64,000 bases of DNA, from positions 1 through 64,000 of the IMG/VR virus record IMGVR_UViG_3300031867_000027, one strand, 5' to 3'. Below the pieces are notes generated by a model that did not search any database, was not told the DNA's origin, and was given only the letters and a program-made list of their open reading frames with translations. The first letter of the stretch is position 1, and the number at the start of each line of letters is the position of its first letter. Of this stretch, positions 1-64,000 are shown one piece after another. Made by a program: the position numbers and the translations under genes. Origin of the DNA: a virus. Lineage: Duplodnaviria > Caudoviricetes.

Positions 1-24
1 TCCTAAAAGTTTTATACTGTGTCT

Positions 25-65
25 AAGATCCTGAGCCCTACCGCTCAGGGTCTTTATTTTTTTTT
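25..65 (+). terminator. Rho-independent terminator
   Basis: Inverted repeat aagatcctgagc/gctcagggtctt followed by a long T-run. Confidence 0.75.
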
Positions 66-72
66 GATTTGT

Positions 73-90
73 CAATCGTTATAGTATATA
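73..90 (+). promoter_or_regulatory. Phage class-A promoter motif CAATCGTTAT-NN-TATAT (first of ~19 intergenic copies)
   Basis: Same motif upstream of genes at 3764, 12579, 16081, 19415, 20483, 23300, 26700, 28900, 37520, 41446, 45574, 52379, 52433, 58541, 63762 (+) and 48636, 49650 (-). Confidence 0.8.
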
Positions 91-129
91 GAGAAATCTA
101 TTTCTCAAATATTGTATGGAGGGTTCAAT

Positions 130-324
130 ATGGTACGGTACGAAAATGACTGTGTAGACTGCGGTTTACCTTGTTTGGGATCAGCTTGTCCTAATCAGAA
201 TGTAAAGCACTTGTACTGCGATAACTGTAAATCTGAGGTAGAAGAACTATATGAGTATGATGATTCAGAACTCTGTGAGGAATGTCTGCTCAATATGTTC
301 TTTAAGATCACTTGTGATGACTGA
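130..324 (+). CDS. Small Cys-rich (zinc-finger-like) phage protein
   Basis: CxxC pairs (CVDC, CDNC, CEEC); GGAGGG RBS before ATG 130. Confidence 0.7.
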   Translation: MVRYENDCVDCGLPCLGSACPNQNVKHLYCDNCKSEVEELYEYDDSELCEECLLNMFFKITCDD

Positions 325-333
325 GGTGACAGT

Positions 334-558
334 ATGCGCTTTGAAGTGATAAACAGCATAGGTAATACAGTCTTTTGGACAGAGCACTATAGTTGTATAC
401 CTTCCACGGAACATCTTACGCTTATGGCTAAAAATCAGTATAAATTCAGACTTGATGGTAAGAGTATATCTGCAAGTAGAATCTCTGAATTAACAGAATT
501 AACCCCAAGGTCAGATGTTCCTAAAGCAATCAAATCAACCACAAAGAAACTATTTTAA
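334..558 (+). CDS. Hypothetical protein ending in KKLF
   Basis: GAGGTG RBS; C-terminal KSTTKKLF shared with methyltransferases. Confidence 0.7.
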   Translation: MRFEVINSIGNTVFWTEHYSCIPSTEHLTLMAKNQYKFRLDGKSISASRISELTELTPRSDVPKAIKSTTKKLF

Positions 559-568
559 GGAGACAAGT

Positions 569-805
569 ATGAATAAGGAATTGTATTTAACAGTAACAAC
601 TTTTAGCGCAGCAGAATTTGAGGATGTATGCGCACTTGTAAAGGATTGGACATATATGCCGATAATGAAGTTTGAGTATCACAAATCTGATACTATAAGG
701 CAGATTGTTGCTATAAGCACTGATTTTGTCGAGATTACGAATATGTATAATCTGCTGATGCTTAAAGCTGATGCCGAGCTCTGCCTGCGGAATTATAAGG
801 TATGA
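569..805 (+). CDS. Hypothetical protein
   Basis: AAGGAG RBS before ATG 569; tightly packed operon. Confidence 0.65.
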   Translation: MNKELYLTVTTFSAAEFEDVCALVKDWTYMPIMKFEYHKSDTIRQIVAISTDFVEITNMYNLLMLKADAELCLRNYKV

Positions 806-1100
806 GGTGATATGTGTGGGAAATGATATAAACAAATTGAAAACTATACTGCTCTTCTCTCAGTATGCAGTACGTGACATCAATCAAGAGTTCAAAGATA
901 TAGGTACTTCAATACGATTAACATACCCTACGGAAACCAATGCTATAACTATAACCTTGAATAACAGCATCTGTGTCAGCCATAGTTTTATAGAGCTTGA
1001 TGATCACGGTAAAACTATAGTTGATAAGGCTTTCCGGAATTATGGATTAATACCGATATTCTATAAAGGATCAATAGGAGTTGAAGTGGACAATGATTAA
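771..1100 (+). CDS. Hypothetical protein (true start probably near 816)
   Basis: ORF fills the operon gap; GAGGTG RBS near 804. Confidence 0.55.
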   Translation: MPSSACGIIRYEVICVGNDINKLKTILLFSQYAVRDINQEFKDIGTSIRLTYPTETNAITITLNNSICVSHSFIELDDHGKTIVDKAFRNYGLIPIFYKGSIGVEVDND

Positions 1101-1416
1101 ATCAAAGAGTACAACGAAGTGTTCTGAATATGCAGATATTCATTCAGAGATACAAGAGATTCTATGCAATGTGAAGCTGGCCGCTGAGGGTGTCACTGAG
1201 CAGAACAATAACCTTTTTATGACCGGGTATCAGGTTGGGTATAATGATGCATATGAACTGCTTATGGAGCAGAGTTATCTTCTTATTCAAATGATATCTA
1301 TAGTAAAACGTGTGGAGTCTACATTAGGCTGTCATCTGATAGATGATGAACTTGCAGCAAGCATAACTAAGATTCTGGGAGATTATGACTATGGAGAAAC
1401 AGATTATAACGTATAA
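1093..1416 (+). CDS. Hypothetical protein
   Basis: ORF in packed operon. Confidence 0.6.
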   Translation: MIKSKSTTKCSEYADIHSEIQEILCNVKLAAEGVTEQNNNLFMTGYQVGYNDAYELLMEQSYLLIQMISIVKRVESTLGCHLIDDELAASITKILGDYDYGETDYNV

Positions 1417-1666
1417 ATTCGCTAAGAGATTAAGAATTCTTATGGCTATGAATGATCACGATAATTCAGCAGTCGCTAAGTTACTGAACTGCAATACTGC
1501 AAGAGTAACAAATCTCCGGTGTGCAGCAACGTGTCCAAAGGATAGTGAGCTCAAAAGACTCTGTGAGTTCTATGAAGTACCTATTGAGTTTTTGTACGGA
1601 GATAAGCCGTTTACAATAACACAGGAAGTAAACAACGGTTCCTCTGTATCGTGGGATTGTGACTAA
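1385..1666 (+). CDS. XRE-family helix-turn-helix protein
   Basis: FAKRLRILM...VAKLL...LKRLCEFYEVPIEFLYG pattern. Confidence 0.75.
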   Translation: MTMEKQIITYKFAKRLRILMAMNDHDNSAVAKLLNCNTARVTNLRCAATCPKDSELKRLCEFYEVPIEFLYGDKPFTITQEVNNGSSVSWDCD

Positions 1667-1682
1667 TAGAAAGGGAGAAGCT

Positions 1683-3542
1683 ATGTTTTACGCTATTCAA
1701 GATGGTGATGTATACAACCTCAAATTCAAGTATGATCCGGATTTAATAGCAATGATAAAGAACGTACCGGGTAGGAAGTATATACCGGATGGTAAGTATT
1801 GGACCATACCCAGTTCACATTTGGGTTTCTTAATGAATGAAGTCAAAGGTACACCGTATGAACAAGCTTTACAAATTCAGTCTGATGAGATGATAAATCA
1901 GAATGCTACCCTTGATTCTACATCTGAAATCCCCGATATAGACATTTCCGACATTGATATTTACGTCAAGAATGGATTTAAGCTTTACAATCACCAGCTT
2001 GCATTCTTAAAGTACGCAAAGGCTAAAGAACGTAAAGGCTTTATATTAGCGGATGACCCCGGCTGTGGAAAGACTCTTGAAGTGATTAACTATGCTCTAT
2101 ACCAACGCAAGAAGTATGGGTATAAACATTGTCTCATCATAGCTTGTGTTAATGTAGCTAAGTATTCTTGGCAGGATGATATAGCAAAGCATACCAACGG
2201 TCAGGAAGAGGGCTATATCCTCGGTACAAGGTTGGTTACAAGAGGGAAGCGTAAGGGTCAGATTAAGTACAATGTTAAGGGTTCAGATAAAGTTGACGAT
2301 ATAAGAAACGGGCATATGTACGGTGATGAATCTGCTCCGGAGCTGCCATTCTTCCTCATCGTCAACATAGAATCTTTGCGCATAAAATCCGGTAAGAAAT
2401 ATCTGCTTGAAGAAGCGATTATAGATATGATTAATGCGGGATCATTGCCTATGATTGTAATAGATGAATGTCATAAGAATATGAGTCCACAGGCTACACA
2501 GGGTAAGCTCATACTTGATATAAAAAGACGTACCGATAAAGCTGTCCAGTGGATTCCAATGACAGGTACACCCATCAGAAATAAGCCTATTGATGTATTT
2601 ACTCCGTTGAAGTTAGTGGATGGTCACAGCATACGCAGTTTCTATGAGTGGTCTCATCAGTTCTGCATCTATGGTGGATTCGGTGGTTATGAGATATTGG
2701 CATATAAGAACATACCAATACTTAAAGAAATGTTGCACGGAAATATGATACGCAGAAAGAAGTCAGAAGTATTGGATCTGCCACCTATAGTATACATAAC
2801 TGAGTATGTCGAGAATACACCATATCAGAATATGCTATATGAAGCGATAGCAGAAGAGCTATATGAGAATCGAGATGAAATTCTTAATTCAGCAAATCCA
2901 CTGTCACGTATGCTCCGGCTCAGACAGGTAAACGGTAGTCCGGAACTGATTGATAATGATGTGATAACACCGAGAATCAAGGAACTTATAGCTAAGGTAG
3001 ATGATGCTTACCTTGTACAATATAATGCCAAGGTTGCAAGGTTGATGGAGCTTGTAGATGATATTGTTGAGCGTGGGGAAAAGGTTATTGTATTCTCCAA
3101 TTGGGTAGAACCGCTCAGAACGATATATAAATTCGTATCAAAACGTCATAAGACTTGCTGTTATACAGGTACGATGTCTGAATCTGATAGAGAAAAGCAC
3201 AAGAGAGTTTTTCAGAATAACCCAGAGTATAAAGTGATACTCGGTACAATTGGTGCTCTTGGTGTGTCTGCTACACTTACAGCTGCTACAAATGTTATCT
3301 TCTTTGATGACTGCTGGACACCTGATGATAAGAAGCAGGCCTATGATCGTTGCTATCGTGTGGGTACAACACAGTCTGTATTTGTATACACCTTGATTTC
3401 CAAGGGTACTATAGATGAGTATGTCAATCAGATTCTTGAAAACAAGAAAGCTATATCGGATTTCATTGTGGATAATAAGCTTGACCTTAAAAAGAATCCG
3501 GAGTTATTCAACTTCTTGTTAGGTATGGGGAATCGGAAATGA
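1683..3542 (+). CDS. SNF2-family DEAD/H helicase with N-terminal HARP-like domain
   Basis: LADDPGCGKT Walker A, IDECH, MTGTP, QAYDRCYRVG motif VI. Confidence 0.92.
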   Translation: MFYAIQDGDVYNLKFKYDPDLIAMIKNVPGRKYIPDGKYWTIPSSHLGFLMNEVKGTPYEQALQIQSDEMINQNATLDSTSEIPDIDISDIDIYVKNGFKLYNHQLAFLKYAKAKERKGFILADDPGCGKTLEVINYALYQRKKYGYKHCLIIACVNVAKYSWQDDIAKHTNGQEEGYILGTRLVTRGKRKGQIKYNVKGSDKVDDIRNGHMYGDESAPELPFFLIVNIESLRIKSGKKYLLEEAIIDMINAGSLPMIVIDECHKNMSPQATQGKLILDIKRRTDKAVQWIPMTGTPIRNKPIDVFTPLKLVDGHSIRSFYEWSHQFCIYGGFGGYEILAYKNIPILKEMLHGNMIRRKKSEVLDLPPIVYITEYVENTPYQNMLYEAIAEELYENRDEILNSANPLSRMLRLRQVNGSPELIDNDVITPRIKELIAKVDDAYLVQYNAKVARLMELVDDIVERGEKVIVFSNWVEPLRTIYKFVSKRHKTCCYTGTMSESDREKHKRVFQNNPEYKVILGTIGALGVSATLTAATNVIFFDDCWTPDDKKQAYDRCYRVGTTQSVFVYTLISKGTIDEYVNQILENKKAISDFIVDNKLDLKKNPELFNFLLGMGNRK

Positions 3543-3714
3543 GAATGACATTTGTGCATTTTGCCCTTTGAGTATAGATTTGCCCTATAGTCAAATACAA
3601 CCTCAAAAGTAATATTGCACAAAAACAACCAGTGGCTTGCACTGATATAGTTATATTATTAAAATATATCTAATTGCTCTTTTGCAGTATATTGGAGTTG
3701 ATTGATATATATAT

Positions 3715-3752
3715 AAACCTACGAGGTATAAACCTTGTAGGTTTTTTCTTTT
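3715..3752 (+). terminator. Rho-independent terminator
   Basis: aaacctacgaggt/accttgtaggttt plus T-run. Confidence 0.7.
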
Positions 3753-3809
3753 ATCTATAGAAACAATCGTTATTATATATAGGATATGATAATGTGGTCA
3801 TAGCCGGAT

Positions 3810-3820
3810 AACCTTATATA
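3810..3820 (+). promoter_or_regulatory. Phage class-B (putative late) promoter motif AACCTTATATA
   Basis: Recurs at 11313, 14577, 16678, 17280, 26149, 41637, 46107, 61226 (+) and 48675 (-), upstream of genes. Confidence 0.75.
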
Positions 3821-3857
3821 TCAGAGATTAATATACCCTGATAGTGAGGTGTCAATT

Positions 3858-4073
3858 ATGAAACGATATATTAAGGCAACATCAGAGATGAGTGAAGCAC
3901 TCGATACCGCTCTTGATGAGCTCAGTTCAGACTTTGAATATATCATAGATGGTCTGAAGAAACTCAGTAGAACAAGCACAGATAAGGACAAGGAAGCTTT
4001 GTCTATCGCATTGAATCTGAGTTCAGCACTTGCATCTACGATTGATGATATATCAAATTCAATTACAGAATAA
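3858..4073 (+). CDS. Small MKRYI-leader protein (putative virion cargo)
   Basis: Starts MKRYIKATS; GAGGTG RBS; follows class-B promoter. Confidence 0.7.
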   Translation: MKRYIKATSEMSEALDTALDELSSDFEYIIDGLKKLSRTSTDKDKEALSIALNLSSALASTIDDISNSITE

Positions 4074-4088
4074 GGAGTGATTATAACT

Positions 4089-7000
4089 ATGGCTATTAAG
4101 AAGTATAGTGTTAAGGCATCTGCGGAAGCTAAAGCAGTAGTAGCTTCAAAGGGCGAGTACATCAGCGCAGCGCAGTTCTCTGATACGCTCAAGTCCGCTA
4201 AGAAGAAGTTCAATGAGAAGTTCAAGAAGGGACCGTATGCTTGTGCAGAAGTACAGGGTATGGGTTATATCTACTACAATGACGGTAGTAAGATTTATGT
4301 ACCTAATGTCCTCAGATCATATGATGATGCTCTCGCTCAGGTTAAGAAACTTAATACTGGTGCGGCCGGTAAAGTGGCTGCAAGCAAGTCCTTTAAGAAA
4401 ACAGTAAAGGCTTCATCTTCTGCAAAGCGTAGAATTGGTAAGGAGTCTGTAAAGGCTTCTGAGCTTTTGGGTGGAATAGATAAACTCCCAGAGCGCGGCA
4501 AGGTTATCACTAAGACCATAAATGGTGATCCTACAGTTATTGTGGGTATCGATGATAATAAGTATATGTATAAATCGTATCTTAATAAAGCAAGTGCATC
4601 CGGTGATGTGCAGTTTATCAGAAACCTCATTAAGAAAGGTGAAGTTCCTGCTAATGCTGTCAAGAACTTGGGTTATAAGCTCTATACGGCTTCTGATGAT
4701 GTAGAATCAGCCTGCGGTAAGAAGTCTGTAAAGGCCGGAAGATATTCTGATGCTGTTCCTTATGAGAATAGAAAGTATTGGTACTTTACAACTCACGGTA
4801 TCGGTCCCGGTACGCTTCCGAAGGATGTAAATATTCTTGACACTCAGGAAGGTCAGAACCGGAAGGGTACGTGGGGAGACTATCTCTTACTCGATGCGGT
4901 GCTCAATACTGATGAGCTGAGAGAGTATGACCTTATTGAGCTTGCACCGCTTGATGAAGAGCCTACAATTAAGCCGTATAAGAACAAGAATACAATCTCT
5001 GTATTTGATTCTTGCGGTAAGAAGTCTGTAAAATCCTCAAAGTCAGTAAAGAGTTTCGGTGTAAAGGCATCTAAGTCTGTAAATGCTGCAAGAAATTCAA
5101 AGACTGTGGTTGAGCTTGTTCTTCAAGGAAACTATGGCTATGGCTGGGATGACCTTGTATCCTATGACAACACGCCTGAAGGTCGTAAGGAAATGAAGGA
5201 TGACCTTAGAACCTATCAGCAGGAAGAGAGAGGACGTGCAACATTCCGTACCATTGAGCGCAGAGTAGCGAATCCGGATTACAAAGCTCCGGCTGACAGA
5301 TTCAGAGTAACACCATACAAGCTTGGGTTTAAGTATAAAGATGGTGATACCGTGAAGTTCGCAGATATGGAGGAAGCTATCGAGTATGCTGTGTCTCAGG
5401 ATAAAGATGTTGTTCTGAAAGATGTTGTTACCGGATATAAGACTCAGATATCAAATGATACAAGCTTTGGACTGAGTGGACAGGATCGAGATAACTTCAA
5501 TGAGCGTAACATTCGTAATTTCAGACAAGTTGTAGGGGAATCCGAAACGGTTGAATCCTCTGTGTCGGCAAAGAAGCAGTTCGGTGTAAAGGCATCTAAG
5601 TCTGCTAAGAAGAGAGTATCCGCTGCAAAGGGATATTGGGCTGATGACCTCAACGCAGAAAATAACCGTAAGATATTGCAGACACTTAGAGATGCTATAG
5701 CAGATAAATATGATTCTTGTGAGATCGGTGCGATTTGTATAGTTGTGTATGATGTTCAATCAGGTGTTAGAGTAGGCAACTATTCTTTTGAAGTTGAATT
5801 TGTCAATGTAGATACTACGGATGATATATCTTTATATGTAGCATCTTCTCCTGAATCAAGAGGTAAGCTTGTATGCGTGCTAACAGAGTATGGACTCTCT
5901 GAACCGTATGGTAAGGATATTTCAGCACAAGATACATTTACAATCCCAATGTCCGGCTCAAAGAATGCGCTTTCTCAGAAGATTGAGGAAATCGCTGAGG
6001 AACTATCTACCGGAAGCGTAGAGGGTGCGTGTGGCAAAAAGCGTACAGTAAAGGCTTCAGCTGCCGCTAAGAAGCGTAAGGCTATAAAGGCATCCGGAAT
6101 ACAGGATGACATAGTGATGTACTTCAACGGAGATAATGTATATCAGGGAAGTGTCTATGACCTTGCAGATGCGGTAGAAAATCTCTGTTATGATGATGAA
6201 GTAAACGCTAAGTTCCAAGAGTGGTGTAATCAGTTCGGTGATCCTTTTGATTTTGATGGCTCTCCGATTGATACCGCAAGAGTGTTTACCGATATTATCA
6301 TCCAAGAAGCAGAGGAAGCACCGGAGACAGAGAACGGTGGTTCTCAGTTCTATGAAGATGGCAACGGTATTCTTGACTTTGAGATATTCTATGCTAATGA
6401 GGGTATTTATAGTGCTAAGTCTATAAAGTGTTGGGATAATGGCAATGATGTTTGGGAGTATCAGGAATCATATGATTATTATTATGATGAAGAACCACCT
6501 GCACATATCGCTAAGGAACTTGAACGCTTGGCTAAACTTACAGATAAGTATACAGACCGTTGGTTTGAGAAGTTTGAAGAGCTCCATCCGGGTGAACGCT
6601 ATACTTCCGTAGATCCCCATCCTGATGTAGATGAAGCCGTAGGTTATACTCTTGATGATGCAGAGTATAGACCTGATGGGATAAAAGCATCAACAGACAT
6701 CAAAGCAGATACGTGGGAATCATCGGAGGAAAACATAAATGATATGCTGAATGATTCTTATGAGTATGATGGCTTTGATGATAGCGATATGTTGGAGTAT
6801 GTAGATAGTTTCCTTCAAGATGCAAGCAGCGGTGCGTGGCTGAGTACAGATCACGTAGTATACAATGGTCCTGATGATTGGGAAGTATCTGCTGGTCTGA
6901 GTCCGGAAGCTGTTGAATCAGATTTTTGGTTCTTCCTTGATGATGTAGACCACGAATTGTATGAGGAGATGCTTGAAGCGGAAATAGCAAATCCGTTGGA

Positions 7001-8630
7001 TGAAGATCCGATAAACTACACATACAATCAGAATGCAATCAATGGAAATGAATTCTATATCCAGCTTTATCCTAATAACAATCAGATATATGCACCACAG
7101 ATTGACTTTGATGAGGAATATCTGACACCTGAATGGTTGGAAAGACTTACTGAGATTCGTAAGGCATATGAAGATAGCCGTATAGCTGCTTATACTGAGT
7201 TTCAAAATAGTCTTGGATCATTTCTCGCTAATGGTATAACAGCTTCCACCGAAGTAAATGCTGAACTTCAACTCAGCAGAAACAAGTGGGATCGTAAGAA
7301 GTACAATTGGTCTGACTACAAGAACTCTATTACCGATATAGACGGATATGTAAAGGATCTTGCTGACGGAGTAGTAGAACGCTTCTCTAATCTCACATAT
7401 GATATATCTGATGAAGCAATCACATTTACAGATGAAACTGGTGCAGTAGTATATATTCAACCTATAGATGAAATCGTTCCTGAGAAAGACGATTTAGATA
7501 ATGACATTACAGAGCTGGGAGATGCAATTCAGCACGCTAACGAAGAAGCGGATTGGTTCTCACAGGAGCAGGTTTGGGACGATTGGGACGATGATCCTGA
7601 TTACGCTACAAGAGCAGTAGAACTCAGCCGGGATATAAACTGCGCTGAAGAAACAGTTGACATTGATGACCTTGAATATATTACAGGTGACACTTCCGCA
7701 GAGGATCGCATATTTGATGTTATCATTGATAAGCTTAGAGCATCAGAACTTTCTGAGTTTGGTGAAGTAGATATACTCGGTGGTGATGCTGACATTAAGA
7801 TTTATCCTGATGGTGCGGATATTGACTATATCATAGCATTTATCGCAGATCCAATTGCTATTGGACTTGAAGATAGATTTATGAAGTATGTAAAGCACCC
7901 TAACTATAATGACCTCAACTCTACTCAGCAAATCAATGGTCTTACCACTGAGATAATCGTGCATAATGGTGTTATACGTGCAGTAAACTATGTAGATCTT
8001 GATGACTATGACCTCAGCAACTATGACATACCTGCCTATGAGAAATATGTTGAACAGCTTGCAAGGCCAGTAGTAGAGGAAATCTATAACTTTATAGATC
8101 AAGCGGTATATGACGGAAACATCACAAGCTCAACTAATATTACAGCTAATGCGGATGATATGTCTGATGATTGGGGCTACGGCTTTGATAGCAACGGTGA
8201 TCCAGTAGATGAATCTACAGTAGAGGAACTTGAAAGAATCGCGCAGGAGATTCTTGATAAGTCAGAGATTCACAGTATTGATGAATATGCTGACCTTCAC
8301 AACTTCAACTACTACGCAAGCATCCCCTATATTCAGGAAAGTTTTAATATAGCATTTACCTATGTAGCTGATATATATGAACTTTCAGAGCGTGGTCTGC
8401 TTACTGAGGATGGAATCTTTACTACTGTTGCACCGTATAATATTCGTTTCAATGTACGTTGCAAGAACGGTGAAGTTGAATATGCTGAGTGTACAGGTGT
8501 TGATGTGAAAGATAACTATGTCAAGGATGTTGAACTCAAAAACTTCAATCTTGATGCTCTTGTACAGTTTGCAACTGACCTTGTAAACCCGGTAGCTAAG
8601 GATATCTACTACGGAACAACCAATATATGA
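4089..8630 (+). CDS. Large multi-domain (polyvalent/polyprotein-like) protein with repeated basic KxVKAS linkers and a DarA_C-like module
   Basis: Long ORF; repeated CGKKSVKA / VKAS / ITAST linkers separate acidic domains; YWYFTTHGIGPGTLPKD...LNTDELREYDL resembles DarA C-terminal domain. Confidence 0.8.
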   Translation: MAIKKYSVKASAEAKAVVASKGEYISAAQFSDTLKSAKKKFNEKFKKGPYACAEVQGMGYIYYNDGSKIYVPNVLRSYDDALAQVKKLNTGAAGKVAASKSFKKTVKASSSAKRRIGKESVKASELLGGIDKLPERGKVITKTINGDPTVIVGIDDNKYMYKSYLNKASASGDVQFIRNLIKKGEVPANAVKNLGYKLYTASDDVESACGKKSVKAGRYSDAVPYENRKYWYFTTHGIGPGTLPKDVNILDTQEGQNRKGTWGDYLLLDAVLNTDELREYDLIELAPLDEEPTIKPYKNKNTISVFDSCGKKSVKSSKSVKSFGVKASKSVNAARNSKTVVELVLQGNYGYGWDDLVSYDNTPEGRKEMKDDLRTYQQEERGRATFRTIERRVANPDYKAPADRFRVTPYKLGFKYKDGDTVKFADMEEAIEYAVSQDKDVVLKDVVTGYKTQISNDTSFGLSGQDRDNFNERNIRNFRQVVGESETVESSVSAKKQFGVKASKSAKKRVSAAKGYWADDLNAENNRKILQTLRDAIADKYDSCEIGAICIVVYDVQSGVRVGNYSFEVEFVNVDTTDDISLYVASSPESRGKLVCVLTEYGLSEPYGKDISAQDTFTIPMSGSKNALSQKIEEIAEELSTGSVEGACGKKRTVKASAAAKKRKAIKASGIQDDIVMYFNGDNVYQGSVYDLADAVENLCYDDEVNAKFQEWCNQFGDPFDFDGSPIDTARVFTDIIIQEAEEAPETENGGSQFYEDGNGILDFEIFYANEGIYSAKSIKCWDNGNDVWEYQESYDYYYDEEPPAHIAKELERLAKLTDKYTDRWFEKFEELHPGERYTSVDPHPDVDEAVGYTLDDAEYRPDGIKASTDIKADTWESSEENINDMLNDSYEYDGFDDSDMLEYVDSFLQDASSGAWLSTDHVVYNGPDDWEVSAGLSPEAVESDFWFFLDDVDHELYEEMLEAEIANPLDEDPINYTYNQNAINGNEFYIQLYPNNNQIYAPQIDFDEEYLTPEWLERLTEIRKAYEDSRIAAYTEFQNSLGSFLANGITASTEVNAELQLSRNKWDRKKYNWSDYKNSITDIDGYVKDLADGVVERFSNLTYDISDEAITFTDETGAVVYIQPIDEIVPEKDDLDNDITELGDAIQHANEEADWFSQEQVWDDWDDDPDYATRAVELSRDINCAEETVDIDDLEYITGDTSAEDRIFDVIIDKLRASELSEFGEVDILGGDADIKIYPDGADIDYIIAFIADPIAIGLEDRFMKYVKHPNYNDLNSTQQINGLTTEIIVHNGVIRAVNYVDLDDYDLSNYDIPAYEKYVEQLARPVVEEIYNFIDQAVYDGNITSSTNITANADDMSDDWGYGFDSNGDPVDESTVEELERIAQEILDKSEIHSIDEYADLHNFNYYASIPYIQESFNIAFTYVADIYELSERGLLTEDGIFTTVAPYNIRFNVRCKNGEVEYAECTGVDVKDNYVKDVELKNFNLDALVQFATDLVNPVAKDIYYGTTNI

Positions 8631-8712
8631 TGTGAATACACTATCTCCTCAGCAGGGTACATCAGTATTCTGTTGAGGAGAAAGGTGAATATATAAATGA
8701 GATGATTATATT

Positions 8713-10407
8713 ATGAATATTAAGTATGGTAAGTCTAAGAGGATTATGGCTTCTGAGTCTGATGGAAACTATGATAAGTCATTCAAAGCAAAAGGTACCA
8801 CATACTACATTGAGATGCTATCCGGAGCTGGAAACTATGTAGCTAAGTGGTGGGATTCATCTGATAATGGTTTAGGCTACAATAACAAGGGTTGGGTAGC
8901 TATTGAGGGTAAAAATTATCGTGCGCTCAACAACATCAGTGATGTTTCTTCTGACAATATTATTGATTTGTTAAGTGTCGTTAGTGATTATGACAGAAAA
9001 CCCGGTAAGCCTATTCAGGATAGAATTAAGCGTGAGGTTGCAAAGCTCCTTGATTTTGATGCTATCAACTCTGCCTGCGGTAAGAAGTCTGTAAAGGCTT
9101 CCTATGATCCTGATACTGCGGTTGGTATTTTCTATGAATCTCTCGATATCTTGAACAGATTCTTCAAGGGTACTTGTGTGTTCAAGGCAACAGTAGGGTC
9201 ATATAATATGCCGAAGTGTACATCATACTATGAGAATGATGGTGTTGATTTCTTACGTGATCTTAGTAGTCTCATAAAGGATAATAGTAGTCAAGCCATT
9301 ATGGAGTGGATAGAACAGTATGAAAGCAACCCATTGTATCTTGCCGTAATCAACGGCACAGAGGATGAATATATACAGGAACATATATCTGGTGAAGATA
9401 TGAATAATATCGATCCTACTGTAGACCTCGGATTTGTCGATGAGTGGTACGATATGTTTGATCATGATTGTTACCTATTGGGTGTCGAGATTGCCGATCA
9501 GATATGTGGATACCTTAGTTATTTCTCCGATATAGTAGCTGATGCTGATGGCTCTTACGATTATGAGGATGATTTCTATGAGGTTAGGCTTAACTATTAT
9601 GGTGACAATGTGACATCTTCTACAAAGCCAAAATCTTCACGTAGAGGTGTAAACGCATCTACTAAGCGTAGCCGTAGTGCAAAGGCTGTAAAGGCATCAA
9701 CATATAATTCTATTGAACTTACATTTATTAGCCCTAATCTTGAAACAGGTCGTTTAGTCGTAGATAAAGCAAGGGAAATAGGTGGTTTTGGTTCTACGTG
9801 GAACGAGCATAGTTGGGTGTATATAGATGTACCATCAGATCAATCTGTTGATAATGTTGATGATCTGATTCAATATGCTCAGAGTGTAGGTGTGTATCTT
9901 AATAGACCATCTGCTAAATTGCTTGATGCTTGGGCGGATTCTAAAGCTCAAACTGTTCTAAGAGGATGTACTGAGAAATCTGTAAAGGCAAGTGCAATTA
10001 TGAGTGCGGCAGATATATCTAATCTGACAATATATGTACCAAGCTACTGCTATGTAGATGTTATGGTTGATAGTTATGAACAAGGTGAGGGAGAGCAGGT
10101 AAATTCTTGGACATTCCAAGTCGCTGACGGTTTCAGAACTGCTCAGGATCTTATTGATGATATTGCAGAATCGAGCGGTATCTTCTCAAATGACATCAAT
10201 GATTACGTAGTTCTCGATAGTTCATTACAAACCGATGCTACGGTCAATGTAGATAATATGATTCCTACTGATGCGGAGATTGAGGCTTGGAAACGTGGTG
10301 AACTTGAACTGTATGTAGCACATCTTTGGGTTAATCTCCAAGTTGGATCGGCAACACACGATATTACAGATGAGGAAGCAGAGGCATTTGGCTTGTCCAT
10401 ATATTAA
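8713..10407 (+). CDS. Multi-domain acidic protein with the same basic leader/linkers
   Basis: MNIKYGKSKRIMAS leader; internal SACGKKSVKAS, AKAVKAS, EKSVKAS. Confidence 0.8.
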   Translation: MNIKYGKSKRIMASESDGNYDKSFKAKGTTYYIEMLSGAGNYVAKWWDSSDNGLGYNNKGWVAIEGKNYRALNNISDVSSDNIIDLLSVVSDYDRKPGKPIQDRIKREVAKLLDFDAINSACGKKSVKASYDPDTAVGIFYESLDILNRFFKGTCVFKATVGSYNMPKCTSYYENDGVDFLRDLSSLIKDNSSQAIMEWIEQYESNPLYLAVINGTEDEYIQEHISGEDMNNIDPTVDLGFVDEWYDMFDHDCYLLGVEIADQICGYLSYFSDIVADADGSYDYEDDFYEVRLNYYGDNVTSSTKPKSSRRGVNASTKRSRSAKAVKASTYNSIELTFISPNLETGRLVVDKAREIGGFGSTWNEHSWVYIDVPSDQSVDNVDDLIQYAQSVGVYLNRPSAKLLDAWADSKAQTVLRGCTEKSVKASAIMSAADISNLTIYVPSYCYVDVMVDSYEQGEGEQVNSWTFQVADGFRTAQDLIDDIAESSGIFSNDINDYVVLDSSLQTDATVNVDNMIPTDAEIEAWKRGELELYVAHLWVNLQVGSATHDITDEEAEAFGLSIY

Positions 10408-10422
10408 GGAGGAATAATCAAT

Positions 10423-11169
10423 ATGAAACGTTATATTAAATCAAATAAGGGTATTGTCCCCACAGCAGTAAGTAAGAAGCGTAGGGCTGTAAAGGCGAGT
10501 GAGCAAGGTAATAATGGGACTGTGGTCCTAAAAGATATGAACACAGATGTAATACCTGTAGCTGATTTCGGTTGTTATGGTGGTTTGTTAGCAGATGCCT
10601 TGGATGATGTATTCGTTGCGGATGCTGTAAATACTGAAGTCATTGATCCTAATGATGAGTATTATGATGAGATAATGCAGCTTATAGCAGAGGATTATGA
10701 CGGAACCTCCGAGTTTTACGCTCAGGTATTGAATTATGCACCTGCTACGATTCAGGCAGCGTTTGATGATTATGAGATTCCTGCAACCGTAGTTTCCGGG
10801 TCCTGCAAATGGAATCACCCAAGCTATTATAATTATAGCGATGATGTCATTGAATTTGATATGGCTATTGATACATCTTGGGTCGAGAGTAAGTTTGCAG
10901 AATTCAGTAATGATCCCGGCTTCCAGCAGTTTATAGATAATGAATTCAGCAGCCGAAGTGGTTTTATATCATTTATGCCTAACAGCACAGATGAATACAG
11001 TGATTTGCTTGATCCGAACGATAGTGAGTATTGGAAAGTTGTATCTGCTATCATACAGTATATTGTAGATAGTGATAAATCTATCCGTGAGTCAGTCACT
11101 GAGGATTTGTATGATGATTTGCGTGGTAATGCTAATTATACAACTTTCAGTGGTTATGATATATACTGA
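10423..11169 (+). CDS. MKRYI-leader acidic protein
   Basis: MKRYIKS...KKRRAVKAS leader, then a D/E-rich body. Confidence 0.8.
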   Translation: MKRYIKSNKGIVPTAVSKKRRAVKASEQGNNGTVVLKDMNTDVIPVADFGCYGGLLADALDDVFVADAVNTEVIDPNDEYYDEIMQLIAEDYDGTSEFYAQVLNYAPATIQAAFDDYEIPATVVSGSCKWNHPSYYNYSDDVIEFDMAIDTSWVESKFAEFSNDPGFQQFIDNEFSSRSGFISFMPNSTDEYSDLLDPNDSEYWKVVSAIIQYIVDSDKSIRESVTEDLYDDLRGNANYTTFSGYDIY

Positions 11170-11194
11170 TACAATCATATTGGAATGACACATA

Positions 11195-11231
11195 AAACCT
11201 CTATGTAGACTAATAATCTGCATAGAGGTTT
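11195..11231 (+). terminator. Hairpin terminator
   Basis: aaacctctatgtaga/tctgcatagaggttt. Confidence 0.6.
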
Positions 11232-11245
11232 GTGTAAAATGTATA

Positions 11246-11274
11246 TTGACAAACTCATTACGGTAGTATGTAAT
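11246..11274 (+). promoter_or_regulatory. Host sigmaA-type promoter with TTACGGTAGTA box in spacer
   Basis: TTGACA-17 bp-TGTAAT; box at 11258-11268. Confidence 0.65.
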
Positions 11275-11365
11275 TAGGGTAGGAAGATATATACATAAGC
11301 ACTAAGATAGATAACCTTATATATCATAGATACTCAAAACTCTATATATCGTAGGAGATTTATAT

Positions 11366-11842
11366 ATGCGAGATGACCTTTTAGGTAAAAAAGCTGAGGC
11401 TAAGATACAGGAGTGGCTTGATAGACCGGAAGAGAATTATTGCTTTGATAGAATCAAGGATCAGATGACAGGTTTCTATGGAAGTAAGAACATCTGTGAT
11501 TTTACCTTGTTCAAAGATGGTAGATTCTTCTACATCGAATCAAAAGCTACGTATGAGGACCGGTTTGACTTCTCAATGATTACTGAGTATCAGTATGATA
11601 ATCTGCTCAAGAAGTCGAAGCTCAAAGATGTATATGGTGTAGTAATAGTTCTGTTCGCTACTCAGAGCAGAGCCTTTATACTTAATATAAAGGATATAGA
11701 TTATCTCCAAAAGGAAAAGGATAAGCACTCTCTCAACATAAAGAAGCTGGATAAGTGGGAGATTCCTTACCGGGAGATAGAGACAGTTCCGAGTAGGAAG
11801 GTGCTGCTTGACTATACCGGGGAATGGACTTATCCGGATTGA
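11366..11842 (+). CDS. recU: Holliday junction resolvase RecU-like
   Basis: GKKAE...CDF...YIESKAT...ITEYQ PD-(D/E)xK RecU pattern. Confidence 0.75.
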   Translation: MRDDLLGKKAEAKIQEWLDRPEENYCFDRIKDQMTGFYGSKNICDFTLFKDGRFFYIESKATYEDRFDFSMITEYQYDNLLKKSKLKDVYGVVIVLFATQSRAFILNIKDIDYLQKEKDKHSLNIKKLDKWEIPYREIETVPSRKVLLDYTGEWTYPD

Positions 11843-11851
11843 GGTGTCATT

Positions 11852-12436
11852 ATGAAAAGATATATAAGAAGTGCTGTTGCACCAGATGAATACAATAATA
11901 GGCAGACACAGATCGGATCACCATTAAAGACATACAAAGGAAGTGCTATAAAGCGCAGCACTAAATACGGAGTAGGTAAGGAAATCGGAGGGGATATATA
12001 TTTCCATAAGATGTACGCCGATGAGATTATACCTGCGGATGTTCTTGATAACGCAGAATCTATTCTTGCAGAAGAATATCCTAACTTCCAATATAATTGT
12101 ATAAGATATTCTCCTAAGACCGGGGATATATCATTTCAAGAAGCTCCTGACTTTGATACAGCAAGAGAGCCCAAGGTAGGGGATTATATTACAGTTAAAC
12201 CGGATGGTTCTGTTCGTAAAGGACATTCTGAGTATATTTGGCATCACAAATGGTGCTGGGTCAAAAATGATTATCCCGGCTTTGATGTATCGGATAGTTG
12301 GGAATGGTCACGGCAATGGCTTAATACTCTGCAAGAAACCTCTGATGGTAATGGTATCGGTAGGTGGAATACACAACTTAAACGATATGGTTTACCTATA
12401 GCTCAGAGTAGAAGAGTGCATATACGTTTCAAATAA
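11852..12436 (+). CDS. MKRYI-leader protein resembling the non-catalytic domain of DNA-phosphorothioation-associated methyltransferases
   Basis: GKEIGGDIYFH...ISFQEAPDFDTAREP...IWHHK...DY motif string (recalled similarity). Confidence 0.55.
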   Translation: MKRYIRSAVAPDEYNNRQTQIGSPLKTYKGSAIKRSTKYGVGKEIGGDIYFHKMYADEIIPADVLDNAESILAEEYPNFQYNCIRYSPKTGDISFQEAPDFDTAREPKVGDYITVKPDGSVRKGHSEYIWHHKWCWVKNDYPGFDVSDSWEWSRQWLNTLQETSDGNGIGRWNTQLKRYGLPIAQSRRVHIRFK

Positions 12437-12442
12437 TATAAT

Positions 12443-12482
12443 AGGTGCCTACTATTTAACCAGATAGTAGACACCTTTTTTG
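12443..12482 (+). terminator. Rho-independent terminator
   Basis: aggtgcctactat/atagtagacacct plus T-run. Confidence 0.7.
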
Positions 12483-12495
12483 TTTACTCTGTGCA

Positions 12496-12551
12496 TTGAC
12501 ATAGTAGTTACGGTAGTATATAATTAGAATAGAAAGACGGTTACGGTAGTA
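12496..12551 (+). promoter_or_regulatory. Consensus sigmaA promoter with two TTACGGTAGTA boxes
   Basis: TTGACA 12496, 17 bp spacer, TATAAT 12519; boxes at 12508 and 12541. Confidence 0.8.
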
Positions 12552-12614
12552 TATTGGTAAACCGAAACCTAAGTGGAACAATCGTTATATGTATATGAAG
12601 GGAGAGAGACATAA

Positions 12615-12821
12615 ATGTATAATCTGTTAATACTCATCGCTACATACTTGTCGTTCGGATGTGCACTGGCTGCGGTTAATATGTTGAGAAACCTTATTTC
12701 CGGAATCAGATCAGAGCGTGAATCCGAGAACGCTGAAAGATTTGCCAAGAAAGCTCAGAGCGGAAGGACAATTCTGCGAAACAGAGCTCAGATATGGCAT
12801 ACATACGGAAAGGAGAAATAA
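12615..12821 (+). CDS. Small membrane protein
   Basis: N-terminal hydrophobic helix; GGGAG RBS. Confidence 0.6.
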   Translation: MYNLLILIATYLSFGCALAAVNMLRNLISGIRSERESENAERFAKKAQSGRTILRNRAQIWHTYGKEK

Positions 12822-12822
12822 T

Positions 12823-13695
12823 ATGTTTGACTTCACAACAATTAGACCTAAGAGTGAGTTTAAGTATTGGTTTACCTATGAACCTAAGACTAATTCTTAT
12901 GTAGCCTATGATATTGCAACTCATAAGGCTATCGCTATGGTGGATGGTGCTACAAGTAAAGTAACGGCTAAGGATGAACTTATCCCGGCTGAATTCCTTG
13001 CAGAAGTAGCACTGGACTTTGATGAGTTCAAGATTCACAGACCTGAGTATCAGATAGGTAGGAGACTGAATCACGAACTGCTTTATGGTGACACATCTAA
13101 TGAGGAAACACTAAAGCTTCTAAAGGAAGAGATAGACCTTTACCTTGTAGCTTGTTGTTACTCTATGTATGCCGATGATGCGGCTGAGAAGTATGCTAAG
13201 AGAGCAATCAGCTGGTTAGAGTCAACCGACTTCTATACAGCTCCGGCTTCTACTAAGTATCACGAATCTGAATTCGGTGGTCTTATCAAGCATACACTTA
13301 AGGTTATAGATAAAGTGTCTGAACTGATAACCATTGATACCTACAAAGATGTCAACTTTGCAGAATCTATTCTCGCAGCGATATGTCACGATTTCTGCAA
13401 AATCAATTTCTATACTCCATATCAGAAGAATGTCAAGAACGAAAAGACCGGAATTTGGGAGCAGGAGTTAGCATTCAAATACAAAGGTTCAGATATTCCT
13501 CTCGGTCACGGTACCACATCTATGTTCATAGCTATGAAGCTGTTCAAGCTCACAACAGAGCAGGCAGTAGCAATAAGATGGCATATGAATGAGTACAATG
13601 TGTGCGATTCTGAGCGACAGGATCTGATGGATGCTAATGAGAAGTACCGTATGACTACTCTTATTCAGACTGCGGATAGGCTGTCTATCATATAA
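12823..13695 (+). CDS. HD-domain phosphohydrolase
   Basis: APASTKYH...GGLIKHT...ICHDFCK...GHG...AIRWHM...AD; AAGGAG RBS before ATG 12823. Confidence 0.88.
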   Translation: MFDFTTIRPKSEFKYWFTYEPKTNSYVAYDIATHKAIAMVDGATSKVTAKDELIPAEFLAEVALDFDEFKIHRPEYQIGRRLNHELLYGDTSNEETLKLLKEEIDLYLVACCYSMYADDAAEKYAKRAISWLESTDFYTAPASTKYHESEFGGLIKHTLKVIDKVSELITIDTYKDVNFAESILAAICHDFCKINFYTPYQKNVKNEKTGIWEQELAFKYKGSDIPLGHGTTSMFIAMKLFKLTTEQAVAIRWHMNEYNVCDSERQDLMDANEKYRMTTLIQTADRLSII

Positions 13696-13708
13696 GGGGG
13701 GTGTGTTT

Positions 13709-14050
13709 ATGGCAAATAAGTTTAACGTAGGTGATACCGTGATACTTACTACTCCTTGGCAGGGTAGACGTATCTGTACAGTCGAGCGCATTACCTCAGC
13801 AGGTAATATCGCAGTAAGTGGTCTGAAAAATGTATTATTCAAACCTAATGGTCATGAGCGTGGTGGTGATACATATTCGTGTAGATACATACACCCTGCA
13901 AGTCCTGACGAGATAGCAGACTTAGAACAGCAGCAGCTCATAAATGATGTTAAACGCAAAATGGAGCACATACTAAAGAACCTGACATATGAACAGGCTA
14001 AGGAGTTATTTATGACCTCTATGTTTCAGGGGAGAGAGGATGATAAGTAA
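13709..14050 (+). CDS. Hypothetical beta-barrel phage protein
   Basis: FNVGDTV N-terminus; RBS. Confidence 0.65.
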   Translation: MANKFNVGDTVILTTPWQGRRICTVERITSAGNIAVSGLKNVLFKPNGHERGGDTYSCRYIHPASPDEIADLEQQQLINDVKRKMEHILKNLTYEQAKELFMTSMFQGREDDK

Positions 14051-14321
14051 TACGAAGAGAGCGGTAACATCCTTGATTCCGGGTGAGCAGGTAGTATTCA
14101 AGCTGTACAGTAGTATATATGGTAAGAAAATACCTGAGACGGGTACTGTTGATTTCGTGGATACAAAGCAGAATTATATATGGATATCATATCTGTGTGG
14201 GTATAAAAATATGGATGCTTTTATCCCATTTGAAGATATGTTAGCCGTATATAATCCAAATGGTGAGTATATGGAGTTCGGCAACATAAGGGGTTATAGT
14301 GATGAACTTATATCGGATTAG
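14040..14321 (+). CDS. Hypothetical protein
   Basis: Overlapping operon ORF with RBS. Confidence 0.6.
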   Translation: MISNTKRAVTSLIPGEQVVFKLYSSIYGKKIPETGTVDFVDTKQNYIWISYLCGYKNMDAFIPFEDMLAVYNPNGEYMEFGNIRGYSDELISD

Positions 14322-14335
14322 GGAGGTGTAAACTT

Positions 14336-14566
14336 ATGATTATAGATCCTTTTAATATGCCGTATCAGAATCCGTATGAAGGATTAGATGATGAGGCTGA
14401 GTATTTAATAGAATCGGACGATGAATCTGGTAAACCGATATGGATTTGTCCTTACTGTGACCTTGTGTATTATCCAAAGCACTTATTCTTCCGTGGTAGG
14501 AAGTCTCATACTTTTAAGTGTGATAAGTGCGGAAAGCTTATAAAATGCAAAGGTCGAACATATTGA
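14336..14566 (+). CDS. Zinc-ribbon protein
   Basis: CPYC...CDKC; GGAGGTG RBS. Confidence 0.65.
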   Translation: MIIDPFNMPYQNPYEGLDDEAEYLIESDDESGKPIWICPYCDLVYYPKHLFFRGRKSHTFKCDKCGKLIKCKGRTY

Positions 14567-14634
14567 TGTTTTAATCAACCTTATATATAACCAAATACTA
14601 TGGCTATTTAAGCCAAAGAAAGGTTGATTGATGT

Positions 14635-14961
14635 ATGAAACGATATAAGGTATTTTCATCGAAGAATGGTAAGACGGTCCCGAAGAGCATTCGTGCTAAC
14701 CAGAATTCTAAGAAACGCAGACCCATTAAGGCTGCTGAAAGCTACGGTTGGGTAGTAGAGGATTGGGAAGCGCAGGAAGCATATGATTTTGCTATTGAAA
14801 GCGGTTGGTGGGATGAGGCATCCTTGAACGCTGATATAGTAAGAGCTATCAGTCAGGAAGAATTGGCTGCTTGTCTTGCTTTCATTTTCCGTAATAATGA
14901 TTTCCAAGAGTGGAATGACCGTAACAATGATGATGACGATGATGATTATGAGGAGGAATAA
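14635..14961 (+). CDS. MKRY-leader acidic protein
   Basis: MKRYK...KSIRAN...KKRRPIKAA leader; follows class-B promoter 14577. Confidence 0.75.
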   Translation: MKRYKVFSSKNGKTVPKSIRANQNSKKRRPIKAAESYGWVVEDWEAQEAYDFAIESGWWDEASLNADIVRAISQEELAACLAFIFRNNDFQEWNDRNNDDDDDDYEEE

Positions 14962-14963
14962 TT

Positions 14964-15338
14964 ATGGCATACAATTATCTTGAAGCAATGGTTGATGATA
15001 TCAAGGATTACATTGATGAAAATATCAACCTTGAAGAGTATGAGAACAGACAGGAACTTGAAGAAAAGCTCAATGATGACCTTTGGGTAGAGGATTCTGT
15101 AACAGGTAATGGTTCAGGCTCTTACACATTTGACCGTCATAAGTCTTATGAGAACGTACAGGGTGATCCTAATGCTATGGATTACATTCGTGACCTTGTA
15201 TCTGAGTTCGGTGTAGATGCTGAGACAGTAGCTGAGAAGTTCCTTGATGAAGATTATGAGTATTGGGATGTTTCTATCCGTTGCTATCTTCTCGGACAGG
15301 CTATCGGTGAAGCTCTTGACCAGCTTGGTATTGAGTGA
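14964..15338 (+). CDS. Highly acidic helical protein, possible Ocr-like DNA mimic
   Basis: 124 aa, very D/E rich; size and character recall T7 gp0.3 (function inferred). Confidence 0.5.
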   Translation: MAYNYLEAMVDDIKDYIDENINLEEYENRQELEEKLNDDLWVEDSVTGNGSGSYTFDRHKSYENVQGDPNAMDYIRDLVSEFGVDAETVAEKFLDEDYEYWDVSIRCYLLGQAIGEALDQLGIE

Positions 15339-15349
15339 GGTGTAACTGA

Positions 15350-15901
15350 ATGAAGCTTAAAGAGTTTGTAAACCTGTACGCTGGTGATGAGATTGTTCTG
15401 AACTTATATAGTGAGGATGGTCAAGAGTCAGATACTGTGACCATAGATCCAACATTAGCATCTACAAGCCGTATCAGTAAGAAGTGGCTCAAGGGAGAAG
15501 TTGTATACTTTGACTTTCACGATGATGAACTCTATGTCAGCGTAGATATGGCAGAGGATAAGCGTAATACTGAAACAGTAACTTCTACTATGAGAATATC
15601 CAGAGGTAAGTCAGTAATGGCTTCTGCTTGGAAAGCTCCGAACGGCAAGAAATACGGTAAGCAGACAAACAGATTCCCCGGTAAATACCTCTTTACTCGT
15701 AGAGAGCTCAAAGATATGGTTGACAGCGGTATTGCTGAGGATATGGCCGGTACATTCGATCCTATGGCTATGAACTATGACATAATCGGTATCTCTTGGA
15801 ATGAAACCAATGGTTACAGATCAGGTATACTTATTCAGGATAATGATACGGGTAATCTGTATGTTGGTAATACCGGAGATGCTACAAGAGCAAAACTTTG
15901 A
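15350..15901 (+). CDS. Two-domain protein with internal RGKSVMAS linker
   Basis: GAGGTG RBS; linker resembles the shared leader. Confidence 0.65.
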   Translation: MKLKEFVNLYAGDEIVLNLYSEDGQESDTVTIDPTLASTSRISKKWLKGEVVYFDFHDDELYVSVDMAEDKRNTETVTSTMRISRGKSVMASAWKAPNGKKYGKQTNRFPGKYLFTRRELKDMVDSGIAEDMAGTFDPMAMNYDIIGISWNETNGYRSGILIQDNDTGNLYVGNTGDATRAKL

Positions 15902-16117
15902 TTTATATGGAGGTACGTGTGGAATCATGGAATCCGGATTTCATAGAGTCCTTTATAGATGATACTGATATGCCCCTTGGTAGATTAGAAGCTACAAGGT
16001 AAAATAAAACATTGACAATAACCGCACATCTGCTATATAATATATAGTAAGCTTTGTGCGGTTTTGTTTACATAAAATTGCAATCGTTATAGTATATAGA
16101 AAGTGAGGTTACTATTT

Positions 16118-16663
16118 ATGAAACGATATATAAGAGCAAATATCCCTAATGATGTTCCAACATTCACCATTGATATAACGGTATTTCATGAACTCATTAA
16201 TAACAAGGTAGCAGCCGCTTTCTCTAATATCAAACCTATATATTCCGATGATTTAGAGTTAGATGAAAAGGCTTTAGCAGAGTATGATGATTTTATAGAT
16301 GAACTTATAGGAGAAATAGAGTATCAGGGATTCAAACTGCTGAGGGCATCGGAAAGTGCATCAAGTGTTACATCCCGGTACTATACATTAGCTGACAAAG
16401 AGCAGGTAGCCAATAAAGATATCAAATTTCTTGTATTCCTTAGAGTATCAGATCATCTTCCTATGTTAGACGAAAATCAAAAAGCTTGGGTAAGAAATCA
16501 GCGTGAAAAAGACCGTGAAAGATTTAAGCAACCGCAAACTAAAGCATCTCAGCGATTCAAGGTTCGGAGCTTATTAGTTAATAATGAAGAATTTGAATCC
16601 TATGATGCGGCAATGGAGTACGCTGTAAAGAAATTAGAAGAGTGGCACAATTCAGTTTTATAA
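16118..16663 (+). CDS. MKRYI-leader protein
   Basis: MKRYIRAN; contains LRVSDH motif. Confidence 0.7.
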   Translation: MKRYIRANIPNDVPTFTIDITVFHELINNKVAAAFSNIKPIYSDDLELDEKALAEYDDFIDELIGEIEYQGFKLLRASESASSVTSRYYTLADKEQVANKDIKFLVFLRVSDHLPMLDENQKAWVRNQREKDRERFKQPQTKASQRFKVRSLLVNNEEFESYDAAMEYAVKKLEEWHNSVL

Positions 16664-16749
16664 TAGGTGCGATAAATAACCTTATATATCCGTGATAGAA
16701 GTGCAATATCTTCTATCACGGATCTTTTAATTTATGAGGTGAGAAATGA

Positions 16750-17265
16750 ATGAAACGATATATTAAGCGTGGTGTAACTGCAAGCCGCACTTCAAAGCGT
16801 AAGACTATACTTTGTTCTTCTAATGGTAAGTACATAGGTGGCAAGCTGTTTGACTTGCCTGAATCCTATTGGGATGATGAAGATGATACTGCAAGAATTG
16901 AGAGAGCAGAAGAGATAGATTCCTATATAAACAACTTCTCCGATAACTATATTATCTATTGGAATAATGGTGATAGTATCTCAGTCAATACTGATTTGAA
17001 CGTATCTTGGGATATAGTAGAGCGTATGGCTATCAAAGAGGGTATTGATGTAATCGCTTATCCGGATCACATAGACGTAATCGGTTATTATGGTCGTAAT
17101 CAGGATGTTGCACAGCTTTATCCTATATCAGATGATAAAGCTGCTGAGTTGGTTGACCTTGTAGATAATTCTGACTTTGATGAGACTACAACCTTGGAAT
17201 CATATATCTCTGAGTACGCTTGGAATGGTGCTTCTGCTGAGGATGTTCTGAAATCTTGGAGATAA
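16750..17265 (+). CDS. MKRYI-leader acidic protein
   Basis: MKRYIKRGVTAS; class-B promoter 16678. Confidence 0.75.
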   Translation: MKRYIKRGVTASRTSKRKTILCSSNGKYIGGKLFDLPESYWDDEDDTARIERAEEIDSYINNFSDNYIIYWNNGDSISVNTDLNVSWDIVERMAIKEGIDVIAYPDHIDVIGYYGRNQDVAQLYPISDDKAAELVDLVDNSDFDETTTLESYISEYAWNGASAEDVLKSWR

Positions 17266-17349
17266 TCATTTATACGAATAACCTTATATATCGGTAATAG
17301 AGAATAATCTCTATTACCGATTTTTGTTTTATATGAGGTGAATTGCAAA

Positions 17350-17694
17350 ATGAAGATTCGTAGAAATGCTCCGATAATGGCAGCAGACTTTGATGAAGAT
17401 CCAGCAATGATGAGTGAGGATATAGAAGATACCGTAGATGACATCGCAGATGCGGTTGATGATATTCAGGATACAATGGAAGATGTAGAAGAAGATGATA
17501 TTGATATTGAAATGGAAAACAATATCGCTAATCACTATGTAGCCGAGTGCGATAGTTGCCACGGAATATTTATCTCTGCACTTGTTGAGTCTGATCAGGA
17601 AGTAGAAAGCATCACAGGCATATGCCCTCTCTGTGACAAGGATACCACACAATACTTATACTGGTTGATTAAGAACGTGCGTGATGTTGACTGA
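17350..17694 (+). CDS. Basic-leader acidic protein with zinc ribbon
   Basis: MKIRRNAPIMAA leader; CDSC...CPLC; class-B promoter 17280. Confidence 0.7.
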   Translation: MKIRRNAPIMAADFDEDPAMMSEDIEDTVDDIADAVDDIQDTMEDVEEDDIDIEMENNIANHYVAECDSCHGIFISALVESDQEVESITGICPLCDKDTTQYLYWLIKNVRDVD

Positions 17695-17708
17695 GAGAAG
17701 GTGAGTTT

Positions 17709-18161
17709 ATGAAAACGGAACTCATTCTCGGTATAGCAGCCATCGCAGGTCCAATTATATCCTCCGTAATGGTGGCATTGCTTAACAATTGGGATAAAAT
17801 CAACAAGAATAAAGCTGTAATCAAGGAAATGAATCAGCGGAGTATCGAGACTCAGGCCGATGTATCCCTGATGAAAGCACAGATGGGTAAGTTGACCTCA
17901 GCGCAGCGTACAGGCTTACAAACACAAATCTTAGAGAAGTGCAAGCGTATCCAGAATGCTATTGAGCTGGATCGTGATGACTTTGGTGAAGAACTAAAAC
18001 AACTGATAATACTCTACCGGGAATATTATTTATGTGGATTCAACAGCCAAGGGAAGCTTTATTTTAATGACACCATTGATAAAGCCGCCCAGCATAATAA
18101 TGTTCTTGTGAGGGATTTGATGAACACGTACTTCTCTGAGTATGACCCTGATAAGAGGTGA
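17709..18161 (+). CDS. Membrane-anchored coiled-coil protein, holin-associated
   Basis: N-terminal TM helix; directly precedes holin-like gene. Confidence 0.55.
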   Translation: MKTELILGIAAIAGPIISSVMVALLNNWDKINKNKAVIKEMNQRSIETQADVSLMKAQMGKLTSAQRTGLQTQILEKCKRIQNAIELDRDDFGEELKQLIILYREYYLCGFNSQGKLYFNDTIDKAAQHNNVLVRDLMNTYFSEYDPDKR

Positions 18162-18167
18162 GTTAGT

Positions 18168-18620
18168 ATGAAAGATGAACTGATAAAAGCATTCATAGAA
18201 TTGACATTTACAGTTATATCCGCAGTTATAACTATTGTTCTTCTTCCGGCAGTTGCAGCTTGGTTGAAGTCAAAGACTGAGAATCAACAGATACAATCCA
18301 TTATTATGGATATTACATCCGCTGTAGCTACTTGTGTAGACCATAGTGAGCAGACCCTTGTTTCTACGCTGAAACAGGAAGGAAAATGGGATAAGGCATC
18401 CCAGCAAGCAGTTCTTGAGTCTGTAACACAGAACGTTCTCAACAGCCTACTTGACAGTACAAAGAAGGTTGTAGCTGACAATGGTATGGATTTACAAGCA
18501 TTGGTTGTTCAGCACATTGAGGCATATATACAATCTAAGAAGGTCAATGAACCTATCGCCCTTCCGGAAATAGTGTCTGATGCGAAGGTTTCAGATGATC
18601 TTACTGAGATTGAACACTAA
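18168..18620 (+). CDS. LL-H-family holin-like protein
   Basis: N-terminal TM helix ending WLKSK, then V..SEQT and IEAYI pattern. Confidence 0.6.
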   Translation: MKDELIKAFIELTFTVISAVITIVLLPAVAAWLKSKTENQQIQSIIMDITSAVATCVDHSEQTLVSTLKQEGKWDKASQQAVLESVTQNVLNSLLDSTKKVVADNGMDLQALVVQHIEAYIQSKKVNEPIALPEIVSDAKVSDDLTEIEH

Positions 18621-18644
18621 TATTTAAGTGGGAGTGAATATATT

Positions 18645-19355
18645 ATGAAGATAAGAATTGGTAGATCTAAGTCTATCCGAGCATCAGAACTTGCATACCG
18701 TAGACGTAGAATATTCTGCGCTGATGAGGAAATAGACGAAACTAATGAAGATGCTGGTATGCTTCAGCACGAACAGAAGTATTCTTCAAAGAACACCGCA
18801 GTTAATGCATTGAGTGGTAAACTTCCAGCACTGTTTGGGAAAATCAGTTGGAAACCTAATACTATGGTTTTAGATTATGGTGGTGGTAGGGAGGAAGCCG
18901 CTAAATTGGCTACTGCATATTTCAATGATATTGACCCTACAATAGAATATGTGTGGTATGATAAGTATTGGCAGACAGCTAAACAGCAGAATGAAGCTAT
19001 CCGCAGAGTAAAGCAGAACGGTGGTGCTGATGTGGCTATGCTGTCGAATGTGCTTAACGTTATAGCTGAACCGGAAGTTCGTCACGATATTCTGGTACAC
19101 ATTAGAAGTCTTTTGAAGCCCAATGGTGTACTATATATCTCCGGATATGAAGGATCTAAGGCAAACCAAGAGGGTGGTGGTAGAGCTACGGGTGAGGATC
19201 AGTATCAGACCTTTATGAAAACTAAAGATTATCTGTCTGAAATTCACGAAGTATTCCCAGATGCTACAATCAGAAGTGGTGTCATCACAGCTCCCAACAC
19301 AGGAAATGCGGTTGCTGCATCCTATAGAGATCCCAATGCTCTGATAGTATTGTAA
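18645..19355 (+). CDS. Class I SAM-dependent methyltransferase with basic leader
   Basis: LDYGGG, YDKY, LSNVLNVI, LLKPNG motifs; MKIRIGRSKSIRAS leader. Confidence 0.75.
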   Translation: MKIRIGRSKSIRASELAYRRRRIFCADEEIDETNEDAGMLQHEQKYSSKNTAVNALSGKLPALFGKISWKPNTMVLDYGGGREEAAKLATAYFNDIDPTIEYVWYDKYWQTAKQQNEAIRRVKQNGGADVAMLSNVLNVIAEPEVRHDILVHIRSLLKPNGVLYISGYEGSKANQEGGGRATGEDQYQTFMKTKDYLSEIHEVFPDATIRSGVITAPNTGNAVAASYRDPNALIVL

Positions 19356-19498
19356 TTATTTTGATTAATCCTGTATTTGCCTATTTTTAGGCATTTCCAA
19401 AAACAACCAAATATCAATCGTTATAAGACTATGTAGGGATACCTACATAGTCTTTATTAATAAAGACGATAAATCTTATTTCAAAGGAGGAATCTGAT

Positions 19499-20449
19499 AT
19501 GAAGATTCTAAACCGAAGTCGCTTGAAGATAGCGGCGCAAATTATTTTAATTCCCTCTATGCTGTCCTTGGGGTTGTTATGGTGCGACAACAACAGCATA
19601 GACACAGACCCCAGCACCCCTGCCAAAGCGGTTCAAGTACCATATGAGCTGGTAGTATATACTACAAGTCAGACCACAGTAGGTACTACAACCACTACAG
19701 CAGCGACTGCAACAACGACAACCACGGCTACAACAGCAGAATCATCAGACTCTACGGAGCAGATAGATACTGTAGTTGATGCCAACACAACAACTGAATC
19801 TGTAGAGCAGGTAGAACTCACTGTGGACGATTCAGCCGAAGAAGAGCCGATAGATACAGAAACGGCTACAACCGCAGATAATTCAACTAACACAACAACC
19901 GAAACGACAACCACAGTTGGTGAATCAACCAATACTTCAACTGGAACTTCAACTGATACACCAACTACAATCATAGTGTATAAACCATCTACGCACTATG
20001 TTCATCTTAACACTTGTAGATGGTATTCCTCAGAGTGCTATGCCATAGATACTACTGAGAGATTAGAGTCAAGAAAGTGCTCAGAGTGCAATCCTAACAT
20101 TGAAATCATCAATGAGTATGTACCTGAGACACCTACGGTAGCTGATTACGATAGACAGCTACTTGCTGAGATAGTATGGCACGAAGCCGGATCTGATTGG
20201 ATATCACAGTACAACAAGGCCAAAGTTGCTGCCGGAGTAATGAACCGTGTATACGATTCAAGATTCCCCGGTACAGTATACGATGTACTTACCCAGAGAG
20301 GTCAGTTCACTGGATATTGGCCCGGATGTTGTTCACCGACTCAATCCTGTTATGATGCGGTAGATTACTATTTCAACCACACTTCCGAGTTCAATAGTGA
20401 CAATTCGTGGTGGGGTGATGGTAGACAGAATCATTTTTACTATCAATGA
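19499..20449 (+). CDS. SleB/Hydrolase_2-family cell wall hydrolase with TM anchor and Thr-rich linker
   Basis: LLAEIVWHEAG...VAAGVMNRV...FPGTVYDVLTQRGQF...NHFY. Confidence 0.85.
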   Translation: MKILNRSRLKIAAQIILIPSMLSLGLLWCDNNSIDTDPSTPAKAVQVPYELVVYTTSQTTVGTTTTTAATATTTTTATTAESSDSTEQIDTVVDANTTTESVEQVELTVDDSAEEEPIDTETATTADNSTNTTTETTTTVGESTNTSTGTSTDTPTTIIVYKPSTHYVHLNTCRWYSSECYAIDTTERLESRKCSECNPNIEIINEYVPETPTVADYDRQLLAEIVWHEAGSDWISQYNKAKVAAGVMNRVYDSRFPGTVYDVLTQRGQFTGYWPGCCSPTQSCYDAVDYYFNHTSEFNSDNSWWGDGRQNHFYYQ

Positions 20450-20565
20450 TTTAACTTATAGTCTGCCAAAAACCTAAAAGACCAATCGTTATAAGTGTAT
20501 AGAAGGATATGATACTTTCATATTCCTCTATACACTCTTTTTATTATATAGGAGATGATTAGAAT

Positions 20566-21327
20566 ATGCACGTAGAATTATTAGCACATACTCCTGATCC
20601 GGAAAAGGTTGTAGCTACTGCCGCAAAGCTTTGTTATTCAGAGTCAGACATAGGTTCTCTCTATGATGGACTGACCGAAGAGAATACAGCTAAGTTCATT
20701 GATATGCTCAATGAGCTGGGTCACGAAAGTCCTGTTGAACACGTCAGCTTTACGTTCGGTATCGAAGGTATCAGTCGGGTTGAATCACATCAGTTAGTGA
20801 GACATAGAATAGCATCATACAGCCAAAAATCACAACGATATGTCAGTGAGGGACAATTTGACTTCATAACCCCTCCGGCAATAGAGTCTGATCCCGATCT
20901 CAATTCTATGTACTTTGAATATATGGTAATGACTCAGCAGTTCTATGACACGTTAAGGGATCGGCTGATTGCAAGACATACAGAACGAATTATGCTTGAA
21001 GATGATACATCTGAAGATATAGCTAAGAAGAAAGCCGAAAAACTTGCTAATGAGGATGCAAGGTTCGTCCTTCCCAATGCCTGTGAAACAAAGATAGTAG
21101 TGACTATGAATGTCAGGTCATTGTTCAATTTCTTCCGTCATCGTTGCTGCAATAGAGCTCAGTGGGGTATACGCGCAGTAGCAGATGAAATGCTCAGACT
21201 CTGTAAAGAGGTAGCACCACATCTATTCGCAAATGCAGGACCATCCTGTGTAGCTATGGGTAAATGTCCGGAAGGTAAGATGACCTGCGGAAAATTCAAT
21301 GAAATGCAGAGGAAATATAAGAGATGA
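20566..21327 (+). CDS. thyX: FAD-dependent thymidylate synthase
   Basis: GHESPVEH and RHRIASYSQKSQRY motifs. Confidence 0.95.
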   Translation: MHVELLAHTPDPEKVVATAAKLCYSESDIGSLYDGLTEENTAKFIDMLNELGHESPVEHVSFTFGIEGISRVESHQLVRHRIASYSQKSQRYVSEGQFDFITPPAIESDPDLNSMYFEYMVMTQQFYDTLRDRLIARHTERIMLEDDTSEDIAKKKAEKLANEDARFVLPNACETKIVVTMNVRSLFNFFRHRCCNRAQWGIRAVADEMLRLCKEVAPHLFANAGPSCVAMGKCPEGKMTCGKFNEMQRKYKR

Positions 21328-21689
21328 AAGCAAATTATAAAAGGAACAGAGATGGAAGCATCGGTAAGAGAACCGTCAGCTTCACGGAGAAACAATTGCA
21401 GGATTATGTCAATGAACAGTGGGAACTTAAAGTAAACGCTATGTATCAGGCGGCTACGAAGGATATTACTGCTCAGGTACTGGCCGTGATGTTCGCTACA
21501 CTGTATAAACCACCATACAATTGGAGAGGTAAACGTCTATGCGATTTGAAAGATAGGATAGAGTCTACCTTCAAAGATATGCAGACGGGTATCCTTGGTA
21601 AGAAGTTTGGTACAGAGGATTGCATAGAGTTTATGAAGCGTGAGTTTAATATTGACTTTGATAAAGAGGTGAAGCACTTTGTTAAATGA
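21324..21689 (+). CDS. Hypothetical protein
   Basis: ATGA overlap with thyX. Confidence 0.65.
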   Translation: MKANYKRNRDGSIGKRTVSFTEKQLQDYVNEQWELKVNAMYQAATKDITAQVLAVMFATLYKPPYNWRGKRLCDLKDRIESTFKDMQTGILGKKFGTEDCIEFMKREFNIDFDKEVKHFVK

Positions 21690-23274
21690 TATGCAGAAGA
21701 AAGCTGTTGAAACTACAGCTGATAAGGTAGTTGTTATTGCCGGAGCAGGTAGTGGTAAGACTTATGTGCTTATTGAGCGATTAACAAAATTAGTCAAAAT
21801 TGATGGTGTAAATCCGGAAAGCATATTGGTGCTCACATTTACGAATGCGGCTGCAAGAGAGATGACAGATCGTTATATGCGTAAGAATGAATGTAATGTC
21901 ACTCCTAAATTCGGCACATTCCACGCTTTTTGTTACTCTCTGATAATCAAGGATACTGACATCCGTAGAGCTATGGGGTATTCTGATGTGCCTAATCTGG
22001 CAACACCTGCGGATATTCAGCAACTACGGGCCGAAGTAAAGGTATTGTGTGGTACAAAGCTTTCTGACTCTAAGCTGGATAAACCCAGTCTGCTATCTGC
22101 GAACGAACAATTTGAGTATGATATATTTTGGAAAACATATGATAAGATGCTCCGGAAACATAATCTTATTACATTTGATATTATGTGCGATGAAGTGAGC
22201 AATATGTTTTCAACAAATGATCCTAAGACAGATAAGTATAAAGAACAGTATAAGTATGTGTTTCTTGATGAAGCTCAGGACAGCAACAAGGTCAATGTGA
22301 ATTTTATGCTCTCATTTAAGAATTCTAAACTCTTTATGGTAGGTGACTTCAGGCAGGCTTTGTATGCGTTTCGTGGAGCAGATAGTTCTATAATCAAGGG
22401 ATTTGCAAATGATAAAGATTGGGAATGCATAGTCCTCTCACAGAATTACCGTTCTACTGATCAGATAGTATCCTACGCTAATAGCATTCATAAGTATAAT
22501 GCTTCTCATTTAGACATTAATATGACAGCGAACAAATCCGGTGATCCGGTATTATTTAGGAAAGAATTCAATGCTAACAAGACAGATGACATCCTGACAA
22601 TCACTCAGGATAAGACTTCCGATAATACCGTAGCGGTTCTGTGCAGAACTAATGCAGAAGTCGATGCTATCAAATCAACTTTGAAGAGTATGAATATTCC
22701 CTATATCACCGATAGCCTAAATAAAAAACTCATAGAATATCTACATTGTAGCGTTGATAGTGAGTATTTAGTTAAATACTTATCCAGTGAACTGTCGAAA
22801 GAAGAATATATTCGTTATATAAAGCTTTGTGCTACGGAACAGCTTAGTGAAGAGGATTTCGTGAAGATGTTCGGTAAGAACTTTATACCTCAGCTCAATA
22901 AGATAATGGATATTCGTAAGATCCTTTCTGAGAATTCACCCATAGCTGTTATATTTAATAGGCTGGTGGAGTATCTAAAAGTCAATGTAGATTTTGCATT
23001 AGGATTTGAATGCGACTGTATTAAGGATGTTATTGATACACTTGCGGATACTCTTGATGTACAATGCGACTACGGTATATATGTCGGCACCATCCACTCA
23101 TCCAAAGGATTGGAATATGATGTGGTCCACGTTGTCGGTGTGAACGGTCCTCACTTCAATCCTCACAAAAATGAAGATGAGAAGAACTGTTACTACGTAG
23201 CCTGCACCAGAGCTAAAGAGAAGTTAGTGATATGGGATTCTTCTCAGTCATATAAAGAGGATAGTGATTGGTGA
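21679..23274 (+). CDS. UvrD/PcrA-like SF1 helicase
   Basis: AGAGSGKT, LTFTNAAA, DEAQD, GDFRQ, QNYRS, TIHSSKGLE, YVACTRAK. Confidence 0.93.
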   Translation: MLNDMQKKAVETTADKVVVIAGAGSGKTYVLIERLTKLVKIDGVNPESILVLTFTNAAAREMTDRYMRKNECNVTPKFGTFHAFCYSLIIKDTDIRRAMGYSDVPNLATPADIQQLRAEVKVLCGTKLSDSKLDKPSLLSANEQFEYDIFWKTYDKMLRKHNLITFDIMCDEVSNMFSTNDPKTDKYKEQYKYVFLDEAQDSNKVNVNFMLSFKNSKLFMVGDFRQALYAFRGADSSIIKGFANDKDWECIVLSQNYRSTDQIVSYANSIHKYNASHLDINMTANKSGDPVLFRKEFNANKTDDILTITQDKTSDNTVAVLCRTNAEVDAIKSTLKSMNIPYITDSLNKKLIEYLHCSVDSEYLVKYLSSELSKEEYIRYIKLCATEQLSEEDFVKMFGKNFIPQLNKIMDIRKILSENSPIAVIFNRLVEYLKVNVDFALGFECDCIKDVIDTLADTLDVQCDYGIYVGTIHSSKGLEYDVVHVVGVNGPHFNPHKNEDEKNCYYVACTRAKEKLVIWDSSQSYKEDSDW

Positions 23275-23335
23275 CTCGGTTAAAAAAAATCATATCGAGC
23301 AATCGTTATTATAGGTGAAAGGGGGTGAATACCTA

Positions 23336-23512
23336 ATGAGCGAATTTGAAATCGTAGCTCCTGATGCAAATGTTGATTATTTATATGGGGGTGATGATTT
23401 TGAGATATCCATATCGGATATTGCAGAACTGCTTAAAGGCAATAAGCTTGTAGGCACAGTCAATGATGAATATGTTATCACTATTAAATTAAAGGAAAAG
23501 GAGAATAAGTAA
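23336..23512 (+). CDS. Small hypothetical protein
   Basis: GGGGGTG RBS; class-A promoter 23300. Confidence 0.55.
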   Translation: MSEFEIVAPDANVDYLYGGDDFEISISDIAELLKGNKLVGTVNDEYVITIKLKEKENK

Positions 23513-23514
23513 AT

Positions 23515-24009
23515 ATGAATGATAAGTTAAACATCCGTAGAGGAGAAATCTACTACATCATCAAGTCTGACACACTCGGCTCTGAGATGGAAACAGGCAG
23601 ACCGGCCATTGTGGTTTCCAATGATGACAACAACAAGTTCTCAAACACAATAGAGGTTGTATACCTCACTACTCAGCCGAAGAAGGAACTTCCTACCCAC
23701 GTAGTAATTACAGCTACCAATCGTACTTCTACGGTTCTCTGTGAGCAGATAACTACTGTAGACATAATGCGTGTAGGTACTTATGTTGCTACTTGTACTC
23801 CGGGTGAGATGCGCGAAGTAGATGCTGCGCTTGCTGCTTCACTTAATCTTAAATCTATTGATACATCAGAACCTACTATAATGGAGAATCCAGATGCTGA
23901 ATACGTAGATACAATAGATGATGCTTTGGTGAAGCTGGAAGCAGAGCGTGACATCTATAAGAATCTATATGAATCGTTACTCAGTAAGATTACCGGGGGT
24001 AAAATATGA
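23515..24009 (+). CDS. PemK/MazF-family endoribonuclease-like protein
   Basis: IRRGEIYY...GSE..GRPAIVVSND..N...LCEQITTVD. Confidence 0.85.
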   Translation: MNDKLNIRRGEIYYIIKSDTLGSEMETGRPAIVVSNDDNNKFSNTIEVVYLTTQPKKELPTHVVITATNRTSTVLCEQITTVDIMRVGTYVATCTPGEMREVDAALAASLNLKSIDTSEPTIMENPDAEYVDTIDDALVKLEAERDIYKNLYESLLSKITGGKI

Positions 24010-24413
24010 GAACACTATCTGTACGTAAGCTTCCTATTGTATTCCCCAATAGGCTCAATGATAATCAGCGAGAACAGATAATATCCTATTATTTTGAGCA
24101 TAAGAGGAGCTTTTACCCATTAGGTGTACCCATTTGGGATTACTCAGACCAGAAACGTGGTATTTATGAGACAGTGCCTATCGGTAAGCTGGACAATATC
24201 TATTCGACAGATGCAATGCTGTATGCTGAGGTAAGATTAATCCCACTTTATGACCAATTTGTAGATGAGTGTCCAGAGTTCGTTATTTTTGTAAGCGTTG
24301 TCGCTGATCTTACGAAGGAACCAATGGATATTGCACATATAGGTTTTTCATTAGCAAATAAGTATGCCCTATATGAATATAAAACAACAACATTATCGGA
24401 GGTAAAGCTATGA
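24006..24413 (+). CDS. Hypothetical protein
   Basis: ATGA-coupled operon ORF. Confidence 0.6.
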   Translation: MRTLSVRKLPIVFPNRLNDNQREQIISYYFEHKRSFYPLGVPIWDYSDQKRGIYETVPIGKLDNIYSTDAMLYAEVRLIPLYDQFVDECPEFVIFVSVVADLTKEPMDIAHIGFSLANKYALYEYKTTTLSEVKL

Positions 24414-26248
24414 AACTTTCATCAATTACAATTATAGGTATGCATAAGGTCAAGAATAAGACTTATGATCTCAGGAACTTCAACTATCTCTACGGTGCGA
24501 ATGGAGTAGGTAAATCCACAGTAATGCAGGCTATTCAGCTTGCATTACTCGGCTACATTCCGGGTACTGATAAGAATAAAACAGCTATATTCCGACACTC
24601 CAACGGTCCGGTGATGTCTGTATTGCTTGAATTTGATGATGGTTCACATATTTCAAGGACGTGGGCTAAAGAAGGTAAGGATATAAAATACTCTACAGAC
24701 CAGTCACCATCAGTCTTTGATGTATCCAGAGTCATATCAGATATTGAACTTCCTATACTCAACTTCTCAGAATTCATCAATATGACTGCTAATAAGCTCA
24801 AGGATTGGTTTATCAACTTCCTGCCTGCTACAGATAATAACCTTGATTGGAATACTACTCTGACCGAAGCTATAATGCCTATCACTACAGATACAGTGAT
24901 AGCAAAGACTACTGCAAAGCATATTATTGATAATTATGCGGAACTCCCGGCTATAGAGCAGGTAAGAAAGTTCAATGATGAGTGCAAGGCTACTATCAGT
25001 AACAAGAAAACAGAAGTACAGCGCATTCAGTCTACAATACAAGAACTTGTTCACTATGATGACTGCGATACATCTCTTGATGAATCCGGAATAAAAGCTC
25101 AGATCTCTGAGAAGAACATTATATGCGATAGCATCAAGGGTAAGCAGTTCAAGTATGCTCAGAATATGAAAATAAAAGAAGTAATAGATTCTGTTGCTGA
25201 TACTGTAGCCGGGTATGCTAACAAAGAAGATAATCCGGTATATGCAGAACTTGTATCTAAGCGGTCAGCATTGCAGGATAAATACGCTAAGTATATCTCT
25301 GAGAAGAATGCTACCAATATGAATATAGGTATGCTGTCAGCTTCTAAGCGGATGAAACAGGAAGTTGTTGATAAACACGGCATCTGCCCTTATACAGACA
25401 AATCTTGTGATTCTATTGTAGCAATGGTGAATCAGTACATTGAGCAAATCAAGGACATTGACGTTCAGATAAGCAATGACACAAATCTGCTCCGTGAACT
25501 TGATATGTTAGGAACTGAGACTTCAAATGCTATATCTGATATAAACAATCAGCTTGCTGCGATAGAATCCGCTTATAATACCTATCAGATGAATATTTCA
25601 GCTTATGATGCTGATCTTGCTAATGAGTCTCCGGAATCCCTTGCAGAACAGAGAGCTGCGATTGAATCAGAGATTCAGGAATTACAGCAGACACTTGTAG
25701 AGGTCACAGCAAACAAGAAGTATGATGCTCTTATGGATGTACTGCTCAAGGATAAACTCACGGCTGAACGTGAGCTTGAAATATATAAGGTGTGGGAAAA
25801 GCTTACATCGGTCAATGGTTTACAGTCACAGATGATGAATGCTCCATTCGTAATGTTCGGAGCTAAGATCACTCAGTACCTTAAGCATTTCTACGCAGAC
25901 AATATGAAGTCTGCCGGGGTTATATCAGCATCTTTTGTTGTAGGTGAAAAAGCTAACAGCTTTAGCTTTGGTATGATGCGTGATGGTAAGTATGTTGATT
26001 ATGACTTCTTATCAAGCGGTGAGAAGTGCCTGTATGCACTTGCATTGTCACTTGCCATCGTTGACTCATCTAAGTCAGAATTAAAGCTTTTGCTTGTAGA
26101 TGACCTGCTTGACCATCTGGATTCACAGAATATCCGTAACTGTTTTTCAACCTTATATAATACTACATCTACACAAATTCTTGTTGCAGGAGTACAGCCG
26201 TATACCTGCGAACGTGCAGATGATGTTGTAATTGAAATTGGAGAATAG
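24410..26248 (+). CDS. SbcC/Rad50-like SMC ATPase
   Basis: GANGVGKST Walker A, coiled coil with CPY..C hook, LSSGE signature, LLVDD Walker B. Confidence 0.88.
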   Translation: MKLSSITIIGMHKVKNKTYDLRNFNYLYGANGVGKSTVMQAIQLALLGYIPGTDKNKTAIFRHSNGPVMSVLLEFDDGSHISRTWAKEGKDIKYSTDQSPSVFDVSRVISDIELPILNFSEFINMTANKLKDWFINFLPATDNNLDWNTTLTEAIMPITTDTVIAKTTAKHIIDNYAELPAIEQVRKFNDECKATISNKKTEVQRIQSTIQELVHYDDCDTSLDESGIKAQISEKNIICDSIKGKQFKYAQNMKIKEVIDSVADTVAGYANKEDNPVYAELVSKRSALQDKYAKYISEKNATNMNIGMLSASKRMKQEVVDKHGICPYTDKSCDSIVAMVNQYIEQIKDIDVQISNDTNLLRELDMLGTETSNAISDINNQLAAIESAYNTYQMNISAYDADLANESPESLAEQRAAIESEIQELQQTLVEVTANKKYDALMDVLLKDKLTAERELEIYKVWEKLTSVNGLQSQMMNAPFVMFGAKITQYLKHFYADNMKSAGVISASFVVGEKANSFSFGMMRDGKYVDYDFLSSGEKCLYALALSLAIVDSSKSELKLLLVDDLLDHLDSQNIRNCFSTLYNTTSTQILVAGVQPYTCERADDVVIEIGE

Positions 26249-26249
26249 T

Positions 26250-26678
26250 ATGTATCAAGTAAGAATGTCTAAGGAATCTATTGAAGTGGGATTATCTTAT
26301 CCTATCGAAGTAATTCACATTACAGGTAAAGGTATTATCTGCAAGCTTGTAGATGATGATCCAAATACCGAGGTCACAGCGTTTATCCACATTTCTAAGC
26401 TGGCTAACACATTTGTTAATGATATTAACGATTTTGTCAGCATCGGTGATAAGCTGACCGCATTGGGAGTTGCTACTGACAACGGTAATGAGCTCTCATT
26501 GCAGCATCTAAACCTTAAACCACATAAGCCGGAAGTCACCTATGAGAAGCCAAAGGCTAAGACTATTGATGAGATGATAGAATCTGCCAATGCTTCATAT
26601 AGGGATAAGAGCGGTGATAAGGGATTCATACCTCGCAGTAAGAGAAGAAAGCCTTACAAGAAACCGATGTATGATTGA
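26250..26678 (+). CDS. S1 RNA-binding domain protein (YugI/GSP13-like)
   Basis: FIHISKLANTFVNDINDFVSIGDKL S1 signature; basic tail. Confidence 0.8.
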   Translation: MYQVRMSKESIEVGLSYPIEVIHITGKGIICKLVDDDPNTEVTAFIHISKLANTFVNDINDFVSIGDKLTALGVATDNGNELSLQHLNLKPHKPEVTYEKPKAKTIDEMIESANASYRDKSGDKGFIPRSKRRKPYKKPMYD

Positions 26679-26874
26679 TTTCATAAAAATTGAAATTATC
26701 AATCGTTATTATAGGTAGAAGGGAGTATAGATTCACCTCCTACTCCTTTTAACTATATATGCCTGATAATCAGGCTGATCTGGTTGCTTCATCAGGAAGA
26801 ATAGCTTGAACTTGTAATACTTTAGTAAAGCAGAAGCGAAGATGAACTTCTCCTTATGTTCTACTTTTATCTTA

Positions 26875-27036
26875 GGGAAGTGCAGATGTAGTATTCAATT
26901 GTTTCTTAATGGTGCGTTTGTCAGAATACCCACCTAATTTGTGAAGTTCAATGAATCAGATTACCTTATTTACACACTTTTTGCTTCAACTTACAGTGTG
27001 TTTGTATCAGAATCAGGTATTAACATCTGCACTCCC
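26875..27036 (+). ncRNA. Putative long-stem ncRNA preceding tRNA-Gln
   Basis: Ends pair: gggaagtgcagatgt / acatctgcactccc; no credible ORF. Confidence 0.45.
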
Positions 27037-27054
27037 ACACCTCTTTTATTATAT

Positions 27055-27129
27055 TGGAGTGTAGCCAAGTGGTAAGGCAACAGACTTTGACTCTGTGATG
27101 CGTGGGTTCAAATCCCGCTGCTCCAACCA
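27055..27129 (+). tRNA. tRNA-Gln(TTG)
   Basis: Full cloverleaf, acaga-CT TTG AC-tctgt, TTCAAAT T-loop, encoded CCA. Confidence 0.93.
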
Positions 27130-28275
27130 ATAAGCCGCAGTCTTTAGGGGCGGAGAACAGATATGACTGCTAAGCTGTTCTGCCAAGCGTACACGGCATA
27201 TAGTGAACGGTATAAACGTTGTGGTGTTCAAGCAGTACGTAAAGTAGCAACGTGACGGCTCGGAGAGACGAGTTTATAGACAAGGTGATTAGCTATCAAC
27301 TCACTATACTATCAAAGAGGGTATGCAGCTTGACAATTCGGAATAGACGAATGAATTGCGCCATTATTGTCCGCTTTAACAATGAATTGTGCAATTTGGT
27401 CGCATACAACCAACGTGTATGCAGGGTTTATTATGCTGTTAGAACCTATACCCTACATCCGGTAAACAGCGTTTAGTGTTTTGTACGTCAACAATCCGGA
27501 AAACTATCCCGACAGAAGTGGCCAATTGTTTGGTAGTAACCAAGCGGTGATAACAACGAAACTGCCTGACAGCTCGGAAAGACGGGCATATATGTAACAG
27601 CAGCGCGGCGATATGACGTGCATTCACTTCAAGGGCTTATAGGCCGTCTGCTCTTGAAGGACTGCCAGTAGGGGAGGGACCTACCTGTTGCACCAACGGG
27701 GTTGATAGCAAATATCCACAGACCCAGTGATACGAAGTAAATATGCTGGTAGCAAGTAGAAACCCAAAGTACACAGGTTTAGAACGTATCGGCTGAAAAG
27801 TATCAGGCCAATAATGTGGGATGAGCAGCTTGGGGGTGACTTCAAACCCCACAGATATGTAACAGTATAAGGTAAACTCCTATCCTGTTGCACCAAAGGC
27901 CATCTCATTGTGCGGAGAGCCAAGAAAACTAAATGCGCACAAGTATATGCAGATGATCGGTAGCCAATCCGGAAGTCTGCGATAGCTTTGTTAAGCGAAG
28001 GGCAAAGCAGGATCTGCAAGGATTACCGGAGTCCTCCATAGATGAGTAGCATACTGTGGTTAAAGACCTCCGTTGGTTGTGAGGAAATCCGGTGTAGGTG
28101 ATAGTGTACGGTACCCATAAGCTGTGCAGTCATCGAACTATGTAATGATATGGGCGTTGGAGTGTATGAACTCAGCATCTACGTGAACGGTGCATCACAG
28201 TGATATTGGTTCAGCAGTCACCCAACATCGCTGTAAAACTGCAACAGCCGCAGGTATTCTCCAACTCTGCGGCTA
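27130..28275 (+). ncRNA. Structured non-coding RNA region (multiple elements, family not identified)
   Basis: Many nested stems, a pseudoknot, CCA-ended tRNA-like units; no ORF with RBS; flanked by tRNAs. Confidence 0.6.
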
Positions 28276-28276
28276 T

Positions 28277-28351
28277 CGAGGACGTGGTGTATTTGGTAAC
28301 ACACCTGTTTTGGGGACAGGAATAGCGGTTCGAGTCCGACGTTTTCGACCA
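28277..28351 (+). tRNA. tRNA-Pro(TGG), slightly atypical acceptor/T stems
   Basis: cctgt-TT TGG GG-acagg, TTCGAGT T-loop, CCA. Confidence 0.85.
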
Positions 28352-28427
28352 TAGGCAGCTCTACCTGCCGAAACACATTCTCCCGTGTTGATAGGTGCGG
28401 AGTTTGACCCATTACTCTGCACCAAAT

Positions 28428-28511
28428 GGCAAATTGCATTTAAGCAAATCAGTGTGATGCCCCCAACACTATTACTACTGATTCTCAGTGGGATTCTGGG
28501 ATTTGCCACCA
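28428..28511 (+). ncRNA. tRNA-like element with ACCA end
   Basis: 7-bp ggcaaat/atttgcc stem + ACCA; 5-bp/7-nt T-like arm lacking TTC. Confidence 0.5.
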
Positions 28512-37609: not shown

Positions 37610-39577
37610 TTGGCTGAAAAACTGACTATAGGTAGTCTCTTTTCCGGTATAGGTGGATTTGAGTATGTAGCATCACTATACGGAATAGAGCCTATATGGG
37701 CTTCTGAGATTGAAGATGCTCCTATACGTATCACTAAAAGACACTTCCCCAAGATGAAACATTATGGGGATATTACGAAGATGAATGGTGCAGAGATTGA
37801 ACCTGTTGATATCATTTCCGGGGGGTCACCCTGTACCGATCTATCCGTGGCCGGAAAACAAGAAGGTATAAGCCGTAAATGCTCTGCCTGCGGAATGGTT
37901 CTCCCATTGAACTTTTCAGAAAATCTGTGTCCTAAATGTGGAGCGGAAATAGAGTTTACACGCAGCGGTCTGTTTATGGAGCAGATCAGAATAATAAAAG
38001 AAATGAGGAAAGCTACAAATGAACGGTTTCCAAAAGTTATTATCTGGGAAAATGTTCCCGGAGCTCTCGGATCAAACAACGGAGATGACTTCCAATGTGT
38101 CCTCAGCGAATTCGTTGGATTATTTGGAGAAAAACTACCAACGCTTAGACCTGAGAAGTGGTGTAAAGCAGGGGAGATTGTGGGAGACAACGGTTCCCTC
38201 GCTTGGAGAACTCTCGATGCTCAATATTGGGGAGTACCCCAGCGAAGAAAGAGAATCTACCTTGTCGTCGATCTTACAGGACAACGTGCCGGAGAAATAC
38301 TATTTAAGTCAGAAAGCTTGCGAAGGCATACTCCGCAGGGCGAAATCCCGTGGAAAAGAACTTCCGGAGCGGTTAAGAGTAGCATTGGAACAGCAGATAG
38401 AACAGGCAAAGCAGAATCCGGAGAAGTAGAATCTTGTGTTGTACTTAATGATCAGGGTGGTTCAGTAATGGATGTTACTGAGGGTAAAACCGGAACACTA
38501 AGAGCTGAAACTCACGGTCACGCACCTGTGGTAGTAGATGATGTTGATAGAACAGTATATGGTATATGCTCTCTTGGATCTAACTGTATGAAGTCAGATA
38601 ATCCGGATAGCGGATTCTACGAAGCAGATATAATTAAGACTTTGGATACTTCCGGTGCTAACCCTTCTTGTAATCAGGGTGGCAATGTGATAGTTGAAAC
38701 TCCGGTGTACTGTATGCAAGGGAACTGCATAGACAGAGGCATTAAATCCGGTTGTAACGGTAAAGGTTGGGGTGAAGATGTATGCTTTACGTTGACCACA
38801 GCTGACCGACACGCTGTAGCTTATAGTGTGTCAGAAAATGGATCACAGGAAGTACGTATTACAAAAGAAGTAGCAGCTACACTTACAACAGGGGGTGGAA
38901 AACCCGGTCAGGGTTATCCTTGCGTGTTAGAAGAGAACGAATCTCAATGCGGAGCTTTCCTTGGCAAGCAGAGTGATTCTGCAAGAGGTATCGGTTATTC
39001 TGAAAAGGTGTCTCCTACTTTAGTTGCTGGAGAACCCCCACAAGTTGCTGAGTATGATAAGCATAGTATGGCGTTTTCATATCAGATGGGTCCGGGTGTA
39101 CCATATCTTCCTTGTAGCGATGAACTCTCCCCAACGTTAGTATCGAGTCAACATATAGGTGTGCTCATCGACAATCACGGTCAAGATTGTAGATGGAAAG
39201 AGTGCAAAGATGGCATATGCCCTACATTATCCGCTAATATGGGTATGGGTGGTAATAATCAGCCATTATATGTAGAGCCTACTATCGCTGCAAGTAAAGC
39301 ATCTTTCTTCACAAGAGCATCAGAGAATGATGTAGCGGAATGTTTGGTGGCTACAGATTACAAAGACCCTCAGATTGTACTTAGGCCTAATAGTATTGTT
39401 CGTAGACTTACACCATTGGAGTGTACCAGACTTCAAGGTTTCCCAGACGGTTGGGTAGATGGTGAATCTGATGCAGCTCAAAACAAAGCATTAGGAAACT
39501 CAGTTGCATTACCTTGTGTTGACTATGTGATGAGCGGTGTGGTTGATGTTCTTGATCCGATAGTAGAGGGTGATTAA
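37610..39577 (+). CDS. Large DNA cytosine-C5 methyltransferase with expanded variable region
   Basis: SLFSGIGG, GGSPC, WENVPG, PQRRKRI, RRLTPLECTRLQGFP, LGNSV; repeated TLxA segments. Confidence 0.93.
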   Translation: MAEKLTIGSLFSGIGGFEYVASLYGIEPIWASEIEDAPIRITKRHFPKMKHYGDITKMNGAEIEPVDIISGGSPCTDLSVAGKQEGISRKCSACGMVLPLNFSENLCPKCGAEIEFTRSGLFMEQIRIIKEMRKATNERFPKVIIWENVPGALGSNNGDDFQCVLSEFVGLFGEKLPTLRPEKWCKAGEIVGDNGSLAWRTLDAQYWGVPQRRKRIYLVVDLTGQRAGEILFKSESLRRHTPQGEIPWKRTSGAVKSSIGTADRTGKAESGEVESCVVLNDQGGSVMDVTEGKTGTLRAETHGHAPVVVDDVDRTVYGICSLGSNCMKSDNPDSGFYEADIIKTLDTSGANPSCNQGGNVIVETPVYCMQGNCIDRGIKSGCNGKGWGEDVCFTLTTADRHAVAYSVSENGSQEVRITKEVAATLTTGGGKPGQGYPCVLEENESQCGAFLGKQSDSARGIGYSEKVSPTLVAGEPPQVAEYDKHSMAFSYQMGPGVPYLPCSDELSPTLVSSQHIGVLIDNHGQDCRWKECKDGICPTLSANMGMGGNNQPLYVEPTIAASKASFFTRASENDVAECLVATDYKDPQIVLRPNSIVRRLTPLECTRLQGFPDGWVDGESDAAQNKALGNSVALPCVDYVMSGVVDVLDPIVEGD

Positions 39578-39584
39578 AAATAAG

Positions 39585-39613
39585 GACCGCAGGCTGAAAT
39601 CCAGCTTGCGGTC
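39585..39613. terminator. Bidirectional terminator
   Basis: gaccgcaggctg/cagcttgcggtc between convergent genes. Confidence 0.7.
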
Positions 39614-39618
39614 TATTA

Positions 39619-41367
39619 TTATGTACTGTAGATGGATACATAGTATGTTAAATCGAATCTATGATGCCTCTTACGTATGGAATTCCTTTGATAAGAGAAT
39701 TGTTGTTGTGGAATCATTAGATGTTTAATGGTTTCAGAACAACGATATTCTTTTCCATAGGTCATTGATGATGTTTCCCCATTTTTAAGTATTATATCTA
39801 TATTCATTGAGTTATCATTTACAGAGGAGACTTCTATCTTGTATATAGCCTCCTTGATAAGAGAATCTATACAATCCTTTGATATAAGCTCATCAGCATC
39901 ACTATGTATCTTTAATATGGTATTTCTTATGTTTTTTACAGATTTCAGCTCTTGTTCGATTGTTGTATCTGATGATTCATAGACTTGTAATTGTTCTGTC
40001 AGAACGCTCAGTGCAGAATCAAGTTCGTTGTTTTTGAGGTTGAAGTCAGCTTTCGATATATCATCATCCATATACAGGTCTAATAACCTTGCTTTTCTTT
40101 CGTGAATTCTTTGGATTTGCTGATTCAGTTTAGAGATTTCAGCTTTGTGATCCGGTACAGTCTTTTTGTATAGTTCTATGAATTCATCTATGTATTTGTC
40201 CATATTACCAATTAAATTTTTGAACATATCTGAAAGGATGCCGTACAGTTCCCATTCCATAATGGCAAATGATTTACAAGACTTAGCTCCTGATTTCTTT
40301 TTGGAACTGCATACCCACTGATATGTGGTATTTCCTTTTTGAACACTATTAGAATATGATGTTCTCCAATATGCTGATCCATCTGCGGCACAGTATATTT
40401 TTCCAGTCAGCGGTGATCTGTCTTTGAATGATCTGCCGTGATTTTTTATAGCTTCACTACGTTCTTTGAATATTTTATCACATTTATTCCATAATTCTTC
40501 TGGAACAATAGCCGGAACAGTTTCACCGGATTCATCTTTGTAATAAACCCATTCTTCTTCCGGAAGGAATTTCTGCTGCTTAGTACGATAGTCAACAATT
40601 CTTACCTTATTACCACAATAATATCCCTTATACTTTGGATTCTGCAAGATGCCGCAGATGGTATTAGGTGATATATCCGTACCACTCCGGCTTTTGTATC
40701 CTTTCTCTTTAAGCACATTAGCTATCTTTCGGGTGCTGTAATCTCCGGTAGCATACAAGCTGTATATCAGCCGTATCATTTCAGCTTCTTTTTCTACGAT
40801 GGTGAGCTTACAATCCTCTTTATTGTAGCCATACAACCGATTATTACCCATCACTCTACCGCTTTCGATAGAGCGTTTCTGCCCCCAATGAACACGCTCT
40901 GAGAGCTTTCTGACTTCATCAGCAGCGATACTTGACATTATAGTAAGTCTTAGTTCGCTATCAGTATCAATAGTGCAGATACCATCATTCTGAAAGTACA
41001 CACCGACACCGGAACGAAGTAATTCTCTTGTATAGGTAAGGCTGTCTATTGTGTTTCGTGCAAATCTTGATACTTCTTTTGTAAGTATCAAATCAAACTG
41101 ACCAGCTTTACCGTCAGCAATCATATTTAAGAAGTTTTCTCTATTACTTGCTGATTCTCCACGGATTCGGTCAACATATCCATCAACAAAAGTCCAATTA
41201 GGATTATTCTGAATCATATCAGTGAAAAACTCAATCTGATGTTCAATAGATCCTTCTTGTTCTTCTCTTGTAGTGGATACACGGGCATAAAATGTGACCC
41301 TAAGTTCTATATCGTGGATTGTTTTGTGCTGCATTTTTAGCATATTTGCAACGCTGTATATATCCAT
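39619..41367 (-). CDS. Large serine recombinase (integrase)
   Basis: YARVST, KEVSRFARN, recombinase domain, zinc ribbon, coiled coil; sigmaA promoter at 41417-41389. Confidence 0.92.
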   Translation of the reverse strand: MDIYSVANMLKMQHKTIHDIELRVTFYARVSTTREEQEGSIEHQIEFFTDMIQNNPNWTFVDGYVDRIRGESASNRENFLNMIADGKAGQFDLILTKEVSRFARNTIDSLTYTRELLRSGVGVYFQNDGICTIDTDSELRLTIMSSIAADEVRKLSERVHWGQKRSIESGRVMGNNRLYGYNKEDCKLTIVEKEAEMIRLIYSLYATGDYSTRKIANVLKEKGYKSRSGTDISPNTICGILQNPKYKGYYCGNKVRIVDYRTKQQKFLPEEEWVYYKDESGETVPAIVPEELWNKCDKIFKERSEAIKNHGRSFKDRSPLTGKIYCAADGSAYWRTSYSNSVQKGNTTYQWVCSSKKKSGAKSCKSFAIMEWELYGILSDMFKNLIGNMDKYIDEFIELYKKTVPDHKAEISKLNQQIQRIHERKARLLDLYMDDDISKADFNLKNNELDSALSVLTEQLQVYESSDTTIEQELKSVKNIRNTILKIHSDADELISKDCIDSLIKEAIYKIEVSSVNDNSMNIDIILKNGETSSMTYGKEYRCSETIKHLMIPQQQFSYQRNSIRKRHHRFDLTYYVSIYST

Positions 41368-41479
41368 ATGTATCATCTCCCACATTAAACTATATCATAC
41401 CGTTACCGCATTGTCAATATCTACATAATAATTTTTCTGATTTAGCAATCGTTATAAGTAGTAGAAGAGGTGATGCTAC

Positions 41480-41611
41480 GTGGATAATATCAAATATATT
41501 GTATTCAAATCTTGGGCGAAGGTACTGTTGGATAAGCAGGTTATTACCTTAGAACAATTCAATGCTCTATGCTTAGAGATTGATTCAGCTCAAAGAGTAA
41601 ACCGTGGGTGA
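41480..41611 (+). CDS. 43-aa SHOCT-like protein divergent from integrase (absent from ORF track)
   Basis: GAGGTG RBS, class-A promoter 41446; MDNIKYIVFKSWAKVLLDKQVITLEQFNAL. Confidence 0.55.
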   Translation: MDNIKYIVFKSWAKVLLDKQVITLEQFNALCLEIDSAQRVNRG

Positions 41612-41659
41612 TTAAGCCTACGGTTTTCTTGTTGATAACCTTATATAATAGAAATTATT

Positions 41660-41899
41660 ATGCTTATAAGGGGGTGCTCTGCCTTGGAGCTGAATATACC
41701 TGAGTATGACATCACTGTTGTTCCGGGTAGTGTTATCAGGATCGGAAGATTTGAACACGAAACTTGGATAGTCGAATATGGTTGGTATTCGTGGGGTGGA
41801 AATAGACCTGTATGCGGTTGGTATTTGACTAATTCAATGACCAAATCCGTAAAACCGTTATACTACACAGATTTAGAAGATACCTATGTGGTTGAGTGA
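41660..41899 (+). CDS. Hypothetical protein
   Basis: Follows class-B promoter 41637. Confidence 0.55.
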   Translation: MLIRGCSALELNIPEYDITVVPGSVIRIGRFEHETWIVEYGWYSWGGNRPVCGWYLTNSMTKSVKPLYYTDLEDTYVVE

Positions 41900-41910
41900 G
41901 AGGTGTACGT

Positions 41911-42135
41911 ATGAGCAATGTAACAATCTATCTGCAAAAACATCTAACTTGGGAAGGGTCTGTATCTGTTACACACTATGAGATTATAGTTGACAGTGAG
42001 TCTGACCTTCCAAGTGATGAGTATTATTTTGGTGCAGATCACAAAATCGCTATGGGTAGCATAGCGTGGGTCATAACTGCTTCTGAATTCTATATGTATA
42101 ACTCATCACATCAATGGATTAAACAGAATACTTAA
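41911..42135 (+). CDS. Hypothetical protein
   Basis: GAGGTG RBS. Confidence 0.6.
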   Translation: MSNVTIYLQKHLTWEGSVSVTHYEIIVDSESDLPSDEYYFGADHKIAMGSIAWVITASEFYMYNSSHQWIKQNT

Positions 42136-42152
42136 ATGCAGGAGGGATTTAT

Positions 42153-42428
42153 ATGGTGGTAAATGTATTAGGTGGTACACTTCCGCAGATTGAGATAGAT
42201 CAGTATGTTGAAATGCTTAAAACAAAGTATAGTGGTCGAACAATTCAACAGCTGGATATTACCGTAGATAATGATTTTGTTGACATAAAAACTACCTTAG
42301 CACCTCTGCCGTTTTACCGATTAAGAAGGATCACCGGGTATTTGACCAATACGTTGGATCGGTGGTGCGATGGTAAGAGGGCAGAAGAGAGAGATAGAGT
42401 AAAACACTCAATCGTTGAAATGGAGTGA
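42153..42428 (+). CDS. Stand-alone NrdD C-terminal glycyl-radical-domain protein
   Basis: RLRRITGYL...RWCDGKRAEERDRVKH is the anaerobic RNR C-terminus; only 91 aa. Confidence 0.75.
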   Translation: MVVNVLGGTLPQIEIDQYVEMLKTKYSGRTIQQLDITVDNDFVDIKTTLAPLPFYRLRRITGYLTNTLDRWCDGKRAEERDRVKHSIVEME

Positions 42429-42435
42429 TTATAAT

Positions 42436-44607
42436 ATGCGAACACTATGGAATGAAGGTCGTGTTGTAGGGTTATCCGCATATGAGATATTTGTACGTCA
42501 TATACTCGGTAAGAATCCGGCTGCTGTAGTTCCTTCTGAGCAAGCGTGGTTAGCATCTATGCTGTCAAATGGATCATCTATGCTGTTGCAGGTAGGTGTT
42601 GATAATATAGATGGCAGCCACTACATTGAAATAGATATGCCTGTTACAAGTGAGTTGTGGGCGGCCAATACTATTGTAGGCTCATTCTTCTTAGGCACTG
42701 GAGCAGGCTCAGGAACTACAACAAGTTGGTGTGACCGTGTAACTGATTACGGTCCGTTGATTCAGAATGATTCTGAGCATAGCCCGGAAGGTGGTGTGAT
42801 ACCCCCAACAGATAAAGCAGTAAGCATATCTGATACTGTGAGAGATCAGCTCCGTGAGTATGCCAAAATAATTGATGGTATAGTCATTCAGCCGGGTGAG
42901 TGGACAGAGAACTCAACTAAGCCACCACAGAAGGGTCTTACTCCGGATGCATCTGTACCTCCGGTACTTAGGATTCTTGTCAATGATAGAATAGAAACAC
43001 CATTCTATATATTGTTGACCGGATTCTCCTACAGGGGGATATTGGATGGAGTAATGGATTATACTGCATTCAACCTTAACCCTGAGAATGGTGACTACCT
43101 CGGTCCTGTATCTTTCCCTTGGGCGAATAAGATTATATTCTCAGTGCCATCCGCAGTTATATCTGAATTGAACAATGTAGCTGTTGATGTTGTGGACCTC
43201 GCAAATATGTACTTATATAATACAAAGTATATATGGCCTTTCAAGAATCCTCCGGGAGTTGGTGATTTTACAAAGGCAGATTTGTATGATGTAAAGAGCT
43301 TAACAGGTGTACAAGTATTGTCCGGATACGTTTCAGATGAATTCATTGACACATTCTGTGTAAGCTATAAGGAAGCTATTGATGCTGATGCCGATGGTAA
43401 GATAAGCAGTACAATGCAGATTCAATTAAAGTATATTAGGCAAATAGAACAGCTGTATGGTACAGCTGTAGCTTCTGATTCGACTAAGTGGATGTACTTC
43501 TTCTACTATATTAGGGACTCTCTTGGTGTAAGCAGCCAAGATGGGGCATTCTGGCCGGTAAATATGGAAACACATCAGGTACTATTCACAACATTCTCTG
43601 CACCTCCTGACATAAATACTACAAGAGGATTCAACTTCTCTGGAGAACCGTATACTGATTCCGATGTTACAGTACCTTATACGTCAACAGATATTATGGG
43701 TACATATTGGAATCAGGACCTTAACCCCGGTGGTACTACTGTCAGTCAACATCTTACTGCTCCCGGCGAGTACGTATTTGAGAATCACCCTATTCAGCAT
43801 TTAGCTATCACAGATTATGAACTATTCAATCAGCCCATAGCAGGTGTTCCCAAACCTCCGGCATCATATGGTGATGACTTCATAGCGTGGTTGTCAGCTA
43901 CACCAATATCTAAGGTCTTAGCTTCTACAGAAGCCGCATCAATAGAGATAATGGATTCTATGGGAATACACGAATCTTACAGAGCACTTGATGCTGAATC
44001 CTTCTTACAATACCTTGCAACAGGTAGAGATATGACACAGCCAATAGATGCAGATTATTCAACAGCTACTACGGACCGATACTTTTATATATATGATAAA
44101 AACACCATATTATCTATAAAAGCACAAGCAGCGTGGCCTGCTACTCCTTACCCAGCCTATGCAACAATGAAAGCCAGCTTATCTGTTGCTGACTTCTTTA
44201 AGCCTGCTAAAGTATATATTTATAGATCTTCCGATAATGTGGATATTACTAAGCAGATGACAGATCCCACATTCCATTTGTGGGGAGCAGAAACCAAGGT
44301 AAACAAAGATAGTATAACCGCATTAGCTTTAACGGATGAATTCGGTTGTCTGCTGCCGATGAACGGTGTTCAAGGCACCATTACCGGAGATACCGTTAAT
44401 TGGGATATGTTGATGACAGCTTTATCTCAGAATAAGTCAGTTGATGTGCTTAATGGTGCTAAAGTCAGAACTAACTATGTGCAGCTTGGCAACGGTTTGA
44501 GATTCTATATATCTGCTACCGAACCTACCGATACCGATGTTCCAGAAGGATCAGTAGGCTTAGGTTGGGATGGAGTCAAGATATATACATCCGGTGCTTG
44601 GGTATAA
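42436..44607 (+). CDS. Large putative virion structural/tail protein
   Basis: ~720 aa; GLSAYEI N-terminus and EPTD..EGSVGLGW C-terminus recall tail proteins. Confidence 0.5.
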   Translation: MRTLWNEGRVVGLSAYEIFVRHILGKNPAAVVPSEQAWLASMLSNGSSMLLQVGVDNIDGSHYIEIDMPVTSELWAANTIVGSFFLGTGAGSGTTTSWCDRVTDYGPLIQNDSEHSPEGGVIPPTDKAVSISDTVRDQLREYAKIIDGIVIQPGEWTENSTKPPQKGLTPDASVPPVLRILVNDRIETPFYILLTGFSYRGILDGVMDYTAFNLNPENGDYLGPVSFPWANKIIFSVPSAVISELNNVAVDVVDLANMYLYNTKYIWPFKNPPGVGDFTKADLYDVKSLTGVQVLSGYVSDEFIDTFCVSYKEAIDADADGKISSTMQIQLKYIRQIEQLYGTAVASDSTKWMYFFYYIRDSLGVSSQDGAFWPVNMETHQVLFTTFSAPPDINTTRGFNFSGEPYTDSDVTVPYTSTDIMGTYWNQDLNPGGTTVSQHLTAPGEYVFENHPIQHLAITDYELFNQPIAGVPKPPASYGDDFIAWLSATPISKVLASTEAASIEIMDSMGIHESYRALDAESFLQYLATGRDMTQPIDADYSTATTDRYFYIYDKNTILSIKAQAAWPATPYPAYATMKASLSVADFFKPAKVYIYRSSDNVDITKQMTDPTFHLWGAETKVNKDSITALALTDEFGCLLPMNGVQGTITGDTVNWDMLMTALSQNKSVDVLNGAKVRTNYVQLGNGLRFYISATEPTDTDVPEGSVGLGWDGVKIYTSGAWV

Positions 44608-44620
44608 TTGAGGTGGTGTG

Positions 44621-45145
44621 ATGAAAAGATATATTCGTAGAAGCATTGCGGCTTCCTTGAAGCAGTTAGATGATGGTGGTATACTCCTTACAGATTATGT
44701 CGGGGATGTAGTCAATCTGCTCATAAATAAGCCTAAGCCTTACAGATTGTGCTATCTTGAATATGATGATGTGTGGCTGATAGCAGATGCTATGACATAT
44801 CTTCACGAGGAAATGATAGAAAAATCCGTAGATGAAGGGTGGCTTCCTAAGACATTAGAGTTTATGAGAAAGTATAATGAGGACATCTCGGATATAGATG
44901 CTAATAGGTCTGTGAATTTGATTTTTCTGACCGATGAGTGTATGACACAATTCGGTAGCTATACAGATCCTTATGCTACAGCCGAGTTTGGGTATGAATA
45001 TCCGATAACTACAGGTTCATTATTCACAAAATCCAATCTATCAAGTAATTATTTGAAACGATCCGCCCCTGAACTATACAACAAGCTTAAAAAATATGCT
45101 ATATCCGAGAATAGGATAATAGATGATGATACGGCGTGGGATTGA
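44621..45145 (+). CDS. MKRYI-leader protein
   Basis: MKRYIRRSIAAS. Confidence 0.7.
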   Translation: MKRYIRRSIAASLKQLDDGGILLTDYVGDVVNLLINKPKPYRLCYLEYDDVWLIADAMTYLHEEMIEKSVDEGWLPKTLEFMRKYNEDISDIDANRSVNLIFLTDECMTQFGSYTDPYATAEFGYEYPITTGSLFTKSNLSSNYLKRSAPELYNKLKKYAISENRIIDDDTAWD

Positions 45146-45156
45146 GGTAGAAGCAT

Positions 45157-45555
45157 ATGAAACGATACATTATATCAGCACAGCAACAACCTACCGGAAG
45201 TGCTCTTGTCAATAAGATAGGTATGTATTTATACAAACATTTGGATGGTGCATTCAAATATACAAAGGATCGCAACACCTTTGATGTGTATGTTACACTT
45301 CTGTATGAGCTCAAAGAGGAATATGGTGGAACTAAGAACGATGTGCAGGAGATGACTATAAACATTAGTATTACTACCTATCAGAATAAGATAAGGGTCA
45401 ACACTATTGAAGTCACTCCAAAAGCTCGTACTTTGGGATTTGATTTATTCCCCATAGACAAGATGTATGATATGCAGTTGGCGATGGATATAATAAAATG
45501 GAAAGTGAGCAAGCGCATTCAGAAAGCTTATGAACATTATATTATCCTATTCTAA
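45157..45555 (+). CDS. MKRYI-leader protein
   Basis: MKRYIISAQ. Confidence 0.7.
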   Translation: MKRYIISAQQQPTGSALVNKIGMYLYKHLDGAFKYTKDRNTFDVYVTLLYELKEEYGGTKNDVQEMTINISITTYQNKIRVNTIEVTPKARTLGFDLFPIDKMYDMQLAMDIIKWKVSKRIQKAYEHYIILF

Positions 45556-45611
45556 ATGATAAATAGCCATATCCAATCGTTATTATAGGTAGGATATGGC
45601 TATATTTTTCA

Positions 45612-45651
45612 GTTGCAACTTTGTTGCAAGTTTGTTGCAAGTTTGTTGCAA
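45612..45651. repeat. 4 x 11-bp tandem repeat GTTGCAA(C/G)TTT
   Basis: gttgcaactttgttgcaagtttgttgcaagtttgttgcaa. Confidence 0.85.
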
Positions 45652-45684
45652 TATATGATTATATTATATAAAGGAGCGCACTAT

Positions 45685-46095
45685 ATGACTGTCGATTTTA
45701 TATTCCCGGATAACTTAAATCTTGAAGATGAAAGCCTTAAGGATATGGTGTCAGATGTCAATGCCTTTGTTGCAGAACTACCTGATGATGCTACGCTATT
45801 ACACCTCAGATTGCCGGATGATATTATGTTTAATGACGCTACAAATAATAGAATCCGTTGGTATATGAAGGGTATCAGAGAGTTTTTATCTGTAGCAAGA
45901 CCTAACATTGTCACACTATGTAATCAATTTGATATGACTGCGGATAGTGAAAACTTCATATCGGCTGACTTTGATGTACCTGATGAATTATCTAAAGATA
46001 CTCTATTATCCCTATGCTATGAGTTACTATCCATAGTAGATGAATCCGATACTATGATTGATACCTCTGTTTCAGAGATAATTTTACCGGACTAA
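45685..46095 (+). CDS. Acidic hypothetical protein
   Basis: AAGGAG RBS before ATG 45685. Confidence 0.65.
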   Translation: MTVDFIFPDNLNLEDESLKDMVSDVNAFVAELPDDATLLHLRLPDDIMFNDATNNRIRWYMKGIREFLSVARPNIVTLCNQFDMTADSENFISADFDVPDELSKDTLLSLCYELLSIVDESDTMIDTSVSEIILPD

Positions 46096-46152
46096 AGCGT
46101 GGAATCAACCTTATATATATCCGACAGTACAGTAGGTAGGTGAACAGTTCTT

Positions 46153-46758
46153 ATGATTAAGATGCAGGATTATATTGAAGCTATGCAGTTTATGGGTTTT
46201 AAGGCTATAGCTAAAAAGCACTATTCCGCAAGCGTATCAACCGATGTTGGTGTATGTAGAATCGTGTCAAGCTATAGCAAGAACAGCATCCGATTAATGG
46301 TATGTGGCTCAAAGGGTGCATATGTGCGAAATACTGATAATGTAGCTGATGCAATAGGCATAATTGAATCTTGCTATAATAGATATATGTACTCAATCAT
46401 TGAGAATGTGACCTTAACAGCATTGTCAGATCGCAAAGCTGTATTAGCTGCCATTAATACCAAGAACTTAGCAAAGAATCTTGTCCGCTGTAAATCGTCT
46501 AATGTATGGGCTTATGGTATGAATATCAAGGACAGAAAAGACAAGACCGGGGATATGATTATGCAGTTCAAAGATAAGAACGGTGGTCCTTCTGATTTGT
46601 ACATCTATTTCGATGTGCCTGTGACTTTATATCGTAGGCTGCAATCAGCTCCATCCGTAGGTCACTTCTTCTGGCAGTACATAAGAAACGTTTATTCTTA
46701 TAGTAAACTAACTGGAAATAAGAGAGGTGTGTTACCTAATGCCATCAATAACTGGTAA
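46153..46758 (+). CDS. KTSC-domain protein
   Basis: KSSNV...QFK...YIYFDVP..Y..L..APSVG.FF...IRN. Confidence 0.7.
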   Translation: MIKMQDYIEAMQFMGFKAIAKKHYSASVSTDVGVCRIVSSYSKNSIRLMVCGSKGAYVRNTDNVADAIGIIESCYNRYMYSIIENVTLTALSDRKAVLAAINTKNLAKNLVRCKSSNVWAYGMNIKDRKDKTGDMIMQFKDKNGGPSDLYIYFDVPVTLYRRLQSAPSVGHFFWQYIRNVYSYSKLTGNKRGVLPNAINNW

Positions 46759-47359
46759 TGACGTATGGAAACCCGTAGTTGGTTATGAGGGACTATATGA
46801 AGTGTCTAATACAGGGACAGTTCGTGCATTAGAACGTACCGTCATGGGTAGAAATCAAGTAAGCACATTTAATAGAGTTTATCCTGCAAGAATATTGTCA
46901 TTTCATTATTTACCACGGAACTACATTCAGGTATTTCTTGCTAAGAATGGGAAAACAAAGGGATATTTAGTTCATAGATTAGTAGCCGAAACATTCATAC
47001 CTAATCCTGAGAATAAACCAGAAGTCAATCATAAGGATAGAAACCCAGCTAATAATAATGTAGAAAATTTAGAGTGGGTGTCTAAACAAGAAAATATGGA
47101 TCACGCAATAGCTACAGGTTGGAATCCAAAACTAAGTAGATTAGGCGCGAAAAGTACAGAATTGCACAAATTACGGCAGAGTTTGGCTTTAACAAATAGA
47201 AAAGATATATCCATACCGTGTAGGTGTATTGAAACCGGACAGGAATATCCATCTATAAGCGAAGCCGTGAGGCAGACAAAATTAGGTTGGACTTCAATTA
47301 AACGATCTATTGATGAGCATAAATCAATATTCGGTAAATACACTTTTGAGTATGTGTAG
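46727..47359 (+). CDS. NUMOD4-HNH homing endonuclease
   Basis: WKPVVGYEGLYEVSNTG, VHRLVA, VNHKD..NN...NLEW. Confidence 0.9.
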   Translation: MCYLMPSITGNDVWKPVVGYEGLYEVSNTGTVRALERTVMGRNQVSTFNRVYPARILSFHYLPRNYIQVFLAKNGKTKGYLVHRLVAETFIPNPENKPEVNHKDRNPANNNVENLEWVSKQENMDHAIATGWNPKLSRLGAKSTELHKLRQSLALTNRKDISIPCRCIETGQEYPSISEAVRQTKLGWTSIKRSIDEHKSIFGKYTFEYV

Positions 47360-47371
47360 GAGTGATTAATT

Positions 47372-57614: not shown

Positions 57615-57926
57615 ATGAATATTATGGATAATGAGTATTCAAATGAGTTTGATAAGCTCCGTAGGAATCGTGTAGAGGTCAGCTATTACAAATACGGTCC
57701 TGTACGAGATAACTTTGCATCCGGTAGGGTTGATGCTATCGGTAGTCTTGAACTCTGCCTTGAGAAGTTCAAAAAGACCCACAATACGGAGTACCTGCTC
57801 GACGTTGCTAATTATGCTATGTTTAGATATATGTACCCTTTACCCGGTGAGTTCTTCAAACAAACTGATAGTTCTGAAAGTGCAGGTACTATTGGTACGC
57901 CTATCAATATGGAGCGTGATTATTAA
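57615..57926 (+). CDS. Hypothetical protein, possibly nucleotide pyrophosphohydrolase-like
   Basis: EYLLDVANYAMF helical motif. Confidence 0.5.
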   Translation: MNIMDNEYSNEFDKLRRNRVEVSYYKYGPVRDNFASGRVDAIGSLELCLEKFKKTHNTEYLLDVANYAMFRYMYPLPGEFFKQTDSSESAGTIGTPINMERDY

Positions 57927-58252
57927 TGACAAATACTGTGTTGATTAAGTGGGATACCGGAGAGCTGGAATTAGATATGACCTGCTTCATTGATGATATG
58001 CCTGATAAATTTAAGTGTGAACGTATAGCTACTTTAGCGAAGGAATCCGATAGAAATTATGGTACATCTGTTGTTCCGGAACTACAACGGTACTGTTCTG
58101 ACTTCATACAGAATATGGATCATATTTATACGGATAAAAGAGCAACGACTAAGTGGAAGAAACAAATTAAGCAATTCACAGCTTTTCTGCTTGAACCCTT
58201 ACCTCAGCCGAAACCACAGATTGTAAAGCTTAAATCTATACGGTTGTTCTGA
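57926..58252 (+). CDS. Hypothetical protein ending KSIRLF
   Basis: TAATG coupling; shared C-terminal tail. Confidence 0.6.
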   Translation: MTNTVLIKWDTGELELDMTCFIDDMPDKFKCERIATLAKESDRNYGTSVVPELQRYCSDFIQNMDHIYTDKRATTKWKKQIKQFTAFLLEPLPQPKPQIVKLKSIRLF

Positions 58253-58258
58253 AAGAAG

Positions 58259-58534
58259 GTGGTCTGTGTGGATATTAATGTGAACGGATCTGATTTTGGA
58301 GCAGTAGTCAATTGTGCTGTAAGATATGCTGTCGGTAGAGCTACCTATATGCCTCATCTTGTAGTGGATTTTATAACTCCGATACTGTCAGAACTTGATG
58401 ATACTACATTATTTGTTATGCGTAGGGATATTGAAGAATCAGATAGTTTAGGTGATCCGAGGATAGATGCTCCGAAATGGAGAAAGCTTTTGCTTGACAT
58501 TAATCTTGAATTATTGCATCAAGCAAAAAAGTGA
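58259..58534 (+). CDS. Hypothetical phage protein
   Basis: CAVRYAVGRATYMP motif; operon position. Confidence 0.6.
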   Translation: MVCVDINVNGSDFGAVVNCAVRYAVGRATYMPHLVVDFITPILSELDDTTLFVMRRDIEESDSLGDPRIDAPKWRKLLLDINLELLHQAKK

Positions 58535-58623
58535 AATCATCAATCGTTATTATATATAGCAGCAGATACAATTGCTGTTATCATATCAAAATTACTAACA
58601 TATCGAAAGGAAAGTGATTAATT

Positions 58624-59322
58624 ATGGCATTTAAGAGTGTCGCAGAAATCAAGGCTACAAAGTATGATGGTAAGTTCATACTTGAAAACGATGGGGATTA
58701 TGCTGATGTAATATTCCTCTATCGTTCTGCTGAGGAGGTCGTAGCCGCAGATGTTCACTACATCAAGTCCTCTGATTACAATGGATATGTACACTGTCTT
58801 GGTAATGGCTGTCCTGCTTGTCTTAAGAACATCAGAACTCAGACAAAAATGTTCGTACCGCTGTATGTTCGGTCATTGAATGGTAATCCTGTAAATGAAC
58901 TTCAGTTCTGGGATAGAACATTGAAGTTTGAACCACAGCTTCAGACAGATCTCTTTAAGAAGGTACCGAAGCCCTCAGAGTATGTCTGCCGCATTACAAG
59001 AAATGGAGTTCACGGTGATGTCAACACACGCTACGCTATAACTCTTGTTGCTAATAACAAGGATATGCCTTATGACAAGGTTATGTCTGACAATAATACC
59101 AAGTTCCCGGACTTCTATGAGCATATCTGCAAGGAAGTTGATGCAGTTGTTCTGAATGCTTGGCTTGCTAACAGTGAGGGTGCATCCGTGAATACAGCTC
59201 TTCCTGACTATGTGGCTACACCCAGAGTAAGCGCAGCCGTAGCTCCGGTAGAAGTACCTGCTTCTGTTGAACTTCCTAATACGGATACGGATGAGATTAC
59301 AGAAGAAGTAGACTTTGATTAA
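58624..59322 (+). CDS. Single-stranded DNA-binding protein (gp32-like)
   Basis: VHY...C...CPAC zinc site, ITRNG..G..TRY, acidic tail EEVDFD; next to polymerase. Confidence 0.65.
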   Translation: MAFKSVAEIKATKYDGKFILENDGDYADVIFLYRSAEEVVAADVHYIKSSDYNGYVHCLGNGCPACLKNIRTQTKMFVPLYVRSLNGNPVNELQFWDRTLKFEPQLQTDLFKKVPKPSEYVCRITRNGVHGDVNTRYAITLVANNKDMPYDKVMSDNNTKFPDFYEHICKEVDAVVLNAWLANSEGASVNTALPDYVATPRVSAAVAPVEVPASVELPNTDTDEITEEVDFD

Positions 59323-59392
59323 TTAACAAAATCCCACTACATAATAGTATATCCACTACTTGTAGTGGGATTTCATTATTACAGGGAAGGTG

Positions 59393-62300
59393 ATGACAAT
59401 GGGGCTTTTTAGTAAAGTCCAAATGGAACAGATAAACGCAGCCGCAAAGAAGTGTACGCAGGTCACTGAGCCTAAGAAGAAGAAAACCAGCGCAAAATTC
59501 ATCAACTCAAAGGTAGATGCTATGTCTGCTAAGGTTATTGAGCACTTCAAAGACTCAACTGCGGAACTGATAACATCGGTAGACCAACTTCACGATTATA
59601 TCACCAAAATGTGTGAAGCTGGGATAGGTGCTATAGATACCGAGACTACCGGCCTTGACAGAATACAGGATACTATTGTGGGTGTATCACTATATTATCC
59701 CTGTGGTGTTGAGTGCTACATTCCCATAAAGCATATCATTCCTATATTTGAAGAGCCATATAAGGATCAGCTTACATATGAGCAGGTCGGAATAGAATTA
59801 CAAAGGTTAGTAGATAGTAAATGCAAACTTATATTTGCAAATGCGGACTTTGACCTTGCAATGATATTCAAAGACCTCAAGGTAGATCTGATTCCGGTAT
59901 GCTTTTATGATGTTATTTTGGCGTGGCGTTGTATCAAAGAGAACGAGAAGGATAATTCTCTTAAAGGTCTGTATACAAAGTATGTTGTCAAGGGTGCTAT
60001 AGATAGGATGAAGTTCTCAGATTTCTTTACACCCGAATTGTTCCCATACTGCAAACCCTCAGTTGCAAAGCTCTATGCCGCTGCTGATGCTAAGTATACA
60101 TATGATCTTTTTGTATGGCAGTTACCTTATCTTCAGAAAGACAATCCTAAGTGTCAGAAGCATCATCTTGAAGCGATTGCTGACCTTGTATGGGGGTTGG
60201 AACTGCCGCTTATAGCAGTTACACAGAATATGCATCGGAGAGGTGTGTATCTGGAATCATCGGTAGCAGATATGCTTAATGTGAAGTATAAGGCTTTGCT
60301 TGCTAAAGAACAGAGCGATATACAGGATAGCTTGAAGTCATATATGGATGATACTCAGTATTATACATCTGTGAAATGTCCATTTGGCGACTATAGCAAC
60401 TTCAACCCTAATAGCACTCAACACGTTCAGTGGGTTGTTTATGATTTGCTGAAACTTGACAGTAAGGGTAATGGCAGAAGCACCGATAAGGACGTATTAG
60501 GTCAGTTTAGTACACCTATAATCAAGCAGATACTTCATTATCGTAGTTTAGTTACCCTTATAGGTACATTTGTAGAAAAGCTGCCAATTGTTGCTGATTC
60601 AACACCTGATCACAAAATTCACTGTGAATTTAAGCAGGCAGGAACCGATACCGGCCGATATTCTTCACGGGATCCTAATATGCAGAACATACCTTCTCGA
60701 CAAGGCGATATCCGTAGAATGTTTAGAGCAACACCGGGATATGTAATGATGTCCTCAGACTACAGTTGACTGTTGGCGGTAGTCTTTAATCTAAACTCGG
60801 CTAATTCGATGAAAGCCTTGGGATTGTTTATTGGTTCACGCCCAAGTGTCAATATCGAGCAAGGCAGAGTAAAATCTGCCGTGTGGAGAGACTATCAAAA
60901 GCTATAAATTCTCCGTTTAGAGAAATCTATAAATACTGCCGATACGCATATTGGACGTATGTATGCGGTAGGGAGAGTTGAGAATAAGGCAGTAGCGATA
61001 CTGCACGAAGCAAGTAGAGTACAGCTCATATTGAGTTAGTGTATAGATGATATTAGTCTATTGTAAATCTATTAAATGGAAACACCGAGTACATTGTGTG
61101 AGTGGTAACAGCTTTACAGTGTAAAGAGTTAGTCCGATCCCTATGGTAACATAGGAAATCAACGATAACCTGTTGGATAATAACTTGTTGAATAATAACC
61201 TGTTGTGAGTTATCTTGTTGCATTTAACCTTATATGTATATTGAGGTGATGCTATATGGTTATATATACCATAACAAACAAGATTAACGGAAAAAAGTAT
61301 GTAGGTCGTACAGTGATGTCTATAAATTTACGTATAGATGGTCACAGAGCCGCATACAATCAGGGTGTACGCTATAAGTTGTATGATGCTGTGCGAGAAG
61401 CAGGTGGTTGGTATAACTTTGAGGTTGAAGTTATTGATTCATCTGCTAAAACCGAAGAAGAGTTGAATGCACTTGAAGCGTATTACATTGAGAAGTTTGA
61501 CTCCATTAACAATGGATATAATATGATTCCGGGTGGAGATTATAACCCAATGGATTACCCTGAGATTTCTGAAAAGCACGATGCAAAAATGCGAACACCC
61601 AAAGTACGAAATCAGATATCTGAATCTATGACAAATTATCGTAAGGATCATCCGTTCGATTATAAGCATAGGGTGGGTATTTCTGAGAATAAACGGAGTT
61701 TTTATGCATCAGAAGCAGGTCAGGCACTTTTAGCAAAACAAAAAGCTGATCATGATGCTAAAAGGAAGATATTGCAGGAACAAGGCAAGAAACCTTCAAA
61801 TAAACGCAGCGTGTATTGTGTAGATGAATCCGGCAATATAGTTGCAAAATTTCAATCTATGCAGGAAGCTGCTCGATGGTGGGATTCGATTAATAAAGTA
61901 TGTACAACCTTAGATGGCTATACCTCTAAGATTAGGCGTTCTTGTCAACAGAATAAGTATTATCACGGGTTAAAATGGCAATACGAATAATATTGTTAAT
62001 TGATTTAATCAGAACAACAAGAACCTAAACTAACAGCATATGTATCGCAAGAACCCAAAATGATAGATACATTCAAGAAGGGTAAGGATATATATGCTAC
62101 CATTGGATCTATTGCATTCAATGTTCCCTATGAGGACTGTTTAGAGTTTCATCCGGTAACACATGAGTATCAGCCAGAGGGTAAACTCAGGAGAACAAGA
62201 AGCAAACCAATGGTATTGGGTAGACCAAGTGTTTATGCCCCCTCAGTAGGTAGTCTTACAATAATAACTGCTGAGTGAAAATTTTGTGAACCCCATTACT

Positions 62301-63759
62301 CAGGGGTGTACAGTAGTATTACTGTGCTAACAGGGAAGCCTTATTATTAAGTTAAAGGTAATCCTGTGCCAAGTCTTTGAATCTCATATTTTTAATGAGG
62401 AGGTGATATATAATGGCTAAGACATTTAGAGTTTATATTATAACCAATACGGTTAATGATATGAAATATGTCGGTGTTACAAGTTAATCATTAAAAGAGC
62501 GATTTAGACAACATAAAGCGAGTGCTATGCTTAGATGTTCTAAAAGTCTTATACATCAAGCCAGTAGTACACATAAGATTTGTAAGGCATATGGTTATAC
62601 TTGGAGATTCAAAGAAAGGTCAATCGACTAATTATTAGGGTAGAAGATGAGTTGCTATCCGAAGCGCAAAAAACCCTTGTAAGACGGGGTTATGATATAG
62701 TCAGTGCCATTAGAAATAATGGAATAAACGATAAACTATGGGATGCAAGGTAAAGCCCTTGGTGAGAAGATATTCGGAGATGATGATTCCATATCTGAGG
62801 AAGAAAAGACTAAGCAGGCTAATAAGGTCTTTGATGCTGTAATGGCAGGATTTCCTGTGCTCAAACAAGCTATTGCAAATTGCAAAGCAAGAGCAAAGCA
62901 GATTGGCTATACCGAAACTATTCTCGGTAGACGTAGACATTTTCCTAACTTGCGAATGCCTCGCTTTGAGTTCAAAGCAGAGGATGGGTATATCAATCCG
63001 GATATAAACCCTCTTGATCCTACTACGCTTGATGCTAAAGATGATATTCCTGAGCGAATTCAGAAAGCCTTGTATAAGGAATTAGTATCTTATAAATACA
63101 ATGGTCAGGTATACAAGCGAATCAGACAGTTGCACGAACAGGAACACATAAAGGTGTTTAATAATTCATCTAAGATAGCAGAGTCTGAGAGAGAATCTTG
63201 GAATGCCGTAATACAAGGATCAGCGGCCGATCTTACAAAGATGGCTATGCTTAGACTTGAAACAGATCCGGAGTGGCAGGAGATAGGTGGTAGGCTTATA
63301 CTTCCTGTTCACGATGAGCTTATAGTTGAGGTACCCTTTGAGCATAGGGAGAAGGGTGCTGAGATATTAAAACGCTCAATGGAACAAGCCGGAAGTTTCT
63401 TACCATTCCCCATTAGCTGTGATATAGAAATGACCTTTAGATGGTATGGTTTAGAGGTAGATGATATACTGTCTTTCGATGCACCAACATCTATGGATTT
63501 TGATAATATGTCAGAATCAAATATCAAGTGGTTACAGAGTCGTTTATTTGAGCAGGGATATGTTATGCCTGTGTTTAAGAATGAGGATGGCTCTAAGCCT
63601 ATAGGTATCGCTGCTAAGGGTATCAACGGCAAGCTGTCAGATGAACTTAAATCTGCCTATGCAGATTATATACAGAAGTATGGTCTGACTTCTGATGAGC
63701 AGTTTATTCATCATATAGATACACTTGTATGTACAGGTATAGCTGAAAAACTGCAATAA
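59393..63759 (+). CDS. polA: Family A DNA polymerase split into three exons (59393-60766, 62015-62221, 62731-63759)
   Basis: DTETTGL exonuclease, TGRYSSRDPNMQNIP, DYS|QQEPK motif A, K..VLG|INYG motif B, IQGSAAD, VHDE motif C. Confidence 0.9.
61161..61220. repeat. 4 x 15-bp tandem repeat ending C(C/T)TGTTG
   Basis: aacgataacctgttg gataataacttgttg aataataacctgttg tgagttatcttgttg. Confidence 0.8.
61256..61990 (+). CDS. Intron-encoded GIY-YIG homing endonuclease
   Basis: VIYTITNKINGKKYVGRT...E..YI...NGYN. Confidence 0.9.
   Translation: MVIYTITNKINGKKYVGRTVMSINLRIDGHRAAYNQGVRYKLYDAVREAGGWYNFEVEVIDSSAKTEEELNALEAYYIEKFDSINNGYNMIPGGDYNPMDYPEISEKHDAKMRTPKVRNQISESMTNYRKDHPFDYKHRVGISENKRSFYASEAGQALLAKQKADHDAKRKILQEQGKKPSNKRSVYCVDESGNIVAKFQSMQEAARWWDSINKVCTTLDGYTSKIRRSCQQNKYYHGLKWQYE
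62222..62730 (+). mobile_element. Group I intron 2 in polA
   Basis: gggU pairs with gccc; P10 gtttat/ataaac; P7 tcgacta/tagtca; terminal G 62730. Confidence 0.88.
62413..62615 (+). pseudogene. Degenerate GIY-YIG endonuclease remnant in intron 2
   Basis: GAGGAGGTG RBS; MAKTFRVYIITNTVNDMKYVGVTS*SLKERFRQH...KAYGYTWRF with a stop and an internal deletion. Confidence 0.8.
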
Positions 63760-63825
63760 ACCAATCGTTATTATATGTGAGGGGGGTAGGATTACATCTA
63801 CCTCCCAGAAAGGAATTTGATAATT

Positions 63826-64000
63826 ATGAAGTTTACAGTATCAACAAAGCCACTCAAGGTAGCGGCTAACCTTGCTATCATCAAGGAAAATGTGTCAAAG
63901 CTCTATCAGAGATCTATTCTTTTGCAGCTCTCCGCTGATAAGACAGATCTCAGAATCAACACAGAGAGCAATTCTATCTTTTCAGAAGTAGTGCTCAAGG
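63826..64000 (+). CDS. Probable DNA sliding clamp (beta-clamp-like), truncated by window end
   Basis: MKFTVSTKPLKVAANLAI...LQLSADKTDLRINTE resembles the DnaN N-terminus; follows polA. Confidence 0.5.
   Translation, partial: MKFTVSTKPLKVAANLAIIKENVSKLYQRSILLQLSADKTDLRINTESNSIFSEVVLK

What the first reader, a model, noticed from the sequence alone, without database searches (positions are those of the whole stretch)
334..64000. Shared C-terminal [KR]LF tail on methyltransferases plus a probable phage beta-clamp: replication-coupled methylation?
Seen in sequence: C-termini KSTTKKLF (558), YKPKKLF (30286), PKSKKLF (30886), KVSRRLF (32202), SKSKRLF (33800), PKSKRLF (34446, beyond a TGA) and LKSIRLF (58252). 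These belong to three unrelated MTase families plus two unknown proteins, so the tail was added independently of the catalytic fold. PolA begins MGLF and the ligase-fragment protein begins MGSISLF. Established: clamp-binding motifs end in LF (QL[SD]LF), and 63826 resembles DnaN. Inference: a phage-specific clamp-docking peptide lets MTases methylate nascent DNA at the fork before host restriction acts.
Basis: partly seen in the sequence, partly recalled or inferred. Interest (0 to 1): 0.78.

Follow-up and report, generated by a model that had tools for sequence, protein, structure and literature searches.

The report
Clamp-docking LF tails on phage methyltransferases
In this 93-kb phage, several unrelated DNA methyltransferases end in the same short basic "…KKLF" peptide, which comparative evidence marks as this lineage's hook for the phage's own sliding clamp, so methylation is probably coupled to replication; binding itself has not been measured.

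Summary
Five ORFs end in [KR][KR]LF (0.0045 expected, P about 1e-14). A sixth ends IRLF, and a seventh tail lies behind a TGA that replaces a conserved Trp. The carriers are three methyltransferase (MTase) families and two small unknown proteins. Homologues in other phages stop just before the tail.

The gene at 63817 is a real DnaN-fold clamp (AF2 pLDDT 93, Foldseek E 7e-23), with clamp-loader genes downstream.

New support for clamp docking:
- The delta-like clamp-loader subunit carries RKKRLF internally, on a loop after a helix.
- The polymerase N-terminus is M-x-L-F across the clade and QxSLF in sister clades.
- In relatives the same tail sits on DpdA-like DNA transglycosylases and HNH endonucleases.
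- Among cultured-phage groups, DpdA ends in LF in 13 of 14 with a phage clamp and 0 of 3 without.
- Among 34 IMG/VR records with MTase homologues, the only tail-bearing one was one of two that encode a clamp.

Binding and replication-coupled methylation remain inferred. I found no published prokaryotic or phage precedent in the library searched. This scan has noted similar clamp tails on DpdA and MTases in other genomes. I class it as a new variant of a known kind: a clamp-binding motif with a basic flavour on new clients.

The parts
334..558 (+). 74-aa protein of unknown family ending ...KSTTKKLF
   Evidence: no Pfam or PHROG hit
29570..30286 (+). C5-type DNA methyltransferase (238 aa) ending ...YKPKKLF
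   Evidence: PF00145 E 3e-5 and phrog_757 E 2e-42. The orthologue in relative L223 ends ...YKSKRLF.
30296..30886 (+). phrog_799 DNA methyltransferase (196 aa, NPPY motif) ending ...PKSKKLF
   Evidence: phrog_799 E 7e-31; sequence
30903..31247 (+). Stand-alone NAD-ligase Ia-domain-like protein starting MGSISLF, an N-terminal SLF like that of the polymerases
   Evidence: phrog_6466 E 8e-30. The relative's orthologue starts MGSKSLF and carries PF22745 Nlig-Ia (weak).
31417..32202 (+). N6/N4 DNA methyltransferase (261 aa) ending ...KVSRRLF
   Evidence: PF01555 E 6e-26. GenBank phage homologues align only to about residue 253. 16 of the top 120 homologues carry ...[KRN][KR]LF on variable linkers.
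32202..32945 (+). Paralogous N6/N4 methyltransferase WITHOUT the tail (ends ...RILGNVE); an internal counter-example
   Evidence: PF01555 E 2e-32
33003..33800 (+). N6/N4 methyltransferase with a TAG at codon 8 (33024-33026) where the paralogue and the relative have Gln; ends ...SKSKRLF
   Evidence: The intact orthologue in L223 reads MSDVQLYQGDC...ESKSKRLF. PF01555 E 2e-33 on the part from 33144.
33814..34446 (+). phrog_799 methyltransferase with a TGA (34405-34407) at the family's conserved Trp; the frame continues ...IANDEPKSKRLF
   Evidence: phrog_799 E 3e-63
37610..39577 (+). Large C5 methyltransferase (655 aa) without the tail
   Evidence: PF00145 E 2e-41
57926..58252 (+). 108-aa unknown protein in the replication module, ending ...LKSIRLF
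   Evidence: Only near-identical homologues exist and they keep ...KPKSIRLF. The atlas search gave no usable lead.
59399..60769 (+). DNA polymerase A, N-terminal part (3'-5' exonuclease plus start of the polymerase domain); begins MGLFS
   Evidence: PF01612 and PF00476. The N-terminal M-x-L-F is conserved in about 40 of 45 related loci.
61256..61990 (+). GIY-YIG homing endonuclease gene that splits the polymerase gene
   Evidence: PF01541
62743..63759 (+). DNA polymerase A, C-terminal part
   Evidence: PF00476 E 1.5e-29
63817..64000 (+). Start of the phage beta-type sliding clamp. It runs on to genome position 64929 (370 aa; the probable start is the Met at 63826).
   Evidence: phrog_947 E 3e-9 and weak PF00712 / PF02768. 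AF2 pLDDT 93.4. Foldseek top hit is B. subtilis clamp 4tr6, E 7e-23, TM 0.74. pI 4.4.

Best explanation
[KR][KR]LF at the C-terminus is this phage lineage's version of the beta-clamp-binding motif. The idea is that the terminal Leu-Phe inserts into the hydrophobic cleft of the phage-encoded DnaN-type clamp, and that the preceding Lys/Arg residues complement the very acidic clamp (pI 4.4).

The peptide has been appended, through short variable linkers, to enzymes that act on newly made phage DNA. In this phage those are five or six methyltransferases from three families. In relatives they are DpdA-like 7-deazaguanine transglycosylases and HNH endonucleases. The polymerase uses an N-terminal M-x-L-F, and the delta-like clamp-loader subunit uses an internal RKKRLF.

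Clamps left on DNA behind the fork would then recruit the modification enzymes, so that phage DNA is modified soon after synthesis.

Shown here: the tails, their enrichment, their modular gain, the clamp fold, the motif in delta and in the polymerase, and the co-occurrence with phage clamps. Inferred: physical binding, which pocket is used, and the benefit against restriction.
For: 1. Enrichment is specific to the C-terminus.
2. The tail is an appendage. 73 phrog_799 homologues end ...WI(N) without it, and PF01555 homologues in GenBank phages align only to about residue 253 of 261.
3. The clamp is real, with a gamma/tau-like, a delta'-like and a delta-like clamp-loader gene downstream.
4. The delta-like subunit has ...SLMRKKRLFPLQP... 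at residues 59-65. The AF2 model places a helix at 52-60, this loop, then a strand at 70-75, and the best TM-score is to B. subtilis delta 3zh9. The column is conserved as [KR][KRHQ][LIM][IFLV]PL in 97 loci, and Flasso delta has TKGLF there. E. coli delta has ...QAMSLF ending at residue 74.
5. The polymerase N-terminus is M-x-L-F in the clade. It is QNSLF, QKSLF, QTSLF or TISLF in sister clades, and G[LMF]FW in Queuovirinae-like PolA and PolB alike.
6. In relatives with this clamp, all but one complete DpdA-like protein carries [KR]x[KR][KR]LF, and L316 and F317 are invariant. HNH endonucleases carry it too.
7. In cultured-phage groups, DpdA ends in (Q)xxLF in 13 of 14 with a phrog_947 clamp and 0 of 3 without, Fisher P 0.006.
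8. Blind test: of 34 IMG/VR records with PF01555 homologues, the single tail-bearing one (G073) was one of only two that encode a clamp, and G073 has a second tailed MTase. Of 38 records with tail-less phrog_799 homologues, 35 have no clamp.
9. In DpdA the motif tolerates 2-4 extra residues after LF (LFDL, LFSLPN), as an internal clamp motif would.
10. The published consensus is QL(S/D)LF at C-termini (PMC9690074). A PDB entry shows an Ac-LF dipeptide bound to the E. coli clamp (4k3l, title).
Against: - No binding or complex prediction could be run.
- The tail lacks the canonical Gln and is unusually basic.
- Two MTases in this window lack it, as do MTases in three clamp-encoding IMG/VR records (G061, G064, G065). 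The DpdA of Cellulophaga phi47:1 also lacks it although that phage has a clamp.
- Equivalence of the delta-like RKKRLF to E. coli delta L73/F74 rests on topology and on my recollection of the delta-beta structure. Sequence-profile methods did not align the two proteins.
- The co-occurrence counts are not phylogenetically independent and the negative controls are few.
Confidence: 0.68

Rival explanations
1. The tail docks on the host's DnaN clamp and not on the phage clamp. This would either recruit the enzymes to any replicating DNA or titrate the host clamp.
For: LF is the core of the bacterial clamp-binding motif (PMC9690074). Phage proteins that bind the host clamp through such motifs are known, for example MuC (10.1101/2025.01.04.631326).
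Against: Tails were found almost only in phages that encode their own clamp. The flavour of the motif differs by clamp clade: basic KKLF here, QxxLF in Queuovirinae-like phages, and NLF(G)E in G034. The phage's own delta-like subunit carries the same basic flavour.
Confidence: 0.12
2. The basic-hydrophobic tail binds another shared partner, or DNA itself. Candidates are the phage SSB, the helicase, or a non-specific DNA-affinity patch. In that case the resemblance to a clamp motif is superficial.
For: The tails are strongly basic ([KR]x[KR][KR]), which would favour contacts with DNA or with acidic tails. The SSB-like protein ends in an acidic ...EEVDFD.
Against: The invariant part is Leu-Phe and not the charge. 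Polymerase N-termini and sister-clade DpdA tails keep LF with no basic run (QVSLF, QMELF, QPELF). The association found is with clamp genes specifically.
Confidence: 0.1
3. The tail is a C-terminal degradation or remodelling tag, similar to the ClpX C-motif 2 (RRKKAI of MuA), that limits the lifetime of DNA-modifying and DNA-cutting enzymes.
For: A basic run followed by hydrophobic residues at the extreme C-terminus resembles that class of tag (this is my recollection; it was not tested). MTases and HNH nucleases can be toxic.
Against: Many DpdA orthologues carry 2-4 residues after LF, so a free terminal carboxylate is not required. The same LF motif occurs at the polymerase N-terminus and inside the delta-like subunit. 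The co-occurrence with clamp genes has no explanation under this reading.
Confidence: 0.05
4. The tails are a by-product of short-patch recombination among 3' ends of methyltransferase cassettes, or of chance, and have no function.
For: Three tails share the 14-nt string AGAGATTATTCTAA.
Against: P is about 1e-14 against chance. Codons differ synonymously in the other tails. Orthologues at 83% identity keep the tails. The motif is invariant in DpdA over 40-80% identity. It occurs on unrelated folds in distant phages.
Confidence: 0.02

Closest known systems
Bacterial beta-clamp-binding motif QL(S/D)LF and its clients (Pol II, Pol IV, Pol V, delta, MutS/MutL, Hda; PMC9690074)
   Same: A short linear peptide, often at the extreme C-terminus, ending in Leu-Phe. 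It occurs in a genome that encodes a DnaN-fold clamp. The polymerase and the delta-like clamp-loader subunit carry related LF motifs, and sister clades show canonical QxSLF.
   Different: There is no Gln; a run of Lys/Arg precedes LF instead. The clients are DNA methyltransferases, DpdA-like transglycosylases and HNH endonucleases, which the papers searched do not list as bacterial clamp partners. The clamp is phage-encoded and only 12-16% identical to bacterial clamps.
DNMT1-PCNA (PIP-box-mediated recruitment of the maintenance methyltransferase to replicated DNA; cited in PMC9690074)
   Same: The logic is the same: a DNA methyltransferase tethered to the sliding clamp, so that methylation follows replication.
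   Different: It belongs to a different domain of life, uses a different clamp (PCNA trimer against a beta-type dimer), a different motif (Qxx[IL]xxFF) and a different MTase architecture. The purpose here is presumably protection from restriction and not epigenetic inheritance.
C-terminal gp45-binding peptides of T4/RB69 gp43, gp33 and gp55
   Same: A phage-encoded clamp is used as a hub by several phage proteins through short terminal hydrophobic peptides.
   Different: T4 uses a PCNA-like trimeric gp45 and acidic/hydrophobic tails on polymerase and transcription factors. Here the clamp is DnaN-like, the tails are basic, and the clients are DNA-modifying enzymes.
Phage DpdA 7-deazaguanine DNA transglycosylases (Hutinet 2019, PMC6884629)
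   Same: The relatives' tail-bearing 320-340-aa proteins match phrog_887 and sit beside FolE/QueC/D/E genes. DpdA proteins of 9g, a Seuratvirus (SeppeHuegi), PaMx25 and MS1 also end in ...LF and lie next to a clamp gene.
   Different: This window has no DpdA homologue; methyltransferases bear the tail instead. The DpdA paper does not mention a clamp or a C-terminal motif.

Membership tests
Beta-clamp-binding-motif (CBM) clients | Short linear motif with the hydrophobic Leu-Phe core of QL(S/D)LF | tested here: met
   LF is terminal in 7 tails and invariant in 15 aligned DpdA-like proteins.
Beta-clamp-binding-motif (CBM) clients | Conserved Gln at motif position 1 | tested here: not met
   The tails read [PS]K[ST][KR][KR]LF with no Gln. 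Sister clades do have QxxLF or QxSLF.
Beta-clamp-binding-motif (CBM) clients | Motif lies outside the folded catalytic domain, at a terminus or in a loop | tested here: met
   Pfam domains end 20-30 residues before the C-terminus. Homologues without the tail stop just before it. Linker lengths vary. Disorder itself was not modelled.
Beta-clamp-binding-motif (CBM) clients | A cognate beta-type clamp is present | tested here: met
   Genome 63817-64929: AF2 plus Foldseek.
Beta-clamp-binding-motif (CBM) clients | Peptide binds the hydrophobic cleft between clamp domains II and III | not testable with these tools
   Complex prediction of the clamp with a peptide is not available here. The family's most conserved segment, VGDxxNSLFT, aligns with the B. 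subtilis TATDSHRLA strand. By my recollection that strand lines the cleft.
DnaN / beta sliding clamp | Three-domain beta-clamp fold of about 370 aa | tested here: met
   pLDDT 93.4, pTM 0.88. The top 50 Foldseek hits are all bacterial beta clamps, E about 1e-20 to 1e-23, TM 0.69-0.75.
DnaN / beta sliding clamp | Sequence membership in Pfam DNA_pol3_beta families at the gathering threshold | tested here: not met
   PF00712 scores 21.2 bits (cut-off 24.4) and PF02768 scores 20.1 bits (cut-off 27). The protein is a member of phrog_947.
DnaN / beta sliding clamp | Accompanying clamp loader | tested here: met
   Gamma/tau-like (PF13177, PF22608, PF12169), delta'-like and delta-like genes.
ClpX C-motif-2-type degron | Must be at the free C-terminus | tested here: not met
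   Many DpdA orthologues extend 2-4 residues beyond LF. LF motifs also occur at the N-terminus and internally.

The most novel reading that the evidence does not exclude
Phages that encode their own beta-type clamp have turned it into a general landing pad for DNA-modification enzymes. Methyltransferases of several folds, DpdA base-exchange enzymes and homing endonucleases each acquire a lineage-specific LF peptide that co-evolves with the clamp. Self-protective modification would then be mechanistically coupled to replication, making this a prokaryotic-virus counterpart of DNMT1-PCNA that arose many times independently.
Probability: 0.5. Interest if true: 0.85.

Novelty: new variant of a known kind. 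Interest (0 to 1): 0.72.

Why it matters
How phages get every new genome copy modified before host restriction enzymes find it is an open practical question. A portable clamp-docking peptide would give a simple physical answer and a testable handle: delete seven residues, then measure methylation kinetics and plating efficiency. It would add DNA methyltransferases, DpdA transglycosylases and homing endonucleases to the list of bacterial-type clamp clients. It would also supply a sequence signature (terminal LF plus a phage clamp) for finding DNA-modifying enzymes among phage proteins of unknown function, such as the 74-aa, 108-aa and 283-aa proteins seen here. Finally, it may explain the recurrent FolE-DpdA-clamp-polymerase gene order in Queuovirinae and other phages.

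Tried and rejected
- **Close relatives in GenBank phages and IMG/VR.** Megablast of the MTase cluster and tblastn of the clamp found nothing in GenBank phages, and the single-sequence scan of IMG/VR for the clamp found nothing. A clamp alignment was needed.
- **Stop-codon recoding for the two interrupted MTases.** Rejected. Genome-wide stop usage is ordinary (TAA 64, TGA 50, TAG 12). The only tRNAs are Gln-UUG, Pro-UGG and Leu-CAA, and 58252 itself ends in TGA. Both interruptions are single transitions, CAG to TAG and TGG to TGA.
- **Aligning the delta-like subunit to E. coli delta at residue level.** A profile search of PDB sequences, hhalign and hmmsearch all failed. Only fold and topology support the equivalence.
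- **Identifying the 108-aa tail-bearing protein.** Only near-identical homologues exist, and the atlas gave no usable lead.
- **Covariation test in the three phages whose polymerase starts MGFW.** Their 20-kb loci hold no DpdA. MTases elsewhere in one of them (G034) end in NLF(G)E.
- **IMG/VR scan with P0126.** It found nothing.
- **A DNA-level palindrome or terminator explanation of KKLF codons.** Rejected because the codons vary.
Full report
**What the window is.** The window is the first 64 kb of a single-contig 92,751-bp phage genome. It has about 39% G+C, nearly all genes lie on the + strand, and stop-codon usage is ordinary. No close relative exists in GenBank phages. Metagenomic relatives do exist.

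**The observation.** Five ORFs end in [KR][KR]LF:
- 334-558
- 29570-30286
- 30296-30886
- 31417-32202
- 33144-33800

One more ORF (57926-58252) ends IRLF. A seventh tail, PKSKRLF, lies in frame 13 codons beyond a TGA at 34405-34407.

With 126 ORFs, 0.0045 such ends are expected (Poisson P 1.5e-14). Shuffling the last 20 residues 20,000 times never gave more than one. Internal occurrences of the motif are at chance level. Codons for K, R, L and F differ among the tails, so the peptide is what is conserved, not a DNA element.

The carriers are:
- a C5-type MTase (PF00145 / phrog_757);
- two phrog_799 MTases;
- two PF01555 N6/N4 MTases;
- two small proteins with no family hit.

Two further MTases in the window lack the tail: 32202-32945 and the 655-aa C5 enzyme at 37610-39577.

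**The tail is an appendage.** All 73 IMG/VR homologues of the phrog_799 enzyme end ...WEKGxxGxPxIxWI(N)-stop with no LF tail. In the window gene, the TGA sits exactly at that conserved Trp, followed by I-ANDE-PKSKRLF. GenBank phage homologues of the PF01555 enzyme align only to about residue 253 of 261. Among its 120 best homologues in the large protein collection, 16 end in ...[KRN][KR]LF on linkers of different length and sequence, while others 75-79% identical lack it. This pattern indicates repeated gain and loss.

A relative at 83% identity (L223/L224) keeps the tail on four MTases. One of them is an intact orthologue (MSDVQLYQGDC...ESKSKRLF) of the window gene at 33003-33800, which here carries a TAG at codon 8 (33024-33026). 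So two adjacent MTase genes in this genome each carry one nonsense transition. Recoding is excluded by normal stop usage and by the absence of suppressor tRNAs.

**The clamp.** The ORF at 63817 continues to 64929 (370 aa). Pfam hits are below threshold, but it matches phrog_947, "DNA polymerase processivity factor". An AF2 model built on 40 homologues has pLDDT 93.4. Its best PDB matches are all bacterial beta clamps (B. subtilis 4tr6, E 7e-23, TM 0.74). It is very acidic, with pI 4.4. Downstream lie a Cas4-like nuclease, a gamma/tau-like ATPase, a RecA-like protein, and delta-like and delta'-like subunits. The polymerase is a family-A enzyme split by a GIY-YIG endonuclease gene.

**Evidence that LF is the clamp hook in this lineage.**

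1. *Clamp-loader subunit.* The only biologically placed internal [KR][KR]LF in the genome is in the delta-like clamp-loader subunit...EVISLMRKKRLFPLQPKVYV, residues 59-65.
   - The AF2 model (pLDDT 89) puts a helix at 52-60, this loop, then a strand at 70-75. The fold matches clamp-loader subunits, with the highest TM-score to B. subtilis delta.
   - The column is conserved as [KR][KRHQ][LIM][IFLV]PL in 97 related loci. Bacillus phage Flasso's annotated delta has TKGLF there.
   - E. coli delta reads ...FSLCQAMSLF ending at residue 74. From my memory of the delta-beta structure, L73/F74 are the residues that plug the clamp cleft. Profile methods could not align the two proteins, so this equivalence is a topological argument only.

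2. *Polymerase N-terminus.* It is M-x-L-F-[ST] in about 40 of 45 related loci. In sister clades it reads MFQNSLF, MSQKSLF, MAKQTSLF, MPTISLF or MPLFN. In Queuovirinae-like phages both PolA and PolB enzymes start MRxDAxG[LMF]FW. The QxSLF forms match the published consensus QL(S/D)LF (PMC9690074).

3. *Other clients in relatives.* In phages with this clamp family, a 320-340-aa phrog_887 protein (DpdA-like 7-deazaguanine transglycosylase) lies about 7 kb downstream of the clamp. It carries [KR]x[KR][KR]LF in all complete copies but one (that one reads RRFLT), either terminal or followed by 2-4 residues. L and F are invariant. HNH/NUMOD4 endonucleases and a 283-aa protein next to GTP cyclohydrolase I carry the same tail. 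This window has no DpdA homologue; its MTases bear the tail instead.

**Co-occurrence tests.**

*DpdA in cultured-phage groups.* DpdA ends in (Q)xxLF in 13 of 14 groups whose genome encodes a phrog_947 clamp:

| Phage | DpdA C-terminus |
|---|---|
| Flasso | QGKLF |
| PSTCR4 | VQELF |
| PaMx25 | IQELF |
| RHph_Y55 | EQRLF |
| SeppeHuegi | VMELF |
| ply2008005c | QMELF |
| VspDsh_1 | IQGLF |
| vB_VhaS-tm | TQGLF |
| Me-ZS1 | QPELF |
| 9g | LQDLFDE |
| HD01 | AQELF |
| MS1 | QNRLF |
| R5C | QVSLF |

The exception is Cellulophaga phi47:1, where the overlapping ParB-like gene ends SVNLF instead. DpdA ends in LF in 0 of 3 groups without a clamp (Mufasa8, Cracklewink, Nadezda). See; Fisher P 0.006, not corrected for phylogeny. 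The gene order FolE-DpdA-clamp-polymerase recurs in these groups.

*MTases.* Of 38 IMG/VR records with tail-less phrog_799 homologues, only 3 encode a clamp. Of 34 records with PF01555 homologues, two encode a clamp:
- G073, which is the only record with a tailed MTase (...NNRKLF). It also has a second tailed MTase and a tailed 99-aa protein.
- a 379-kb record classed as a provirus.

Other clamp-clade genomes also have tailed MTases. G017 has ...SRKKLF. G034 has four ORFs ending YNLFE, YNLFGE, FNLFGEQ and PMALF, and its polymerase starts MGFW.

**Rival readings.**
- A host-clamp partner is possible. It is disfavoured by the restriction of tails to clamp-encoding phages and by the clade-specific flavours that the phage's own delta-like subunit shares.
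- A different partner, or simple DNA affinity, is disfavoured because LF is the invariant part and the charge is not.
- A degron is disfavoured because residues can follow LF and because the motif also occurs at N-termini and internally.
- Chance or recombination hitch-hiking is excluded by the statistics and the conservation.

**What is not shown.**
- No binding, complex model or enzymology was possible.
- Replication-coupled methylation and the race against restriction are inference.
- Counter-examples show the tail is not obligatory: untailed MTases in this window, and the clamp-encoding records G061, G064 and G065.

**Novelty.** Full-text searches found no report of a bacterial or phage DNA methyltransferase or DpdA binding a sliding clamp. 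The founding DpdA paper mentions neither a clamp nor a C-terminal motif (PMC6884629). DNMT1-PCNA is the known eukaryotic analogue (PMC9690074). Earlier agents of this scan reached similar readings on other genomes, for T4-like, jumbo and beta-clamp phages. Those are unchecked AI notes and I do not count them as evidence.

I class the finding as a new variant of a known kind.

Noticed in passing
window 33003-33800 and 33814-34446: Two adjacent methyltransferase genes each carry one in-frame nonsense codon at a conserved position: TAG at 33024-33026 for Gln, and TGA at 34405-34407 for Trp. Both are single transitions. The relative L223 has the first gene intact. This could be recent inactivation or leaky read-through; it is not recoding.
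   Followed up: yes
window 3858, 10423, 11852, 14635, 16118, 16750, 44621, 45157 (ORF starts): At least eight proteins, mostly in the structural-gene region, begin with the same N-terminal peptide MKRYI[KR] (one with MKRYK). A relative also has one (L223:15694, MKRYIHNRY). This may be a shared N-terminal targeting or processing signal, or a paralogue family.
   Followed up: no
window 59399-63759; L076, L235: The family-A polymerase gene is a hotspot for mobile elements. It is split by a GIY-YIG gene here, by an HNH gene in L076, and it carries an intein plus LAGLIDADG domain and a downstream GIY-YIG gene in L235.
   Followed up: partly
window 30903-31247: A stand-alone protein resembling the Ia (N-terminal) domain of NAD-dependent DNA ligase. 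Its N-terminal MGS[IK]SLF is conserved in the relative, so it may be another clamp client or a modulator of the host ligase.
   Followed up: partly
GenBank phages 9g, SeppeHuegi, PaMx25, HD01, Me-ZS1, ply2008005c, VspDsh_1, MS1 (loci L213-L232): The recurrent gene order FolE - DpdA - clamp (phrog_947) - DNA polymerase. DpdA ends in (Q)xxLF and the polymerase (PolA or PolB) starts MRxDAxG[LMF]FW.
   Followed up: partly
Cellulophaga phage phi47:1, L216:1198-2372: DpdA lacks an LF tail, but the overlapping ParB-like (DpdB-like?) gene ends ...SVNLF, and the phage has a clamp 2.5 kb away. The hook may sit on the partner protein.
   Followed up: partly
window 35630-36715 and 39619-41385(-): The orthologue of 35630-36715 in the relative L223 is tagged PF26125 AcrVA2-like, although my own Pfam scan of the window protein gave nothing. 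The orthologue of the minus-strand 588-aa ORF is a large serine recombinase, which hints at a temperate or integrative lifestyle.
   Followed up: no
window 26700-28900: A 2-kb stretch without long ORFs holds tRNA-Gln(UUG), tRNA-Pro(UGG) and tRNA-Leu(CAA). The rest of the stretch is unexplained.
   Followed up: no
Bacillus phage Flasso, W07 59918-61231 and 98298-98945: Besides DpdA, the DnaB-type helicase ends ...GGEELF and a 215-aa unknown protein ends ...VQKGLFG. Both are possible further clamp clients in a culturable phage.
   Followed up: no

Follow-up and report, generated by a model that had tools for sequence, protein, structure and literature searches.

The window (the whole stretch of DNA analysed, 64,000 nucleotides) comes from an uncultured rumen phage with a T4-type head. 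The terminase, portal and sheath genes are present on this contig, the portal protein matching Portal_T4 at 42.4 bits (cut-off 22.9 bits); the contig is about 64% complete, no head protease or capsid gene is present in the sequenced part, and the phage's own copies of these genes fall in the missing 36%. Two adjacent plus-strand genes (4089–8630 and 8713–10407), located after the lysis and SNF2 genes and outside the head module, encode chains of small modules separated by short linkers. The reading frame of the first is open from a GTG at 4077, and its likely start is the ATG at 4089, with GGAG upstream, yielding a product of 1513 amino acids, rather than the 1517 reported in the first-pass annotation, which had rightly recognized both as multi-module ORFs; the gene is also called as 1513 amino acids on a 131-kb contig from the same phage. 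It has 11 modules of 80–175 residues, 10 linkers and the leader MAIKKYSVKAS, and the second, of 564 amino acids, has four modules of 92–182 residues, three linkers and the leader MNIKYGKSKRIMAS. All 13 linker strings initially claimed (ten and three) were located. The net charge of the large ORF is about −150, and most modules have a pI of about 4.1.

The linkers share the core [IV]-x-[A/S/C/G]-[S/A]; position 3 is Ala, Ser, Cys or Gly at 35 of 35 linker sites, and Glu at this position (T4-type L/I-x-E) was found at 0 of the 35 linker sites of both ORFs. Many sites come in pairs with a basic spacer between them, as had been claimed. The N-terminal leader of the large ORF (4089–4160) carries two sites, VKAS and VVAS. 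Linker 1 (4395–4460) has two copies of VKAS flanking a basic spacer, and linker 2 (4701–4739) reads VESA-CGKKS-VKAG, with 82 HSP starts of homologues at residues 201–230 of P0001. Linker 3 (5007–5090) contains four sites (VKSS, VKSF, VKAS and VNAA), linker 4 (5550–5627) contains VESS, VKAS and VSAA, and linker 5 (6018–6095), at which HSP starts also cluster, has the arrangement VEGA-CGKKRT-VKAS-basic-IKAS. Linker 6 (6405–6431; IYSA-KS-IKC) coincides with 26 HSP ends at residues 771–790 of P0001, and its motif is retained as [IV]xxAKSIK[CA] among homologues. Linkers 7 (6681–6710; IKAS-TD-IKAD), 8 (7236–7265; ITAS-TE-VNAE) and 10 (8121–8150; ITSS-TN-ITAN) follow; the double site of linker 8 is conserved in 17 homologues, and linker 10 is flanked by 22 HSP ends immediately ahead of it and 25 HSP starts immediately behind it. 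The weakest site, DINCAE in linker 9 (7632–7649), lies in a low-pLDDT stretch and is found in only some homologues. The linkers of the 564-aa ORF are INSA-CGKKS-VKAS (linker 1; 9064–9102), VNAS-basic-VKAS (linker 2; 9649–9699) and VKAS-A-IMSAA (linker 3; 9976–10011).

The motif is strongly enriched in these two genes. The 2081 residues of both ORFs contain 11 copies of [IV]KAS, versus two in the other 27,077 residues encoded by the contig, and 2000 shuffles of both ORFs gave a mean of 0.10 and a maximum of two; looser forms are enriched 5.6- to 6.2-fold. The short motif also occurs in ordinary proteins at the background rate, so context must matter. The linkers are also repeated at the DNA level: 23 nucleotides are identical at 4713 and 9076, 20 nucleotides of the same stretch recur at 5013, and 25 nucleotides are identical at 5055 and 5580.

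The proposal that the tag inside the chains is used elsewhere was borne out: 13 ORFs of the window start with MKRYI[KR][AS]-like or MAIKK/MKIR leaders ending in the motif. The large ORF is directly preceded by a 71-aa ORF (3858–4073; leader MKRYIKAT) and the 564-aa ORF is directly followed by a 248-aa ORF (10423–11169; MKRYIKS...RRAVKAS). Further along the same strand are tagged ORFs of 194 aa (11852–12436; MKRYIRSA), 108 aa (14635–14961; MKRY...IRAN...RRPIKAA), 181 aa (16118–16663; MKRYIRAN), 171 aa (16750–17265; MKRYIKRGVTAS) and 114 aa (17350–17694; MKIRRNAPIMAA), the last of which is very acidic, and a 236-aa ORF (18645–19355; leader MKIRIGRSKSIRAS) with a SAM methyltransferase domain (Pfam Methyltransf_23, 29.9 bits, cut-off 27 bits). 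Others encode 174 aa (44621–45145; MKRYIRRSIAAS), 132 aa (45157–45555; MKRYIISA) and 163 aa (47372–47863; NIKKNYIKAD). Long homologues of the large ORF begin with MA(I)KKFKV[NMTE]AS, and the capsid protein of relatives begins with MAIKK.

Homologue HSPs of both ORFs begin and stop at the linkers. The 564-aa ORF has 40 homologues, each covering only 18–53% of it, with breaks at residues ~130, ~324–329 and ~419–429. Homologues hold subsets of the modules in other orders, with content differing greatly even among close relatives, and other phages have exchanged modules between the two genes, with C-terminal modules of the 1513-aa ORF joined there to module 1 of the 564-aa ORF. Module C (4740–5006; RYSDxVPYExRKYWYFTTHG) has 76 homologues across many architectures, and module D (5091–5549), a folded alpha/beta domain of the LQGNYGYGWDD family (pLDDT 92–97), has stand-alone tagged homologues of 100–206 aa. 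The expectation that modules would be found as separate genes thus holds for C, D, E, F and I, which occur singly behind MKRYIK or MKIRR leaders, and the last site of these stand-alone leaders (MKRYIK[AS], MKIRR..[IV]x[AS]A) aligns with the internal linker site. The motif sites are kept in homologues while linker length and surrounding residues vary. In the AlphaFold models (pTM 0.54 and 0.32), modules have pLDDT values of 85–97 and linkers, including linkers 3, 8 and 10 of the large ORF, values below 50, in agreement with the predicted disorder; module J is poorly modelled. These comparisons and models, which show separate domains but leave some room for weak inter-module packing, indicate that the modules are very probably independent units joined by disordered linkers.

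Module C, predicted to be a small alpha/beta domain (model pLDDT ~95), is the only module resembling a known family. It matches Pfam DarA_C (PF18789) at E=3.8e-4 and 21.3 bits, below the 27-bit cut-off, over profile positions 4–68 of 70; its Foldseek matches in BFVD include proteins named DarA_C (E ~0.01), and three relatives match the DarA_C family, with a best E of 4e-6. In the homologue P0173, module C is fused to ArdA; neither ArdA nor LPD11 was found in this contig. No family or fold was recognized in the other 14 of 15 modules, and no Pfam family defined from work on polyvalent proteins reached threshold in this analysis; among the hallmark domains of such proteins (DarA, ArdA, MPTase, ART, LPDs and others), DarA_C gave the one match. 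No peptidase family was matched in either ORF or in the modules scanned singly (10 of the 11 of the large ORF; its module J and all four modules of the smaller ORF were covered by the whole-protein scans). The "cocktail of anti-defence proteins" of the first-pass annotation is thus retained only as a tentative suggestion, for which the DarA_C-like module and the ArdA fusion speak; because 14 of 15 modules match nothing recognizable, the labels "effector" and "anti-defence" are largely guilt by association.

The protease argument relies on relatives, because the contig contains neither protease nor capsid genes. Two syntenic relatives (L009 and L010), with 50–75% identity to the window in shared genes, have genes for two head proteins some 10 kb upstream of this SNF2-polyprotein locus. 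One is a 447-aa protease-scaffold fusion (Peptidase_S77, 35 bits, cut-off 27 bits), with eight of its nine motif copies in the coiled-coil C-terminal (scaffold) half, and the second, a Gp23 capsid protein (77.5 bits), has three copies in its first 43 residues; the non-head proteins of the locus are nearly motif-free. The capsid leader contains RRP[VI][TN]A[SG]-TSIT[AS]G in all 120 of the homologues listed, of 853 found. The motif thus occupies, in both proteins, the places of the L/I-x-E cut sites of T4, which makes it a probable prohead-protease site. Bacillus phage HSE3, the closest cultured relative, has Glu-type motifs and no such capsid leader, indicating that the motif tracks this clade. 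In other phages, the DarA_C-like module is flanked by ESL[KNT]E linkers, and the two kinds of linker are never found together; in one case, a protein with a Pfam LPD11 domain and eight linkers of the ESLKE/ESLTE kind is encoded three genes past Gp23, at a locus that has Peptidase_S77 still farther upstream. The linker code therefore follows the type of protease. A search for the S21 protease family gave no match, and no protease besides S77 was seen in the loci whose gene maps were read. On these sequence grounds, it is very probable that the linkers are protease sites, and the motif is most likely the one recognized by the prohead protease, with cleavage behind a small residue instead of Glu. 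If T4 (L/I-x-E↓) and herpesviruses (V/L/I-x-A↓S) are a guide, the scissile bond would follow position 3.

A reading that accommodates the observed motif, its enrichment, the modularity, the shuffling at linkers, the equivalence of leader and linker, the disordered linkers and the motif in the S77 protein and capsid leader of relatives seems to us probable: both ORFs would encode precursors of capsid-internal cargo, cut apart by the S77 prohead protease and ejected with the DNA. Late in infection, the chains would be recruited into the assembling prohead core, probably via the basic N-terminal leader, in parallel with the T4 capsid-targeting sequence. The T4-type Peptidase_S77 prohead protease would then cleave the disordered linkers at each [I/V]-x-[Ala/Ser/Cys/Gly] site, freeing about 15 folded modules of 80–180 aa, most of them very acidic, and short basic spacer peptides. 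The modules would remain in the head with the DNA and be ejected into the next host together with about 11 singly tagged neighbours, at least some modules serving to take over the host early or to counter restriction. The conserved linker DNA may double as a recombination joint, which would account for related phages with a changed module order, with modules moved to the neighbouring gene or with modules standing alone as tagged genes. Points that speak against this reading are the position of both genes outside the head module and the background occurrence of the short motif in ordinary proteins. The earlier proposal that a protease cuts these chains is supported by the sequence as regards the sites and the independence of the modules; we infer the cut itself, the packaging and the ejection, and the functions of the modules.

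The same protease might act on chains with a purely structural job (size, charge balance or space filling), as acidic, scaffolding-like proteins of the head core or inner body whose fragments would be expelled or inert. The acidity of the large product and its modules would suit such a role; in T4, cleavage of the core proteins gp22, gp67 and gp68 likewise yields multiple fragments (PMC9026906), and for 14 of 15 modules no enzymatic or otherwise known fold was recognized. This explanation is nevertheless unlikely, given that the relatives already have a dedicated coiled-coil scaffold fused to the protease, that the modules are compact folded domains of 80–175 aa and not the short peptides that would be likely to exit via capsid pores, and that one resembles DarA_C and has homologues fused to ArdA. 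The variable module content among close relatives would also be unexpected for an essential core, but is typical of arms-race cargo.

Delivery or action of the chains intact, as multi-domain "polyvalent" proteins with flexible, perhaps DNA-binding, basic spacers and a leader likeness due to duplication at cassette boundaries, is still less probable. Some polyvalent proteins, N4 virion RNA polymerase and ArdC/TraC1 among them, reach the recipient without being cut (PMC5512222), and the near-identical copies of linker DNA are consistent with duplication, but the motif occupies T4-type cut positions in the capsid leader and scaffold of relatives and is conserved while the rest of the linker varies; a spacer would, moreover, not be expected to co-vary with protease type, as seen for the module flanked by ESLxE (T4-type L-x-E) in another clade. 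It seems very improbable that the sites are cut outside the capsid by another enzyme, such as a host signal-peptidase-like or another phage small-x-small protease. Type I signal peptidases follow a −3/−1 rule with which [IV]-x-[A/S] is compatible, but the leaders are basic and polar, and a hydrophobic signal segment is missing in front of every site. Cleavage after Glu is the rule for all S77 proteases studied (PMC9026906; PMC10052503), which would favour a different enzyme; yet the loci read show no other protease, and the motif is concentrated in the S77 scaffold tail and the capsid leader, which are classical prohead-protease substrates.

If the cuts inferred for the cargo precursors are real, a single 4.5-kb gene provides the capsid with 11 proteins, and over two dozen proteins enter the host along with the phage DNA. 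A sequence rule (leader or linker plus small domain) could then be used to find ejected proteins in uncultured phages, the change in P1 specificity within the S77 family would be open to structural study and to the loading of foreign proteins into heads, and the module families, DarA_C-like and the many unknown ones, would be candidates for early-acting or counter-defence functions. We consider evenly balanced the broader idea that a large uncultured clade of T4-type rumen/gut phages (>850 capsid clusters) has re-coded the P1 residue of S77 from Glu to Ala/Ser, in a herpesvirus-like manner, and that all of its substrates followed; the three-residue code would be a universal load-and-cut joint for single genes or polyprotein beads, so that any small domain behind it would travel with the DNA, with beads exchanged via linker DNA, and ESLxE-flanked beads in Glu-cutting phages would reveal a general protease-matched delivery by large phages overlooked by the literature.

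The strategy had been called rarely described in tailed phages, which is correct only in part. T4, phiKZ and SPN3US are classical cases of head cargo processed by the prohead protease (PMC9026906; PMC10052503), and multi-domain, injected polyvalent proteins were described in 2017 by Iyer et al. (PMC5512222); no description of motif-punctuated cargo polyproteins cut in trans was found in the literature. Polyvalent proteins similarly combine 2–15 unrelated domains per polypeptide with extreme domain shuffling, and are encoded by portal-terminase phages and predicted to be packaged and injected. Their repertoire includes DarA, ArdA and LPD domains, to which the sub-threshold DarA_C-like module, the ArdA-fused homologue and LPD11 in a protein of a related class may correspond here. 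Built-in zincin-like or C-terminally fused assemblin-like peptidases are proposed for them, whereas the scans of whole proteins and single modules described above matched no peptidase family, and that paper, in which the word "linker" does not occur, has no repeated motif read in trans by a prohead protease (PMC5512222). In the giant phages phiKZ, 201phi2-1 and SPN3US, ejection or inner-body proteins are cut by gp175/gp245 (PMC10052503; PMC9026906). As proposed here, the enzymes are homologues of gp21 that have diverged, cleavage affects many head-internal proteins, there are several motif copies per substrate and the cargo is ejected; however, the motifs end in Glu (A-X-E, S/A/G-X-E), and of the 14 cuts mapped in SPN3US, 13 trim away or break down a propeptide at the N-terminus of a single mature protein rather than dividing a chain into independent folded modules.

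The maturation and release sites of herpesvirus assemblin reportedly, from work by Welch et al. in 1991 (cited in PMC5512222), follow the consensus (V/L/I)-X-A↓S. The logic of an aliphatic residue, any residue and Ala, then Ser, and the fusion of protease to scaffold, are common to both systems, but the enzyme of the relatives is S77, not S21, and the likeness in specificity is deduced from substrates only. The herpesvirus protease fold is homologous to gp21 (PMC9026906). In phage P1, DarA resides inside the head, undergoes proteolytic processing and shields the injected DNA against restriction (PMC5512222). The likeness of module C is to the C-terminal domain of DarA, although the DarA_C match is sub-threshold and Dar-related matches concern one of 15 modules. 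In T4, a capsid-targeting sequence (CTS) is removed from the internal proteins IPI-III and Alt by the prohead protease gp21 (PMC9026906). T4 and the phage studied here share a T4-type head (Portal_T4 in the contig, Gp23 and Peptidase_S77 in relatives), a short leader ending in a protease motif on unrelated small proteins, a motif shared by scaffold and capsid leader, and cargo thought to be ejected, like the T4 anti-restriction protein IPI. The motif here has Ala/Ser where T4 has Glu, the leader has seven residues (MKRYI[KR][AS]) rather than 10, and T4 cargo is single-domain with terminal propeptides only, whereas the tag is present here on 13 ORFs of the window and is repeated inside two genes, which would give 11 and four proteins per product. 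If this reading is correct, a capsid-targeting principle that in T4 covers three or four proteins is broadened into a cargo system of recombining modules.

The larger of the two open reading frames is open from 4077 to 8630, with ATG 4089 as its likely start (1513 aa), and is followed by a smaller one of 564 aa (8713–10407). The first-pass annotation described both as chains of domains joined by a repeated tag, and every linker that it listed is present in the two ORFs, dividing the larger into 11 modules (80–175 aa) and the smaller into four (92–182 aa). The large ORF opens with two basic modules, and its others have a pI of about 4.1–5.2. The word [IV]KAS occurs 11 times in the 2081 residues of the two proteins, versus twice among the remaining 27,077 residues encoded by the contig (mean 0.10 and maximum 2 in 2000 shuffles of both proteins). 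Among the 35 [IV]-x-small words found in the linkers, position 3 is occupied by Ala (23), Ser (9), Cys (2) or Gly (1), and 27 have Ser or Ala at position 4. Across homologues, the motif of the sites is kept, frequently as a pair six residues apart, while adjacent residues vary.

The modules behave as independent units. For the 564-aa protein there are 40 homologues, each spanning only 18–53% of it, and their alignments end at residues ~130, ~324–329 and ~419–429, which correspond to its three linkers. When residues 1–1200 of the large ORF were used as the query of an exhaustive HMMER search, 411 proteins were found, with HSP starts and ends clustering at linkers. Other phages join module 1 of the 564-aa ORF to C-terminal modules of the 1513-aa ORF. 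The two ORFs were also considered as a single split gene; this was rejected, because relatives link module 1 of the 564-aa protein to other modules and in other orders. The proposal that modules should also exist as stand-alone genes was borne out for modules C, D, E, F and I, and in these single genes the motif at the end of the N-terminal leader falls at precisely the point where, in the polyprotein, the internal linker stops. For module D, for example, a 100-aa protein reads ..IKSA|R..LQGNYGYG and the window ..VNAA|R..LQGNYGYG. Structure prediction with AlphaFold bore out the disorder expected of the linkers: in modules C–D and H–K, the site-bearing stretches have pLDDT values below 50, between well-folded domains with values of 85–97 (module J was poorly modelled), and pTM is low for the two whole models (0.54 and 0.32). 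At the DNA level, a 23-nt stretch of linker is identical at 4713 and 9076, with 20 nt of it found again at 5013, and positions 5055 and 5580 share an identical stretch of 25 nt. Given the codon usage of the contig, the chance of the same codons being used for the same peptides is about 2e-3 for the 23-nt pair and 2e-4 for the 25-nt pair. These identities fit recent duplication or recombination at linkers, which would explain the shuffling of modules.

Related leaders (MKRYI[KR][AS], MAIKK.. and MKIR..[IV]x[AS][SA]) begin 13 ORFs of the window, both polyproteins included, and each of these ORFs is preceded by a plausible ribosome-binding site. An interpretation of the leaders as signal peptides was rejected, as they contain no hydrophobic segment, and a full-text literature search for the MKRYI leader returned no paper. 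One tagged ORF (18645–19355) encodes a SAM methyltransferase (Methyltransf_23, 29.9 bits) that begins with the leader MKIRIGRSKSIRAS, followed by a second, ..IFCA site; its product would be a head-loaded methyltransferase.

The linear IMG/VR virus contig, of which the window is the first 64 kb, is 92,751 bp long, with an estimated completeness of 64% (CheckV). Among its genes are one for a terminase that contains an HNH insert and others for neck-like proteins, a tail sheath and a portal of the T4 type (Pfam Portal_T4, 42.4 bits). The terminase large subunit (1069 aa; 76920–80129 of the contig, L002:1920–5129) carries its HNH endonuclease-like insert centrally, perhaps as an intein or homing element, and a 717-aa homing-endonuclease-like ORF lies after the sheath gene, at 88000–90153. 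Between terminase and portal, a 518-aa protein (80163–81719; L002:5163–6719) has a C-terminal BRCT domain; a BRCT protein is also encoded directly upstream of the capsid gene in Bacillus phage SP-15, and such a protein may be a conserved part of the head module. Upstream of the polyproteins, the SNF2 helicase has 627 aa in the window (1659–3542) versus 908 aa in relatives (L009:13916–16642, at a syntenic locus), the extra length being an inserted intein (Intein_splicing and HNH_3). Three tRNA genes (Gln-TTG, Pro-TGG and Leu-CAA), spaced about 1.1 kb and 0.4 kb apart, lie at 27055–28814, a 1.8-kb stretch devoid of plausible + strand ORFs. Judging from the ORF list alone, a run of ORFs at 29570–34407 and 37610–39577 has N-termini resembling those of DNA methyltransferases, and a 588-aa ORF lies beside it on the opposite strand (39619–41385, −). 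Among cultured phages, the closest relatives are Bacillus phages SP-15 and HSE3, Streptococcus phage GXN1 and Listeria phage LIS04, with a portal/capsid identity of only 21–27%. The ORFs had no match in GenBank phages (megablast, tblastn), and a pattern scan of IMG/VR with the 564-aa protein found no relative. Related contigs come from rumen metagenomes, and syntenic relatives are 50–75% identical to the window across common genes.

Capsid and head-protease genes were not found on the contig in searches that covered Peptidase_S77, S78 and S21; as the contig is incomplete, the missing protease matches say nothing about the phage itself. The relatives have the same SNF2-polyprotein locus and, some 10 kb upstream of it, genes for a Peptidase_S77 protein of 447 aa and a Gp23 capsid protein of 499 aa. 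Behind its S77 domain, the protease has a coiled-coil, scaffold-like half, in which eight of its nine motif copies lie. The Gp23 protein has the N-terminus MAIKK and three motif copies in its first 43 residues, and its leader RRP[VI][TN]A[SG]-TSIT[AS]G is kept in 120 of the 120 homologues listed, out of 853 found (at least 59% identity). The motif is almost absent from the other proteins of this locus. The simplest reading is that the S77 protease of this clade would cut after the small residue, with the leaders and linkers as its substrates; the predicted cleavage at the linkers is well supported by sequence logic, and the exact scissile bond is inferred. Such a cut would resemble that of herpesvirus assemblin, which has the cleavage consensus V/L/I-x-A|S. 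In this protease of the relatives (P0190, L009:3710–5053), the fused scaffold-like half has ~280 aa, and an ..IAAS site directly after the protease domain suggests self-release, by analogy with herpesvirus assemblin-scaffold fusions. A phmmer search of the PDB with the relatives' protease matched the C-terminal half to coiled-coil proteins only; gp21 was missed because the sequences are too diverged. The homologous protease-scaffold fusion of Bacillus phage HSE3 is Glu-rich and lacks the [IV]xAS pattern.

Module C is present in 76 proteins of very different architectures, which fall into two exclusive classes: in one, [IV]x[AS]S words are numerous and ESLxE is absent; in the other, there are two to eight ESL[KNT]E linkers and [IV]x[AS]S is nearly absent. 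Members of the second class include the protein at L012:1798–6093 (ENA ERZ28613064 scaffold_5246) and the proteins P0133, P0145, P0147, P0156 and P0179, all with ESL[KNT]E joints. One such protein, from another rumen phage, has 1431 aa, eight ESLKE/ESLTE linkers and a Pfam LPD11 domain, and is encoded three genes after Gp23; Peptidase_S77 lies further upstream. These linkers match the L-x-E code of T4-type sites and, with a T4-type site beside Gp23 and Peptidase_S77 in this one genomic context, the linker code appears to follow the type of protease.

Neither whole ORF matched Pfam or PHROGs, and 27 long homologues had no Pfam match. Scanned alone, module C matched Pfam DarA_C below threshold (E=3.8e-4; 21.3 bits against a cut-off of 27; profile positions 4–68 of 70). 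Three relatives match DarA_C (best E=4e-6) and two ArdA; one homologue (P0173) has an ArdA domain (46.3 bits) after module C. Foldseek against BFVD matched module C to two proteins named DarA_C (E about 0.01), and the ESM Atlas gave no usable match for it. Neither AlphaFold model matched the PDB in Foldseek at E <= 0.001, and the best wide VIA-align scores (Z 5.1 for small ACT/ferredoxin-like folds; one AcrIF9 row at Z 4.1) lie within the tool's stated noise. For modules other than C, no family or solved fold rose above noise in Pfam, Foldseek or VIA-align. DarA of phage P1 is an anti-restriction protein that is present inside the head and processed (PMC5512222). The proposed cocktail of anti-defence proteins is therefore weakly supported, a reasonable guess by association only: the DarA_C-like module, the ArdA fusion and the tagged methyltransferase favour it, but the other modules match nothing.

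The loading of head cargo and its clipping by the prohead protease are classical in T4 (PMC9026906; PMC10052503), in which ten-residue leaders ending in the gp21 motif load internal proteins into the head (PMC9026906). The scaffold and capsid propeptide of T4 contain gp21 sites of the form L/I-x-E (PMC9026906), whereas the relatives carry the [IV]-x-small motif there. The ejection proteins of phiKZ and SPN3US are extensively processed, always after Glu, mostly by propeptide removal (PMC9026906; PMC10052503). Iyer et al. described “polyvalent proteins” of several domains, which they predicted would be packaged and injected, and proposed that built-in peptidases process them; the word “linker” is absent from their paper and no trans-acting motif is described (PMC5512222). 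Three things are new here: an S77 phage has a non-Glu code; a leader also serves inside the chain, joining as many as 11 folded modules; and modules are exchanged between polyproteins and genes with a single tag.
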